64,000 nt of DNA from Flavobacterium sp. (GTDB lineage: Bacteria > Bacteroidota > Bacteroidia > Flavobacteriales > Flavobacteriaceae). The stretch covers positions 2,050 through 66,049 of the forward strand of contig NZ_JANLVD010000019.1 of assembly GCF_031363805.1 (NCBI RefSeq), in the 5' to 3' direction. Shown piece after piece: positions 1-64,000 of the stretch. How positions within the stretch are numbered: the stretch's first letter is position 1; the number at the start of each line of letters is the position of its first letter. The notes under the pieces are model-generated. The model saw nothing but the letters and a program-made list of their open reading frames with translations. It ran no database searches and had not been told where the DNA came from. The position numbers were made by a program, and so were the translations under genes.

Positions 1-381
1 TCTAATTTGCAAGGAAAAGTAAAACGAATATTTAGTAAGTCAAAACAGGCGGTTTTATTTTATTATCAAATCTTAAATTCTGAAAATGCATATAGCAAAA
101 TGATTGAAACTATATGTTCATACACAAATTATGATTTACTTTTTGAGTATAAAGAAGAAATGTACTTAACAGATAAACTAGCCTTTTTAATCAATTTAAC
201 AGATATTGAAAGTAAATGGTATAGTTCCAAAACAATAAATGTTGAATACAGAGAAAAGTTAATATTATGGATTTTAGAACGATACGAAACAATTATTATT
301 GAAACCTTTTTGAAAGGAAAAACAAGATACGGCAATAGTATTTTTTATGAAGAATTTGTAAAAGTTATTCAAGCTAAATAA
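1..381 (+). CDS. Hypothetical protein, 3' part (frame open from window start)
   Basis: Frame is open from base 1 to TAA at 379-381, 4 nt before radC. No motif recognised. Confidence 0.5.
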   Translation, partial: SNLQGKVKRIFSKSKQAVLFYYQILNSENAYSKMIETICSYTNYDLLFEYKEEMYLTDKLAFLINLTDIESKWYSSKTINVEYREKLILWILERYETIIIETFLKGKTRYGNSIFYEEFVKVIQAK

Positions 382-385
382 TATT

Positions 386-1075
386 ATGGAACAAAACCTT
401 ACTATAAAAAATTGGGCTGAAGACGACCAGCCTCGCGAAAAACTAATGCTAAAAGGCAAACAGGTTTTGAGCGATGCCGAATTAATTGCCATTCTTATTG
501 GTTCTGGAAGTCGAAACGAAAGTGCCGTGGAATTATCCAAACGAATTCTAGCCAGCGTTGATAATAACCTAAATGTTTTAGGCAAAATGTCCATTCAGCA
601 GTTAATGACTTTCAAAGGAATAGGCGAAGCCAAAGCCATTTCGATTATTGCCGCTACAGAACTTGGACGACGCCGAAAAGATGAAGAAGTGGTCGAACTT
701 AAAAAAATCACTTCTTCCAAAGCAGTTTTTGATGTAATGCAACCTATTATTGGCGAATTGCCTCACGAGGAATTTTGGGTTTTATACCTTAATAATGCCA
801 ACAAAGTTATTTATAAATCACAAATCAGCAAAGGTGGAATTACTGGAACTGTAGTCGATGTTCGAATTGTTTTTAAAATTGCATTCGAACAAAATGCAGT
901 TGGAATTATACTCACACACAATCATCCGTCAGGAAAATTGGAAGCCAGCGATGCCGATAAAACTTTGACTAGAGAATTAAAATTAGCTGGAAATCAGCTC
1001 TCTATTTCGGTTTTGGATCACATTATTATTACTGAAAATGGCTATTTTAGTTTCCAAGATGAAAATATATTCTAA
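386..1075 (+). CDS. radC: RadC-family JAB/MPN domain protein
   Basis: N-terminal PREKL..KG...LSDAELIAILIGSG, HhH GIGEAKA, JAB motif HNHPSG...S..D and LDHII. Confidence 0.93.
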   Translation: MEQNLTIKNWAEDDQPREKLMLKGKQVLSDAELIAILIGSGSRNESAVELSKRILASVDNNLNVLGKMSIQQLMTFKGIGEAKAISIIAATELGRRRKDEEVVELKKITSSKAVFDVMQPIIGELPHEEFWVLYLNNANKVIYKSQISKGGITGTVVDVRIVFKIAFEQNAVGIILTHNHPSGKLEASDADKTLTRELKLAGNQLSISVLDHIIITENGYFSFQDENIF

Positions 1076-1079
1076 AGTA

Positions 1080-1111
1080 TTTGGTTTGAATAGACAAATG
1101 TCTTATTTTTG
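1080..1111 (+). promoter_or_regulatory. Bacteroidota sigma70 promoter of the TA operon
   Basis: TTTG (1080-1083), 20 nt spacer, TATTTTTG (1104-1111), matching TTTG-N19-21-TAnnTTTG. Confidence 0.65.
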
Positions 1112-1124
1112 TAGACAAATGTCT
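1092..1124. promoter_or_regulatory. Twin palindromic operator AGACA-AA-TGTCT
   Basis: Identical 12-mers at 1092-1103 and 1113-1124, 21 bp apart, flanking the -7 box. Confidence 0.65.
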
Positions 1125-1129
1125 TTATT

Positions 1130-1633
1130 ATGGAAGCAATCAAATTAAATCAGACTGTTCAACTTGACAAAGCTGTTCGCGTTTATGTTACTAAAGTCGA
1201 AAAAGAAAGTGGTTACAAATTAATCAATAAAAACATTACTTACAACGATTTTTTTAAAAACCGTATGCTTTTGGTTCATGCCATTCGAGAAGGTGTTTCG
1301 TTCGATTTTTTTAGTTTGATTAAAGAAAAAACCCCATTCAATGACGAAGATTGGGCTGGTTTTTTAGGAATTTCCACAAAATCTTTACAAAGAAATAAAG
1401 CCAAAGAAAGTTTTGTTTTCAAACCAATCCAATCCGAAAAAATATTTGAACTGGCAGAAGTGACCAATCTAGGAAATGAAGTTTTTGATGATGAAAGTTC
1501 TTTTTATTCTTGGTTAAACGCACCGTCATTTGCTTTGGGAAATTTAAAACCTATGGAACTACTCAAAGATTCTTATGGGAAAGAAATGGTTCTAGGCGAA
1601 TTATACAAAATTGATCAAGGTATTTTTATATAA
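1130..1633 (+). CDS. Type II antitoxin, Xre/MbcA/ParS family
   Basis: HTH-like segment (DWAGFLGISTKSLQR), C-terminal WLNAPSFALGNLKPMELL..SYG typical of the MbcA/ParS toxin-binding domain. Overlaps the RES gene by 1 nt. Confidence 0.88.
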   Translation: MEAIKLNQTVQLDKAVRVYVTKVEKESGYKLINKNITYNDFFKNRMLLVHAIREGVSFDFFSLIKEKTPFNDEDWAGFLGISTKSLQRNKAKESFVFKPIQSEKIFELAEVTNLGNEVFDDESSFYSWLNAPSFALGNLKPMELLKDSYGKEMVLGELYKIDQGIFI

Positions 1634-2091
1634 TGGAAGTTTTTAGATTGGCCAGAAAAAAATATCCAATCGAACTTTCGGGAAAAGGCGCTTCCATGTT
1701 TGGTGCCAGATGGAATTTTAAAGGAACCGAAATTATTTATACAGCACAAAGTAGGGCATTGGCAATGGCGGAAGTGGTTGTTCATCTTTCGCTTGCCACT
1801 TTACCAAAAGACTTTGTGATGCTAACAGTTGATGTTCCAGAGAGCATTCCAATTGAATTTCTAGATGAAAAAAAACTCCCAAAAGGTTGGAATGTTTTTC
1901 CGCATAGCTTCACCACACAATTATTGGGTGAAGATTTTATAAAAAGGAATGAAGCTTGCATACTAAAAGTGCCATCGGCTGTGGTAAAAGGCGATTATAA
2001 TTTGCTAATCAATCCGTATCACGAAGATTTTAAACAAATAAAAATTATAGATCAAGTCGATTTTCCTTTCGATAAAAGAATTTTTGGGTAA
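1633..2091 (+). CDS. RES-domain toxin (NAD+-targeting family)
   Basis: FRL...SGKGA..FGARWN..G..IIYTAQSRALAMAEVVVH, VPSAVV...YNLLINPYH. Confidence 0.9.
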   Translation: MEVFRLARKKYPIELSGKGASMFGARWNFKGTEIIYTAQSRALAMAEVVVHLSLATLPKDFVMLTVDVPESIPIEFLDEKKLPKGWNVFPHSFTTQLLGEDFIKRNEACILKVPSAVVKGDYNLLINPYHEDFKQIKIIDQVDFPFDKRIFG

Positions 2092-2116
2092 TACTTTAAC
2101 TTTACAGTTTTTTTTT

Positions 2117-2245
2117 ACCACATAGAATTTAGAAAATAAGACTTTCATAGCATAAAAAATAAATTTTTCACATAGCTATGTCAACTAAAATCGAGCGAAG
2201 CGACTTTTTTATCACTATACGCTATGAATCTATGTATTAAAAAAT
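2117..2245. repeat. CATAG/CTATG inverted-repeat intergenic element
   Basis: ACCACATAGAAT at the left, central palindrome ACATAGCTATGT (2170-2181), CTATGAATCTATGT at the right. Confidence 0.5.
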
Positions 2246-2328
2246 AGAAATATACTATTAAGTGAGTTGAGGTTTTAAGAATTTATTTGTTTTTGAATCA
2301 CTATCTTGCTTCAAGATTAAAAGTAAAA

Positions 2329-2958
2329 ATGATTACCACCAAAAAAATTGCATTTTCTTATCCAAATGGCGAAACTTTTCAGTTTCCTGATTTGCACTGT
2401 GAAGCGTCAAATACCGTTTTAATTACTGGAAATTCAGGCAAAGGTAAAACTACTTATTTGCATCTTTTGGCAGGATTGTTAAAATCAAAATCAGGTGAAA
2501 TTGTTATCAATGAAGTCAATATAAATTCGATTTCAAATAAAAGTAAAGATCAATTTCGAGGTCAAAATATTGGCATTGTTTTTCAGAAATCCCATTTTAT
2601 TGCATCACTTTCCGTTTTAGAAAATATAGAAATGGCAAGTTGGTTGGCTTTTGGAAACAAAAATACCAGTAAAGCAAAAAAGCTTTTGCAAGAATTAGAT
2701 TTATTAGAATTTCAAAACAAATTACCTTCTCAATTAAGTGTTGGTCAGCAACAAAGAGCTTCCATTGCTCGAGCATTAATCAACGAACCCAAGGTGCTTT
2801 TGGCAGATGAACCCACTTCAAGTTTAGACGATGAAAATGCTTTTAAAGTAGCCAATTTATTAGAAAAACTGACCAAAGAATACAACGCAGCCTTGGTAAT
2901 TGTGACACATGATTTGCGATTAAAAAATAAATTCCCGAACCAAATAAATTTAATTTAA
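2329..2958 (+). CDS. ABC transporter ATP-binding protein (LolD/MacB-like)
   Basis: Walker A GNSGKGKT, signature LSVGQQQR, Walker B LLADEPT, H-loop VTHD. ATG 2329 preferred over TTG 2287. Confidence 0.92.
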   Translation: MITTKKIAFSYPNGETFQFPDLHCEASNTVLITGNSGKGKTTYLHLLAGLLKSKSGEIVINEVNINSISNKSKDQFRGQNIGIVFQKSHFIASLSVLENIEMASWLAFGNKNTSKAKKLLQELDLLEFQNKLPSQLSVGQQQRASIARALINEPKVLLADEPTSSLDDENAFKVANLLEKLTKEYNAALVIVTHDLRLKNKFPNQINLI

Positions 2959-2963
2959 TCAAA

Positions 2964-4160
2964 ATGATTTTAAAATTGGCTTGGCGCAACATTTGGTTCA
3001 AACCACTCAATACTATTTTGAGTATTATTTTATTGGCTTCGAGTGTAGCCATTATTACGGTTTTAATATTGTTGCAAAAACAATTTGAAGACCAGTTTTC
3101 TAAAAATGCAGACAATATAGATTTGGTTTTGGGAGCCAAAGGAAGTCCGTTGCAATTGGTTTTATCTTCTGTTTATCAAGTAGATGCTCCAACAGGAAAT
3201 ATAAATTTTAAAGAAGCGCAAACTTGGATGAAAAATCCGTTTGTAAAAACCGCAATTCCACTTGCTTTTGGCGATAATTATTTAGGTTTTAAGATTGTTG
3301 GCACAACACCAACATATTTAAATCAGTTTAACTCAAAAATTCAATCAGGAAAAATTTTTGATAAAAATTTTGAAGTAGTTATAGGAAGTGAAATTGCCAA
3401 AAAGTTAAATATAAAGATTGGAGACTCTTTTTTTGGTTCTCACGGCGATGCTAAAGAAGGCGAGAAGCACGAAGAAAATAAATATATCGTGGTCGGAATT
3501 GCATCTGCAACAGGAAAAGTAATCGATAATTTAATTCTTTCCAATATAGAAAGTGTTTGGGCAATGCATAATGAAAATGATCACGAACACGAAGCGGAAA
3601 ATCATGAAGAAGACAAAGAAATTACGGCTGTTTTACTTAAATTTAGAAATAAAATGGGCATTGTGCTTTGGCCAAGATTAATAGCACAAAACACCCAAAT
3701 GCAAGCGGCTTCGCCAGCCATAGAGATTAATAGATTGTTTAGTTTATTCGGAATTGGATTGCAGGCATTGCAATATTTGGCTTTTGGGATAATGTTTATT
3801 TCAGGAATTAGTATTTTTGTGGCTTTGTATAACAGTTTAAAAGAAAGAAAATATGAATTTGCCATACTTCGCGTGAATGGTGCAAGTAGAATTCAATTAT
3901 TGACCTTGGTACTTATAGAAAGTTTGGTTTTGTGTTTCATAGGATATATTTTTGGAACAATTATTGGTAGAATAGCTTTGGTGTTTATATCAAAATCATC
4001 AGAAAATGAATTTAAAATGACATTCAATCCATTAGAGTTTGTGTGGAATCTGGAAGGAATTTTAGTATTAGTCACTATATTTGTAGGCGTTTTGGCAGCA
4101 TTAATTCCTGCCTTAAAAGCGTATACAATGAATATTTCAAAAACATTAGCCAATGCATAA
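2964..4160 (+). CDS. FtsX/MacB-type ABC permease with His/Glu-rich periplasmic loops
   Basis: LAWRNIW start, 4 TM segments, ERKYEFAILRVNGAS motif, His-rich HNENDHEHEAENHEED. Confidence 0.88.
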   Translation: MILKLAWRNIWFKPLNTILSIILLASSVAIITVLILLQKQFEDQFSKNADNIDLVLGAKGSPLQLVLSSVYQVDAPTGNINFKEAQTWMKNPFVKTAIPLAFGDNYLGFKIVGTTPTYLNQFNSKIQSGKIFDKNFEVVIGSEIAKKLNIKIGDSFFGSHGDAKEGEKHEENKYIVVGIASATGKVIDNLILSNIESVWAMHNENDHEHEAENHEEDKEITAVLLKFRNKMGIVLWPRLIAQNTQMQAASPAIEINRLFSLFGIGLQALQYLAFGIMFISGISIFVALYNSLKERKYEFAILRVNGASRIQLLTLVLIESLVLCFIGYIFGTIIGRIALVFISKSSENEFKMTFNPLEFVWNLEGILVLVTIFVGVLAALIPALKAYTMNISKTLANA

Positions 4161-4635
4161 TTTAAAATATATTGTAATATTTATATTTTTAGGATTATTG
4201 TCTTTTCAATCTAAAAAAATTGAAAATAAAACGATAATCGAGAAACAAAACAAAATGATCTCAGATTCCTTAAATTGGAAAATTTTGGGTCAAATTAAAT
4301 TCATCAAAAAGAAACACAAAGACTACGGAGAAATTGATTTCCCTGTGATAAATGAAATTTTGAAGAAAAAAAGTGGCAAAAAAATCTTAATGTCAGGTTT
4401 TATTGTTCCAATAGACAATGTGAATTATGCGCTGAGTAAAAATGTATTTGCTTCATGTTTTTTTTGTGGAAAAGCTGGGCCAGAAACTATTATGGGAATC
4501 AAGTTTAAAGCTGGAAAAATGAAACTCAAAACCGATCAATACGTCACACTAGAAGGCAATTTTAGAGTGAATGAAAACAATGTGGAAGACTGGATTTACC
4601 ATATTGAAGATGCAGTAATTGTAAAAGGAAATTAA
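4153..4635 (+). CDS. DUF3299-like protein (ZrgD-like)
   Basis: Signal/TM N-terminus, GFIVPID and SCFFCG motif. Overlaps the permease stop. Confidence 0.6.
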   Translation: MHNLKYIVIFIFLGLLSFQSKKIENKTIIEKQNKMISDSLNWKILGQIKFIKKKHKDYGEIDFPVINEILKKKSGKKILMSGFIVPIDNVNYALSKNVFASCFFCGKAGPETIMGIKFKAGKMKLKTDQYVTLEGNFRVNENNVEDWIYHIEDAVIVKGN

Positions 4636-4636
4636 A

Positions 4637-5323
4637 ATGTATTCGAATATTAAGCATATTTTCTTCGATTTAGACCACACACTTTGGGATTTTGATAAAA
4701 ATTCTGGATTCGCTTTTGAAAGAATTTTCAATGAAAATAAAATCGACATCAATCTGAAAGATTTTTTGCATTATTACATTCCGACCAATGTGAAATATTG
4801 GGAAATGTATCGTAAAGATGAAATTACACAGTCTGAACTTCGTTATGGACGCTTAAAAGAAACTTTCGATTTGATAGATTATAAAACGGATCAATCAACT
4901 ATAGATTTTTTTTCGCATCAATATATTGAATACTTGCCAAAGTTTACTGAATTATTTGACGGAGCCATTGAAACGTTGGATTATTTAAGTTCGAAATACA
5001 ACTTGCATATTATAACCAATGGTTTTCATGATGTTCAGGATAAAAAAATGGGCAATTCAAATATCAAACATTATTTTAAAACCATTACCAATTCTGAAAT
5101 GGCTGGTGTAAAAAAACCAAATCCTATTATTTTTGAACATGCTTTGCAAAAAGCAGTTGCCAAAAAAGAAGAAAGCATCATGATTGGCGATTGTTTGGAA
5201 GCAGATGTAAATGGCGCATTAAATTTTGGAATCAAGGCGCTTTTTTTTAATTCAAATAAAATAGAAATCAATCCAAATATTCATCAAATAAATACATTAA
5301 TCGAACTCAAAAAAATATTTTAA
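4637..5323 (+). CDS. yjjG: YjjG-family HAD nucleotidase
   Basis: FFDLDHTLWD motif I, IITNGF, KKPNP.IF, MIGDCLEADVNGA. Confidence 0.88.
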   Translation: MYSNIKHIFFDLDHTLWDFDKNSGFAFERIFNENKIDINLKDFLHYYIPTNVKYWEMYRKDEITQSELRYGRLKETFDLIDYKTDQSTIDFFSHQYIEYLPKFTELFDGAIETLDYLSSKYNLHIITNGFHDVQDKKMGNSNIKHYFKTITNSEMAGVKKPNPIIFEHALQKAVAKKEESIMIGDCLEADVNGALNFGIKALFFNSNKIEINPNIHQINTLIELKKIF

Positions 5324-5324
5324 A

Positions 5325-6038
5325 ATGAAAATATATACTTTTATATTATTGTTGGTTTCAAGTGTAACATTTGCTCAAGCATCGTTAAATAATTATAAAT
5401 ACGCTATTCTTCCATCAAAATTTAAATTTCAAAAAGAGAAAAACCAATACAGAATAAATGCAACTACCAAAGCTTTTTTTGAACAAAAAGGGTTGAAGGT
5501 TTTTTATGATGATGAAGCTTTGACACAAGATTTAGCAAACAATAATTGCAGTAAAGTGTACATTAATATTGATGAAAATAATAATATGTTCACCACCAAA
5601 TTAATAGTTAGTGTAATAGATTGTCAAAATAATGCTTTGTTAACTTCAAAAGAAGGAAGTAGTAGAATAAAAGAATATGCCCCAGCTTATAATGAAGCTT
5701 TGCAGATAGCTTTGAAATCTATTCAGGATTTTATTTACCAATATAAAGCCAAAACAGAACAGCCAAATTCAGCGATAATTACTACTTCAAAAGCTGAAGC
5801 TAAAACAGATAATTCAATTCAAGCTTACTCTGAAATGCAGACTTCCAGTAATGGATTTAATTTTTTGCACAGTAAAACCAAAGCTGTTTTAAATTTAATG
5901 AAAACTACAAATCCAAATTATTTTATTGCAAAATCTGATAATAAAATGGGTATAGTTTTTCAAAAGGATCAAGGCTGGTTTTTTGAATATTATATAAACC
6001 AAAAATTAATTTCTGAACAAATTGAACTTAAGTTTTAG
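5325..6038 (+). CDS. Secreted hypothetical protein
   Basis: Sec signal ending TFA-Q; 1-nt gap after yjjG. Confidence 0.75.
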   Translation: MKIYTFILLLVSSVTFAQASLNNYKYAILPSKFKFQKEKNQYRINATTKAFFEQKGLKVFYDDEALTQDLANNNCSKVYINIDENNNMFTTKLIVSVIDCQNNALLTSKEGSSRIKEYAPAYNEALQIALKSIQDFIYQYKAKTEQPNSAIITTSKAEAKTDNSIQAYSEMQTSSNGFNFLHSKTKAVLNLMKTTNPNYFIAKSDNKMGIVFQKDQGWFFEYYINQKLISEQIELKF

Positions 6039-6106
6039 TAGTCAGTGGTCAGTTTACAGGGGAATTGATTAAATTTTTAATTCGTAATTCGTAATTCGAA
6101 ATTCTC

Positions 6107-7384
6107 TCAATATCCATATTTATCTTTCCATCGGTTTTTTAAAAATTCTCGGGTTCCATTTTCTCGGGAATTATTACCAGGATTATAAAAAACAGTTTTT
6201 GAAATTTCATCAGGTAAAAACTCTTGTTCAGTAAAATTATTGCTAAAATCATGAGAATATTTGTACTCATCGCCATAACCCAATTCCTTCATTAATTTTG
6301 TTGGCGCATTTCGCAAATGAATAGGAACAGGCAAATCGCCAGTTTGTTTCACTATTTTTTGAGCTTCGCCAATGGCCAAATAACTCGCATTACTTTTGGG
6401 AGAAGTAGCCAAATAAACTGCACATTGACTTAAAATAATTCGGCTTTCAGGATAACCAATTGTTGTTACGGCCTGAAAAGTATTGTTCGCCATAATAAAA
6501 GCTGTCGGATTGGCATTGCCAATATCTTCACTGGATAAAATAAGCATTCTTCTTGCAATAAACTTAACATCTTCGCCACCTTCAATCATTCTAGCCAGCC
6601 AATATACTGCGCCATTTGGGTCGCTCCCACGAATAGATTTTATAAATGCTGAAACAATATCATAATGTTGTTCTCCTGTTTTATCATATAAAACAGTATT
6701 TTTTTGAACCAGTTGCATTACTTTTTCATTGGTAATTTCAACCGAATCGCTATCGGTAGCATTGACAACCAATTCAAAAATGTTTAATAGTTTTCTGCCA
6801 TCGCCACCTGAAAGCCGCAGCAAGGCTTCCGTTTCAACCAATTGAATATTTTTAGTTTTCAAAAATGCATCAGTAGTCATAGCGCGATTTAAAAGTGCTT
6901 CTAAATCTTCTTTAGAAAATGCATTCAAAACATACACCTGACATCTTGACAATAATGCAGGAATAACCTCAAAACTCGGATTTTCTGTTGTGGCGCCAAT
7001 CAAAGTGATGATGCCTTTTTCCACTGCAGCCAACAACGAATCTTGCTGCGATTTGCTAAATCGATGAATCTCATCAATAAATAAAATTGGATTTTTGGCG
7101 GTGAATAATCCGCCACTTTGCTTTGCTTTATCAATGACATCACGAATGTCTTTTACGCCAGAATTTATGGCACTTAAAATGTAAAATGGGCGTTTGGATT
7201 CTTGTGCAATAATTTGTGCCAACGTAGTTTTTCCAGTACCTGGCGGACCCCAAAAAATTAATGATGGAATAATTCCTTTGGAGATTTGATGCGTCAACGA
7301 ACCATTTTCGCCTACCAAATGCGACTGACTAATATAATCTTGTAAATGTTGCGGACGAATTCGCTCTGCCAAAGGTGCTTCCAA
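6107..7384 (-). CDS. rarA: Replication-associated recombination protein A (MgsA/RarA AAA+ ATPase)
   Basis: PLAERIRP, WGPPGTGKTT, LFIDEIHRFSKSQQD, HYDIVSAFIKSIRGSDP, HLRNAPT. TTG start. Confidence 0.95.
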   Translation of the reverse strand: MEAPLAERIRPQHLQDYISQSHLVGENGSLTHQISKGIIPSLIFWGPPGTGKTTLAQIIAQESKRPFYILSAINSGVKDIRDVIDKAKQSGGLFTAKNPILFIDEIHRFSKSQQDSLLAAVEKGIITLIGATTENPSFEVIPALLSRCQVYVLNAFSKEDLEALLNRAMTTDAFLKTKNIQLVETEALLRLSGGDGRKLLNIFELVVNATDSDSVEITNEKVMQLVQKNTVLYDKTGEQHYDIVSAFIKSIRGSDPNGAVYWLARMIEGGEDVKFIARRMLILSSEDIGNANPTAFIMANNTFQAVTTIGYPESRIILSQCAVYLATSPKSNASYLAIGEAQKIVKQTGDLPVPIHLRNAPTKLMKELGYGDEYKYSHDFSNNFTEQEFLPDEISKTVFYNPGNNSRENGTREFLKNRWKDKYGY

Positions 7385-7436
7385 TTGATTGTTGATTCGG
7401 TTATTTGTTATTTTGGTTATTCGATATAAGAATTTA

Positions 7437-7467
7437 CAAATTTATGACATTTCAGTTTTTAAATCAA
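7437..7467 (-). promoter_or_regulatory. Promoter of rarA
   Basis: On the minus strand TTG (7467-7465), 20 nt, TAAATTTG (7444-7437). Confidence 0.55.
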
Positions 7468-7577
7468 CAAATAATCCAATAACCAAATAAACAATTATGA
7501 CAAAATATCACAAAATTAATTTTGGCTGCATTTTTGAGAATATCTATTATCTTTTAGTCTATCATCTATTATCTACT

Positions 7578-8312
7578 ATGAAGGAAACCGATTTTAAATT
7601 TTCAACATCAGTATTAGCTTGGCCACTTTATGCATTGCTGACTCTTTGGTTGGTATTTGTTTTGGAAATCATTTTTCCAGGCGATTTCTCACATTTTGGA
7701 ATATTGCCAAGAACCGTATCTGGATTAAAAGGAATTGTATTCAGTCCGTTTTTGCATGGCGATATTAAGCATTTGTTCAACAATTCGATACCATTATTTT
7801 TTCTGTTGGCTGCATTGCGGTTTTTTTACAGAGACCAATCGTTTCAAGTTTTGTTTTTTGGAATTGTACTTTCTGGATTAGGAACTTGGTTTATTGGAAG
7901 AGAAAGCTACCATATTGGTGCAAGCGGATTAATATATGTTTTGGTCAGTTTTATTTTCTTTAAAGGAATTAAGTCAAAATATTTTCGATTGGTTGCCTTG
8001 TCACTTGCTATTGTTATAGTTTATGGCGGCATGATTTGGTATATTTTCCCATCAGCCGAACAAGATATTTCTTGGGAAGGTCATTTGTCAGGATTTATTG
8101 CTGGCTATTTTCTAGCTCTTTATACCAAAACGCACGAATACCAAAAACCAATAAGGTATGACTGGGAACATCCAAATTTTGATCCATCGCAAGATGAATT
8201 CATGAAACACTTTGACGAAAATGGAAACTTTGCACCAATCAAGAAAGAACCTGAAACTGAAGAAGAAGAAGATTCTTTTTTTAAAATTAATTATTTTTTT
8301 AAAGAGAAATAA
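7578..8312 (+). CDS. Rhomboid intramembrane serine protease
   Basis: PFLHGDIKHLFNNS, catalytic IGASG, SWEGHLSG. ATG 7578 preferred over 7497. Confidence 0.9.
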   Translation: MKETDFKFSTSVLAWPLYALLTLWLVFVLEIIFPGDFSHFGILPRTVSGLKGIVFSPFLHGDIKHLFNNSIPLFFLLAALRFFYRDQSFQVLFFGIVLSGLGTWFIGRESYHIGASGLIYVLVSFIFFKGIKSKYFRLVALSLAIVIVYGGMIWYIFPSAEQDISWEGHLSGFIAGYFLALYTKTHEYQKPIRYDWEHPNFDPSQDEFMKHFDENGNFAPIKKEPETEEEEDSFFKINYFFKEK

Positions 8313-8456
8313 GTTAAGATGGTAAAAAAATATTTTTTGATTAGAATATTGATACAAATTTATTATCGTTAAATACTAAGTTCAACCCTATAATAATTAA
8401 TTTAAGTTGCTGTTTAATTAAGCTATAATTTAAATCAACTATAGAAGCGGAATATT

Positions 8457-8504
8457 TTTTTTTGAGACAGATTTTAGAAATTTCTAAAATCTGTCTCAAA
8501 AAAA
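8457..8504. terminator. Perfect 48-bp palindrome between convergent genes (bidirectional terminator-like)
   Basis: TTTTTTTGAGACAGATTTTAGAAA|TTTCTAAAATCTGTCTCAAAAAAA, 24-bp arms, no loop. Confidence 0.6.
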
Positions 8505-8629
8505 TGAATATTATGAATCTAGCCTACAATAATTTTCACCACTATTATCAAGTCATTGATTATGATTTGTACAAAAAGATTAACCAGCAACTTGAATTAA
8601 TTGAGATTTAATTTTTATTTCTTTAAAAG

Positions 8630-9364
8630 CTAAGAACGCTGACGAACTGTTTCATACAAAAATGCACCGCAAGCCACCGATACATTCAGTGAACCAATAG
8701 TTCCGAACATAGGTAGTTTCGCTTTTTCATCTACAATTTTTAAAACCGATGGATTTACACCCCGGTCTTCACTTCCCATAACAATAGCAACACCTTCATT
8801 TAGAGAAATGTCATAAATGTTACTTTCTGTCTTTTCTGTGGCAGCAACAGTTTTTATACCCGAGGCTTGTAGCAAAAAAATGGCGTCTTTGATGTGGTCT
8901 ACTTTGCAAATTGGCACATTAAAAACTGCACCTGCAGATGTTTTTACAGTATCACCATTTACAGGGGCAGAACCTTGTTTTTGTACAATAATACCATCCA
9001 CACCTGTGCACTCTGCAGTACGAATAATAGCACCAAAATTTCTAGCGTCAGACAATTGGTCCAATATAAGAAACAAAGGTTTTTTACCACTTTCTACAAC
9101 TTTATCAATCAATTTTTCTAAATCTTGAAATACGATTGGAGCAATTGTTGCCACCGCACCTTGATGGTTATTCGGTGTTAATCGGTTTAATTTTTCAACT
9201 GGAACATAAGAAAAATTGATGCTATTTTTTTTCATTAACTTCAATAGTTCTTGCATCAATTCGCTTTGTGCATCACTTTGAATAAAAACTTTATCAATTT
9301 CTTTTTTAGCATTTATGGCTTCAATAATAGCACGTATTCCAAATATTTGGTTTTCTTTTTCCAT
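8630..9364 (-). CDS. rlmB: 23S rRNA (G2251-2'-O)-methyltransferase, SPOUT family
   Basis: NHQGAVA, LDQLSDARNFGAIIRTAECTG, MGSEDRG, SLNVSVACG. Start MEKENQ at 9364. Confidence 0.92.
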   Translation of the reverse strand: MEKENQIFGIRAIIEAINAKKEIDKVFIQSDAQSELMQELLKLMKKNSINFSYVPVEKLNRLTPNNHQGAVATIAPIVFQDLEKLIDKVVESGKKPLFLILDQLSDARNFGAIIRTAECTGVDGIIVQKQGSAPVNGDTVKTSAGAVFNVPICKVDHIKDAIFLLQASGIKTVAATEKTESNIYDISLNEGVAIVMGSEDRGVNPSVLKIVDEKAKLPMFGTIGSLNVSVACGAFLYETVRQRS

Positions 9365-9368
9365 GGGG

Positions 9369-9376
9369 CAAAGGTA
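9369..9376 (-). promoter_or_regulatory. -7 box of rlmB (likely leaderless mRNA)
   Basis: TACCTTTG on the minus strand, followed by CCCC then ATG. Confidence 0.55.
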
Positions 9377-9410
9377 TAAAAAAACCACCAGTTTTTGACT
9401 GGTGGTTTTT
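9377..9410 (-). terminator. Intrinsic terminator of the susC1-susD1 operon
   Basis: 13-bp arms AAAAACCACCAGT / ACTGGTGGTTTTT with a U-tract on the minus strand. Confidence 0.85.
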
Positions 9411-9431
9411 GAAATAAAATGTATAATCAAT

Positions 9432-11030
9432 TTAATTTACCCAAAATGGTGTAAATTGGTTAACTACAAAAATTTGTGATAATACTACATTAGGTACATT
9501 TGCTGAATTCGCAGTGTATTCTGACGCAGGATATAATAATCTTTTTGGTTTAACTGCACCAGCTGGTGCGGTGATTGCAAATGGATTAGCTGGAAAGCCT
9601 GTTCTTACTTGATCTAAAAATGGCTCAATACCATTAATTCCAGTAACAGCTAGCCATTTTTGAGTCATAATTGCTTCCAATTTGTTAGGAGTTCCATCCC
9701 AACCTAAACCTAAAACATTATTTGTCGCTGTAATATATGGAGCAGCTACAATAAGAGTTGGAAATGTATATGTTCCAATTGGCGCATTATAAAGATTAAA
9801 TGAAGCTGAAATACCTGATTGAAAAAGAGTTTTAGCGTTTCCTCCAAATGAAGGATATCTAAATGATGCCTCAGACTGCAAAAAGTAACTTTCAGATGCA
9901 AGCATTATATAACCATTTTTTCCAGATCCATTATTGTATCTATCTGTAGCGTCAACTCCAAGATAACCTGTTACGCCGCCTCCAAGTCTAGAAGCAGCTG
10001 CTGGAGCTGTTCCACCCGCAACCAAAGTAACATCGCCTTGATTTATACCTACAATGCCAGTAGCAAGGGAAGCAAACATTCGAGTTCTTCTAGGATCTAA
10101 AATACCAGTAGAATTTACATGAGTATTTGATTCTGTTCCCATTAAAACTTTAGCAATATATTGTGAAGCCACCGTAAAATTTCTATTTGTTCCTGCAGAA
10201 GATCCGTCTTTATTTGCTCCCCAATTTTGGTAAAGTGGGTTTTGACCTTGACTAGAATCGCCGTTATATCCAGGATTTATAGCCGCATCAGTTGTAAGAA
10301 ATGGTTTGCCTGACAATGCTGCAATTCTTGAAGTTCTTAATGCTACCACGTCAGCTTCAGTTGATTGAGACATTCTAAGTAAAATTTTTAATTCTAAAGT
10401 ATTAGCAAATGCAGCCCACTCAGTCATATCACCTCTAAATACAATATCTTCGTTTCCAGCAGGAATTAGAGAAGCCGTACTTGCAGCAATATCTGTTCTT
10501 GCTCTATCAAGTTGTAATAACAAATCTTTATATATATCCTTGTCATCATCATATTTTGGTCTTAAGTTTCCTAAACCCAACGATGCTTCCTTGTAAGGGG
10601 CATTGCCGTATAAGTCAACAATATACTGCATGTAAAATGCTTTCATGATTCTAGCTATAGCTTTATGATTGCCATATTCATTTGAAGGATCTGGATACAC
10701 TAAAATGTTATTATAATTGAATATGCCAGTATATAAATTATCCCATATAACAGAACGAGTATTTGTATTGAAATTCAAGGTAAATTCAGTTCTGTATCCT
10801 CCAGTAAATGCATTTACATTTCCAGCCCAACTATTGGTCATTACACTACCATATTCATTCATAGCTACAGCTTGAGTTCTATATGTGGTAGACAAAGCTG
10901 ACGCAAGAAATGCAGAAGGAGCAATATCATCTGTATGTGGATTATTAGTTGAAGAATTTACATCTAAATAATCATTACAGGATATAAGCATCGTAGTTGA
11001 TGCAAAAAGTAATAAAAATATTTTTTTCAT
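9432..11030 (-). CDS. susD: SusD/RagB-family surface lipoprotein
   Basis: Lipobox LISC-NDYLD, LYGNAPY, IMTQKWLA, PKRLLYPASE. Follows susC. Confidence 0.92.
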   Translation of the reverse strand: MKKIFLLLFASTTMLISCNDYLDVNSSTNNPHTDDIAPSAFLASALSTTYRTQAVAMNEYGSVMTNSWAGNVNAFTGGYRTEFTLNFNTNTRSVIWDNLYTGIFNYNNILVYPDPSNEYGNHKAIARIMKAFYMQYIVDLYGNAPYKEASLGLGNLRPKYDDDKDIYKDLLLQLDRARTDIAASTASLIPAGNEDIVFRGDMTEWAAFANTLELKILLRMSQSTEADVVALRTSRIAALSGKPFLTTDAAINPGYNGDSSQGQNPLYQNWGANKDGSSAGTNRNFTVASQYIAKVLMGTESNTHVNSTGILDPRRTRMFASLATGIVGINQGDVTLVAGGTAPAAASRLGGGVTGYLGVDATDRYNNGSGKNGYIMLASESYFLQSEASFRYPSFGGNAKTLFQSGISASFNLYNAPIGTYTFPTLIVAAPYITATNNVLGLGWDGTPNKLEAIMTQKWLAVTGINGIEPFLDQVRTGFPANPFAITAPAGAVKPKRLLYPASEYTANSANVPNVVLSQIFVVNQFTPFWVN

Positions 11031-11040
11031 AATAAAATTT

Positions 11041-14000
11041 TTAAAAAGTTACGTTAACACTGAATCCGTAAGTTCTTGTTGAAGGATATTGTCCTGTTTG
11101 TGAATAACCTTGTCCGTTTGAAGCAGTGTTGTCAGTTGTTAGTTGTCTTAAGGCGCCATTAGCAGATGAAGCAGAGTATCCATTTGATGCTTCAGGATCT
11201 GTATATCCTTTGTTGTTGTATGATGATTTCCCTTTAAAAGGATTACCTAACAATATGAATGGATTTCTTGCGTTTACTCCAACTTTAATTCCTGAAACCT
11301 TTAATCTTTCAAGAATTTTTGCTGGCAATGAATAGCTTAAAGCAAGTTCTCTTACTCTGAACGCTGTGGCATCAATCAACATGGCTTCGCCTAAGTTAGA
11401 CAAATTACCAAAATAATCAATTACTCCATTTCCTGCTCCGTATCCAGCTGCAGAACGGTAAGGAAGTGCTGGGTAGGCAGCATTAGTAGCATTTGGTACA
11501 TATTGTGGATTGGCAGTTGTTCCTACATTAACGACAGAATTTTCAAAAACAAATCCTAAATCTCTATCAAAATCAGCAGTTTCTTCTGCATGTCCAGTCC
11601 AAGTTTGGTTATATCTTGTTCCTGAAATGATAGAATGACCTGTTCTAAAATCCATAACTGTAGTCAATTTAATACCTTTGTAAGAAAAACTGTTGTTTAA
11701 ACCTAATATATAATCAGGAGTAACTTTGCCTAAGATTTCTTGAGTTGAAGTTTGTAATGCGATTCCATTCGATCCAATAATTACTCTACCAGAAGGATCT
11801 CTTTCATATTTAGTTCCTTTTATCAAAGGAAACGACTCTCCAACTTGAGCAAATATTCCAGCATTGGTTTGAATGTCATTTCTAATATTGTACAAATTTA
11901 ATTCATTTGTACCACCTAAGTCAGTAACTTTTGTGTCATAGCTAGTATAGCTTACTCTACCTTCCCAAGTAAACGCGCCTTTTACTGGCGTGAAGCCTAG
12001 GTCAAATTCTACACCTTTATTTTCTAATTGACCAATATTGTCTTTAAATTCTTGATAACCACTAGTTCTTGAAACTGTTGAGCTAGAGATTAATTTGCTG
12101 ATATCAGATTGATAGACTGTACCGTCGATAGTCAATCTATTATTAAAGAATCCAAAATTAACACCAAATTCTTGAGTATTTACAAATTCTGGTTGGATAT
12201 CAGGATTTGTAACTCTTGTAAAAGCTGTATAAGACGAGCTTCCATTAAATGGATATCCAGTACCTAAAGTTGATAAATTTTCAATATCATATGCATTAAT
12301 AGGATTTGTGTTTCCTACACGCGAAATATTAGCAAATAATTTTAAATAACTTAATGTATTTTTATCTCTTAATGATGCAAAAGCTTTAGTTGGTATGAAT
12401 GACAAACCAGCAGAAGGGTAAAAATAGCCATTATTTTGAGGATTTAAAGTTGACACTATTTCATATCTTCCTGTTAAGTTTAAATACAAAAATTCTTTAT
12501 AACCTAAATCTATATTATCAAAGAATGCAACTCTTCTAGTTTGGATTAAATTGTTTGTCAATAAATTTGGTATTCTAGGTTGTTTTACATTAGTTATATT
12601 GTAAAATCCAGGAATTTGTAAATCCAAACCACCTTGAGAAATTGTTGACGAAATTCTGTCTTGTATGTTGTTACCAAGATTCATTTTAAATGATAAATCA
12701 TCAGCTAACATATAATTAAAATTTAATAATAAATCACCATAAAAATTACGAACATTAGTTCTACTTTGGTAGTATTCAGAAGTTAATGATAAATCGCCAC
12801 CGCCATCACCAACCAAATCAATAAAAGCATTTTTATGTGTATCTTGTCTAATTGCTGAAGTTTGGATGTTAGCTAGATATGAAACAGATATGTTTTTATT
12901 AAATTCATATCCAATTGTACCAGAAACGTTAAATATGTCAGATACTCTATCTAATCTGGAATTTTTTCTTTCCCAAAAAGGATTTCTAAAATATGCATTG
13001 AAACCATTTCCCGGTCCAGAATTAACAAAAAGTTCGTAGGGAATGCTTGATGCTCCTTGTAAAAGATTTTCTAAAGTATCATCAGCATCTGCTTGAGATG
13101 TAATTGAATTAGTATATTGTACATTTCCTTCAACATTCCATTTACCTAATTTCTTACCTGCTTTGAATATGAATGAATTTCTTTTTAATTGATCACCAGG
13201 AACAATAAAATCAGTCACTTGTCTGTTTGCAGAAAATAATGCAAATGAATCTGCACCTCCATAATTAAAAGTTAATCCATTTTGACTAGTCAAACCAGTT
13301 GTGTAATATGCTTTTGCATTGTCCTCTACAAATGAATATGGTGCGGTCAATCTAGTCCCATCTGGTTGTAATAAACCAACTTCTCTTATGGAACCATCTA
13401 AAGGTTCTCCCCATCCACCATTTTCGTAGGGAACATATCCACCATCCCAGCCTTGACCGTATTTAGATTGTTTTTTTGGTAAAAAAGAGATTTCTTCAAA
13501 ATCTAAAGATGAATTAAATGAAATAGATAATTTTTCATTACGTGAACCTTTCTTAGTAGTTACAATTATAACTCCATTTGCTCCTTGTTCGCCATAAAGT
13601 GCAGCTCCTTGAGCTCCTTTGATAACGTTTACACTTTCAACTACTTCTGGGGGTAATTGCTGTAAAATTGTAGCAGTTGATATCGAGTTGTCTATAACAA
13701 CTAATGCTTCTGTGTTCCCAGAAATAGATCTAGGTCCTCTTAAAACAATTCTAGTTGCTCCATTCACGCCACTATTTGAATTGTCAATTTGTAAACCAGA
13801 AACTTTTCCTGTTAAACTTCTTACTACGTTTGGATTTGCAGCTTGAGTTATTTCTTTAGCTGCGACAACTTGATTTGAAGATGTTACTGCGTCCTGACGT
13901 TTTTTTATACCTACAGAACCTGTTATTATAACATCACCTAATTTTTGAACAACTTCTTGCATTACAACATTAATTACACTTGATGCTGCTACAACTCTTG

Positions 14001-14241
14001 TCATATCATTTAATCCCATAAATGAAAACACCAATGTTTCACCTTCTTTGGCTTTGATACTATATTTACCATCAAAACCAGTCGATACCCCACGTGTTGT
14101 ACCTTTAACTACAACATTTACTCCAGGAATTGAACCATTAGCGTCAGACACTGTACCCGTAATAGTTTTCTCTTGAGCGAAAGAAAACTGCATAGTCAAC
14201 GCTACTAATAGCGTATAAATCCATTTGAACTTGCTTCTCAT
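11041..14241 (-). CDS. susC: SusC/RagA TonB-dependent transporter (copy 1)
   Basis: N-terminal extension domain, KGAQGAALYG..GANGVIIVTTKKG plug motif, C-terminal YPSTRTYGFSVNVTF. Start MRSKFK at 14241. Confidence 0.95.
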   Translation of the reverse strand: MRSKFKWIYTLLVALTMQFSFAQEKTITGTVSDANGSIPGVNVVVKGTTRGVSTGFDGKYSIKAKEGETLVFSFMGLNDMTRVVAASSVINVVMQEVVQKLGDVIITGSVGIKKRQDAVTSSNQVVAAKEITQAANPNVVRSLTGKVSGLQIDNSNSGVNGATRIVLRGPRSISGNTEALVVIDNSISTATILQQLPPEVVESVNVIKGAQGAALYGEQGANGVIIVTTKKGSRNEKLSISFNSSLDFEEISFLPKKQSKYGQGWDGGYVPYENGGWGEPLDGSIREVGLLQPDGTRLTAPYSFVEDNAKAYYTTGLTSQNGLTFNYGGADSFALFSANRQVTDFIVPGDQLKRNSFIFKAGKKLGKWNVEGNVQYTNSITSQADADDTLENLLQGASSIPYELFVNSGPGNGFNAYFRNPFWERKNSRLDRVSDIFNVSGTIGYEFNKNISVSYLANIQTSAIRQDTHKNAFIDLVGDGGGDLSLTSEYYQSRTNVRNFYGDLLLNFNYMLADDLSFKMNLGNNIQDRISSTISQGGLDLQIPGFYNITNVKQPRIPNLLTNNLIQTRRVAFFDNIDLGYKEFLYLNLTGRYEIVSTLNPQNNGYFYPSAGLSFIPTKAFASLRDKNTLSYLKLFANISRVGNTNPINAYDIENLSTLGTGYPFNGSSSYTAFTRVTNPDIQPEFVNTQEFGVNFGFFNNRLTIDGTVYQSDISKLISSSTVSRTSGYQEFKDNIGQLENKGVEFDLGFTPVKGAFTWEGRVSYTSYDTKVTDLGGTNELNLYNIRNDIQTNAGIFAQVGESFPLIKGTKYERDPSGRVIIGSNGIALQTSTQEILGKVTPDYILGLNNSFSYKGIKLTTVMDFRTGHSIISGTRYNQTWTGHAEETADFDRDLGFVFENSVVNVGTTANPQYVPNATNAAYPALPYRSAAGYGAGNGVIDYFGNLSNLGEAMLIDATAFRVRELALSYSLPAKILERLKVSGIKVGVNARNPFILLGNPFKGKSSYNNKGYTDPEASNGYSASSANGALRQLTTDNTASNGQGYSQTGQYPSTRTYGFSVNVTF

Positions 14242-14629
14242 ATTAATTTTATTTGATTTAGTTATTATGCAAATTTGAATATAATCTTTGTTTATTCCTA
14301 ACATTTACGAAACATTTTCTTTAATATTTATTAATCTTGTAATTAATTCTTCCTTTTAATGTAATTATGTATGAAAAACCTATTAAATTATTTTTGATTT
14401 GTAGACATATAAAAACTTTATTTTTGATGTTGGATTATCATTATAAGTTTTTTAGAATTCTAATGTTTTTTATTTATCTTAAAGCCATCAATAGTGTAGA
14501 TTTTAAATATTGTTAATCAACTAACAAAATATGAAACTGAATATACTAATTTATCTACGAGATAAAGTTTAAATTTAAAATATATATTATCCCTAAAAAA
14601 AACGTCAATTTATTTTAGGATATGATAAT

Positions 14630-14664
14630 AAACAAAATGAGCCCGATACAATATCGAGCTCATT
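14630..14664 (-). terminator. Terminator of the susC2-susD2-lipoprotein operon
   Basis: Minus strand AATGAGCTCGATA-TTG-TATCGGGCTCATT followed by TTGTTT. Confidence 0.7.
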
Positions 14665-14752
14665 ATTATTATTAAAATTATTTATAAACTTATCTAAACT
14701 TTTATGCTAAGTCTAAATTTTATTGGTTTTCTATAAATTAATTATTACGTAT

Positions 14753-15664
14753 CTATATTTTAGTTAGGTTAAAATTAAATATTCCAAAATCCGAATTTAA
14801 ACCATTTTTCCATGATACTTTTAAGTTTATATCTCCTGTACAAGATGCCACATTTCCAGTACCAGTAGCTGTAAAACTGTTTCCAGGTCCAGCTCCATAT
14901 ACAAAAGTTCCATTAGAAACTAAAGAAACTGTCGAATTTGCAGGATTAATTGTCACATCAAAGTAGGAAGCACTAGATGCAGGTAAACTACTTGGATTAT
15001 TAGTATTTAAAATTCTAAATTTTAATAAACCATTTGCTGAATTATAAACTACCGGTACAGTTGCACCAATAGAATAATCCTGCCAATCATCTACAGTTAT
15101 TTTATAGTTTCCATTAAACAAAGAAGCATCGTTTAAAGGGCATGAAACACTATAATCTTGTGATACAGAAAATTGTAAAGAATTGTTTATGTCTGCTGCG
15201 AAACCTTTACTTCCATCTTTATTAAACATATTTAATCTTCTTCCATCACTTAGAATAACATCAGCTGAAATTGTAAGTTTATCAGTAATTGCAAAATCAG
15301 CTTTAGTATTTAATATATTAAAAGCATTAATTAAATCGGTTTGATTTATGTTAACCGTTGCTGGAAAACCGCTTACATTAGCTTTGATAATTGCTTTTTC
15401 AACAACAGTTCCTTTTCTATATATGCCAATAACATCCATTGATGAAACGTTCCCTCTAGCAACATTAAATGTCAATCCTAAATTGATTGGTACATTATTA
15501 TTTATTGCTACTAAGTTTATTGATGTATCAGTGGTTGCTATTTTTTTAATATTAGGAGCGCCACCTTCCGCAAAATCAATTTTAGATTCACCACCATCTT
15601 TTTCACAACCTAATGCTAAAACTATAATAGCGATGGATGTTAATATTAATCTTATTTTTTTCAT
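14753..15664 (-). CDS. Surface lipoprotein in the SusE-like position, function unknown
   Basis: Lipobox LALGC-EKDGG, beta-rich sequence, 15 nt after susD2. Confidence 0.75.
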   Translation of the reverse strand: MKKIRLILTSIAIIVLALGCEKDGGESKIDFAEGGAPNIKKIATTDTSINLVAINNNVPINLGLTFNVARGNVSSMDVIGIYRKGTVVEKAIIKANVSGFPATVNINQTDLINAFNILNTKADFAITDKLTISADVILSDGRRLNMFNKDGSKGFAADINNSLQFSVSQDYSVSCPLNDASLFNGNYKITVDDWQDYSIGATVPVVYNSANGLLKFRILNTNNPSSLPASSASYFDVTINPANSTVSLVSNGTFVYGAGPGNSFTATGTGNVASCTGDINLKVSWKNGLNSDFGIFNFNLTKI

Positions 15665-15679
15665 AATTTTATTTTTTTA

Positions 15680-17410
15680 TTAATTATCCCAAAAGATTTT
15701 ATAAGTTCCTGGATTTTTTTGTCCAGGTGCCTTATTATTTGAATTTAATTCACTTTGAGGCCAAAAAAGTGAAACTTGATATGGATTGTTTACCACAGTT
15801 TGTGAGTCATTAATAGGAAATCCATCAGCATTGTTCAACTGGTATTCAGGTGCTGTTCCGTTTGGATCAACCAATGTAGGATAATTTGTTCTTCTGTAGT
15901 CTGTATATTGATCTAGAGGATCTCCAGCAGTTCCAACCCATTTTTGGGTCATAATTATTTCTAATTTTTTTGCCGTAGTTGCCGCATTAAATTCAGTTGA
16001 AATTTTAGATAAAAATGTTGTAACTGATGCAGAACTTGATAATATTGGAATTACTTGAGATGATGTTTTAGCATTTGCTACTACTTTATCAACTTTAGCA
16101 AAACTTGCTACGATTGCACTCTGAAGTTTCGTTCCAGCATTTCCAGTTAATTTTCCAACTTGAATTAGTTCAGCTTGAATGTATAACATTTCATCATAAG
16201 TGAGAATTCTACGTGGTGCAGCTCCTGTCCCAGCGCTAGCATCCACAGTAATCACTGTCCCTGCAGCGTTTCTATATCTTAGGTCATCATCATATCTACC
16301 ACCACAAAGAAAAATGCCCGGATATGTATATGAATTTTCTGCACTGGCATCTCTATCAGGTCCTGTACTTCCAAATCTTATACTAAAAAAACCTGTAGAT
16401 TTATCCCAATAATCTGCTCTAGGATTACCTGTAGCCGCATTTCCTTGGTCTGGTGGAAAAACTCCATTTTCTAACTGCGTATAAAAATAATATTTCATTC
16501 TTGGGTCTGGATTACCTGTATGAATATTTGTATTTACGCCTTTTAATATTTCATAAAACCAAGGGCTTTGATATGAACCAAATTGTGTGCTTTCATATGA
16601 TTCTCTATACAATCTATTTCTTTCATTTGATTTAGCTATATTATTGTAATGAGTAAACTCAAAATCATCGGCATTTGATGTAAAGAAATTGTTTTCAGCA
16701 ATTAGAGCATCTAAACCAACTTGATCAAAATCTGTAGTTAACCTTGTTTGATTGTATAGCTTTAATTTAAAAGTATTAGCAAATTTAACCCATTTAGTTA
16801 CACTTCCACCATAAAAGAAATCATCTGCACCGGGTTTTTGTAATCCTGAATTACTAGCAATATTCGCTTTGCCTTCAGATATAAGGTTAAATATTGCAGC
16901 GTATATTGCTTTTTGATTATCAAATTTAGGGTTTCTGATGCCTTCCCTCAATTTAGTAGCTTCTGTAAAAGGTACATCTCCCCAAAGGTCAACTGCGACT
17001 GACATCAGATAGGCTTTGTGTAGTTGTCCAACTCCAACATACACTCTATTTTGACTTTCAGTGCCAAACTTGATTAAATCCTCAATATCAGTCAATGTTG
17101 TATATATTCCATTCCAATCATTTTGCATTGGTATATTATCAACTTTTACTCCATATTGGTCTTCTTCATCTCTGGCGCACATTTGATGAGTATAAACTCC
17201 GAAAATTTGCCCTGAATTCACATTATAATCTCCAATTTGAGAGGTGCTTATTTCTATATTAGATAAAAGAAAATTCAAAGGTGCTTTTGTAGAATTATCT
17301 GTATCAGTATCAACATCGAGATATTCTGTACATCCCACTAGAAGAGATGATGTTGCAAACAATAAAAAAAATGTTTTTTTATTATTATTTATTTTTTTAA
17401 AAAATTTCAT
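15680..17410 (-). CDS. susD: SusD/RagB-family surface lipoprotein
   Basis: Lipobox LVGC-TEYLD, DLWGDVPFTEA, IMTQKWVG, WPQSELNSN. Confidence 0.92.
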   Translation of the reverse strand: MKFFKKINNNKKTFFLLFATSSLLVGCTEYLDVDTDTDNSTKAPLNFLLSNIEISTSQIGDYNVNSGQIFGVYTHQMCARDEEDQYGVKVDNIPMQNDWNGIYTTLTDIEDLIKFGTESQNRVYVGVGQLHKAYLMSVAVDLWGDVPFTEATKLREGIRNPKFDNQKAIYAAIFNLISEGKANIASNSGLQKPGADDFFYGGSVTKWVKFANTFKLKLYNQTRLTTDFDQVGLDALIAENNFFTSNADDFEFTHYNNIAKSNERNRLYRESYESTQFGSYQSPWFYEILKGVNTNIHTGNPDPRMKYYFYTQLENGVFPPDQGNAATGNPRADYWDKSTGFFSIRFGSTGPDRDASAENSYTYPGIFLCGGRYDDDLRYRNAAGTVITVDASAGTGAAPRRILTYDEMLYIQAELIQVGKLTGNAGTKLQSAIVASFAKVDKVVANAKTSSQVIPILSSSASVTTFLSKISTEFNAATTAKKLEIIMTQKWVGTAGDPLDQYTDYRRTNYPTLVDPNGTAPEYQLNNADGFPINDSQTVVNNPYQVSLFWPQSELNSNNKAPGQKNPGTYKIFWDN

Positions 17411-17420
17411 ATTGTAATTT

Positions 17421-20400
17421 TTAAAATGTTAGATTAATTTTAAAACCATATCTTTTAGCTGTTGGGGCAGAACTTATTTCAATACCTTGAGCTCTAGATA
17501 TCCCTAAACTAGTTACTTCTGGATCGAAATTAGTATATTTTGGAACATTAGGTGCAAAATACCACAAATTATTCCCAACAAAGCTTAAACTTACATTTGA
17601 AAACGGTAATTTATTTAATAGTTTAGAAGGAAAATCATAAGTTAAACTGAGTTCCCTAATCCTAAATACGGTTCCGTCATAAACAGTCGCTTCGTCCACA
17701 CTATTAATAGCAAAAGTATTTCCACCAGCTGGAGAGAAGTATAATTCATTTGCACTTAATTGGACAGTGTTAGGAACTTGATTTCCATTTGCATCTAATA
17801 CTGGAGTACCATCATTATTCCCATAAAAACCAGGGATGATAAATGTTTTTTCTCTATCCTCAGTATCTCTTGTTACACCTCTACCCAACAAAGATTCAAT
17901 AGTACTTGATTGAATATCTCCCCCTTGTTTCCAATCGAACTGTCCTCTTAAACTAAATCCTTTGTAGGCTAGAGTATTAGTAAAGCTAACTTTAAAGTCA
18001 GGATTTGGATCTCCAATTATTCCTGGTTCAGGTGCTTGTATGATACCACCTCCATTTTGATTAATTAAAAAGTTTCCATTTGCATCTCTTGCAAATCTTG
18101 TTCCATAAAATGTCCCAAAAGACTCTCCAACTATAGCAAAAGCAGGAGTATTTGCTAAAAGATTAAATTTATCAACTCCTTCCGAAATTTTAATTACCTT
18201 ATTTTTATTTTGTGTAAAAGCTGTAAATAAAGTCCATTTGAAATTCTCAGTTTTTAATGGTATTAAAGTTAAACCTACCTCGATACCTTTATTTTCTAAC
18301 TCACCAACATTAGTGTTATATGTTGGATATCCGGTTGAATTGGCAACTGCTACAGGTGTTATAACATTAGTAGATTTTTTATTGTAATATGTGAAATCTA
18401 TAATTGTTCTTCTATTAAATATTTCAAGGTCAGCTCCAACTTCTAGCTCAGTTGTAAATTCAGGAGTCAGTTTTGTATCTGAAAGAAAAGCTTGATTTCC
18501 GATTATTGGATTTGAATTGTATGGTATGCCAAGAAGGTAAGTTGAACTTAAAAATTCTGCAGAAGCATCTCTTCCTACTTTAGCATAACCACCTCTTAAT
18601 TTTGCATAAGGTAATACTGTACTATTCATTTTAAAAGCATCAGTTATTATAAAAGATGCATTTACACCTGGATAAAAATAAGAATTATTATCTTTAGGTA
18701 AAGTTGAACTCCAATCATTTCTTCCAGTAGCATTTAAAAATAAATAATCTTTAAATGAGAAAGTAACATCTGCAAACAATCCTATATTTCTCTTTTGATC
18801 TCTAAGATCAAAATTGTTAACTAGGTTTTTTGTATTGTTTAATGTAAAAATTTTTGGTATTGTGAATTCAGTTCCGGTATTTTGGTTATTGAATGTTTTA
18901 TTTTGTAAAACGTTATTACCTAAAATTGTTGTTAAGCCAAAATCTTCATTTAACTTATAATTTAAAGTCAATAAAAGTGTAGATTCTAAATCTTCATTAG
19001 TAAACTGTTCTCTTCTCAAGCTTCCTAACCCATTTCCTGCCCTAGATCTTAAATCTCTAATTTCATCTCTATCTAAATTATATCTATTATAACCGACTCT
19101 ATATGATGCGGATACATTTTTATTAAAATTGTAGCTAAAATTTAACCCCAATACTGTTCTGTTGGTATCTGTTATTATTCTGTCATGTTCCCATGACCAC
19201 AATGGATGATCAAACTGAGTTCCATTGGGTGTAATGGAGGCCCCAGTTCTTGGGTCTTCATAAGGTAAATTTAAATCCCAGTTTCTAGCTATAAAAAGTG
19301 TTCTTGCAAATGAAGATGAAGAGCCATTAAATTGATTTTCTCCAAAGAAACCACCAATTTGATCAGTGTTTGAGTAGCTTAAATTGGCACCAAATGAGAA
19401 TTTCTCCCCTAATTTAAAGTTACCACCAGCAGCCACAGATATTCTCCCAAAAGAATTGAAAGGAATATATCCTTCTTGATTCAATTTTGATACGGTTAGT
19501 CCAAAACCACCATCTTGACCTGCATAATTAAAACCAAATGTTTGATCTGTAATTAAACCAGTTCTAAATAAATCTTTAACGTTATTTGGTTTAGCTTCGT
19601 ATTTTACTGTAGGTCCAAATTGAGGAAAAGCTGATAATAATGTTGGCCATGTCGGGATGGTTGCCAAAGAATCAAATCGTGGTCCCCATGAACCATTTGC
19701 ATTTGCATAATTAAAATTGGAACCAGCTCCGTAGGTATTTTGATATTCTGGTAAATTTGCAATATTTTCAAAATATGTACCCATTCCAACATTTACAGTC
19801 AGTTTATTTTTACTTGTTTTGCCTGCAGATCCAGATTTTGTAGTAACTACAATTACTCCATTAACTGCTCTTGAACCGTACAATGCAGCTGCAGCAGAAC
19901 TCTTTAATACGTTAACTGTAGCAATGTCATTAGGATCTAAACTTGCTAAACCAGATTGATAACCACCACCACCAGTTACCTGGCTTGATGATGTAACCTG
20001 TGAATTATCATAAGCGATTCCATCAACAATAAATAAAGGCTGCGAATTACCATTAAATGTATTTATACCTCTTATGGTAATTTGATTCGACGCACCAGCG
20101 ACTCCAGTGGAAAAATTTACATTTACACCCGCTACTTTTCCAGACAAAGCACGTGACAAATCAGGTTCTGAACTTTCGGTTAAATCTTCAGCCTTCACAG
20201 AGCTTACAGAATAACCTAAATCTCTAGGCTTTCTTTTAATACCAAATGCTGTTACTACAACTGCATCTAATATTTTAGAATCCTCTTTCATTGTAACATT
20301 TACAACAGATGTTGTTCCTACAACTTTAGTGACATCGCTCAATCCCATAAATGAGTAAATTAATGATTCACCTTCTTTGGCTTTAATAGAATATTTACCG

Positions 20401-20570
20401 TCAAAACCAGTTGAAACTCCCCGTGTTGTGCCCTTAACCACAACGTTTACACCAGGCATTGGGCCACTAGAATCTGACACAGTACCAGTAATTGTTTTCT
20501 CCTGAGCGAAAGAAAACTGCATAATCAACGCTGTTAAAAGCGTATAAATCCATTTGTACTTTGATCTCAT
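17421..20570 (-). CDS. susC: SusC/RagA TonB-dependent transporter (copy 2)
   Basis: VLKSSAAAALYGSRAVNGVIVVTTKSG, GRNDWSSTLP, C-terminal YGFKINLTF. Confidence 0.95.
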   Translation of the reverse strand: MRSKYKWIYTLLTALIMQFSFAQEKTITGTVSDSSGPMPGVNVVVKGTTRGVSTGFDGKYSIKAKEGESLIYSFMGLSDVTKVVGTTSVVNVTMKEDSKILDAVVVTAFGIKRKPRDLGYSVSSVKAEDLTESSEPDLSRALSGKVAGVNVNFSTGVAGASNQITIRGINTFNGNSQPLFIVDGIAYDNSQVTSSSQVTGGGGYQSGLASLDPNDIATVNVLKSSAAAALYGSRAVNGVIVVTTKSGSAGKTSKNKLTVNVGMGTYFENIANLPEYQNTYGAGSNFNYANANGSWGPRFDSLATIPTWPTLLSAFPQFGPTVKYEAKPNNVKDLFRTGLITDQTFGFNYAGQDGGFGLTVSKLNQEGYIPFNSFGRISVAAGGNFKLGEKFSFGANLSYSNTDQIGGFFGENQFNGSSSSFARTLFIARNWDLNLPYEDPRTGASITPNGTQFDHPLWSWEHDRIITDTNRTVLGLNFSYNFNKNVSASYRVGYNRYNLDRDEIRDLRSRAGNGLGSLRREQFTNEDLESTLLLTLNYKLNEDFGLTTILGNNVLQNKTFNNQNTGTEFTIPKIFTLNNTKNLVNNFDLRDQKRNIGLFADVTFSFKDYLFLNATGRNDWSSTLPKDNNSYFYPGVNASFIITDAFKMNSTVLPYAKLRGGYAKVGRDASAEFLSSTYLLGIPYNSNPIIGNQAFLSDTKLTPEFTTELEVGADLEIFNRRTIIDFTYYNKKSTNVITPVAVANSTGYPTYNTNVGELENKGIEVGLTLIPLKTENFKWTLFTAFTQNKNKVIKISEGVDKFNLLANTPAFAIVGESFGTFYGTRFARDANGNFLINQNGGGIIQAPEPGIIGDPNPDFKVSFTNTLAYKGFSLRGQFDWKQGGDIQSSTIESLLGRGVTRDTEDREKTFIIPGFYGNNDGTPVLDANGNQVPNTVQLSANELYFSPAGGNTFAINSVDEATVYDGTVFRIRELSLTYDFPSKLLNKLPFSNVSLSFVGNNLWYFAPNVPKYTNFDPEVTSLGISRAQGIEISSAPTAKRYGFKINLTF

Positions 20571-20939
20571 ATTATTATATTGAATTAGTTATAGCGCAAA
20601 ACTCATAAATAATTTTCAATTTACCAAATAATAAGTAGGTTAATTAGGGTTTTATTTTAGTTAAAAATTTATTTACATGAATTTAACTTCTGTTTATGCT
20701 TAAAAAAGTAGTAATACTCGAATTAAATTTATTGAGTGTTAAGTTTTTATCATTACCAATAACTTTAACATATTTTAATTATTTAACTATCATTAACTTA
20801 TAACAATCATTATTTTTGTAGCTAATTTGATTAATTTAATTAACTAGATTGATTGTGTATTTAATTAATCTGTTTAAATCCGTGGAATTTACGGTAAAAT
20901 ATTTATTTGCTTTGCAGAATGTTGTGTTAAATAATATTA

Positions 20940-22628
20940 TCAAAATCTTGCCTTAAAACTTAAATGCACTATTGAATTTCCTAGTTTTATATTTTGATTT
21001 TTAGTACTTCCATTGGCATAAATCAAATTAAAAAGTCCGTTTTTGGTAATTAATCCGAAACCAAAACCAAGCCCCAATAAATTATTCTTAATATTTGAGG
21101 TTTTGTCTTGATAATATCCTACATCTACAATTGTATGAAAATACAAACTAGGATTTGCGACATACCTATATTCTGTCAATAAAGAAGAAAATACATTTGC
21201 CTGAAGGCTGTTTTCACCGAAACCCCGAATTGAATTAATACCGCCAAAGCGATATAACTCATTAATAATATAAACATCACTATTCAAAAAATAATTTTGA
21301 CTTCTTACATTAAAAATATTTTTTTTATTCAAATATATATTCTGACTCAAATTCACCAACGAGAAAAACTGGTTACTACTTGAGGTTTTTAATTGTCTTT
21401 TCCCAGTTCCAATTTTAAAATAAACAATTGTCTTTTCTGGAAATAAAAAATCGTCCTGATTTAAATTTATATAATCTAAATGCGAGGTAATAAACGAATT
21501 TTTGAAATCGCTCAAATTTGAACTATTAATGTTTTGAATATCGCTAGATTCTGTGCTCTGGTATCCTAGAAAAACTTTAGTATTATAATTGAAATAATAG
21601 CCTAGGTCAATTGAAGTTTGAGTATTTTGAAAAATACTATCTTGCTTAAATATATTCAATTGCGATTTTAAACCCAACGGACTTTTGAACAAATAAGGTA
21701 TTTCAATAGCGCCATTGAAAGTTTTTTGATTTTTACCATCACTTCTCCATAAAATAGAAAATTTTTCGCCACCATTCAAAATGTTTTGCAATTGAAGATC
21801 CAAGTAACCATTGATTTCCAATTTCTTCTTTTCATTATTATTAAATCCTATAAAACCATCGAAAGTATTTGGTTTCGACTTTTCTAAGTAAACATACACT
21901 TTTGTAGAATCTTTAGTAAATAGAATTTCAGGATATTTGGGCTGACTCACAAATCTCAATTTTGCAAAGTCATCATGTATTTTCTTTAAATTTTCTTGGT
22001 TAAACACTTTATTTCGATACAATCGTTTAATATTTTTTTTATGACCTTCTGGAAATTTATCATATCCGTTAATCACAATATCGTCAAGTGTTCTTATTTT
22101 TTCCGCAACAATATTTAGTTCTGCAAATAATATATTTTTTTCTTTTCTATGGTTAATAAGCTTCAGTTGCGCCAATGAATATCCGTTTCTTTCTAATTGT
22201 AGAAGAGTCAAATTCATAAAATTTTCAGTTTCACTTATCAATATTTTCAAAGTATCTTTTTCAATATTTAAAAGTTTAGAATTTTCACCTATATATAGGT
22301 ATATAAATTTCAATTTTTTCCCCAAATCAAAACGAATAGAAAATGTAGAATCATTAATTTTTAAAGGTTCACTCTTCTCATATTCCAAAAAACCGTTTTT
22401 CAATAATTTTTCAGAAAACAAATTAAGTTCGTCAAGAACAGATTTTGTATTCAAATGCTTCTTTGAATATCCCAATGAATCAATAATTTTTTTATCAATT
22501 GCGTCATCGCTTTTAATTTGCAAATACGAGTTCTGTGCCAAATTAATTTGACAGCATAAAAATATAAATAAACAGAAAATAAATTTCAAAGTAGATTTTT
22601 TTAGATTCATAACGAACAAAAGCCCCAT
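20940..22628 (-). CDS. Omp85 (BamA/TamA-like) outer-membrane protein with POTRA-like domains
   Basis: Signal peptide, NILNGGEKFSILW, loop-6 motif YRFGGINSIRGFGE, C-terminal F. Start could be 22610. Confidence 0.72.
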   Translation of the reverse strand: MGLLFVMNLKKSTLKFIFCLFIFLCCQINLAQNSYLQIKSDDAIDKKIIDSLGYSKKHLNTKSVLDELNLFSEKLLKNGFLEYEKSEPLKINDSTFSIRFDLGKKLKFIYLYIGENSKLLNIEKDTLKILISETENFMNLTLLQLERNGYSLAQLKLINHRKEKNILFAELNIVAEKIRTLDDIVINGYDKFPEGHKKNIKRLYRNKVFNQENLKKIHDDFAKLRFVSQPKYPEILFTKDSTKVYVYLEKSKPNTFDGFIGFNNNEKKKLEINGYLDLQLQNILNGGEKFSILWRSDGKNQKTFNGAIEIPYLFKSPLGLKSQLNIFKQDSIFQNTQTSIDLGYYFNYNTKVFLGYQSTESSDIQNINSSNLSDFKNSFITSHLDYINLNQDDFLFPEKTIVYFKIGTGKRQLKTSSSNQFFSLVNLSQNIYLNKKNIFNVRSQNYFLNSDVYIINELYRFGGINSIRGFGENSLQANVFSSLLTEYRYVANPSLYFHTIVDVGYYQDKTSNIKNNLLGLGFGFGLITKNGLFNLIYANGSTKNQNIKLGNSIVHLSFKARF

Positions 22629-22724
22629 TTCTTATCAGAATTCAAATGTATAATAATATATAGGAGAAATCAACCTTAATCAAATTACGATTTGAAGCAC
22701 AACATTTAATTAAATTTCAACATT

Positions 22725-22830
22725 ATTCCCGCCATTCGTTGCAATCTGTCATTGCGAGGAACGAAGCAATCTTGCGATTTTATGGCACCCATTCCTCGCA
22801 ATCACAGGATTTCCACTGCTGTCGGGGCTA
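22725..22830 (+). repeat. Modular REP-like element, copy 1
   Basis: CCCGCCATTCGTTGCAATCT...AGGATTTCCACTGCTGTCGGGGCTA enclosing a 15-bp inverted repeat (22747-22761 / 22792-22806). Confidence 0.7.
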
Positions 22831-22982
22831 AAATTCAACTTTTCAAATTCTTAAAGCTTTTAAATTTAATAAAATGTTAGCTGTTTATTGTATTGTATTA
22901 AATGCAAAATATTTTTTCAAAGCCATTGTATATTCAATTGAACAACAAATATTTAATTCAGACAAAAATTAATAGATTAACA

Positions 22983-23013
22983 TTTGTTTCCTTAAAAATA
23001 TTTTATACATTTG
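22983..23013 (+). promoter_or_regulatory. str operon promoter
   Basis: TTTG (22983-22986), 19 nt, TACATTTG (23006-23013). Confidence 0.8.
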
Positions 23014-23066
23014 CAACCCCGTAAAAAGCGGGATATTTATAAACAAGTAATTTTTAGTATTTAATT

Positions 23067-23450
23067 ATGCCAACAATTCAACAATTAGTAAGAATAGGAA
23101 GAACCAAAATGACTAAGAAGTCTAAATCGGTGGCGCTAGATTCTTGTCCTCAAAGAAGAGGTGTTTGTACGCGTGTTTACACTACGACTCCAAAAAAACC
23201 AAACTCAGCCATGCGTAAAGTAGCGCGTGTACGTTTGACAAATGGAAACGAAGTAAATGCCTACATACCTGGAGAAGGACACAATCTACAAGAGCACTCG
23301 ATAGTATTAGTTAGAGGTGGGAGGGTAAAAGATTTGCCAGGAGTTAGGTATCACATTGTTCGTGGTGCGCTTGATACATCAGGTGTAGCAGGAAGAACAC
23401 AAAGAAGATCTAAGTACGGAGCAAAACGCCCAAAGGAAGCAAAAAAGTAA
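23067..23450 (+). CDS. rpsL: 30S ribosomal protein uS12
   Basis: [22 protein letters not shown]. Confidence 0.99.
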
Positions 23451-23454
23451 TTAA

Positions 23455-23535
23455 TTAGTGAAAAGTTAAAAAGTGAAAAGTGAAAAGCCGTTATTTTTAT
23501 AAGGCTTTAAACTTTGAAACTTTAAAACTTTTTTA
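23455..23535. repeat. 7-8-nt periodic inverted array in the rpsL-rpsG spacer
   Basis: About 4 copies of AAAAGTG/AAAAGTT facing about 3 copies of AAACTTT. Confidence 0.6.
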
Positions 23536-23547
23536 AAACAAAAAGAC

Positions 23548-24024
23548 ATGAGAAAAAGAGCGGCAAAGAAAAGACCACTTTTACCAGATCCAAGGTTCAA
23601 TGACCAATTGGTAACACGTTTTGTAAACAACTTAATGTGGGATGGTAAAAAATCAACAGCTTTCAAAGTATTTTATGATGCTATTGACATCATCGAATCA
23701 AAAAAGCAAGATGCAGAAAAATTATCATTAGATATCTGGAAAGATGCCTTAACCAATGTTATGCCTCACGTAGAAGTACGTAGTCGTAGAGTAGGTGGAG
23801 CTACATTCCAAATTCCAATGCAAATACGTCCAGACAGAAAAATTTCCATGGCAATGAAGTGGTTAATACTTTATTCAAGAAAAAGAAATGAAAAGTCTAT
23901 GGCGCAACGTTTGGCTTCAGAATGCTTAGCTGCGGCTAAAGAAGAAGGAGCGGCTGTTAAGAAAAGAATGGATACTCACAAAATGGCAGAGGCTAACAAA
24001 GCATTCTCTCACTTTAGATTTTAA
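23548..24024 (+). CDS. rpsG: 30S ribosomal protein uS7
   Basis: EVRSRRVGGATFQIP, HKMAEANKAFSHFRF. Confidence 0.99.
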   Translation: MRKRAAKKRPLLPDPRFNDQLVTRFVNNLMWDGKKSTAFKVFYDAIDIIESKKQDAEKLSLDIWKDALTNVMPHVEVRSRRVGGATFQIPMQIRPDRKISMAMKWLILYSRKRNEKSMAQRLASECLAAAKEEGAAVKKRMDTHKMAEANKAFSHFRF

Positions 24025-24034
24025 TTCTTAAGAA

Positions 24035-26191
24035 ATGGCAAGAGAACTTAAATATACACGAAACATAGGAATTGCTGCTCATATAGATGCTGGTAAAACA
24101 ACAACAACAGAGCGTATATTATTCTACACAGGAAAATCACACAAAATTGGTGAAGTGCACGATGGTGCTGCAACAATGGACTGGATGGCACAAGAGCAAG
24201 AAAGAGGTATTACTATTACTTCTGCTGCTACCACTTGTGAATGGAATTTTCCAACAACTCAAGGTAAACCTTTACCTGAAACATTGCCTTACCATTTTAA
24301 TATTATCGATACCCCAGGACACGTTGACTTTACAGTTGAAGTGAATCGTTCTTTGCGTGTACTTGATGGACTGGTTTTCTTATTTTCTGCTGTTGATGGT
24401 GTTGAGCCACAATCAGAAACTAACTGGAGACTTGCTGATCAATATCGTGTACCACGTATCGGTTTTGTTAATAAAATGGACAGACAAGGTTCTAACTTTT
24501 TGATGGTATGTCAACAAGTAAGAGATATGCTAAAATCGAATGCAGTTGCAATCACTTTGCCAATTGGTGAAGAAAATGATTTCAAAGGTGTGGTAGATTT
24601 AGTAAAAAACCAAGCGATAGTATGGGATGAAGAAGGTATGGGAGCAACTTACGAGATTGTGCCTATTCCTGCTGATATGCTTGACGAAGTTAAAGAATAC
24701 AGAGGAATTCTTATCGAAGCAGTAGCTTCTTACGATGAGAATTTGCTTGAAAAATTCATGGAAGATGAAAACTCTATTACGGAGGAAGAAATCAATACAG
24801 CTTTAAGAGCTGCCGTGATGGATATGGCGATTATTCCAATGATTGCTGGTTCTTCTTTCAAAAATAAAGGAGTTCAATTCATGTTGGATGCAGTATGTAA
24901 ATACTTGCCATCTCCAATGGATAAAGAAGGAATTTGGGGAATTGACCCAGATGACCAAGATTTATTAGAAGAAGATCAGACCAAAATATTACGTAAACCA
25001 GATGTAAAAGAGCCTTTCGCTGCTTTAGCATTTAAGATTGCTACTGACCCATTCGTAGGTCGTTTGGCTTTCTTCCGTGCTTATTCAGGAAGATTGGATG
25101 CTGGATCATATGTTTTAAATACACGTTCTGGTAACAAAGAAAGAATTTCTCGTATCTACCAAATGCACGCCAATAAGCAAAACCCAATCGAGTACATCGA
25201 GGCGGGAGATATTGGAGCGGCAGTTGGATTTAAAGATATTAAAACTGGAGATACATTGTGTGATGAAAAACACCCAATAATTCTTGAGTCAATGAAATTT
25301 CCTGCACCAGTAATTGGTATTGCTATCGAACCAAAAACAAAAGCAGACGTAGATAAAATGGGTATGGCTTTGGCTAAATTAGCTGAAGAAGATCCAACAT
25401 TTACAGTAAGAACGGATGAAGCTTCAGGTCAAACTATTATATCAGGTATGGGTGAACTTCACTTAGATATCTTGGTGGATAGAATGAGACGTGAATTCAA
25501 AGTTGAAGTGAATCAAGGTGAACCTCAAGTTGAATACAAAGAAGCATTTACAAGATCTGCAACACACAGGGAAACTTACAAGAAACAATCCGGAGGTCGT
25601 GGTAAATTCGGTGATATCGTATTTACGCTTGAGCCAGCTGATTTGGTTGATGGTAAAGCTCCTGTCGGATTACAGTTTGTAAATGCTGTAAAAGGTGGTA
25701 ACGTTCCTAAAGAATATATTCCATCTGTAGAAAAAGGTTTCCGTGAAGCTATGAAAACGGGTCCTCTTGCAGGATATCAAGTAGATAGTTTGTAAGTAAC
25801 TTTAACAGACGGATCTTTTCACCCAGTCGATTCTGATGCACTTTCTTTTGAACTTGCAGCTAGAATGGGTTATAGAGAAGTAGCTAAAGCTGCTGGAGCA
25901 ATCGTTTTGGAACCAATCATGAAAATGGAAGTGATTACACCTGAAGAAAACATGGGAGATATCGTTGGTGATATCAACCGTCGTAGAGGTCAAGTGAATG
26001 ACATGGGTGACAGAAACGGAGCTAAAACTATCAAGGCTGATGTGCCTTTATCAGAAATGTTCGGATATGTAACTACATTAAGAACATTGTCATCTGGTAG
26101 AGCAACTTCAACTATGGAGTTTTCACACTATGCAGAAACGCCTTCTAACATATCAGAAGCAGTAATTAAAAAAGCAAAAGGTAACGCATAA
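24035..26191 (+). CDS. fusA: Elongation factor G, interrupted by an in-frame TAA at 25793-25795
   Basis: [21 protein letters not shown]. After TAA the same frame continues [26 protein letters not shown] to the stop at 26191 (718 codons). Confidence 0.97.
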
Positions 26192-26202
26192 TTCTTAAGA
26201 AA

Positions 26203-26508
26203 ATGAGTCAAAAAATCAGAATAAAATTGAAATCTTACGATTATATGTTAGTAGACAAGTCTGCTGAAAAGATTGTAAAAACTGTAAAAAGTACAGGTGC
26301 TGTTGTAACTGGTCCAATTCCGTTACCAACACACAAAAAACTTTTCACTGTATTGCGTTCTCCGCACGTTAACAAAAAAGCGAGAGAACAATTTGAAGTG
26401 ATGTCATATAAGAGATTAATTGATATTTATTCTTCCTCTTCAAAAACCATTGATGCTCTAATGAAATTAGAGTTGCCTAGTGGAGTAGAAGTTGAGATAA
26501 AAGTATAA
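26203..26508 (+). CDS. rpsJ: 30S ribosomal protein uS10
   Basis: [20 protein letters not shown]. Confidence 0.99.
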
Positions 26509-26531
26509 TTATCTAATATAAAAAGTATTTG

Positions 26532-26572
26532 GGGATTAAGTTTTGAATATCAAAACTTAATCCCTACTTTTG
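26532..26572 (+). promoter_or_regulatory. Internal rplC promoter overlapped by a 15-bp inverted repeat
   Basis: TTTG 26542-26545, 19 nt, TACTTTTG 26565-26572. Inverted repeat at 26532-26546 / 26550-26564. Confidence 0.65.
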
Positions 26573-26613
26573 CACACTCAAAAAAATAAGTAGTAATTTA
26601 TAATTAATTAAAT

Positions 26614-27231
26614 ATGTCTGGGTTAATCGGAAGAAAAATTGGCATGACTAGCATCTTTGACGAAAACGGGAAGAATATTCCTTGTACCGTTATAGAAGCA
26701 GGACCATGCGTAGTTACCCAAGTCAGAACCATTGGTGTTGACGGGTATGAAGCCTTGCAACTTGGTTTCGATGACAAAAACGAGAAACATTCCACTAAAG
26801 CTGATTTAGGTCACTTTAAAAAAGCTGGAACTGTAGCTAAGAAAAAAGTCGTTGAATTTCAAGATTTTGCAACAGAACAAAAATTAGGAGATCTTATCGA
26901 TGTGTCTATTTTTGTTGAAGGAGAATTTGTAGATGTACAAGGTGTGTCGAAAGGTAAAGGTTTTCAAGGAGTTGTTAAACGTCACGGTTTTGGTGGTGTT
27001 GGACAAGCAACTCACGGTCAACACAACCGTTTAAGAGCGCCAGGTTCTGTAGGAGCTTCTTCTTATCCATCTAGAGTATTCAAAGGAATGCGTATGGCTG
27101 GAAGAATGGGAGGAGACAATGTAAAAGTTCAAAACCTTAGAGTTTTAAAAGTAGTAGCTGAAAAGAACCTACTTGTTATAAAAGGATGTATTCCTGGATG
27201 TAACAACTCTTATGTAATCATTCAGAAGTAA
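26614..27231 (+). CDS. rplC: 50S ribosomal protein uL3
   Basis: [23 protein letters not shown]. Confidence 0.99.
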
Positions 27232-27860
27232 TGGAAGTAAAAGTATTAAATTTCAACGGAAAAGATACTGGAAGAAAAGTTCAACTTTCTGATTCAGTAT
27301 TCGCAATTGAACCAAACAATCACGCAGTATATCTTGATGTAAAGCAATATCTTGCTAATCAAAGACAAGGAACGCACAAAGCAAAAGAAAGAGCTGAAGT
27401 TGCGGGAAGTACTCGAAAAATAAAAAAACAAAAAGGAACTGGTACTGCTCGTGCGGGTAGTGCAAAGAATCCATTGTTTAAAGGTGGTGGAACTGTTTTC
27501 GGACCTAGACCAAGAAGTTATTCATTCAAATTGAATAAAACTGTAAAACGTCTGGCAAGAAAATCAGCTTTCTCAATTAAAGCAAAAGAATCAAATATTA
27601 TTGTTCTTGAAGATTTTAATTTTGAAACACCAAATACTAAAAATTTCATCAATGTTTTGAAGGCTTTAGGGTTAGAAAATAAAAAATCTTTATTTGTGTT
27701 GGGTGATTCAAATAAAAATGTATATTTGTCGTCACGCAATTTAAAAGCTTCTAACGTAGTAAGTAGCTCAGAATTAAGCACTTACACCATTTTAAACGCT
27801 AATACTTTAGTGCTTTTAGAAGGTTCAATAGAAGTAATTGAAGAAAATTTAAGCAATTAA
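27231..27860 (+). CDS. rplD: 50S ribosomal protein uL4
   Basis: QKGTGTARAGS..NPLFKGGG. Confidence 0.99.
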   Translation: MEVKVLNFNGKDTGRKVQLSDSVFAIEPNNHAVYLDVKQYLANQRQGTHKAKERAEVAGSTRKIKKQKGTGTARAGSAKNPLFKGGGTVFGPRPRSYSFKLNKTVKRLARKSAFSIKAKESNIIVLEDFNFETPNTKNFINVLKALGLENKKSLFVLGDSNKNVYLSSRNLKASNVVSSSELSTYTILNANTLVLLEGSIEVIEENLSN

Positions 27861-27866
27861 TAGGCC

Positions 27867-28157
27867 ATGAATATCATTATTAAACCTATAGTAACAGAAA
27901 AAGTAACCAAACAAAGTGAACTTTTGAATCGTTTTGGTTTTGTTGTAGAGAAGAAAGCTAACAAAGTACAAATTAAGAAAGCTATAGAAGCTGCTTATGG
28001 AGTAAATATTGTAAGTGTAAATACAATGAACGTTAGACCAGACAGATCTACAAAATACACTAAAAGTGGGTTAATCACTGGAAAGACAAATGCTTACAAA
28101 AAAGCAATTGTACAAGTACAAGAAGGAGAAACAATAGATTTTTACAACAATATCTAA
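27867..28157 (+). CDS. rplW: 50S ribosomal protein uL23
   Basis: IIKPIVTEK, YKKAIV. Confidence 0.98.
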   Translation: MNIIIKPIVTEKVTKQSELLNRFGFVVEKKANKVQIKKAIEAAYGVNIVSVNTMNVRPDRSTKYTKSGLITGKTNAYKKAIVQVQEGETIDFYNNI

Positions 28158-28166
28158 TATTTAAAG

Positions 28167-28991
28167 ATGTCAGTAAGAAAATTAAAACCTATTACCCCGG
28201 GTCAGCGATTTAGAGTTGTGAATGGTTTTGACGCCATTACAACTGATAAGCCGGAGCGTTCATTGATCGCACCGATAAAAAACTCAGGCGGTAGAAATAG
28301 TCAAGGAAAAATGACCATGCGTTACACAGGCGGTGGTCACAAACAAAGGTATCGTATTATCGATTTTAAAAGAACTAAAGACGGAATTCCAGCTTCAGTT
28401 AAATCTATCGAATACGATCCAAACAGAACTGCATTCATCGCTTTATTAGCTTATGCTGATGGTGAGAAAACGTATATTATTGCTCAAAACGGATTGCAAG
28501 TAGGTCAAAAAGTAGTTTCAGGAGAAGGTGCTGCACCAGAAATTGGAAATACTTTACCACTTAGCAAAATTCCTTTAGGAACTGTAATATCTTGTATTGA
28601 GTTACGTCCAGGTCAAGGAGCAACTATTGCTCGTTCAGCTGGAACATTTGCTCAGTTAATGGCAAGAGACGGGAAATACGCAACAATCAAAATGCCTTCA
28701 GGTGAAACAAGATTGATCTTGCTTACTTGTTCAGCAACTATTGGAGCCGTATCAAATTCTGATCATCAATTAATTGTATCTGGTAAAGCAGGTAGAACAA
28801 GATGGTTAGGTAGAAGACCAAGAACAAGACCAGTTGCCATGAACCCTGTCGATCACCCAATGGGTGGTGGTGAAGGACGTTCTTCAGGTGGTCACCCACG
28901 TTCAAGAAATGGTATCCCAGCTAAAGGTTATAGAACTCGTTCTAAGAAAAACCCAAGTAACAAGTATATTGTAGAACGTAGAAAGAAATAA
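28167..28991 (+). CDS. rplB: 50S ribosomal protein uL2
   Basis: [22 protein letters not shown]. Confidence 0.99.
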
Positions 28992-28997
28992 TAAGAT

Positions 28998-29276
28998 ATG
29001 GCACGTTCATTAAAAAAAGGACCTTTCGTACACTATAAATTAGACAAGAAAGTTCAAGAAAATATTGCAGGTGGAAACAAAGGTGTTGTAAAGACTTGGT
29101 CTCGCGCATCTATGATTACTCCAGATTTTGTAGGTCAAACTATTGCAGTTCACAACGGTCGTCAATTCGTACCTGTTTATGTTACTGAAAATATGGTAGG
29201 TCACAAATTGGGAGAATTTTCACCAACAAGATCATTTAGAGGTCACGCTGGAGCAAAAAATAAAGGTAAAAAATAA
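28998..29276 (+). CDS. rpsS: 30S ribosomal protein uS19
   Basis: [17 protein letters not shown]. Confidence 0.99.
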
Positions 29277-29282
29277 GAAGCA

Positions 29283-29696
29283 ATGGGAGTTCGTAAAAGA
29301 GAAACAGCAGACGCAAGAAAAGAGGCCAATAAGTCTCTAGCCTTCGCAAAGTTAAATAACTGCCCTACTTCACCTAGAAAAATGCGCTTAGTTGCGGACT
29401 TGGTAAGAGGTCAGAAAGTGGAAAGAGCACTTAATATATTAAGATTTAGCTCCAAAGAAGCTTCAAGAAAATTAGAAAAATTGGTTTTATCTGTTATTGC
29501 CAACTGGCAAGCAAAAAATCCAGATGCTAATATGGAAGAAGCAGGCTTATTTGTAAAAACTATCACTGTAGATGGTGGAATGATGTTGAAAAGACTTCGT
29601 CCAGCGCCACAAGGTAGAGCACACAGAATTAGAAAACGTTCAAACCACGTAACAATCGTGTTAGGGGCTATTAACGATAACACACAAGCAAATTAA
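29283..29696 (+). CDS. rplV: 50S ribosomal protein uL22
   Basis: [22 protein letters not shown]. Confidence 0.99.
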
Positions 29697-29701
29697 TAAA
29701 G

Positions 29702-30463
29702 ATGGGACAAAAGACAAATCCAATTGGAAATAGACTTGGTATCATCAGAGGATGGGACTCTAACTGGTATGGTGGAAATGACTACGGTGATAAAATCGCT
29801 GAAGACTACAAAATCAGAAAGTATATCCATGCTCGTTTATCAAAAGCTAGTGTATCAAAAGTAATTATCGAGAGAACTTTAAAACTTGTAACCGTTACTA
29901 TCACTACTGCTAGACCTGGTATTATTATCGGAAAAGGTGGACAAGAGGTAGACAAGTTGAAAGAAGAACTTAAGAAAGTTACTGACAAAGAGGTTCAAAT
30001 CAACATCTTTGAAATTAAAAGACCTGAATTGGATGCTTATCTAGTTGCGACTAGCATCTGTCGTCAAATTGAAAGCCGTATTTCATACAGAAGAGCTATC
30101 AAAATGGCAATCGCTGCATCTATGAGAATGAATGCAGAAGGAATTAAAGTATTAATTTCTGGTCGTTTGAATGGAGCTGAAATGGCACGTTCAGAAGGTT
30201 TCAAAGAAGGAAGAATTCCTCTATCAACTTTCAGAGCCGATATCGACTATGCTTTGGCTGAAGCACATACTACTTATGGTAGAATGGGTATCAAAGTATG
30301 GATCATGAAAGGTGAAGTTTATGGAAAGAGAGATCTTTCTCCACTTGTAGGTATGGATAAAAAACAATCCGGTACTGGTGGTGGTAAAGGTGGCGATGCT
30401 CCAAGAGGAGACAGAAAGCCTTTTAATAAAGGTGGAAAACCAGACGCTCGTAAAAGAAAGTAA
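29702..30463 (+). CDS. rpsC: 30S ribosomal protein uS3
   Basis: [23 protein letters not shown]; Gly/Lys-rich tail. Confidence 0.99.
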
Positions 30464-30484
30464 TTTTATTTAAATTAAAGAAAA

Positions 30485-30910
30485 ATGTTACAGCCTAAAA
30501 GAACAAAATACCGTAAGGTACAAAAAGGTAAAATGAAAGGAAACTCTCAAAGAGGGCACGAACTTTCAAATGGAATGTTTGGAATTAAATCTGTTCATGA
30601 AGATGGAATGTTTTTAACATCACGTCAAATCGAAGCTGCACGTATTGCTGCAACTCGTTTCATGAAAAGAGAAGGTCAATTATGGATCAAAATATTCCCA
30701 GACAAACCAATAACAAAGAAACCTCTTGAAGTACGTATGGGTAAAGGTAAAGGTGCAGTTGAATATTGGGCTGCTGTTGTTAAACCAGGAAGAATTATGT
30801 TTGAAGTTGGAGGAGTTCCATTGTCAGTTGCAAAAGAAGCATTGCGTCTTGCAGCACAAAAACTACCATGTAAAACTAAATTCATCGTTGCTAGAGATTT
30901 CGAAGCATAA
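30485..30910 (+). CDS. rplP: 50S ribosomal protein uL16
   Basis: [18 protein letters not shown]. Confidence 0.99.
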
Positions 30911-30921
30911 TAAATATAATT

Positions 30922-31113
30922 ATGAAACAATCAGAAATTAAAGATCTATCTGCCGCTGATTTACAAGCTAAGTTAGTTCAGTTAAAGAAAACGTATGGCG
31001 ACATGAAAATGTCTCATTCAATTTCTCCAATTGAAAACCCACTTCAAATAAGAAGTTTAAGACGTTCAGTAGCAAGAATTGCGACTGAAATTAGCAAAAG
31101 AGAGCTACTATAA
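30922..31113 (+). CDS. rpmC: 50S ribosomal protein uL29
   Basis: ENPLQIRSLRRSVARIAT; position in the operon. Confidence 0.97.
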   Translation: MKQSEIKDLSAADLQAKLVQLKKTYGDMKMSHSISPIENPLQIRSLRRSVARIATEISKRELL

Positions 31114-31130
31114 TTGTATTCTGCTGAAAG

Positions 31131-31391
31131 ATGGAAGATAAAAGAAATTTAAGAAAAGAAAGAGTTGGTGTGGTAACTAGCGACAAAATGGATAAATCTA
31201 TTGTTGTAGCGCAAGTAACTAAAGTAAAACACCCATTATACGGTAAGTTCGTGTTGAAAACAAAGAAATTTGTAGCACACGACGAAACAAACGACTGTAA
31301 CATTGGAGATACTGTAAGGATCATGGAAACAAGACCTTTATCAAAATCTAAATGTTGGAGACTAGTTGAAATCATTGAAAGAGCTAAATAA
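31131..31391 (+). CDS. rpsQ: 30S ribosomal protein uS17
   Basis: [20 protein letters not shown]. Confidence 0.99.
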
Positions 31392-31393
31392 TT

Positions 31394-31762
31394 ATGGTAC
31401 AACAAGAATCAAGACTTAGAGTCGCAGATAACACAGGAGCAAAAGAAGTTTTGACTATCCGTGTATTAGGAGGTACCAAAAGAAGGTATGCTTCTGTTGG
31501 AGATAAAATTGTAGTTTCAATCAAAGATGCAACACCTAACGGAAACGTTAAAAAGGGAACAGTATCTACTGCAGTTGTTGTAAGAACCAAAAAAGAAGTG
31601 AGAAGAGCCGACGGTTCTTACATCAGATTCGACGATAACGCTTGCGTATTGTTAAATGCTGCTGGAGAAATGAGAGGAACTCGTGTTTTTGGTCCTGTAG
31701 CAAGAGAACTTCGTGAAAAACAATTCATGAAAATTGTATCATTAGCGCCAGAGGTGCTTTAA
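31394..31762 (+). CDS. rplN: 50S ribosomal protein uL14
   Basis: [16 protein letters not shown]. Confidence 0.99.
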
Positions 31763-31774
31763 TTATTTATTAAG

Positions 31775-32089
31775 ATGATAAAGTTAAAAATAAAATCAGG
31801 AGATATCGTTAGAGTTATTGCTGGAGACCACAAAGGTGCCGAAGGTAAAGTTGTAAAGGTTGATCGTGAGAAAAATAAGGCGATAGTTGAAGGTGTAAAC
31901 ATGGTTTCGAAACATACTAAACCAAGTGCAAAAAGCCCTCAAGGTGGTATCGTTAAGAAAGAAGCTCCTATTCAAATATCTAACATTTCTCTTATAGATC
32001 CTAAAACTAAGGAAACTACAAGAGTAGGAATTAGAGTTGAAGGAGATAAGAAAGTAAGATTTTCAAAAAAATCTAATCAAGTACTATAG
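31775..32089 (+). CDS. rplX: 50S ribosomal protein uL24
   Basis: KOW motif [13 protein letters not shown]. Confidence 0.99.
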
Positions 32090-32091
32090 TA

Positions 32092-32643
32092 ATGGCTTAT
32101 ATACCTAGACTAAAAGAAGAATATAAGAGTAGAGTAATCTCTGCTCTTACGGAAGAATTCGGTTACAAAAACGTAATGCAAGTTCCAAAACTTGAAAAAA
32201 TCGTGATTAGTAAAGGAGTTGGTGCAGCAGTATCAGACAAGAAATTGATCGATTATGCTGTAGAAGAATTATCGAAAATTACTGGACAAAAAGCGGTAGC
32301 TACTATCTCTAAAAAAGACGTTGCGTCTTTCAAATTGAGAAAAGGTATGCCAATTGGAGTTAAAGTAACACTTCGTGGAGAAAAAATGTATGAATTTTTA
32401 GATAGATTGGTAACTTCATCTTTACCACGTGTAAGAGATTTTAGTGGAATTAAAGCTACAGGTTTCGACGGTAGAGGAAATTACAATTTAGGAGTTCTTG
32501 AACAAATTATCTTTCCAGAAATTGATATTGATAAAGTAAATAAAATCTCAGGTATGGATATTACTTTTGTAACATCTGCTGCTACAGACAAAGAAGCCAA
32601 GTCATTACTAACTGAATTGGGTTTACCATTTAAAAAGAATTAA
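32092..32643 (+). CDS. rplE: 50S ribosomal protein uL5
   Basis: [19 protein letters not shown]. Confidence 0.99.
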
Positions 32644-32646
32644 GAT

Positions 32647-32916
32647 ATGGCAAAAGAATCAATGAAAGCCCGTGAGGTTAAAAGAGAAAAAACTGTTGCT
32701 AAATATGCTGAGAAAAGAAAAGCTTTGTTAGAAGCTAAAGATTACTTATCTTTGCAAAAATTACCAAAAAACGCTTCTCCTGTTCGTTTGCACAATCGTT
32801 GTAAATTAACTGGAAGACCTAGAGGGTATATGCGTCAATTTGGACTTTCACGTGTTACATTTCGTGAAATGGCCAACAATGGATTGATACCTGGAGTTAA
32901 GAAGGCATCTTGGTAG
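32647..32916 (+). CDS. rpsN: 30S ribosomal protein uS14 (long, Zn-independent form)
   Basis: 89 aa, [17 protein letters not shown], single Cys. Confidence 0.98.
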
Positions 32917-33018
32917 AGACGTATTATATTACGTCGGTACTATATAAGCATTTATAAATTGGTTAAAGGTTTAGTTAATGAGTATTAACTAAAAACCATA
33001 GCCGCAAATTAATACATA

Positions 33019-33417
33019 ATGTATACAGATCCAATTGCAGATTATCTTACGAGAGTTAGAAATGCAACGAAAGCAAACCACAAAGTGGTTGAGATTCCTG
33101 CTTCTAACATGAAAAAAGAAATCACAAAGATTTTATTCGATCAAGGATATATCTTAAGTTACAAATTTGAAGACAACGCCGTTCAGGGTTCAATCAAAAT
33201 CGCTCTAAAGTATGATAAAGAAACTAAAGAGTCAGTAATTAAAGATATCCAAAGAATTAGTAAACCAGGTTTACGTAAGTATTCAGGTTCTTCATCAATC
33301 CCAAGAATCCTTAACGGATTAGGAATTGCAATTGTTTCAACTTCCAAAGGTCTTATGACTGGGAAACAAGCAAAGCAATTGAATGTTGGTGGTGAAGTAA
33401 TTTGTTACGTATACTAA
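33019..33417 (+). CDS. rpsH: 30S ribosomal protein uS8
   Basis: [21 protein letters not shown]. Confidence 0.99.
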
Positions 33418-33434
33418 TTTAAAAGACCAATAAA

Positions 33435-33980
33435 ATGTCAAGAATAGGTAAAAATCCAATTGCAATTCCTGCTGGCGTAACTATAGAAGTTAATAATTCT
33501 ATAGTAACCGTAAAAGGAAAATTAGGGCAACTGACACAAAACTACACCAACAATGTAACCGTTAAGGTTGAAGAAGGTCAGGTTATTGTTGAAAGAGCTG
33601 CTGATAGCAAACAAGAAAGAGCTCAACATGGTTTGTTTAGAGCTTTAATCAATAACATGATTGCTGGTGTATCTAATGGTTTTACAAAAGAGTTAGAACT
33701 TGTTGGAGTAGGATATAGAGCATCAAATCAAGGTCAAAAACTTGATTTAGCTTTAGGTTTTTCTCACAATATCGTTTTAGAAATTGCATCTGAAGTTACT
33801 TTAGAAACAATATCTGAAAAAGGTAAAAACCCAATTGTAAAATTAACGTCATTCGATAAACAACTTTTAGGTCAAGTTGCCGCTAAAATTAGAGGCTTCC
33901 GTAAACCAGAACCTTACAAAGGAAAAGGTGTTAAATTCGTAGGTGAAGTATTAAGAAGAAAAGCAGGTAAATCAGCTTAA
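33435..33980 (+). CDS. rplF: 50S ribosomal protein uL6
   Basis: [18 protein letters not shown]. Confidence 0.99.
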
Positions 33981-33991
33981 AATTTAAGATT

Positions 33992-34342
33992 ATGTCATTA
34001 ACAAAATCTGATAGAAGACAGAGAATACAGTACAGAATTAGAAAGACTGTTAGCGGAACCGCAGCAAGACCTCGTTTATCTGTATTCAGAAGTAACAAAG
34101 AAATATATGCTCAATTAATTGACGATGTAAACGGTGTAACACTGGCTACAGCATCATCAAGAGAAAAAGGTGTAAATGCAGGTACTAAAATTGAAGTTGC
34201 CACTGCAGTTGGGAAACTAATTGGAGAAATTTCTTTAAAAGCAGGTATTGATACTGTTACTTTCGATAGAGGTGGTTATTTATACCACGGTCGTGTCAAA
34301 TCATTAGCAGAAGGTGCGAGAGCAGCCGGATTAAAATTCTAA
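33992..34342 (+). CDS. rplR: 50S ribosomal protein uL18
   Basis: [23 protein letters not shown]. Confidence 0.99.
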
Positions 34343-34348
34343 GAAATT

Positions 34349-34873
34349 ATGTATCATAAATACAAAAACGTAGAGTTAGTAAAACCAAGTGGTCTTGAAT
34401 TAAAAGATCGTTTGGTAAGTGTAAATCGTGTTACGAAAGTTACAAAAGGTGGTAGAGCATTTGGTTTTTCTGCTATTGTAGTTGTAGGTAACGAAGATGG
34501 AGTAGTTGGTCACGGACTAGGAAAATCTAAAGATGTTTCTGAAGCAATTGCGAAAGCAGTAGAAGATGCTAAGAAAAATTTAGTAAAAATTCCTTTAAGT
34601 GGACAATCTGTTCCTCACGAACAAAAGGGTAAATTTGGTGGAGCAAGAGTATTTTTAATGCCAGCTTCCCATGGTACTGGAGTAATTGCAGGTGGAGCCG
34701 TTCGTTCGGTTTTAGAATCTGTAGGTATTCACGATGTATTATCAAAATCTCAAGGATCTTCTAATCCACACAATGTGGTAAAAGCAACTTTCGATGCATT
34801 ATTGCAAATGAGAAGTGCTTACACAGTGTCTAGACAAAGAGGAATTTCATTAGAGAAAGTATTTAAAGGTTAA
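34349..34873 (+). CDS. rpsE: 30S ribosomal protein uS5
   Basis: [18 protein letters not shown]. Confidence 0.99.
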
Positions 34874-34885
34874 TTCAAGGAAATT

Positions 34886-35068
34886 ATGGCTAAATTATTA
34901 GTAAAACAAGTTAGAAGCAAAATCAACTGTCCTCTTACTCAAAAAAGAGGTTTGGAAGCTTTGGGTCTACGTAAAATGGGTCAAGTTGTAGAGCATGATT
35001 CAAATCCAACTATCCTTGGGATGATAAACAAAGTTAAACACTTAGTTTCTGTAGTAGAAGCTAAATAA
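34886..35068 (+). CDS. rpmD: 50S ribosomal protein uL30
   Basis: [18 protein letters not shown]. Confidence 0.98.
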
Positions 35069-35080
35069 CCAAACACTGTT

Positions 35081-35533
35081 ATGAATTTAAGTAATTTACA
35101 ACCAGCTGAAGGTTCAACACATAATCAAAATAAAAGATTAGGTAGAGGAGAAGGTTCTGGAAAAGGTGGTACTTCCGCAAGAGGTCACAAAGGAGCAAAA
35201 TCTCGTTCTGGTTATTCTAAAAAGATTGGTTTTGAAGGTGGGCAAATGCCACTTCAAAGACGTGTGCCTAAGTTTGGTTTCACAAATATCAATAGAGTTG
35301 AATATCAAGGTGTAAATCTTGATAATTTACAACTACTAGTTGATAATGGTATTGTAACTGACACTGTTGATATGACAGTATTTATTACAACCCGTTTGGC
35401 TACTAAAACCGAAGTTGTTAAAATTTTGGGTAGAGGTGAGCTTAAAGCAAAATTAAAAGTGAGTGCACATAAATTTACTGCTACTGCAAAAGCTGCTATC
35501 GAAGCTGCTGGAGGAGAAGCTATAGAATTATAA
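35081..35533 (+). CDS. rplO: 50S ribosomal protein uL15
   Basis: [26 protein letters not shown]. Confidence 0.99.
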
Positions 35534-35544
35534 TTTACCAAACG

Positions 35545-36891
35545 ATGAAAAAATTTATTGAATCGTTTGTAAACGTTTGGAAAATTGAGGAACTAAAAAA
35601 CAGAATCCTAATCACATTAGGATTTCTGTTGGTTTATCGTTTTGGTGCACAAATTCCATTACCTGGAATTGATGGGTCTAAATTGGCTAATCTTTCAAAT
35701 CAAACTGAAAAAGGTATTGGTTGGTTAATCGATGTTTTTACAGGTGGATCTTTTTCGAAAGCATCAATTTTTGCTTTAGGAATTATGCCTTACATTTCTG
35801 CTTCTATTGTTGTTCAGTTAATGGGAATTGCTATTCCTTATCTTCAGAAATTACAAAAAGAAGGTGAAAGTGGTAGAAAAAAGATGAATCAGATTACGAG
35901 ATGGTTAACCATTGGTATTACCTTACTTCAAGGACCAGGTTATATTTATAACTTATACAGAACATTGCCTGCAGATGCCTTTTTATTAGGATTTAATTCA
36001 TTTGAATTCTTATTCTCTTCAGTAATTATTTTAACTACAGGAACAGTTTTTGCTATGTGGTTGGGAGAAAAAATTACAGATAAAGGTATTGGAAATGGTA
36101 TATCACTATTAATTTTGGTTGGAATTGTCGCTAGAATGCCACAAGCATTTATACAAGAATTTGGTTCTGTTATGAAAGGTGGAAATGGTGGATTAATGTT
36201 AATTACACTTGAAATTATTGTTTGGCTATTAATTATTGTAGCTTGTATTTTAATGGTAATGGCAGTTAGAAAAATACCGGTACAATACGCACGTCGTTCA
36301 GTTTCTGGTGATTTAGAGCAAGATTTGATGGGTGGAAACAGACAATTTATTCCTTTGAAATTAAATGCATCTGGTGTAATGCCAATCATTTTTGCACAAG
36401 CTATTATGTTTATACCTGCTGCTGTTGCTGGATTATCAAAATCTGAAGTAGCACAGTCAATAAGCACAAGATTTCAAAATATATTTGGTTGGGAGTATAA
36501 TTTATTATTTGCATTATTAATCGTAATTTTTACGTATTTTTACACCGCAATTACGGTTCCTACTAATAAAATGGCAGATGATTTAAAAAGAAGCGGTGGC
36601 TTTATTCCAGGTGTAAAACCAGGAGTTGAAACAGCTGATTTTTTAGATCATGTAATGTCTTTAATTACTTTTCCAGGTTCATTATTTCTAGCACTTCTTG
36701 CTGTGTTCCCAGCTATTGTTGTCAGTGTAATGGGTGTTCAATCACAATGGGCATTATTTTTTGGAGGCACATCTTTATTAATTTTGGTTGGAGTTGCAAT
36801 CGATACGGTTCAACAAATCAATTCATACTTGTTAAACAAACATTATGATGGTTTAATGAAAACTGGAAAAAATAGAAAAGCAGTAGCTTAA
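35545..36891 (+). CDS. secY: Preprotein translocase SecY
   Basis: [30 protein letters not shown]. Confidence 0.99.
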
Positions 36892-36892
36892 T

Positions 36893-37108
36893 ATGGCAAA
36901 ACAATCAGCAATAGAACAAGACGGATCAATCATTGAAGCATTGTCAAATGCAATGTTCCGTGTTGAATTAGAAAATGGGCACATCGTGATTGCTCACATT
37001 TCAGGAAAAATGCGAATGCATTACATCAAATTATTACCTGGTGATAAAGTGAAACTTGAAATGAGTCCTTACGATTTGTCAAAAGCAAGAATTACTTATA
37101 GATATTAA
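36893..37108 (+). CDS. infA: Translation initiation factor IF-1
   Basis: [19 protein letters not shown]. Confidence 0.99.
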
Positions 37109-37112
37109 TAAA

Positions 37113-37229
37113 ATGAAAGTAAGAGCATCAGTTAAGAAGAGAAGTGCCGAGTGCATTATCGTTCGTAGAAAAGGAAGATTATACGTAATCAACAAAAAGA
37201 ATCCTAGATTTAAACAAAGACAAGGATAA
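37113..37229 (+). CDS. rpmJ: 50S ribosomal protein bL36 (Zn-free form; not in the ORF track)
   Basis: Translated by hand: [38 protein letters not shown]. Confidence 0.97.
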
Positions 37230-37231
37230 TT

Positions 37232-37606
37232 ATGGCAAGAATAGCAGGGGTAGATATCCCAAAAAACAAGAGAGGTGTCATTGCATTAACCTATATCTTC
37301 GGAATTGGTAAAAGCAGAGCTATTGAGGTTTTAGAAAAAGCTCAAGTTAGTCAAGACAAAAAAGTACAAGATTGGAATGATGACGAAATCGGTGGTATCC
37401 GTGAAGCAGTATCTTTTTTCAAAATTGAAGGAGAACTGCGTTCAGAAGTTTCATTAAACATTAAACGTTTAATGGATATTGGATGTTATAGAGGAATTCG
37501 TCACAGATCTGGACTTCCATTAAGAGGTCAAAGAACTAAAAACAATTCTAGAACTAGAAAAGGTAAAAGAAAAACTGTTGCGAACAAGAAAAAAGCAACT
37601 AAATAA
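37232..37606 (+). CDS. rpsM: 30S ribosomal protein uS13
   Basis: [24 protein letters not shown]. Confidence 0.99.
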
Positions 37607-37614
37607 TAAGTAGT

Positions 37615-37998
37615 ATGGCTAAGGCAAGTACAAAAAAACGTAAAGTTATAGTAGAGTCAACAGGCGAAGCTCATATTAGTGCCACTTTTAACAACATCAT
37701 CATTTCTTTGACAAACAAGAAAGGTGAAGTAGTTTCTTGGTCGTCAGCTGGTAAAATGGGCTTTAGAGGTTCTAAAAAGAATACTCCATATGCAGCTCAA
37801 ATGGCCGCTGAAGATTGCTCAAAAGTAGCAATGGAAGCTGGTATGAAAAAAGTGAAAGTATATGTTAAGGGACCAGGAAACGGACGTGAGTCTGCCATCC
37901 GTTCTTTGCACAATGCTGGAATTGAAGTAACAGAAATTATCGATGTTACTCCTCTTCCTCACAATGGATGTCGTCCTCCAAAAAGACGTAGAGTATAA
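37615..37998 (+). CDS. rpsK: 30S ribosomal protein uS11
   Basis: [26 protein letters not shown]. Confidence 0.99.
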
Positions 37999-38020
37999 TT
38001 TTATAACAATAAGTATAACT

Positions 38021-38073
38021 AGGTAGAACATAGGTTATCGAAGGATTTAGACCTGAATTCATAATCTCTACCT
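38021..38073 (+). ncRNA. Structured rpsD leader (probable S4-Flavobacteria-type r-leader)
   Basis: Closing stem AGGTAGA/TCTACCT with inner AGGTT/GACCT, directly upstream of rpsD. Confidence 0.45.
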
Positions 38074-38089
38074 TAATAATTTTTTAGAA

Positions 38090-38695
38090 ATGGCAAGATA
38101 TACTGGTCCAAGTACTAGAATAGCTCGTAAATTTGGCGAAGCTATTTTCGGAGATGATAAATCATTCGAAAAAAGAAATTATCCACCCGGACAACACGGG
38201 ATGGCTAAAAAAAGAGGAAAAAAATCTGAATTTGCTATCCAATTAATGGAGAAACAAAAAGCTAAATATTCTTATGGAATTTTAGAAAAGCAATTCAGAG
38301 GTTTATTTAAAAAAGCTGCAGCTTCAAAAGGTGTAACTGGTGAGATTCTTTTACAATTGTGTGAAGCTCGTTTAGACAACGTAGTTTTCAGAATGGGTAT
38401 TGCTCCAACTAGAAGAGCTGCAAGACAAATTGTTTCTCACAGACACGTGACTGTAAATGGTGAACTTGTAAATGTACCTTCATACCATTTAAAACCTGGT
38501 GACAAAGTGGCTGTTCGTGAAAAATCTAAATCATTAGAAGCTATCGATCGTTCTTTATCAAATTCAAGTCATGTTTATGAGTGGATTACTTGGAATACTG
38601 CACAAATGGAAGGAACTTTTGTTTCTGTTCCTGCTAGATTGCAAATTCCAGAAAACATTAAAGAGCAACTAATCGTCGAATTGTACAACAAATAA
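38090..38695 (+). CDS. rpsD: 30S ribosomal protein uS4
   Basis: [26 protein letters not shown]. Confidence 0.99.
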
Positions 38696-38719
38696 TAATT
38701 GACATCAGTCTAATAATCT

Positions 38720-39712
38720 ATGGCATTATTTAATTTTCAGAAGCCCGATAAAGTTATCATGATCGATTCAACCGATTTTGAAGGTAAGTTTGAATTCAGA
38801 CCTTTAGAACCTGGTTACGGATTGACAGTTGGTAACGCACTTAGAAGAGTTTTACTTTCTGCATTAGAAGGTTACGCAATCACATCTATCCGTATAGAAG
38901 GTGTTGATCACGAATTCTCAACTATTTCTGGAGTTGTTGAAGATGTTACAGAAATTATCCTTAATCTTAAACAAGTACGTTTCAAACGTCAAATTGAAGA
39001 TATCGATAATGAATCTGTTACACTTGCAATCTCAGGAAAAAATCAAATTACTGCTGGCGATTTCCAAAAATATATTTCTGGATTTCAAGTATTAAATCCA
39101 GAATTGGTAATTTGTAACTTGGACAGTAAAGTGAACCTTAACATGGAAATGACTATCGAAAAAGGTAGAGGATATGTTCCAGCTGAGGAAAACAAAAAAC
39201 AAAATGCTGCAATTGGTACCATTTTTACCGATTCAATCTTTACTCCGGTAAAGAATGTGAAGTATGCTATTGAAAACTTCCGTGTTGAGCAAAAAACAGA
39301 TTATGAGAAATTAGTTTTTGAAATAAAAACTGATGGTTCTATTAATCCAAAAGATGCCCTTACAGAAGCTGCAAAAGTACTTATCCACCATTTCATGTTG
39401 TTTTCTGACGAAAGAATTACACTTGAAGCTGATGAAATAGCCCAAACAGAATCCTACGACGAAGAGTCATTGCACATGAGACAATTGCTTAAAACTAAGC
39501 TTGTTGATATGGATCTTTCTGTAAGAGCATTAAATTGCCTTAAAGCAGCTGAAGTGGATACATTAGGAGACTTAGTGTCATTCAACAAAAATGACTTAAT
39601 GAAATTCCGTAATTTTGGTAAAAAATCGTTAACAGAACTTGACGAATTGGTTGCCGTAAAAAATCTTACTTTCGGAATGGATTTAGCCAAATACAAATTA
39701 GATAAAGAATAA
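38720..39712 (+). CDS. rpoA: RNA polymerase alpha subunit
   Basis: [26 protein letters not shown]. Confidence 0.99.
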
Positions 39713-39775
39713 ATTACTTCATATTTTGCGCTCTGGAAACGGATTGAAGCAAGATGAAGGTTAAAAAAAATAGTC

Positions 39776-40285
39776 ATGAGACACGGAAAAAAATTCAACC
39801 ACTTAAGCAGACAGACTGGACATAGAAAAGCTATGTTAGCCAATATGGCTTGTTCTCTTATAGAGCACAAACGTATTAACACAACTGTTGCTAAAGCAAA
39901 AGCGCTAAAACAATTCGTTGAGCCGCTTATCACAAAATCAAAAGACGATACAACACACAACCGTCGTATTTGTTTCGCTTACTTACGTAGCAAATATGCA
40001 GTAACTGACTTGTTCAGAGACGTAGCAGCAAAAGTAGGTGATCGTCCAGGAGGATACACACGTATCATCAAACTAGGAAATCGTTTAGGAGATAATGCTG
40101 ATATGGCAATGATCGAATTAGTAGATTTCAACGAACTATACAACGGTGGTAAGAAAGAAGAAGTAAAAACTAAAAGCCGTCGTGGTGGAAAAGCTAAAAA
40201 AGCAGATTCAGCTCCAGTGGCAGATGTTGCTCCTGAAGCTCCAGCAGCTGACACTTCAGAACCAACTACAGATAATGCAGAATAA
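39776..40285 (+). CDS. rplQ: 50S ribosomal protein bL17 with C-terminal extension
   Basis: [23 protein letters not shown]. Confidence 0.99.
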
Positions 40286-40308
40286 TGAATTTCAATATTC
40301 TATAAATC

Positions 40309-40345
40309 AAAAGGGTAAACTAGCAATAGTTTATCCTTTTTTTTT
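40309..40345 (+). terminator. alpha operon terminator
   Basis: AGGGTAAACTA-GCAA-TAGTTTATCCT followed by a long T-tract. Confidence 0.85.
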
Positions 40346-40474
40346 AGGAGCGAATCGCTTGGGCTTTATCCGCAAACCATATTCCTGCTGTCGTTGCAAT
40401 CTTTTTTTTACAACTGACAGGTTTTTAAAACCTGTCAGGTGTAATAAAAAGGATTTCCACTTACATCAGGGCTA
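40346..40474 (+). repeat. Modular REP-like element, copy 2
   Basis: AGGAGC...ATTCCTGCTGTCGTTGCAATCT...AAAGGATTTCCACTTACATCAGGGCTA enclosing CTGACAGGTTTTTAAAACCTGTCAG (40414-40438). Confidence 0.7.
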
Positions 40475-40525
40475 ATAAATAAATTTTAGGATTACTTGTA
40501 ATCTTTTAAAAACTTTGACAAAAAC

Positions 40526-40557
40526 TTTGTGTTCTTTCCAGTAAAAAATTAAATTTG
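40526..40557 (+). promoter_or_regulatory. carA promoter
   Basis: TTTG, 20 nt, TAAATTTG. Confidence 0.7.
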
Positions 40558-40574
40558 CATAACACACAACTACA

Positions 40575-41684
40575 ATGAACTACACAACAAAACAAAAAGC
40601 CATACTGCTTTTATCAGACGGCACCATTTTCCACGGAAAATCAATAGGAATTTCTGGAACAACTTTTGGAGAAGTATGTTTCAACACAGGAATGACAGGC
40701 TATCAAGAAATATTTACCGACCCTTCCTATTTCGGACAAATCATGGTTGCTACCAATCCACACATCGGGAATTATGGCGTAAACAAAAATGAAATCGAAT
40801 CCGATACTATAAAAATTGCAGGATTAGTTTGTAAAAATTTCTCCAATTTTCATTCACGACCACATTCTGAAAGTAACTTATTCGATTATTTCGAGAAACA
40901 AAACCTAGTTTGCATTTCCGATGTCGATACGCGAGCGTTGGTGAGTTACATTCGTGACAATGGAGCCATGAACGCTGTTATTTGTACAGACAAAACTTCA
41001 TTAGAAGATTTGAAAATGGCGCTAGCAAAAGTTCCAGACATGAAAGGATTAGAACTAGCCTCAAAAGTATCAACAAAAGAACCGTATTTTTACGGAGATG
41101 AAAATGCAAAATATAAAATCTCAGCTTTAGATTTAGGAATCAAAACCAATATTCTTCGCAATTTGGCCAAAAGAGATTGCTACATTAAAGTTTTTCCATT
41201 CGATTCAAGTTTCCATGACCTATCAGAATTTAATCCGGATGGTTATTTTCTTTCCAACGGTCCAGGCGATCCGGATCCTTTATTTTCTGCCATAGAAGTA
41301 GCAAAAAACATCATCGAAAATAATAAACCACTTTTCGGAATTTGTCTAGGTCATCAAGTGATAGCATTAGCCAACGGAATTTCAACCTACAAAATGTTCA
41401 ATGGACACCGAGGTATCAATCATCCAGTGATGAATATCTTGAAAGGAAAAGGGGAAATCACTTCTCAAAACCATGGTTTTGCTGTGAATCGAGAAGAACT
41501 TGAAAAGAATCAAAATATGAAAATCACCCATTTTCATCTTAATGACAACACCGTTGCAGGAATGCGAATGAAATCTAAAAACTGTTTCTCAGTGCAATAC
41601 CATCCAGAAGCAAGTCCAGGCCCTCATGATTCGAGCTATTTATTTGATGAGTTTATCGAAAATATAAAACTTTCAAGTAGCTAA
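40575..41684 (+). CDS. carA: Carbamoyl-phosphate synthase small subunit
   Basis: GEVCFNTGMTGYQE, LSNGPGDP, GICLGHQ, SQNHGF, QYHPEASPGPHD. Confidence 0.97.
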   Translation: MNYTTKQKAILLLSDGTIFHGKSIGISGTTFGEVCFNTGMTGYQEIFTDPSYFGQIMVATNPHIGNYGVNKNEIESDTIKIAGLVCKNFSNFHSRPHSESNLFDYFEKQNLVCISDVDTRALVSYIRDNGAMNAVICTDKTSLEDLKMALAKVPDMKGLELASKVSTKEPYFYGDENAKYKISALDLGIKTNILRNLAKRDCYIKVFPFDSSFHDLSEFNPDGYFLSNGPGDPDPLFSAIEVAKNIIENNKPLFGICLGHQVIALANGISTYKMFNGHRGINHPVMNILKGKGEITSQNHGFAVNREELEKNQNMKITHFHLNDNTVAGMRMKSKNCFSVQYHPEASPGPHDSSYLFDEFIENIKLSSS

Positions 41685-41750
41685 AACGTTATCGTTAACA
41701 AGATTCATATTTTATTAAAAATCATGCTGAAACTTTGAATATATTTGTAA

Positions 41751-43079
<1,329 letters not shown>

Positions 43080-43093
43080 CAATAAAATAATTT

Positions 43094-43248
43094 GGAGCAA
43101 TTCCCGCCTTTCGCTTCATCCCGATAGCTATCGGGACATTCAAAAAGCTGTTTTTCTACTCAACAACAGGAGCTTCCTTTGGTCGCTCTGTTTTTGCTAG
43201 AAAAACTGGCTTTTTTCATTTTGTAGCTTTTCGCTTCACTCGGGGCTA
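43094..43248 (+). repeat. Modular REP-like element, copy 3 (nested hairpins)
   Basis: GGAGCAATTCCCGCCTTTCGCTTCA...TCGGGGCTA enclosing the perfect palindrome TCCCGATAGCTATCGGGA (43119-43136) and further stems. Confidence 0.7.
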
Positions 43249-43347
43249 AAAATTGAAATAAAAATAAACCAAAATATATAATTCGGGATAATTTTTCAGT
43301 TCTCAAAATAATTTATAATTTATAATTCATAATTCATATTTTTTTTT

Positions 43348-43377
43348 TAAGTTTGCACCCTTAACGAGAGGAGGTGT
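43348..43377 (+). promoter_or_regulatory. rpsU -7 box and extended Shine-Dalgarno sequence
   Basis: TAAGTTTG (43348-43355); GAGAGGAGGTGT (43366-43377) 7 nt before the ATG. Confidence 0.85.
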
Positions 43378-43384
43378 CTATATT

Positions 43385-43579
43385 ATGTTAATTATACCAA
43401 TTAAAGACGGAGAAAATATCGATAGAGCATTAAAGCGCTATAAAAGAAAATTTGACAAAACTGGAGTTGTTCGTCAACTAAGAGCACGTCAAGCTTTCAT
43501 TAAGCCATCTGTAACCCACAGAGCTAAAATTCAAAAAGCTGCTTACGTTCAAAACATGAGAGAGAATTTAGAAAGTTAA
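43385..43579 (+). CDS. rpsU: 30S ribosomal protein bS21
   Basis: ENIDRALKRYKRK, FIKPSV, KAAY with Tyr54. Confidence 0.98.
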   Translation: MLIIPIKDGENIDRALKRYKRKFDKTGVVRQLRARQAFIKPSVTHRAKIQKAAYVQNMRENLES

Positions 43580-43695
43580 ATTTTAATTTTCTGTAAATAT
43601 AAATCGTTAGTTATTTAAGTTTCGTACTTTTATGCTAACGATTTCTTGTTTTTGCGAGGAGTTGCGAGAAACCAAGCAAAGCAATCTAATCCTTA

Positions 43696-44586
43696 ATGAA
43701 TCAACAAAAATTCCAAGATTATTTACTTCTCGAAAAAAACTATTCTAAGCTTACAGCATTAGCTTATGGTAAAGATTTGGATTTTTTCAAAAATTTCATA
43801 GAAGAACATTTTGCTAATGCCACACTTGAAGAGGTTTCTTATACTTTAATAAGAAGTTGGATAGTTTCTATGATCGATTCAAACATATCAAACACATCTG
43901 TAAACCGAAAAGTAGCTTCATTAAAAGCGTTTTACAAATTTCTATTAAAAACAAAACAAATAGAAGTAAATCCACTTAGTAAACACAAAGCATTAAAATC
44001 TCCCAAAAAAATTCAAATTCCCTTCTCTGAAGATGAAATAAATAAGGTTCTAAATCAATTACATTATAAAGAAGGATTCGAAGGACTTCGAGATAAACTC
44101 ATAATAGACTTATTTTACACAACAGGAATTAGAAGATCTGAACTTATTGCACTCCAAATTTTCAATGTAGATGTCTCAAATGGAACAATAAAAGTCATCG
44201 GAAAAAGAAATAAAGAAAGAATTATTCCAATATTGCCCATAATTCAAATTCAAATAAAATCCTATTTGTTTGAAAGAAAAGCGCTTCCAGTACTTTTGCA
44301 GCAAGATTTCTTTTTTTTATTGCAAAACGGAAATAAACTAAACGAAACATTTGTCTATCGATTAATTAATGACTACTTTAGTAATGTTTCCGAGAAAGTA
44401 AAAAAGAGTCCACATATGCTTAGACATACATTTGCAACTCACATGCTCAATCACGGTGCAGATTTAAATTCCATTAAAGAGTTATTAGGTCATTCAAGTC
44501 TTGCGTCAACTCAAGTTTATACTCATTCAAGTTTAGCTGAACTTAAAAATGTATATAAAAATTCGCATCCTAGAAACCAAAGATAA
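43696..44586 (+). CDS. xerC: XerC/XerD-family tyrosine recombinase
   Basis: TGIRRSEL, GKRNKERI, HMLRHTFATH, LLGHSSLASTQVY. The C versus D assignment is uncertain. Confidence 0.85.
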   Translation: MNQQKFQDYLLLEKNYSKLTALAYGKDLDFFKNFIEEHFANATLEEVSYTLIRSWIVSMIDSNISNTSVNRKVASLKAFYKFLLKTKQIEVNPLSKHKALKSPKKIQIPFSEDEINKVLNQLHYKEGFEGLRDKLIIDLFYTTGIRRSELIALQIFNVDVSNGTIKVIGKRNKERIIPILPIIQIQIKSYLFERKALPVLLQQDFFFLLQNGNKLNETFVYRLINDYFSNVSEKVKKSPHMLRHTFATHMLNHGADLNSIKELLGHSSLASTQVYTHSSLAELKNVYKNSHPRNQR

Positions 44587-44620
44587 TTCTTAAAACCATG
44601 TTTAACCAAAATTTCAAATT

Positions 44621-44923
44621 ATGAAGGTAAATGTTCACGCAGTCAACTTTAATGTAGACAAAAAACTGGTAGATTTTGTAGAAGAGAAAATGAAAAAATT
44701 AGAAAAATATTATGATAAAGTAGTTTCATCAGATGTTTTTTTAAAAGTCGAAAAAACAAGCGATAAGGAAAACAAAATTGTGGAAGCAAAAATAATAGTA
44801 CCTGGAGATGAGTTTATTGTAAAAAAACAATGCAAAACATTTGAAGAAGGCATAGAATTGTCCGCAGAATCATTAGAAAGATTATTGTTAAAAAGGAAAG
44901 AAAAACTCAGAACTCATATTTAA
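44621..44923 (+). CDS. hpf: Ribosome hibernation promoting factor (HPF/RaiA)
   Basis: MKVNVHAVNF, KMKKLEKYYD, LERLLLKRKEK. Confidence 0.9.
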   Translation: MKVNVHAVNFNVDKKLVDFVEEKMKKLEKYYDKVVSSDVFLKVEKTSDKENKIVEAKIIVPGDEFIVKKQCKTFEEGIELSAESLERLLLKRKEKLRTHI

Positions 44924-44944
44924 ATAATTTTTTATTAAAAAAGT

Positions 44945-44974
44945 TTTGATTAATAAATAAATTACATACATTTG
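44945..44974 (+). promoter_or_regulatory. tRNA-tuf operon promoter
   Basis: TTTG, 18 nt, TACATTTG. Confidence 0.75.
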
Positions 44975-44976
44975 CA

Positions 44977-45003
44977 GTCCGTTAGAAATAGCGGGCTTTT
45001 TTT
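44977..45003 (+). terminator. GNRA hairpin with U-tract (probably terminates xerC-hpf)
   Basis: GTCCGTTA-GAAA-TAGCGGGC followed by TTTTTTT. Confidence 0.65.
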
Positions 45004-45011
45004 ATTGAATT

Positions 45012-45085
45012 GCCAGCGTAGCTCAGTTGGCTAGAGCAGCTGATTTGTAATCAGCAGGTCGTGGGTTCGAGTCCCTCCGCCGGCT
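45012..45085 (+). tRNA. tRNA-Thr(TGT)
   Basis: Anticodon arm GCTGA-TTTGTAA-TCAGC; T-loop TTCGAGT. Confidence 0.95.
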
Positions 45086-45212
45086 CAAAAAATTGGAGAT
45101 TTCTGAATTTAGATTTTAGATTTCGATACGTTCATTAATAAAATGGTGTTTTAGTTTTTGAATTTTATTTTAGAGAAATCTAAATCCTAAATTCAAAAAT
45201 CTAAAATAAAAT

Positions 45213-45293
45213 GGGGAGATACTCAAGCGGCCAACGAGGGCAGACTGTAAATCTGCTGTGTGAACTTCGCAGGTTCGAATCCTGCTCTCCCCA
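45213..45293 (+). tRNA. tRNA-Tyr(GTA)
   Basis: Acceptor GGGGAGA/TCTCCCC, GCAGA-CTGTAAA-TCTGC, long variable arm. Confidence 0.97.
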
Positions 45294-45368
45294 CAAGAAT
45301 GATATTAGGTTTTAGAGTTTAGATTTTAAATCTAAATTCTTAAATCAGAAATCTAAAATCAAATCTCT

Positions 45369-45440
45369 GCCGACTTAGCTCAGGGGTAGAGTGCTTCCTT
45401 GGTAAGGAAGAGGTCACGGGTTCAATTCCCGTAGTTGGCT
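45369..45440 (+). tRNA. tRNA-Thr(GGT)
   Basis: CTTCC-TTGGTAA-GGAAG; T-loop TTCAATT. Confidence 0.97.
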
Positions 45441-45494
45441 CAAAATTGTAAAATTTGAACACTAATATATAATTAAGATTAAAAACTAAGTAAA

Positions 45495-46682
45495 ATGGCA
45501 AAAGAAACATTTAACCGTAACAAACCCCACTTAAACATAGGAACAATTGGGCACGTGGATCACGGAAAAACTACTTTGACTGCAGCAATCACAAAAGTAT
45601 TATCTGATGCTGGTTACTGTCAAGCAAAATCGTTTGATCAAATTGACAACGCTCCAGAAGAGAAAGAAAGAGGTATTACTATTAATACATCTCACGTTGA
45701 GTATGAAACTGCTAACCGTCACTACGCACACGTTGACTGTCCTGGTCACGCGGATTACGTAAAAAACATGGTTACAGGTGCGGCTCAAATGGACGGTGCA
45801 ATATTAGTTGTAGCTGCTACAGATGGACCAATGCCACAAACTCGTGAGCACATCCTTTTAGGCCGCCAAGTAGGTATTCCTAGAATGGTAGTATTCATGA
45901 ACAAAGTGGATATGGTTGATGACGAAGAATTGTTAGAATTAGTTGAGATGGAAATCAGAGACTTATTATCTTTCTACGAATATGATGGAGATAATGGACC
46001 AGTTATTCAAGGTTCTGCTCTTGGTGGATTAAATAATGATCCAGCTTGGACTCCAAAAATTCTTGAATTGATGGAAGCGGTAGACTCTTGGATTGAAGAG
46101 CCAGTTCGTGATATTGCAAAACCATTCTTGATGCCAGTTGAAGATTCATTTACAATTACTGGTCGTGGAACTGTTGCTACAGGTCGTATCGAAACAGGAA
46201 TTGCAAATACTGGAGACGCTGTTGAAATCATTGGTATGGGAGCTGAAAAATTAACTTCTACTATTACAGGAGTTGAAATGTTCCGTAAAATCTTGGATAG
46301 AGGTGAAGCAGGAGACAACGTAGGTTTGTTGTTAAGAGGTATTGATAAAGCTGATATCAAAAGAGGTATGGTTATTATTAAGCCAGGATCGGTAAAACCA
46401 CACGCTAAATTTAAAGCTGAAGTTTATATCTTGAAAAAAGAAGAAGGTGGTCGTCACACACCATTCCATAACAACTATCGTCCACAGTTCTACGTACGTA
46501 CAACTGACGTAACAGGAGTAATCATGTTGCCTACAGGAGTTGAAATGGTTATGCCAGGTGACAACTTAACTATCGATGTAACTTTGTTAAGCCCAATCGC
46601 AATGAGCGTTGGATTACGTTTCGCTATCCGTGAGGGTGGTAGAACAGTAGGTGCTGGTCAAGTTACTGAAATAACTGAATAA
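45495..46682 (+). CDS. tuf: Elongation factor Tu
   Basis: [25 protein letters not shown]. Confidence 0.99.
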
Positions 46683-46704
46683 ATATATTTCAAATAAATA
46701 AAAC

Positions 46705-46737
46705 CCAGTTCCGATAATTTTCGGAACTGGTTTTTTT
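46705..46737 (+). terminator. tuf terminator
   Basis: CCAGTTCCGA-TAATTT-TCGGAACTGG followed by T7. Confidence 0.9.
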
Positions 46738-46742
46738 AACAA

Positions 46743-46813
46743 ACGGGCGTAGTTCAAGGGTAGAATAGCGGTCTCCAAAACCGTTGATGGGGGTTCGAAT
46801 CCCTCCGCCCGTG
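46743..46813 (+). tRNA. tRNA-Trp(CCA)
   Basis: Acceptor ACGGGCG/CGCCCGT; anticodon loop CTCCAAA. Confidence 0.97.
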
Positions 46814-46828
46814 CAAAAATAAATTAGA

Positions 46829-47026
46829 ATGACTAAAGTTGTTAATTACATATCAGAAGCTTTCGAGGAATTAAAATCAAACGTTTCATGGCCAGCATGG
46901 GAAGAAGTGCAAAAACTTACTATAGTTGTTGCTATATTTTCTGTAATATTTGCCCTTGCTACGTGGGGTGTCGATACACTTTTTGCCAAATCAATTGGCG
47001 GATTTTTCAACTGGATAAAATCTTAA
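46829..47026 (+). CDS. secE: Preprotein translocase SecE
   Basis: ELKSNVSWP motif plus one TM; precedes nusG. Confidence 0.95.
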   Translation: MTKVVNYISEAFEELKSNVSWPAWEEVQKLTIVVAIFSVIFALATWGVDTLFAKSIGGFFNWIKS

Positions 47027-47036
47027 ATATTTTATC

Positions 47037-47588
47037 ATGGCAGATGTAAATGTAAAAAAATGGTACGTTGTGAGAGCTGTTAGTGGACAGGAAAACAAGG
47101 TAAAAGCTTATATAGAAACTGAAATTGCTAGATTAGGTCTATCTGATTATGTTTCTCAAGTGCTTGTTCCTACTGAGAAAGTTGTAACAGTTCGTGATGG
47201 AAAAAAAATCGTAAAAGATAAGGTTTACTTTTCTGGATACGTGATGATTGAAGCCAATTTGGCTGGAGAAATTCCCCACATCATTAAATCAATAACAAGT
47301 GTAATTGGTTTTTTAGGTGAAGTTAAAGGTGGAGATCCTGTACCTTTGAGAATGTCTGAAGTTAACAGAATGCTCGGAAAAGTGGATGAGTTGGCAGTAA
47401 CTACAGATCATGGTTCGATTCCTTTTACAATCGGAGAAACTATTAAAGTGACTGATGGTCCATTTAATGGTTTTAACGGAACTGTTGAAAAAATCAATGA
47501 AGAAAAACGTAAGCTTGAAGTAATGGTGAAGATTTTCGGAAGAAAAACTCCATTAGAATTAAGTTTCATGCAAGTGGAAAAGGTTTAA
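47037..47588 (+). CDS. nusG: Transcription factor NusG
   Basis: WYVVRAVSGQE, KOW DGPFNGFNG, IFGRKTPLEL. Confidence 0.99.
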   Translation: MADVNVKKWYVVRAVSGQENKVKAYIETEIARLGLSDYVSQVLVPTEKVVTVRDGKKIVKDKVYFSGYVMIEANLAGEIPHIIKSITSVIGFLGEVKGGDPVPLRMSEVNRMLGKVDELAVTTDHGSIPFTIGETIKVTDGPFNGFNGTVEKINEEKRKLEVMVKIFGRKTPLELSFMQVEKV

Positions 47589-47704
47589 ATTTTCTGACGT
47601 TGACATTCGACATCAAGATATTTGACATTAAAAAAAAGTATAATTTTTGTTACATATATAAACCCGCATTAATCGCTTCCACGATTAAAGCAAAATTTTA
47701 AAAA

Positions 47705-48148
47705 ATGGCTAAAGAAGTTAGTAAAGTAGTTAAACTACAAGTTAAGGGAGGTGCTGCGAATCCGTCGCCACCGGTTGGACCTGCTTTGGGAGCTGCTGGA
47801 GTTAACATCATGGAATTCTGTAAGCAGTTTAATGCTAGAACCCAAGATAAATCCGGCAAAATATGTCCAGTGCAAATCACTGTATATAAAGACAAATCAT
47901 TTGATTTTGTCGTAAAAACTCCACCAGCTGCAGTCCAATTAATGGAAGCTGCAAAATTGAAATCTGGTTCAGGTGAGCCTAATCGTAAAAAAGTAGCTTC
48001 GGTTACTTGGGATGTGATTAAGGCAATTGCTGAAGATAAGATGGCTGATTTGAACGCATTCACAATGGAATCTGCAATGAGTATGATCGCAGGAACGGCT
48101 AGATCTATGGGTATAACTGTAACTGGAGATTCTCCTCTAAAAAATTAG
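47705..48148 (+). CDS. rplK: 50S ribosomal protein uL11
   Basis: [17 protein letters not shown]. Confidence 0.99.
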
Positions 48149-48150
48149 AT

Positions 48151-48840
48151 ATGGCAAAATTGACAAAAAAGCAAAAAGAAGCTGTCTCGAAAATTGAAAA
48201 GAATAAATTATATTCTTTAAAAGATGCTTCAATATTAATCAAACAAATTGCTTCTGCAAAGTTTGATGAATCAGTTGATATCGCTGTAAAACTAGGAGTA
48301 GATCCAAGAAAAGCAAATCAAATGGTTAGAGGTGTGGTTGCATTGCCACACGGAACAGGTAAAAACATGAGAGTTTTAGCATTAGTTACTCCAGATAAGG
48401 AAGCTGAAGCTAAAGAAGCGGGAGCAGATCATGTTGGATTAGACGATTATTTACAAAAAATAAAAGATGGTTGGACAGATGTTGACGTTATCGTTACTAT
48501 GCCTGCTGTTATGGGTAAATTAGGTCCATTAGGTCGTATATTGGGACCACGTGGTTTAATGCCAAACCCTAAAACTGGTACTGTTACTATGGAAATTGGT
48601 AAAGCTGTAGCAGAAATTAAAGCGGGTAAAATCGACTTTAAAGTAGATAAAACTGGTATCGTTCACGCAGGAATTGGAAAAGTATCTTTCGATGCTGATA
48701 AAATTACTGAAAACGCACACGAAATCATTCAAACATTAATTAAATTAAAGCCAACTGCTGCAAAAGGTACTTACATCAAGTCTATTCACTTGACAAGCAC
48801 CATGAGTCCAGCTATTGCTTTAGATCCTAAAGCTGTATAA
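48151..48840 (+). CDS. rplA: 50S ribosomal protein uL1
   Basis: [18 protein letters not shown]. Confidence 0.99.
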
Positions 48841-48845
48841 TTGAT

Positions 48846-49346
48846 ATGACAAGAGAAGAAAAATCAATCGCTATTGGAGATTTAACTGCACAGTTAGCTG
48901 GTACAAACATTTTATATGTAGCAGATATTTCTGGATTAAATGCAGAAACTACTTCAAACCTAAGAAGAGCTTGTTTTAAAGCAGGTATCAAATTAGAAGT
49001 TGTAAAAAATACATTGCTTGTTAAAGCAATGGAAGCATCTGATAAAAACTTTGGTGATCTACCATTGACTTTAAAAGGAAATTCTTCAATATTTATTGCA
49101 GATGTGGCCAATGGTCCTGCAAAAATTATCAAAGATTTCCGTAAAAAATCAGACAAACCTCTTTTAAAAGGAGCTTACATTAATGATGAAGTTTATATTG
49201 GTGACAATTTACTTGATTCATTAGTAAACCTTAAATCTAGAGACGAAGTTATTGGAGAAATCATTGGATTACTTCAATCTCCTGCCAAACGCGTGATTGC
49301 TGCATTATTAAACCATGCAGAATCAAAAGGCGAAACAGCAGAATAA
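48846..49346 (+). CDS. rplJ: 50S ribosomal protein uL10
   Basis: VVKNTL; position between rplA and rplL. Confidence 0.98.
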   Translation: MTREEKSIAIGDLTAQLAGTNILYVADISGLNAETTSNLRRACFKAGIKLEVVKNTLLVKAMEASDKNFGDLPLTLKGNSSIFIADVANGPAKIIKDFRKKSDKPLLKGAYINDEVYIGDNLLDSLVNLKSRDEVIGEIIGLLQSPAKRVIAALLNHAESKGETAE

Positions 49347-49401
49347 TCAAGCGCACAATAAATTATAATAAATTACAAATCATTTTAAAAAGATAGAAAA
49401 A

Positions 49402-49773
49402 ATGGCAGATTTGAAACAATTCGCAGAACAATTAGTTAACTTGACAGTTAAAGAAGTTAATGATTTAGCTACAATATTAAAAGATGAATACGGTATCGAA
49501 CCAGCAGCTGCAGCTGTTGTAATGTCATCTGGTGGTGGAGACGCCGCTGCTGTTGAAGAGCAAACAGAATTTACAGTTGTATTAAAAGAAGCTGGTGCTT
49601 CTAAATTGGCTGTAGTAAAAGCGGTTAAAGAACTAACAGGTTTAGGTCTTAAAGAAGCTAAAGATTTAGTTGATGCTGCACCATCTAACATTAAAGAAGG
49701 TGTTTCTAAAGATGAGGCTGAAGGTCTTAAAAAATCTTTAGAAGAAGCAGGAGCTGTTGTTGAGCTTAAATAG
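49402..49773 (+). CDS. rplL: 50S ribosomal protein bL12
   Basis: [20 protein letters not shown]. Confidence 0.99.
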
Positions 49774-49794
49774 TCCAACATAGTTTTTGAAACA

Positions 49795-49838
49795 GGTTTA
49801 GGTCTTGGGTATTATGTCCAATGACCTAAACCATTTTT
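49795..49838 (+). terminator. Terminator/attenuator hairpin between rplL and rpoB
   Basis: GGTTTAGGTC...GACCTAAACC followed by ATTTTT. Confidence 0.7.
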
Positions 49839-50014
49839 CGTATAATAAAATTATATTTAATTTACGAAAAAATTTTAATCAGTACGAAGAAAAAAATCAA
49901 CTAAATTTTCCTGGTTTATTTTTAAAGATGTATTGTTTTAAAAAGGAAAAGTACAAATTATACAGTGTTTTATACACAAAAATTACTTTTTTTTAATCAA
50001 AATTTTGTCCATTG

Positions 50015-53000
50015 ATGATAACAAATCAGACTGATAGATTGAATTTTGCCTCAACAAAAAATATCCCGAATTACCCAGATTTTCTGGATGTTCAGGTTAA
50101 ATCTTTTCAAGATTTTTTCCAATTGGAAACCAAATCTGATGAGAGAGGCAACGAAGGGCTTTACAATACCTTCATGGAAAATTTTCCAATTACCGATACT
50201 AGAAATAATTTCGTACTGGAATTCCTTGACTATTTTGTAGATCCGCCACGTTATACAATTCAAGAATGTATAGAGAGAGGTTTAACATATAGTGTGCCAT
50301 TAAAAGCACGTCTAAAACTATATTGTACAGACCCAGAACATGAAGATTTTGAAACTATAGTACAAGATGTATATCTTGGAACTATTCCATACATGACACC
50401 AAGCGGAACTTTCGTTATCAATGGTGCCGAACGTGTGGTTGTTTCTCAATTACACAGATCACCAGGTGTTTTCTTCGGACAATCATTCCATGCGAATGGA
50501 ACCAAATTATATTCTGCCCGTGTAATTCCTTTTAAAGGATCATGGATAGAATTTGCTACTGATATCAATAGCGTAATGTACGCTTATATCGATAGAAAGA
50601 AAAAACTACCAGTTACCACTTTATTCCGTGCTATTGGATTCGAAAGAGACAAGGATATCCTTGAAATTTTCGATCTTGCCGAAGAAATTAAAGTGTCGAA
50701 ATCTGGACTAAAAAAATACGTAGGTAGAAAATTAGCGGCACGTGTATTAAATACTTGGCATGAAGACTTCGTTGATGAAGATACTGGCGAAGTAGTTTCT
50801 ATCGAAAGAAACGAAATTATTTTAGATCGTGATACGATTTTAGATAAAGATAATGTAGAAGAAATTGTAGAATCTAACGTAAAATCTATCTTATTACACA
50901 AGGAAGATAATAATGTTGTAGATTATTCAATCATTCACAATACATTACAAAAAGATCCAACTAACTCTGAAAAAGAAGCCGTTGAGCATATCTACAGACA
51001 ATTGCGTAATGCAGAACCGCCTGATGAAGAAACTGCTCGTGGTATTATAGATAAATTATTCTTTTCTGACCAACGTTATAACTTAGGTGAAGTTGGTCGT
51101 TATAGAATGAACAAAAAACTTGGTTTGGATATCCCAATGGAAAAGCAAGTGCTTTCCAAAGAAGATATTATTACCATCGTTAAATATTTGATTGAATTAA
51201 TCAACTCAAAAGCTGAGATTGATGATATTGATCACTTATCAAATCGTCGTGTTCGTACAGTTGGAGAACAATTGTCGCAACAATTTGGTGTAGGTTTGGC
51301 ACGTATGGCCAGAACTATTCGTGAGAGAATGAACGTTAGAGACAACGAGGTGTTTACACCAATCGATTTGATTAATGCAAAAACATTATCATCGGTTATC
51401 AACTCTTTCTTTGGTACGAACCAGTTGTCTCAATTTATGGATCAAACCAATCCATTGGCTGAAATAACACACAAGCGTAGGTTATCAGCTCTAGGGCCAG
51501 GTGGTCTTTCTCGTGAAAGAGCCGGTTTTGAGGTGCGTGACGTTCACTATACACACTACGGAAGACTTTGTCCGATTGAAACTCCTGAAGGACCAAATAT
51601 TGGATTGATTTCATCTCTTGGTGTTTACGCAAAAGTAAACGGAATGGGTTTCATCGAAACTCCTTACCGAAAAGTAACCAATGGTGTTGTAGATTTAACT
51701 TCTACTCCAGTTTATTTAAGCGCAGAAGAGGAAGAAGGTCAATTAATTGCACAAGCAAACATTAAAATGGATGCTTCTGGAAAAATTACTGCTGAAAATG
51801 TTATTGCCCGTCAAGAAGGCGATTTCCCAGTAGTTGATCCATCAGCTGTTCATTATACTGATGTCGCTCCAAATCAAATTGCTTCAATTTCTGCTTCACT
51901 TATTCCTTTCTTGGAACATGATGATGCGAATAGAGCGTTGATGGGATCCAACATGATGCGTCAAGCCGTTCCATTATTACGTCCAGAAGCACCAATTGTT
52001 GGTACAGGATTGGAGCGCCAAGTAGCTTCAGATTCTAGAGTATTGATTAATGCGGAAGGAACTGGAGTGGTAGAATATGTTGATGCCAATATGATTACCA
52101 TTAAATACGACAGAACTGATGCCGAAAGAGCGGTAAGTTTTGAATCTGATGAGAAATCATACCAATTAATTAAATTTAGAAAAACGAATCAAAGTACGTC
52201 TATCAACTTAAAACCTATCGTAAGAAAAGGTGACAAAGTAATAAAAGGACAAGTACTTTGTGAAGGATATGCAACGCAAAACGGAGAGTTAGCATTAGGT
52301 CGTAACCTAAAAGTAGCTTTTATGCCTTGGAAAGGGTATAACTTCGAGGATGCAATTGTAATTTCTGAAAAAGTAGTTCGTGATGATATTTTCACCTCTA
52401 TTCACGTAGATGATTATTCATTGGAAGTGAGAGATACAAAATTAGGAAACGAAGAGTTGACTAATGATATTCCGAACGTTTCTGAAGAAGCTACCAAAGA
52501 TTTGGATGAAAACGGAATGATTAGAATTGGTGCCGAAGTTAAACCTGGCGATATTCTAATCGGAAAAATTACACCAAAAGGAGAATCAGATCCAACTCCT
52601 GAAGAGAAACTTTTACGTGCAATCTTTGGAGATAAAGCTGGTGATGTGAAAGATGCTTCATTAAAGGCATCACCATCACTTCACGGTGTTGTTTTAGATA
52701 AAAAATTGTTCGCAAGAGCAGTAAAAGATAAGCGAAAACGTACGCAAGATAAAGATGCTTTAACTGAATTGGAAACTGAATTTGAAACTAAATTTGTTGA
52801 ATTGAAAGACAAATTGGTTGAAAAATTATTCGCCATTGTAAACGGGAAAACATCGCAAGGTGTTATGAACGATTTGGGTGAAGAAGTGTTGCCAAAAGGT
52901 AAAAAGTATACTCAAAAAATGTTGTATGCTGTTGAAGATTTTGCACACTTGTCTAAAGGACAATGGGTTGCAGACGATGAAACTAATAATATGGTGAATG

Positions 53001-53827
53001 ATTTAATTCACAACTATAAAATTAAGTTAAACGATCTTCAAGGATCATTACGTCGTGAGAAATTTACAATTACTGTTGGTGATGAGTTACCAGCTGGAAT
53101 TTTGAAACTTGCCAAAGTATATATTGCCAAAAAACGTAAGTTAAAAGTGGGTGATAAAATGGCGGGACGTCACGGAAACAAAGGAATCGTTGCACGTATT
53201 GTACGTCACGAAGACATGCCTTTCCTTGAAGACGGAACACCTGTAGATATCGTATTGAATCCACTTGGAGTACCTTCCCGTATGAACATTGGTCAAATTT
53301 ATGAAACTGTTCTTGGATGGGCTGGACAAAACTTGGGACGCAAATATGCAACACCAATTTTTGACGGAGCATCATTAGATCAAATCAACGAAATTACCGA
53401 TGAAGCTGGAGTACCACGTTTCGGTCACACCTATCTTTATGATGGTGGTACAGGAGAACGTTTCCACCAAGCAGCAACTGTTGGAGTAATCTACATGTTG
53501 AAACTTGGGCATATGGTCGATGATAAAATGCACGCACGTTCAATCGGTCCGTACTCATTAATTACGCAACAACCATTGGGTGGTAAAGCACAATTTGGAG
53601 GTCAACGTTTTGGAGAGATGGAAGTTTGGGCACTGGAAGCTTATGGAGCATCTTCTACTTTGAGAGAAATTTTAACAGTAAAATCTGATGATGTTATTGG
53701 TAGAGCCAAAACTTACGAAGCAATCGTAAAAGGTGAATCAATGCCAGAACCTGGATTGCCAGAATCGTTCAACGTATTAATGCACGAATTGAAAGGTTTA
53801 GGTTTAGACATTCGTTTAGAAGAATAA
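50015..53827 (+). CDS. rpoB: RNA polymerase beta subunit
   Basis: [47 protein letters not shown]. Confidence 0.99.
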
Positions 53828-53840
53828 TTATTATCTGTAG

Positions 53841-53903
53841 AACCGTTGCACTGCAACGGTTTTGCAAATATTTTTTTACAACGGTTTTGCAAATATTTTT
53901 TTA
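53841..53903 (+). repeat. Hairpin plus an exact 25-bp tandem duplication after rpoB
   Basis: AACCGTTGCA-C-TGCAACGGTT; CAACGGTTTTGCAAATATTTTTTTA twice (53854-53878, 53879-53903). Confidence 0.75.
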
Positions 53904-54056
53904 TAAAGTTTTTAAGATTTAGACCCGTAAAACGTTCCGATTTTTTACAATCAAACACGTTACAGTGTAACGTCTTTACGTAATTAGCACTTCAAGTATT
54001 TGATTTGAAGTTTAGAGAAGTAACCCGAGGTAAATAATTTAAAATAATGTTTTTTC

Positions 54057-54142
54057 AGGAGCCAATCCCGCTATCCGCTTCAATCTTTTTTCATTCGCCG
54101 AAAAGGCTCATTAAAAAAGGATTTCCGCTACTATCGGGGCTA
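54057..54142 (+). repeat. Modular REP-like element, copy 4 (minimal form)
   Basis: AGGAGCCAATCCCGCTATCCGCTTCAATCTTTTT...AAAAAAGGATTTCCGCTACTATCGGGGCTA. Confidence 0.7.
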
Positions 54143-54242
54143 AAAAGACCAACATTTTAATTCAGTATTATATTTCTGAAATTAAATTAGTAATCTTCCA
54201 TCTGAATTTTTTTTAATTGTACATAAATCAATAGTAAAAACT

Positions 54243-57200
54243 ATGATGAATAATAGAAATAATAACAGCAATAATAACAATAATAGAGATAAGAATCCTG
54301 TAAAAAGATTCAACAAAATCTCGATAGGTTTAGCTTCACCAGAATCTATCTTGGCAGAGTCAAGAGGCGAAGTTTTGAAACCAGAAACTATCAACTACAG
54401 AACACACAAACCAGAACGTGATGGTCTTTTCTGCGAACGAATTTTCGGACCAGTAAAAGATTTTGAATGTGCTTGTGGAAAATACAAAAGAATCCGATAC
54501 AAAGGAATCGTTTGTGACCGTTGTGGTGTAGAAGTTACAGAGAAAAAAGTACGTAGAGACAGAGTTGGACATATCAACTTGGTTGTGCCTATTGCTCATA
54601 TCTGGTATTTCCGTTCATTGCCAAACAAAATTGGTTATATATTAGGTTTGCCATCTAAGAAATTAGATATGATTATTTACTACGAACGTTATGTAGTAAT
54701 TCAAGCAGGTATTGCTCAAAATCCTGAAGGTGAATCCGTAAAAAGATTAGACTTCTTGACCGAAGAAGAATACTTAAATATTCTTGATACTTTACCAGCA
54801 GACAACCAATATTTGGATGATTTTGATCCTAATAAATTTGTTGCCAAAATGGGAGCAGAGTGTATTATGGACTTATTGGCTCGTATTGACCTTGATGCAC
54901 TTTCTTACGAACTGCGTCACAATGCAAACAACGAAACATCAAAACAACGTAAAACGGAAGCTTTAAAAAGACTTCAAGTTGTTGAGTCTTTCCGTGAATC
55001 TAACTTGAACCGCGAAAATCGTCCGGAATGGATGATCATGAAAGTGGTTCCAGTTATCCCACCAGAATTGCGTCCCCTTGTGCCGCTTGATGGAGGTCGT
55101 TTTGCAACTTCAGATTTAAATGACTTATACCGTCGTGTAATCATCCGTAACAATCGTTTGAAGAGATTAATGGAAATTAAAGCTCCAGAAGTTATCTTAA
55201 GAAACGAAAAACGTATGTTACAAGAGTCTGTAGATTCACTTTTCGATAATACAAGAAAAGCTTCTGCAGTTAAAACTGAATCAAACAGACCATTAAAATC
55301 TTTATCTGATTCATTAAAAGGAAAACAAGGACGTTTCCGTCAAAATTTACTTGGAAAACGTGTAGATTATTCTGCTCGTTCGGTTATTGTTGTTGGACCT
55401 GAATTGAAATTATTCGAATGTGGTATCCCAAAAGATATGGCAGCCGAACTTTACAAACCATTCGTTATCCGTAAATTGATAGAACGTGGAATTGTAAAAA
55501 CTGTAAAATCTGCAAAGAAAATTATAGATAAAAAAGAACCAGTTGTTTGGGATATTCTTGAAAATGTAATTAAAGGTCACCCTGTATTACTGAATCGTGC
55601 GCCTACATTACACAGATTAGGAATTCAGGCTTTTCAACCAAAATTGATTGAAGGAAAAGCAATCCAATTGCACCCTTTAGTTTGTACTGCATTTAATGCG
55701 GATTTTGATGGTGACCAGATGGCAGTTCACTTACCGCTTGGACCAGAAGCTATTTTAGAAGCACAATTGTTAATGTTGGCTTCCCACAATATCTTGAATC
55801 CAGCAAATGGTGCGCCAGTTACAGTACCGTCTCAAGACATGGTGCTTGGTCTATATTATATGACCAAAGAACGTATCTCGACTCCTGAGCATATTATTTT
55901 AGGACAAGATTTAGTTTTCTATTCTGCCGAAGAAGCAAACATTGCTCTAAACGAAGGGAGAGTTGAATTGAATGCTCGTGTAAAAATTAGAGCCAAAGAT
56001 TTTAACGAAGAAGGAGAATTAGTTTATAAAATTATTCAAACCACTGCTGGTCGTGTATTATTTAATGAAGTAGTGCCTGAAGCAGCTGGATATATAAATG
56101 AAGTATTAACCAAAAAGAACTTACGTGATATTATCGGAAGAATCCTTGCCGTAACAAATGTTCCTACAACGGCAGCTTTCCTTGATAACATTAAAGATAT
56201 GGGTTATAAATTTGCCTTTAAAGGTGGATTGTCATTCTCTCTTGGTGATATTCGTATTCCAGAACAAAAGACTAAGTTAATTGCTGATGCTCGTGAACAA
56301 GTAGAAGGAATTTCTGGAAACTACAACATGGGATTAATTACCAATAACGAACGTTACAACCAAGTTATTGATATTTGGACTTCTGCCAATGCGCAATTGA
56401 CAGAATTGGCAATGAAAAATATCCGTGAAGACCAACAAGGTTTCAACTCGGTATATATGATGCTTGACTCTGGTGCAAGGGGATCTAAAGAACAGATTCG
56501 TCAGCTTACAGGTATGCGTGGTTTGATGGCTAAGCCTAAAAAATCAACCGCTGGTGGTGGTGAAATTATTGAGAATCCAATTCTTTCTAACTTTAAAGAA
56601 GGATTATCGATTTTAGAATATTTTATCTCAACTCACGGTGCTCGTAAAGGTCTAGCGGATACGGCTTTGAAAACGGCTGATGCTGGTTATCTTACTCGTA
56701 GATTGCACGACGTTTCTCAAGATGTAATTGTAAACATTGAAGATTGTGGTACTTTAAGAGGTGTAGAAGTTTCGGCTCTGAAAAAGAACGAAGAAATTGT
56801 AGAAACATTAGGAGAAAGAATATTAGGACGCGTGGCATTGCAAGATGTTGTAAATCCTTTAACTAATGATATTTTGGTACATTCTGGTGATCAAATCACA
56901 GAAGCGACTATGAAAATTATTGAAGCTTCTCCAGTTGAAAGAGTTGAAGTTCGTTCGCCATTAACTTGTGAAGCTACAAAAGGAATTTGTGCTAAATGTT
57001 ATGGACGTAATCTAGCTACTGGAAAAATGACCCAAAGAGGTGAAGCAGTTGGAGTAATCGCTGCACAATCTATTGGTGAACCAGGAACACAGTTAACACT
57101 TCGTACTTTCCACGTGGGTGGAGTTGCGGGAGGAATTTCTGAAGAATCTAGCATTGTTGCAAAATTTGGAGGTCGTTTAGAAATAGAAGATTTAAAAACA

Positions 57201-58571
57201 GTGAAAGGCGAAGATTCTGATGGTAATGCTGTGGATATTGTAATTTCTCGTTCTACGGAATTGAAATTAATCGACATTAAAACTGGAATTCTATTAGCAA
57301 CAAACAATATTCCTTACGGTTCTAGTATTTTTGTAACCGATACACAAACAGTTACTAAAGGTGAAGTTATCTGTAAATGGGATCCATATAATGGCGTTAT
57401 TATTTCTGAGTTTACTGGTAAAATTGCTTACGAAGATTTAGAACAAGGACAATCGTTCATGGTCGAAATTGATGAGCAAACTGGTTTCCAGGAAAAAGTA
57501 ATTTCTGAAGGAAGAAACAAAAAATTAATTCCTACTTTGTTAATCTACGGTAAAGATGGCGAACTCATTCGTTCATACAACTTACCAGTAGGTGCTCACT
57601 TAATGGTTAACGATGGTGAGAAAATTAAAGCAGGTAAAATTTTAGTAAAAATACCACGTCGTTCATCAAAAACTGGCGATATTACAGGTGGTTTACCAAG
57701 AATTACGGAACTTTTAGAAGCTCGTAATCCTTCAAACCCAGCAGTAGTTTCAGAAATTGATGGTGTTGTTTCTTTTGGAAAAATCAAAAGAGGAAATCGT
57801 GAGATTATCATAGAATCTAAGTTTGGTGAGATTAAGAAATACTTAGTGAAATTATCAAGTCAGATTCTTGTTCAAGAAAATGACTTCGTAAGAGCTGGAG
57901 TTCCTTTGTCTGATGGAGCCATTACGCCAGATGATATTTTAAGAATTCAAGGACCAGCAGCTGTTCAACAGTATTTGGTTAACGAGATTCAAGAAGTATA
58001 TCGTTTGCAAGGTGTAAAAATCAACGACAAACACTTTGAAGTTGTAATACGCCAGATGATGCGTAAAGTAAGAGTTCAAGATCCAGGAGATACTTTATTC
58101 CTAGAAGATCAATTAATTCATACCAAAGATTTTATTGTTGAGAACGATAAATTGTACGGAATGAAAGTGGTTGAAGATGCTGGGGATTCAAGTAACTTGA
58201 AAGCGGGTCAAATTATTTCTCCACGTGAATTGCGTGATGAGAATTCATTGTTGAAACGTACAGATAAAAATTTGGTTGTAGCTCGTGAAGTTATTACTGC
58301 AACGGCAACTCCAGTATTACAAGGTATTACAAGAGCATCTTTGCAAACCAAATCGTTTATTTCAGCGGCTTCTTTCCAGGAGACTACAAAAGTATTAAAC
58401 GAAGCTGCGGTTGCAGGAAAAGTGGATTATTTGGAAGGCCTTAAAGAAAATGTAATTGTAGGACATAGAATTCCAGCCGGTACAGGTATGAGAGAATATG
58501 ACAATACAATTGTAGGTTCAAAAGAAGAATACAATGATTTAATGGTTACCAAAGAAGAATATAATTACTAA
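54243..58571 (+). CDS. rpoC: RNA polymerase beta' subunit
   Basis: [23 protein letters not shown], Zn-finger CACGK..C..C. Confidence 0.99.
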
Positions 58572-58574
58572 CAA

Positions 58575-58700
58575 ATATTGAAAGATTTAAAAATTCAATG
58601 ATTAAAAGATTTTGAAACATATTCAAATTTCTGACAATCATTGAATTTTTTTTATTTTTAATTTTTCAATCTTTCAATTTTTAATCTTTCAATCTTTTAA
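58575..58700. repeat. 8-nt periodic inverted array after rpoC
   Basis: TGAAAGAT/TAAAAGAT units facing ATCTTTCA/ATCTTTTA units. Confidence 0.55.
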
Positions 58701-58704
58701 TAAA

Positions 58705-59007
58705 ATGGAACAACAACAAGGACAAATAAATATCGAACTTGATGAAAATACGGCAGAAGGAATTTATTCTAATCTGGCTATAATAAACCATTCCAACACG
58801 GAATTCGTATTGGATTTTGTGAATATTATGCCTGGTGTGCCCAAAGCGAAAGTTAAATCCAGAATTATACTCACACCTCAGCATGCCAAAAGACTGGTAA
58901 AAGCTATTGCTGAAAATATACAACGGTTTGAAAGTGTGAATGGTAAAATTGTAGAATCTGAACAAGCGCCCATACCTTTAAATTTTGGAACTGCTGGACA
59001 GGCATAA
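58705..59007 (+). CDS. DUF3467 protein (conserved after rpoC in Bacteroidota)
   Basis: EGIYSNLAIINHS.TEFVLDF, SRIILTPQHAKRL. Confidence 0.85.
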   Translation: MEQQQGQINIELDENTAEGIYSNLAIINHSNTEFVLDFVNIMPGVPKAKVKSRIILTPQHAKRLVKAIAENIQRFESVNGKIVESEQAPIPLNFGTAGQA

Positions 59008-59010
59008 TTG

Positions 59011-59047
59011 AAAAATCCCAATTTTTTTTAAAGATTGGGATTTTTTT
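59011..59047. terminator. Bidirectional terminator
   Basis: AAAAATCCCAAT...ATTGGGATTTTT between convergent genes. Confidence 0.8.
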
Positions 59048-59069
59048 ATTTAAACTTAAGCATTACATT

Positions 59070-59861
59070 TTAAACTGTTCCTAAACTATATAATTTTTCC
59101 ATTGTAGGCGATTTGCTTCCGCCAGCTGGTTCCAGCGTTATTCCAAAACCTTCAGCATCTGAGGTGTTGCTAACAGCAAAAAATTTATCATTTTCTGCTT
59201 CAAAGTTTTCTAATAACCCAATACTTGTTGGTGTTAACGCAGGTTTTAATTTTAAAGACCAAACTTGATAAACCATTCCTTTTGGTGGTTTTGGCAATCC
59301 AGAAGCATCAACATATACTACTTGTGTTTCTTTGTTCCAATATACTTTGGCAAATGATTTTGGAGAAACAGCTTGACCTCCAAGAGTAATAACTGTATTT
59401 TTTGAATCTCTAATCACATAAAGTGCTTTTTTGGTTTGCTTATTTTTATTTTCGGTAGAAACAACAACTTCATTTAGTTTCGATTTTTCTTTTTCAAGAT
59501 TTACAATATCATTCTCAAATTTAATTTGATTATTATATTGATAGCCAACGCCCAAAAGCAATGCCAAAGCCGCTGCCCAACCCAAATATTGAAGTTTGCT
59601 ACTCTTAGGTTGCATTTCTATAACTTTGGGCGAATGTTTAATGTCAAGTTTTGATTTTATTTTGGCAAAATTTTCGACCGATAAAAAAGGAGAGAAACTC
59701 GTAGACAAGTTTACAATTGCTTTTTCTATAGAAATGATTTCATTATCTACAGCTTCATTAATTTTTGCCATTTGACTTACTTCTAAGTTTTCAGTCTCAT
59801 TTAATAAACCATAAACATAAAGTTCTAAAATACCGGAATCTATATATTGTTTTGTTTCCAT
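59070..59861 (-). CDS. RskA-type anti-sigma factor
   Basis: YIDSGILELYVYG, central TM, GMVYQVWSL, FGITLEPAGGS..PT. Confidence 0.88.
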   Translation of the reverse strand: METKQYIDSGILELYVYGLLNETENLEVSQMAKINEAVDNEIISIEKAIVNLSTSFSPFLSVENFAKIKSKLDIKHSPKVIEMQPKSSKLQYLGWAAALALLLGVGYQYNNQIKFENDIVNLEKEKSKLNEVVVSTENKNKQTKKALYVIRDSKNTVITLGGQAVSPKSFAKVYWNKETQVVYVDASGLPKPPKGMVYQVWSLKLKPALTPTSIGLLENFEAENDKFFAVSNTSDAEGFGITLEPAGGSKSPTMEKLYSLGTV

Positions 59862-59863
59862 TT

Positions 59864-60394
59864 TTATACGTGTAAAAAATTTCTTAAATCGTTAATACAA
59901 TTTCTATTTTGTGTTTTCACAGTTCCCAAAGGAATTTCCAATTCATCCGAAGCTTCTTGCTGTGTATATCCTTTAAAAAATAATAAATCTATAATTTGGA
60001 TACATTTTGGCTTTAGTTTTTTGACAAATTCTTCAATTCCAATAGAATCAATCTTATTTGTAAGTTTGTTACTGTCATCCAATAGATGTACGAAATTATC
60101 TGACGATAGGTTTTTTTTACTATTATTAAAATTTTTGGAACGCAATTTATCAATGGTCGAATTTCTAGCAATATTAACAGCCCAGGTATAAAATCTGCCT
60201 TTACTTTCATTATAACTATCTATATTTTTCCAGATTTTTATAAAAACTTCTTGAAGTACATCTTCTGCTTCTTCGCGGTCATTAATTAAATTTTTAATGA
60301 CTGAAAACAAACTTTTCGAATACATATCGTATAAATAAGTGTAGGCTCTGTCGTCTTTTTTTGAAATTAAGGTTAAAACTTCTTCTTGTGTCAT
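59864..60394 (-). CDS. ECF RNA polymerase sigma factor
   Basis: AEDVLQEVFIKIW (region 2), ASDELEIPLGTVKT (region 4). Confidence 0.93.
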   Translation of the reverse strand: MTQEEVLTLISKKDDRAYTYLYDMYSKSLFSVIKNLINDREEAEDVLQEVFIKIWKNIDSYNESKGRFYTWAVNIARNSTIDKLRSKNFNNSKKNLSSDNFVHLLDDSNKLTNKIDSIGIEEFVKKLKPKCIQIIDLLFFKGYTQQEASDELEIPLGTVKTQNRNCINDLRNFLHV

Positions 60395-60603
60395 AATTGT
60401 TTATTTATATACACAAATTTATGGATTATTTTTTTTAAACAGTGAGTTCATATTTTACATAATTTACAAAATTGTTAGTATAATTAATGATTAAATGTAA
60501 TTTCTTACTTTTAAAATTAAATTATATTTTTATAACCAATAATTTTTATAATAATATCTAATATTGTATATTCGTTTTCCTAAATCATCTAAATCTTAAA
60601 GTT

Positions 60604-61191
60604 ATGAAGAAATTTCTGTTTATTATCGCATTATTTTCTATAATTAGTTGCAAAAATCAAGAAGGAAATATTAAAGGTAGCGTGCCTGAAGAAGTAGAAG
60701 TGATGAATCAAGCTTCAATACACCAGTTTAAAGTAACGGATATTAATGGCAAAGAATTTGATTTTGCTTCATTGAAGGGTAAAAAGGTAATGATTGTTAA
60801 TACGGCTTCTAAGTGTTCATTGGCTCCTCAATACGAGCAACTTGAAACATTATATGAAGAGTTTAAAAAAGATAATTTTATTATTTTAGGTTTTCCAGCC
60901 AATAATTTTAACGAACAAGAACCAGGAACAAACGCTGAAATTGCAGAATTCTGTACAAAGAATTATGGAGTAACTTTTCCTATGATGGAAAAAATTTCAG
61001 TAAAGGGTGCAGATATGCATCCATTATATCAATTTTTGACCCAAAAAGCTCAAAACGGATTGCAAGAAAATAATGTAGAATGGAATTTTCAAAAATATTT
61101 AATTGACAGAGAAGGTCATTTGGATAGAGTTGTGGCTCCACAAACATTACCAATTGATGAATCTATCATCAACTGGATTAAAAAAGCTTAG
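60604..61191 (+). CDS. Glutathione peroxidase-family lipoprotein
   Basis: Lipobox IISC, VNTASKC, GFPANNF..QEPG, WNFQKYLI. Confidence 0.9.
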   Translation: MKKFLFIIALFSIISCKNQEGNIKGSVPEEVEVMNQASIHQFKVTDINGKEFDFASLKGKKVMIVNTASKCSLAPQYEQLETLYEEFKKDNFIILGFPANNFNEQEPGTNAEIAEFCTKNYGVTFPMMEKISVKGADMHPLYQFLTQKAQNGLQENNVEWNFQKYLIDREGHLDRVVAPQTLPIDESIINWIKKA

Positions 61192-61205
61192 TTATTCTTT
61201 ACAAT

Positions 61206-61250
61206 AAAAATAAATGCACTTTATCTTATTGATAAAGTGCATTTATTTTT
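61206..61250. terminator. 20-bp perfect inverted repeat between convergent genes
   Basis: AAAAATAAATGCACTTTATC-TTATT-GATAAAGTGCATTTATTTTT. Confidence 0.75.
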
Positions 61251-62314
61251 AACCAAAGTTCATTATCAAAACCTGACAAAGCAAAATTTGATCCATCTGC
61301 TGCATTTCCCATTCTAATAACTACCATTTTTTTGCTCGGAATAACATATATTTTTTGGTCATCTCTTCCCAAAGCCATAAACATATCGTTTGATCCAGAA
61401 GGAATTAAACTTCCAGTAATTTGCAATTGACTTTGTGGCAAATGATAGCTAGACTTACCATTTAGCCACCACAAATAACCATAAGATTGATTAATAGTTT
61501 GCGAAGTATTTGTTGCCTGTGTAAAATAGTTTTCATTTAAAATTTGATCGTTGTTCCAATTTCCTTTATTCAACATGAGCAAACCAAAACGAGCCATACT
61601 TCTACTATTACTCCAGTAAACACTATTATTTCCAGATTGTACCCAACCACCATCCATTCCAATTTTATTTCTTAGTTTCGTATTGAAATAATTGGGCCAA
61701 CTTTGTCCGCTGGCTTGCGAAACTACATCTTGAAGTTTTACATATACATTGTGATAAGCCCAACGCGTATTTGCATCTGCCACATAAGTCAAATCTGCAG
61801 GCAATACGCCATCATTTGTATCATCCAACCCCGAGGTCATATTTAATAAATTTTTACAAGTAATTAAATTTTCTTTAGCAATAGGTGCACTTGTCCAACC
61901 ATTACCAATATAATTGGAAACTTTATTATTTATATTGATTATTCCTTCTTGTTGTGCTATTCCAGTTATTGTGGAAGTCAATGTTTTCCCTGCACTTGCC
62001 CAATACCAGTTTGCCGTTGCGTCATGACCATTGAAATAATTTTCCATTACAATTTTTCCATTAACCAAAATGACGAAACTTTTAGAATTTTTCAATTGCA
62101 AATAATCTAGAAGTGGTTGCACAGCCGTTTGATTCCAATTTAAAGATTGAATTGTTTTGGTTTCCCAAACGCTACTTCCATTGGTTGGAAAATACATTGG
62201 TTCTAATACTATTGGATTTGGAATTGGTGTGGCAATTGGTTCTGAAACTACTTCATCAGTAGAACAATTAATAAATAGTGTAGCAACTAGCGTTAAAAAT
62301 AAAATTGATTTCAT
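61226..62314 (-). CDS. Beta-lactamase-like serine hydrolase lipoprotein
   Basis: Lipobox FINC, SxxK (WASAGKT), YxN (WAYHN), YGYLWW. Confidence 0.85.
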   Translation of the reverse strand: MKSILFLTLVATLFINCSTDEVVSEPIATPIPNPIVLEPMYFPTNGSSVWETKTIQSLNWNQTAVQPLLDYLQLKNSKSFVILVNGKIVMENYFNGHDATANWYWASAGKTLTSTITGIAQQEGIININNKVSNYIGNGWTSAPIAKENLITCKNLLNMTSGLDDTNDGVLPADLTYVADANTRWAYHNVYVKLQDVVSQASGQSWPNYFNTKLRNKIGMDGGWVQSGNNSVYWSNSRSMARFGLLMLNKGNWNNDQILNENYFTQATNTSQTINQSYGYLWWLNGKSSYHLPQSQLQITGSLIPSGSNDMFMALGRDDQKIYVIPSKKMVVIRMGNAADGSNFALSGFDNELWLKINALYQ

Positions 62315-62392
62315 AATGGTTAAGTTTAGAGTTTAAAAATTTAGACTCACAAAATTGAGAATGGTTTAATTGAGAATTGTTATTTTTACAAG

Positions 62393-62806
62393 ATGAAAAA
62401 TATTATTTTATTATTATTTGTAATTTTTAGTAGTTGCAGCCAAAAGATTGATGTTTCAAAAATTGATTTTATAAATGGATATTGGCAAATCCAAAAAGTC
62501 GAAGATGCCAATGGCAATGAAAAAGAATATAAAATAAATGAATTTTATGATTATTTTGAAGTTAAAAAAAATATTGGTTTTCACAAAAAAGTGCAGTGGC
62601 AACCTACCAATAAATTCTTGGTAAACGATGCCCAAGATAATTTGAAAATAATTCCAAAAGATGATAAAGTATTTCTAGAATTTTATTCTCAATTTGGAAA
62701 GCATAAGGATGAATTGATATTGTTATCCAAAAATGAAATGATTTTAGAATCTAAAGAAAAAGTGAAATTTTATTATGATAAAGTTATTATAAACACCAAT
62801 AAATAA
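62393..62806 (+). CDS. Lipoprotein, lipocalin-like hypothetical
   Basis: Lipobox FSSC, INGYWQIQKV (GxW). Confidence 0.6.
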   Translation: MKNIILLLFVIFSSCSQKIDVSKIDFINGYWQIQKVEDANGNEKEYKINEFYDYFEVKKNIGFHKKVQWQPTNKFLVNDAQDNLKIIPKDDKVFLEFYSQFGKHKDELILLSKNEMILESKEKVKFYYDKVIINTNK

Positions 62807-62807
62807 A

Positions 62808-63104
62808 ATGGCAAAAAGGCTTAATAATCAAAGTGCAATTGGTGATATTTTAAATGAAATCATCAAAAATAATAAACTCGAACCTGGTCTAAACGAAGTT
62901 TCTGTACTCGATGCTTGGAAAAATTTGATGGGGAATGGTGTTAATAATTATACTAGGAATATAGCTTTGAGAAATGGAATTCTATATGTTGAGCTTACCT
63001 CGGCAGTTTTGCGAGAAGAATTGAGCTATGGTAAAGATAAAATCATTAAAATGATTAATGAAGAATTAGGAAAAGAAGTTGTAAAAAGTGTTGTTTTGAG
63101 ATAA
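62808..63104 (+). CDS. DUF721 (DciA-like) protein
   Basis: AW.NLMG, LYVELTSAVLREELSY.K..II..IN. Confidence 0.8.
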   Translation: MAKRLNNQSAIGDILNEIIKNNKLEPGLNEVSVLDAWKNLMGNGVNNYTRNIALRNGILYVELTSAVLREELSYGKDKIIKMINEELGKEVVKSVVLR

Positions 63105-63128
63105 AAAAAGCTCCTATTTGCTAGGAGC
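63103..63128 (-). terminator. aceA terminator
   Basis: GCTCCTA/TAGGAGC stem with T7 on the minus strand. Confidence 0.75.
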
Positions 63129-63159
63129 CTTTCACAAAACAAAATAACCTAAAAAAATA

Positions 63160-64000
63160 TTAAAATTGTGTAGTTTCTGTAGAATCTTTCATTGCAGCTG
63201 TAGATGTTATTCCCATAGTAACTGTGTTTTGAACTTCGTCAAAATAAGCAGTTCCTACAAATGACTGGTGTTTTATGGCTTTAAAACCTTCTTTTTGCAG
63301 TGCAAACTCCCTTTCTTGTAGTTCAGAATATCCAGCCATTCCTCTTTTTTTGTATGCCAAAGAAAGTTCAAACATTGAAGTATTCAAAGCATGGAATCCA
63401 GCTAATGTTATGAATTGGAATTTGTATCCCATAGCTGCTAGTTCCTCTCTAAATGTTTCCATTTCTAAAACTGATAATTTAGCTGCCCAATTGAATGATG
63501 GTGAGCAATTGTAAGCTAACAATTTTCCTGGATATTGCGCATGAATGGCTGTCGCAAATTTTCTAGCTTGCGCTAAATCCGGTGTGGAAGTTTCCATCCA
63601 AATTAAATCGGCATAAGGTGCATATGATAATCCTCTATCAATACCTTGCTCAATTCCATTGTTAACATAGAAAAAGCCTTCTGGTGAGCGTTCACCCGTT
63701 AAGAACTTTCGATCTCTTTCGTCCACATCGCTGGTGATTAAATTGGCCGCTTCAGCATCCGTTCTTGCAATAACTAGGGTGGAAGTTCCCATTACATCCG
63801 CTGCTAATCTAGCCGCTATTAATTTGTTGATGGCTTCCTGAGTAGGAACCAAAACCTTTCCGCCCAAATGTCCACATTTTTTTGCAGACGATAGTTGGTC
63901 TTCAAAGTGTACACCAGCAGCACCTGCTTCAATCATGCTTTTCATTAATTCGAAAGCATTTAAGTTGCCGCCAAAACCAGCTTCTGCATCGGCTACAATT
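63160..64000 (-). CDS. aceA: Isocitrate lyase, 3' part (runs off the window end)
   Basis: HFEDQL...[35 protein letters not shown]. Confidence 0.96.

What the first reader, a model, noticed from the sequence alone, without database searches (positions are those of the whole stretch)
22725..54142. Russian-doll REP-like family: a constant shell carrying swappable hairpin cargo
Four co-oriented copies (22725-22830, 40346-40474, 43094-43248, 54057-54142) share a left arm (GGAGC..)TCCYGCY.TYCGYT(T/G)CAATCT and a right arm GGATTTCC(A/G)CT...TC(G/A)GGGCTA; copy 3 is more degenerate. Each encloses a different palindrome: TGTCATTGCGAGGAA..TTCCTCGCAATCACA, which resembles CGTC-type/Rickettsia palindromic repeats and is inserted exactly between CAATCT and GGATTT; CTGACAGGTTTTTAAAACCTGTCAG; TCCCGATAGCTATCGGGA plus nested stems; and a minimal hairpin. 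The arms pair with G-T wobble (AATCTTTTT/AAAAGGATT), implying single-stranded structure. Three copies directly follow highly expressed genes (rplQ, eno, rpoB). This looks like a non-autonomous mobile or RNA-regulatory system in which one element is a landing pad for others, possibly driven in trans by a RAYT/TnpA-REP-type nuclease not present in this window.
Basis: partly seen in the sequence, partly recalled or inferred. Interest (0 to 1): 0.72.

Follow-up and report, generated by a model that had tools for sequence, protein, structure and literature searches.

The report
Flavo-1 hairpin repeats with nested palindromes
The four "Russian-doll" elements are copies of Flavo-1, a folded intergenic repeat of Flavobacterium catalogued in 2010 with no known function. 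It behaves like a dispersed, REP/MITE-like DNA repeat whose hairpin tip collects other small palindromes, not like a small-RNA gene.

Summary
The shared "shell" is the known Rfam family Flavo-1 (RF01705), modelled on the minus strand. Three copies pass Rfam's threshold. Copy 3 is a decayed long-apex member.

This Flavobacterium genome holds at least 97 copies. Congeners hold from 1 to more than 80. The element is absent from the rpoB-rpoC spacer in 9 relatives. After the rplQ terminator, 22 of 80 species carry it, always in the same orientation, each with a different apex, and at least 13 gains or losses are needed.

The arms covary almost purely by Watson-Crick double changes. The cargo palindromes are independent repeat families that also occur outside shells, and identical shell haplotypes carry different cargos, so "swappable cargo" holds.

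The RAYT idea is not supported. Y1 genes carry their own different hairpins and show only background Flavo-1 density. One relative has at least 83 copies and no intact Y1. There is no replichore bias.

Published F. psychrophilum arrays show the Rfam strand mostly silent, with the opposite strand passively transcribed inside operons and 5' UTRs.

Best reading: a structure-maintained, non-autonomous DNA repeat with an unknown mobiliser. The family is already known; its repeat-like, modular nature seems undescribed.

The parts
22694..22833 (-). Copy 1. Flavo-1 shell (Rfam hit 22721-22833) plus a 5' extension that starts with GAAGC at 22694. It lies in the divergent spacer upstream of rpsL.
   Evidence: own model 55.3 bits.
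22747..22806 (.). Apex cargo of copy 1. This is a 'D' doublet of two inverted 24-nt units (GTCATTGCGAGGAACGAAGCAATC type, one arm decayed) that replaces the whole apical stem between ATC(T) and GGAT.
   Evidence: The same cargo sits at the same junction in at least 14 other shells. Single units also occur outside shells.
40313..40345 (+). Intrinsic terminator of rplQ (hairpin plus T9). The T-run is conserved in species that lack the element, and the element starts 1 nt after it.
40347..40477 (-). Copy 2. Flavo-1 shell (Rfam hit 40377-40477) with a GGAGC plus 25-nt 'gamma' linker. It lies between rplQ and carA.
   Evidence: Orthologous copies exist in other species.
40413..40439 (.). Apex cargo of copy 2: the palindrome (C)CTGACAGGTTTTTAAAACCTGTCAGG ('P').
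   Evidence: 13 copies in the genome, 4 in shells and 9 free-standing, with compensatory variants CCTAACAGG..CCTGTTAGG.
43094..43251 (-). Copy 3. A decayed Flavo-1 of the long-apex ('L', about 144 nt) class. It lies between eno and rpsU.
   Evidence: 24.6 bits; E 1.4e-5. The L class recurs in this genome and in relative G020.
43119..43136 (.). 18-nt perfect palindrome TCCCGATAGCTATCGGGA nested in one arm of copy 3. This is why copy 3 falls below the Rfam threshold.
   Evidence: 14 copies in the genome, 0 in the control. The same palindrome sits in the linker of the element after eno in relative G016.
43169..43188 (.). Conserved core of the L-class apex (GGAGCTTCCTTTGGTCGCTC).
   Evidence: It is also present in the F. 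psychrophilum alaS 5'UTR copy.
54058..54145 (-). Copy 4. Minimal Flavo-1 (Rfam hit 54060-54145) in the rpoB-rpoC spacer. Its apex is a small GAGCC..CGGCG hairpin.
   Evidence: It is absent from this spacer in 9 other Flavobacterium genomes or contigs.

Best explanation
The shell is Flavo-1, a dispersed, non-autonomous, hairpin-forming repeat of Flavobacterium genomes. It works at the DNA level in the manner of REP/ERIC/MITE elements, not as a small-RNA gene.

Shown:
- It is present in about 100 copies here.
- Its numbers differ enormously between congeners.
- It is gained and lost at orthologous intergenic sites.
- About half the copies sit with their GGAGC end against a T-run, and several of those T-runs are the terminator of the upstream gene.
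- Its stem is kept complementary by double (Watson-Crick) changes, while four purine-purine mismatches and one C.A mismatch stay fixed on one strand.
- Its tip is the one place where sequence is free.
- At least five other small palindromic repeat families sit in that tip, sometimes flipped, and the same families also exist elsewhere in the genome.

Inferred:
- The fixed mismatches mark a folded single strand (the Rfam strand) that some trans-acting protein recognises for copying, moving or maintaining the element.
- The tip is both tolerant of insertions and a preferred target for hairpin-seeking mini-palindromes.
- Copies survive best where the weaker-folding strand is the one transcribed with neighbouring genes.

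The mobilising protein is unknown.
For: - Copy number: 97 hits in 2.99 Mb, more by arm search, with contig ends breaking inside copies. Same-genus genomes hold 1, 4, 5, 10 and up to more than 80. F. psychrophilum holds 128.
- Absent from the rpoB-rpoC spacer in 9 relatives.
- rplQ site: 22 of 80 species carry it, all in one orientation, with three linker subfamilies and different apexes. At least 13 gains or losses are needed, 6 of them forced by well-supported branches. The closest relative lacks it.
- rpsL spacer: this genome has a type I copy, four NCBI genomes have a type II copy, and a JGI contig has none.
- Covariation: 97.3% of cells paired against 70.8% when shuffled and 35-49% when slid. 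There are 121 double changes against 4 single-side changes. G.A and A.G mismatches are fixed in 53-70 of 73 copies.
- The Rfam strand folds better in 84 of 97 copies.
- Modularity: the four commonest shell haplotypes each carry 3 or more cargo classes. The S unit occurs in both orientations inside the same apical stem. Cargo families are found outside shells.
- A T-run abuts the GGAGC end in 47 of 88 copies against 2 of 88 on the control flank. With a co-oriented upstream gene, 11 of 19 such T-runs are real terminators against 14% of intergenic T-runs.
- No conserved promoter or terminator signal in the flanks.
- In published arrays the Rfam strand is near background at several copies, while the opposite strand is read within operons and 5'UTRs.
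Against: - No clean filled-versus-empty pair at strain level was obtained, so no exact ends, target duplication or recent transposition event is shown.
- No two copies in this genome are more than 94% identical, so there has been no recent burst.
- No autonomous parent element and no mobilising enzyme were found.
- Long retention at the rplQ site with compensatory changes and the orientation bias towards flanking genes (45:12 here) could equally mean a host function.
- That bias is only 24:13 in a second genome.
Confidence: 0.6

Rival explanations
1. It is a cis-acting RNA structure in mRNAs. Read on the + strand of the window, the hairpin would serve in 5'UTRs, between cistrons or after terminators as a stabiliser, processing site or insulator, and it would be kept at each locus for that reason.
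For: - That strand is co-oriented with flanking tandem genes 45:12. Copies are 25 in divergent against 4 in convergent spacers.
- The element is retained after rplQ in many species with compensatory changes.
- In F. psychrophilum this strand lies inside transcribed intra-operon segments and in the ftsY and alaS 5'UTRs.
- A conserved G.U wobble exists on this strand.
Against: - The other strand folds better in 84 of 97 copies and carries the conserved purine mismatches.
- G.U intermediates are almost absent, 4 against 121 double changes.
- Copy number runs from 1 to more than 80 among congeners.
- At least 13 gains or losses occur at one site, and the nearest relative lacks it.
- Many copies sit just after a terminator, where little transcription arrives.
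- The bias is weak in G020, 24:13.
- The original authors found hits sense, antisense and untranscribed.
Confidence: 0.17
2. It is the REP of a RAYT (TnpA-REP, Y1 transposase) acting in trans.
For: - The genome has 8-9 Y1_Tnp genes, several of RAYT size (183-204 aa).
- The element is an extragenic imperfect palindrome in high copy.
- Its cargo units (GTCA plus hairpin, singly or as inverted doublets) look like REP/REPIN units.
Against: - Each Y1 gene is flanked by its own, different hairpins.
- 35 Y1 loci (108 kb, 16 genomes) hold 3 Flavo-1 hits, which is the background rate of about 1 per 34 kb, and none brackets a Y1 gene.
- G002 has at least 83 copies and only a 73-aa Y1 fragment with stops. 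G003 and G005 have one weak hit each.
- Two complete genomes show no replichore strand bias, permutation p about 0.8.
- The shell has no GT[AG]G head.
Confidence: 0.1
3. Each copy is a trans-acting small-RNA gene. This is Rfam's formal type for the family (Gene; sRNA).
For: - There is strong covariation and a stable fold on the Rfam strand.
- Some Rfam-strand array signals rise in stationary-phase and agar conditions in F. psychrophilum.
Against: - There are about 100 copies per genome with free apexes.
- No conserved promoter or terminator lies at a fixed distance. An A-run, not a U-run, follows the Rfam strand.
- Rfam-strand probes read near background (about 4) at copies 0001 and 0015, while the opposite strand reads 10-12 at 0001 and 0020.
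- The condition pattern matches that of small stable RNAs such as tRNA and may reflect cross-hybridisation of a near-palindrome.
Confidence: 0.05

Closest known systems
Flavo-1 RNA motif (Rfam RF01705; Weinberg et al. 2010, PMC2864571)
   Same: It is this family. Three copies exceed the gathering score. The helices, conserved purines and variable-length apex are the same, and so is the taxon (Flavobacterium).
   Different: The published description is one sentence on taxonomy, and the family is typed as an sRNA gene. Not found in the literature searched: the dispersed-repeat behaviour, gains and losses at orthologous sites, the outer GGAGC helix with a variable linker, the T-run association, and the nested palindromes.
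REP / BIME / REPIN elements with RAYT transposases (E. coli, Pseudomonas; recalled from Nunvar 2010, Bertels & Rainey 2011, Ton-Hoang 2012)
   Same: Both are short extragenic imperfect palindromes in tens to hundreds of copies, passively transcribed, with structure kept by compensatory change. The S and D cargo units (GTCA head plus hairpin, often as inverted doublets) resemble REP/REPIN anatomy.
   Different: The shell has no GT[AG]G head, is not arranged as doublets, is not found around Y1/RAYT genes, and persists where no intact Y1 gene is detectable.
ERIC/IRU and Correia-type MITEs (from memory: about 127-nt enterobacterial palindromes with longer variants made by insertions at fixed internal sites; Neisseria Correia elements)
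   Same: They are hairpin-forming intergenic repeats of 70-150 nt, co-transcribed with neighbouring genes, and their size classes arise from internal insertions at fixed positions.
   Different: There is no sequence relation. No target-site duplication or transposase-related terminal repeat could be shown here. The comparison rests on recall, not on a test.
IS1397/ISKpn1 insertion into BIME loops, and class C group II introns inserting after terminators (from memory)
   Same: These are precedents for the two targeting behaviours inferred here: palindrome loops as landing pads, and insertion just downstream of terminator hairpin/T-runs in a fixed orientation.
   Different: Those are protein- or ribozyme-encoding elements with known mechanisms. 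Here both host and guests are non-coding and the machinery is unknown.
Integron attC sites (from memory)
   Same: Both are folded single-strand sites defined by structure, with fixed unpaired bases that mark one strand and a variable terminal structure of 3 to more than 100 nt.
   Different: attC sites form arrays next to an integrase, each after a cassette gene. Flavo-1 copies are scattered singly over the genome.

Membership tests
Rfam Flavo-1 (RF01705) | Covariance-model score at or above the gathering score (42 bits) | tested here: met
   Copies 4, 1 and 2 score 75.3, 62.1 and 60.1 bits. Copy 3 scores only 24.6 bits, E 0.0086, because an 18-nt palindrome interrupts one arm. An independent model recovers it at E 1.4e-5.
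Rfam Flavo-1 (RF01705) | Consensus hairpin supported by covariation, with conserved unpaired purines | tested here: met
   (73 copies of this genome); 97.3% paired, 15 of 18 pairs with double changes, 0 of 500 shuffles as high.
Rfam Flavo-1 (RF01705) | Taxon: Flavobacteriia / Bacteroidota | tested here: met
   The nearest L17 loci are all Flavobacterium. The family is absent from 14 control genomes.
Rfam Flavo-1 (RF01705) | Acts as a small RNA gene (Rfam type) | not testable with these tools
Published F. psychrophilum data argue against it.
REP/REPIN-RAYT system | High-copy extragenic imperfect palindrome | tested here: met
REP/REPIN-RAYT system | RAYT (Y1) gene flanked by the repeat | tested here: not met
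   Y1 genes have other hairpins, and Flavo-1 occurs at background density around 35 Y1 loci.
REP/REPIN-RAYT system | Conserved GT[AG]G head 5' of the hairpin | tested here: not met
   The shell begins TAGCC on one strand and GGAGC on the other. Only the cargo units have a GTCA head.
REP/REPIN-RAYT system | Copy number depends on an intact RAYT in the genome | tested here: not met
   G002 has at least 83 copies and only a broken Y1 fragment.
MITE | Terminal inverted repeats plus target-site duplication | tested here: inconclusive
   The arms are inverted repeats. No clean empty site allowed a duplication to be read. TTCAA flanks both sides of some beta-class copies.
MITE | A related autonomous element with the same ends | tested here: not met
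   No arm pair encloses a gene-sized insert in this genome.
Intrinsic terminator | Hairpin followed by a U-run on the transcribed strand | tested here: not met
   The T-run precedes the element on the gene strand, and an A-run follows it on the other strand.
Integron attC array | Tandem array of sites, one per cassette, beside an integrase | tested here: not met
   Copies are scattered over more than 70 contigs. The XerC-like gene at 43696-44586 is a conserved syntenic gene.

The most novel reading that the evidence does not exclude
Flavo-1 hairpins and their guests may form a hierarchy of hairpin-seeking DNA parasites. The shell would home, in one orientation, to the T-run side of terminator-like sites. 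Several unrelated mini-palindromes would home specifically to the exposed loop of the folded shell and can flip there. These are the GTCA-headed S/D units, the CCTGACAGG palindrome and the 18-nt TCCCGATAGCTATCGGGA. That would imply a still unknown enzyme activity in Bacteroidota that recognises folded single-stranded DNA, independent of RAYT.
Probability: 0.25. Interest if true: 0.65.

Novelty: already known. Interest (0 to 1): 0.36.

Why it matters
Flavo-1 is one of the most numerous entries counted as a bacterial "sRNA" family (PMC9029176), yet nothing is known about it. Suppose it is a REP/MITE-like DNA repeat with a structure-specific, RAYT-independent way of spreading and a tip that traps other palindromes.

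- Rfam-based sRNA censuses in Bacteroidota would then be inflated by about 100 false genes per genome.
- These repeats explain many contig breaks in Flavobacterium MAGs.
- The family offers a tractable case, with a hundred natural variants per genome, for asking which protein reads a folded strand with fixed purine mismatches.

Tried and rejected
1. Replichore bias. The top-scoring hits in complete genome G008 looked strand-switched at two points, but all 55 hits in G008 and in G020 give no better partition than shuffles, p about 0.8. Rejected.
2. RAYT adjacency. Rejected.
3. An autonomous parent element bounded by shell arms. None found.
4. Terminator function. Rejected, because the T-run is on the wrong side.
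5. A recent burst. Rejected, maximum pairwise identity is 94%.
The published F. psychrophilum supplement was read instead.
7. A strain-level empty site through exact-protein look-ups. L17 was not on record. S12 gave other species only.
8. A literature search for the cargo unit sequences found only chance primer matches. The REP survey paper lists Flavobacterium only in a table.
9. The conserved block at 43300-43647 looked like an unknown RNA but is the rpsU (S21) gene.
Full report
**What is there.** Rfam identifies the shell as Flavo-1 (RF01705) on the minus strand: 54060-54145 at 75.3 bits, 22721-22833 at 62.1 bits and 40377-40477 at 60.1 bits, against a gathering score of 42. Copy 3 (43096-43251) reaches 24.6 bits, E 0.0086. 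A model built only from 14 other minimal copies of this genome finds it at E 1.4e-5. Copy 3 is weak because an 18-nt perfect palindrome (43119-43136) interrupts one arm. Its apex belongs to a recurrent 144-nt class. The genus is Flavobacterium. The flanking genes are:
- copy 1: a 562-aa gene and rpsL
- copy 2: rplQ and carA
- copy 3: eno and rpsU
- copy 4: rpoB and rpoC

**Copy number and spread.** The window's own assembly (2.99 Mb, 273 contigs) has 97 hits, 88 of them above threshold. Fourteen control genomes have none. An arm search finds further subtypes and copies cut by contig ends. Same-genus genomes range from 1, 4, 5 and 10 hits to more than 80; counts there are capped by the tool. 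F. psychrophilum has 128. Pairwise identity within this genome never exceeds 94%, so the family is old here.

**Anatomy.** In Rfam orientation the order is:
- TAGCC
- four helices separated by two symmetric 3x3 loops (G-N-A opposite G-N-A)
- a conserved C.A mismatch
- the apex, and back down the other arm

Helix pairs covary freely, for example CG/UA/AU at one pair and UA/GC/AU at another. The loop purines are fixed: G.A or A.G in 53-70 of 73 copies. On copies from 22 species plus the window, 97.3% of cells pair, against 70.8% after shuffling and 35-49% when the partner is slid. There are 121 double changes and only 4 single-side changes. This near-absence of G.U intermediates is unusual for a functional RNA and fits a constraint on strict complementarity. 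The Rfam strand folds better than its complement in 84 of 97 copies, with a mean difference of 3.6 kcal/mol.

Beyond the Rfam model there is an outer helix: GGAGC...GCUA in type I copies and GGCGUGA...UCACGC in type II. It is joined to the shell by a linker of 5 to about 35 nt that itself falls into classes. A run of four or more T abuts the GGAGC end in 47 of 88 copies, against 2 of 88 on the control flank.

**Cargo.** Apex classes in this genome:
- Minimal hairpins.
- 'S': a 24-nt unit, GTCA + arm + TGAGCTTGTCGAA + arm, in either orientation (18 and 11 copies), sometimes inside the very same apical stem, a flip/flop pattern.
- 'D': inverted doublets of the related unit GTCATTGCGAGGAACGAAGCAATC, which replace the whole apical stem at one fixed junction (14 or more copies; copy 1).
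- 'P': the palindrome CCTGACAGG..CCTGTCAGG (copy 2).
- 'L': a 144-nt class with the core GGAGCTTCC..GGTCGCTC (copy 3).

These families are independent repeats. P has 13 copies, 9 of them outside shells. The 18-nt palindrome has 14 copies, none in the control. S units also occur as free REPIN-like doublets with their own conserved flanks. The four commonest shell haplotypes each carry three or more cargo classes, and each cargo class sits in five or more haplotypes. So shell and cargo are recombined or joined repeatedly, which is what 'swappable' means.

**Orthologous sites.**
- The rpoB-rpoC spacer lacks the element in nine other Flavobacterium genomes or contigs, although the rest of the spacer is conserved.
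- After the rplQ terminator, the window and four relatives carry the element at the same place and orientation. Their apexes are unrelated: P here, plain hairpins, a GTCA-type unit, or almost nothing. There are compensatory changes in the arms, and five relatives lack it.
- Over 80 species, 22 carry it there, all in one orientation, with three linker subfamilies. A tree of rpoA-rplQ needs at least 13 gains or losses, 6 of them forced by strong branches, against 18 when labels are shuffled. The closest relative (91% identity) lacks it.
- Upstream of rpsL, four NCBI genomes have a type II copy where this genome has a type I copy with D cargo, and a JGI contig has none.

**Who moves it?**
- The genome has 8-9 Y1_Tnp genes. 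Each is flanked by its own hairpins (GCTCC..GGAGC arrays, GC-rich CGAGACGCT types, CCTGCAAGG..CCTTGTAGG), not by the shell.
- In 35 Y1 loci from 16 genomes (108 kb) there are three Flavo-1 hits, which is the genome-wide background rate, and none brackets a Y1 gene.
- G002 has at least 83 copies and only a broken Y1 fragment.
- No gene-sized insert lies between shell arms.
- Two complete genomes show no replichore bias.

So a RAYT driver is not supported, and the mobiliser is unknown.

**Orientation and transcription.**
- In this genome the Rfam strand is antisense to tandem flanking genes 45:12. Copies number 25 in divergent spacers but 4 in convergent ones, where length predicts about 12.
- In G020 the direction is the same but weaker, 24:13.
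- Where the upstream gene is co-oriented and a run of five or more T abuts the element, 11 of 19 are true terminators, against 14% of intergenic T-runs.
- The flanks carry no conserved promoter or terminator signal.
The supplement of the F. psychrophilum transcriptome paper was read instead. It shows Rfam-strand probes near background at copies 0001 and 0015 while the opposite strand reads 10-12 at 0001 and 0020. Some copies are sense within operons. [quoted passage not shown]

**Reading.** The evidence best fits a structure-maintained, non-autonomous DNA repeat (confidence 0.6). A cis-RNA role, an sRNA role and a RAYT-REP identity are less likely rivals.

The original description of Flavo-1 is a single sentence on taxonomy. 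I found no paper describing its repeat-like dynamics or its nesting. The family is therefore already known, while its behaviour as described here appears to be undescribed. Earlier notes of this scan point the same way. I treated them as leads and re-tested the ones I used.

Noticed in passing
own genome contig C269 (locus L032) versus window 53450-54650: The assembly holds a second rpoB-rpoC junction at 80-86% identity, without the element. The MAG therefore mixes in a second Flavobacterium population (reported contamination 4.4%).
   Followed up: partly
window 53900-54035: A non-coding block downstream of rpoB (GATTTAGACCCGTAA..CGTTCCGATTTTTT ... TAGCACTTCAA..TTGAAGTTTAGAGAAGTAACCCGAGGTA) is nearly invariant in 10 Flavobacterium genomes and has no Rfam match. 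It is a candidate rpoB-rpoC intercistronic RNA element.
   Followed up: no
own genome C10:2990-3451, C156:582-1187, C178:8353-8901, C228:8121-8669, C26:14642-15217 (loci L002, L007, L006, L008): Several Y1/RAYT-like genes of 154-202 aa are each bracketed by their own family of hairpin repeats (for example arrays of GCTCCnnnGGAGC after C10). This looks like four or more separate REP-RAYT systems in one 3-Mb genome.
   Followed up: partly
window 43119-43136; own genome, 14 sites; relative G016 (locus L064) after eno: The 18-nt perfect palindrome TCCCGATAGCTATCGGGA is a separate dispersed insert. In G016 it sits exactly where the gamma linker consensus has GCT (GAATG|GCT|TGGGC). In three L-class cores it replaces AGGAAGCT.
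   Followed up: partly
own genome, e.g. C115:164-268 versus C232:11371-11475: The same apical stem (TTTTTTGTGGTTTTG / CAAAACCACAAAAAA) holds the 24-nt S unit in opposite orientations in different copies. This flip/flop pattern suggests inversion between the stem arms.
   Followed up: partly
own genome, e.g. C46:827-900, C48:19307-19380, C88:21156, C259:4241, C270:2645, C273:2592: There are free-standing REPIN-like doublets of the S unit (GTCACAC-TGAGCTTGTCGAA-GTGT facing GTCAGTC-TGAGCTTGTCGAA-GAC). They share AT-rich flanks, so this is a further small repeat family.
   Followed up: no
window 22900-23066 and loci L145-L149: About 170 nt upstream of rpsL, including TTGCAACCCCGTAAAAAGCGGGA, is conserved across species. 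This is a probable S12 operon promoter/leader with no Rfam match.
   Followed up: no
window 43385-43579: An unlisted 64-aa ORF is ribosomal protein S21 (rpsU). It explains the conserved block between eno and the XerC-like gene.
   Followed up: yes
relative G004, rpoB-rpoC spacer (locus L011, about 1500-1560): TTTTTTTGGAGCAATTCGCTTAAAAA looks like the two outer ends of an element joined with the hairpin missing. It may be a deletion footprint.
   Followed up: no

Follow-up and report, generated by a model that had tools for sequence, protein, structure and literature searches.

The in-frame TAA that interrupts fusA, the gene for elongation factor G (EF-G), in this Flavobacterium draft genome is in all likelihood a technical artefact, and we count a non-representative variant caught in the consensus of a genome bin as one form of it. 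We infer the technical cause from comparison of the site with relatives and conspecifics and from further private lesions elsewhere in the assembly. Specifically, the A to T change at 25793 is a single-base discrepancy confined to this draft assembly, and the real fusA of the organism would most likely carry AAA (Lys587) and encode an EF-G of normal length, 718 aa. On this view an error in base calling, consensus building or assembly, or a variant in the consensus that does not represent the population, would have produced the stop, and no biological mechanism would be needed.

The window, which is the whole stretch of 64,000 nucleotides that was analysed, corresponds to positions 2050-66049 of contig C261 in an assembly of 2.99 Mb and 273 contigs, with a completeness of 94.4%, a contamination of 4.4% and a GC content of 31.6%. 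Judging by these statistics, it is probably metagenome-assembled or in some other way a fragmented draft. Direct reading of the window sequence gives TTG-TAA-GTA at 25790-25798, as the first-pass annotation had reported, and translation of 24035-26191 yields one internal stop, at codon 587, in addition to the normal stop at 26189-26191. The relevant features are as follows.

23067-23450, plus strand: rpsL, a 127-aa ORF upstream of fusA in the str operon
23548-24024, plus strand: rpsG, a 158-aa ORF upstream of fusA in the str operon
24035..26191, plus strand: fusA (elongation factor G), 718 codons with codon 587 read as Lys, assigned by translation, Pfam and 94-98% amino-acid identity to 718-aa Flavobacterium EF-Gs
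24035..25795, plus strand: 586-aa ORF in the ORF listing
25793..25795, plus strand: in-frame TAA at codon 587, with T at 25793; AAA (Lys) in relatives and conspecifics
25796..26188, plus strand: 131 codons past the stop (remaining domain IV and domain V), intact throughout and subject to purifying selection
25865..26191, plus strand: 108-aa ORF with an ATG start in the ORF listing, the fragment expected from a gene caller, without residues 587-610 and thus without the GSFH loop
26203..26508, plus strand: rpsJ (S10), a 101-aa ORF directly 3' of fusA, whose identical protein is Ribosomal_S10 in many contigs
45213..45294 (C261:47262-47343), plus strand: tRNA-Tyr with anticodon GTA, found by aragorn on the genome; not a suppressor

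When the stop is read through, the protein shows the five-domain architecture of EF-G, with GTP_EFTU, EF-G_D2, EFG_III, EFG_IV and EFG_C spanning residues 8-708 in Pfam. Residue 587 lies within EFG_IV (497-620), and EFG_C follows at 624-708; a truncated EF-G would therefore be without the GSFH loop and domain V, and the loss that had been predicted from the letters alone agrees with the Pfam coordinates. This loop forms the tip of domain IV, and fast translocation depends on it. Likewise, the earlier descriptions of a frame that stays intact for about 130 codons beyond the stop and of a downstream ATG at 25865 opening a 108-aa frame are borne out, the former by 131 codons with no further lesion. 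The gene order rpsL-rpsG-fusA-rpsJ is the usual one and recurs in syntenic contigs, in which Pfam recognises Ribosom_S12_S23 and Ribosomal_S7. In length (718 aa), domain order, str operon context and amino-acid identity, the locus thus resembles an ordinary Flavobacterium fusA, from which its difference comes down to one base, TAA in place of AAA at codon 587. Owing to this TAA, an uninterrupted full-length EF-G frame is absent from this assembly.

Codon 587 in relatives and conspecifics

Codon 587 is AAA in all 12 same-genus relatives that were read at the site, and among 120 homologues the position is occupied by Lys in 119 and by Arg in one. Among named proteins, the nearest are EF-Gs of Flavobacterium, each 718 aa long. 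Conspecific contigs from three samples (ENA ERZ28577319, NCBI GCA_043777995.1 and ENA ERZ27314330), one contig from each, encode an EF-G that has K587 and otherwise matches the read-through protein of the window letter for letter, that is, with 100% amino-acid identity apart from codon 587. At the nucleotide level, fusA in these contigs is 98.1-98.4% identical to the window gene, and all of the 34-41 differences are synonymous save TAA versus AAA; with flanks, over 3.8-5.2 kb, the contigs are 96.2-98.5% identical to the window. The proposal that AAA, one substitution away, was the ancestral codon is in keeping with the AAA of relatives and conspecifics. In none of the related genomes is a stop conserved at this position, which holds AAA or encodes Lys/Arg throughout, and the TAA is private to this draft assembly.

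The sequence beyond the stop carries no trace of decay. In comparison with one conspecific, this part shows four nucleotide differences, all of them synonymous, and in comparison with a 91%-identical relative it shows 43, of which 39 fall in third positions, with two amino-acid changes in 131 codons. A decaying pseudogene is not what these data describe, given zero missense changes relative to the conspecifics; purifying selection has acted in full on the frame past the stop until the present. With only synonymous differences and no decay after the stop, the stop must therefore be either extremely recent or not real.

Several searches were directed at further copies of the site. An exact-pattern scan of metagenome and genome contigs with a 37-mer around the site, in which the variable base was set to N, gave no match, and protein look-ups returned no record of the exact 586-aa product or of the neighbouring 561-aa protein. 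Look-ups with L3 and S10 for a same-strain contig across the site returned only the known conspecifics, one chimeric scaffold and many other species. The chimeric scaffold (L211, ENA ERZ28573671 scaffold_25485) is 92.5% identical to the window in its fusA part and 97.3% identical in its ribosomal-protein part, with an N gap between the two, and was rejected as conspecific evidence on account of its chimeric nature and the gap. The assembly of the species that is nearest by another gene (G070) lacks fusA.

Other lesions in the assembly

Other private gene-breaking lesions, including one in an essential gene, are present in this assembly. A codon-usage heuristic for in-frame stops across the genome proved unspecific, as it responded for the most part to adjacent same-frame genes and to antisense shadows, and tblastn was used instead: contigs of relatives, about 2 Mb in total, supplied ORFs for comparison with the whole genome, which covered about 590 distinct genes with clear counterparts in relatives. 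After removal of false signals, four lesions were left, in fusA, alaS, an M61 peptidase gene and a gene for a 251-aa protein. The signals that were discarded comprise one on C37, produced by the adjacent genes purN and rnhA; one on C108, a spurious ORF that we take to be part of a 23S rRNA gene; one on C46, a natural in-frame deletion; and a number of N-terminal stops that reflect differences in start site.

In alaS (C86:32680-35315, plus strand), which is single-copy in this assembly, a 1-nt deletion in a T run at C86:33724-33728 changes GTTTTGG to GTTTGG and splits the gene into ORFs of 360 aa and 525 aa. The gene is intact in the conspecific contigs L198 and L199 (TTTT, 878 aa; L198:1065-3701) and in the relatives G006 and G009. 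In the M61 peptidase gene, a TAA at C64:5669-5671 (L050:2299-2301) falls between the M61_N and M61 domains; the site is GAA in four conspecific contigs, where the gene encodes 612 aa, and codes for Thr, Ser or Asp in relatives. The intact conspecific contigs confirm the lesions in alaS and the M61 gene as private to this assembly. The remaining lesion, a TAA at C19:2785-2787 on the minus strand, lies in a gene for a conserved 251-aa protein of unknown function that is 82% identical over its whole length to its counterpart in G006, the one relative compared, which has Leu at this position; the change would presumably be TTA to TAA. As a separate observation on the alaS region, a Logan contig (SRR20217184_1206460, L201, 3841 bp) is 100.000% identical over its full length to C86:29338-33178, and because of this identity run SRR20217184 is judged to hold the same strain; the contig ends about 550 bp short of the alaS deletion.

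Alanyl-tRNA synthetase and EF-G are both indispensable, and a living cell with both the fusA and the alaS lesion is not possible; the lesions thus have the character of errors placed at random, on which selection has never acted. The breakage of two essential single-copy translation genes in one genome therefore indicates consensus errors. In this respect the assembly resembles other draft and metagenome-assembled genomes with artefactual pseudogenes: the fusA lesion is isolated, private, limited to a single base, free of decay and placed in an essential gene, and it is accompanied by other private lesions, among them the homopolymer-type 1-nt deletion in alaS. What counts against an artefact is that the assembly is not grossly bad, with four lesions in about 590 genes and with fusA as the sole broken gene among 39 window genes compared, and that substitution errors are uncommon in a well-covered short-read consensus. 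Even so, the suggestion that a base-call or consensus error of AAA is the simplest explanation fits the conspecific AAA, the lack of decay and the other private lesions.

Alternative explanations of the fusA stop

A genuine nonsense mutation that is a dead end, that is, a very recent change from a rare lineage of dying or non-viable cells, or a minority allele, that entered the consensus by chance, would also account for a clean single substitution without later decay, provided that the event was extremely recent, and metagenome bins do mix strains, with contamination here at 4.4%. However, a lethal allele cannot be the majority in a growing population, and the alaS frameshift alongside would mean that two independent lethal alleles had been captured. 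We therefore consider this explanation improbable. It is nevertheless ahead of those in which the stop is real and the cell lives with it, each of which carries very little probability.

One such explanation is functional recoding, in which the UAA is read through by an ochre suppressor or in a programmed manner, or in which EF-G works in two pieces, residues 1-586 plus the product of the 108-aa ORF. The frame that stays open for 131 codons and the ATG ORF at 25865 are compatible with it, and a conserved in-frame TGA is apparently used in another gene of the genus. The fusA stop, however, occurs in no relative or conspecific, whereas about 54 species share the TGA. Of the three stop codons, UAA is the least prone to leakage, and few proteins are as abundant as EF-G. 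Moreover, aragorn on the whole assembly found 34 tRNAs, from an incomplete tRNA set, and a tmRNA; a UUA (tta) anticodon, as an ochre suppressor would have, is absent among them, and three tRNA-Lys, three tRNA-Tyr and one tRNA-Gln are normal. The first-pass annotation had correctly described the tRNA-Tyr of the window as carrying a normal anticodon, GTA. It was also right that TAA is not reassigned to sense, because, of 1,135 long ORFs closed by a stop codon, 855 (75%) have TAA, 197 TAG and 83 TGA. As for a two-piece EF-G, the two ORFs leave out residues 587-610 with the GSFH loop, and no relative has a split EF-G. Neither readthrough nor a split protein, both of which had been offered as ways in which the stop might be real, is thus upheld, and the lack of conservation brings recoding in either form close to refutation; we regard it as highly improbable.

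A real and tolerated truncation, with another translocase taking over, either a paralogue of the EF-G2 type or a copy on unassembled DNA, has a similarly slim chance of being correct. Two fusA genes are present in some bacteria, and the assembly is only 94% complete. Against this, a search of the whole assembly with the EF-G protein found neither a second EF-G nor a separate gene for domains IV-V; it recovered distant GTPases only, namely a 529-aa frame (24-27% identity), a 611-aa frame, tuf and a 957-aa frame, none of which matches domains IV-V. No counterpart of the EF-G2/fusA2 paralogues was therefore found in this assembly, and rescue by a second EF-G, another of the earlier proposals, fails on the same search. 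Furthermore, the downstream part of fusA shows no relaxed constraint, and the conspecifics keep it intact. Strictly speaking, a suppressor or a paralogue could still lie on unassembled DNA, as the assembly lacks about 6% of the genome and some of the tRNAs; that the TAA is real and fixed, with full-length EF-G made by efficient UAA readthrough, for example through a suppressor tRNA on the unassembled 6%, seems to us no less far-fetched. Literature searches on natural nonsense alleles of fusA, and on readthrough of UGA in Flavobacterium or Bacteroidetes, yielded no relevant paper. Taken together, these comparisons favour a technical artefact as the origin of the fusA stop.

A conserved TGA in a TlpA-like gene

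The genome-wide screen also turned up a gene for a TlpA-like lipoprotein (C228:12672-13841, plus strand) with one in-frame TGA at the end of a linker, at C228:13437-13439 (L042:2266-2268), and orthologues were collected as L043-L048 and L158-L183. The protein consists of a signal peptide, DUF4369, a Pro/Ala-rich linker and an AhpC/TSA thioredoxin fold with WCGPC. Of 121 Flavobacterium species sampled, about 54 have the TGA at the same site, complete single-contig genomes included. Across these 121 species, the homologues above about 60% identity carry exactly one TGA with a single exception, as do three at 56-60%; the remaining, mostly more distant homologues or paralogues have no TGA, and two of them that were aligned lack the linker insertion. 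At the 31 loci that were read, the codon is TGA in every case; it is preceded by AAA at 28 of them and by AAC at three, and is invariably followed by A. Amino-acid conservation begins right past the TGA, and the alignment contains neither a conserved in-frame start downstream of it nor a conserved hairpin on its 3' side. Additionally, no tRNA-Sec above the Rfam cut-off was detected in seven TGA-carrying genomes. From its pattern of conservation, the site looks like programmed UGA readthrough, which would give a short DUF4369 lipoprotein together with a full-length fusion.

The TlpA-like TGA thus has the look of a real recoding site in the genus, and the fusA TAA does not. Programmed recoding, such as selenocysteine UGA or leaky UGA, shares with fusA an in-frame stop within a conserved frame; in such systems, however, the stop is kept across species, whereas the fusA stop is confined to this genome, is a UAA, not a UGA, and stands in place of a Lys that hardly varies.

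For the reading of draft and metagenome-assembled genomes, these findings urge caution, because in-frame stops in their essential genes are usually private consensus errors. Three signs give such errors away even when no reads are at hand: intact conspecifics, differences near the lesion that are all synonymous, and further private lesions in the same assembly. If the fusA stop were real, an essential and highly expressed translation factor would be reliant on UAA suppression, which would be remarkable, and the evidence is against it. The fusA stop itself is of little consequence, and the conserved TGA of the TlpA-like gene, found as AAA-TGA-A in about half of the sampled Flavobacterium species, may be worth more than the stop in fusA.
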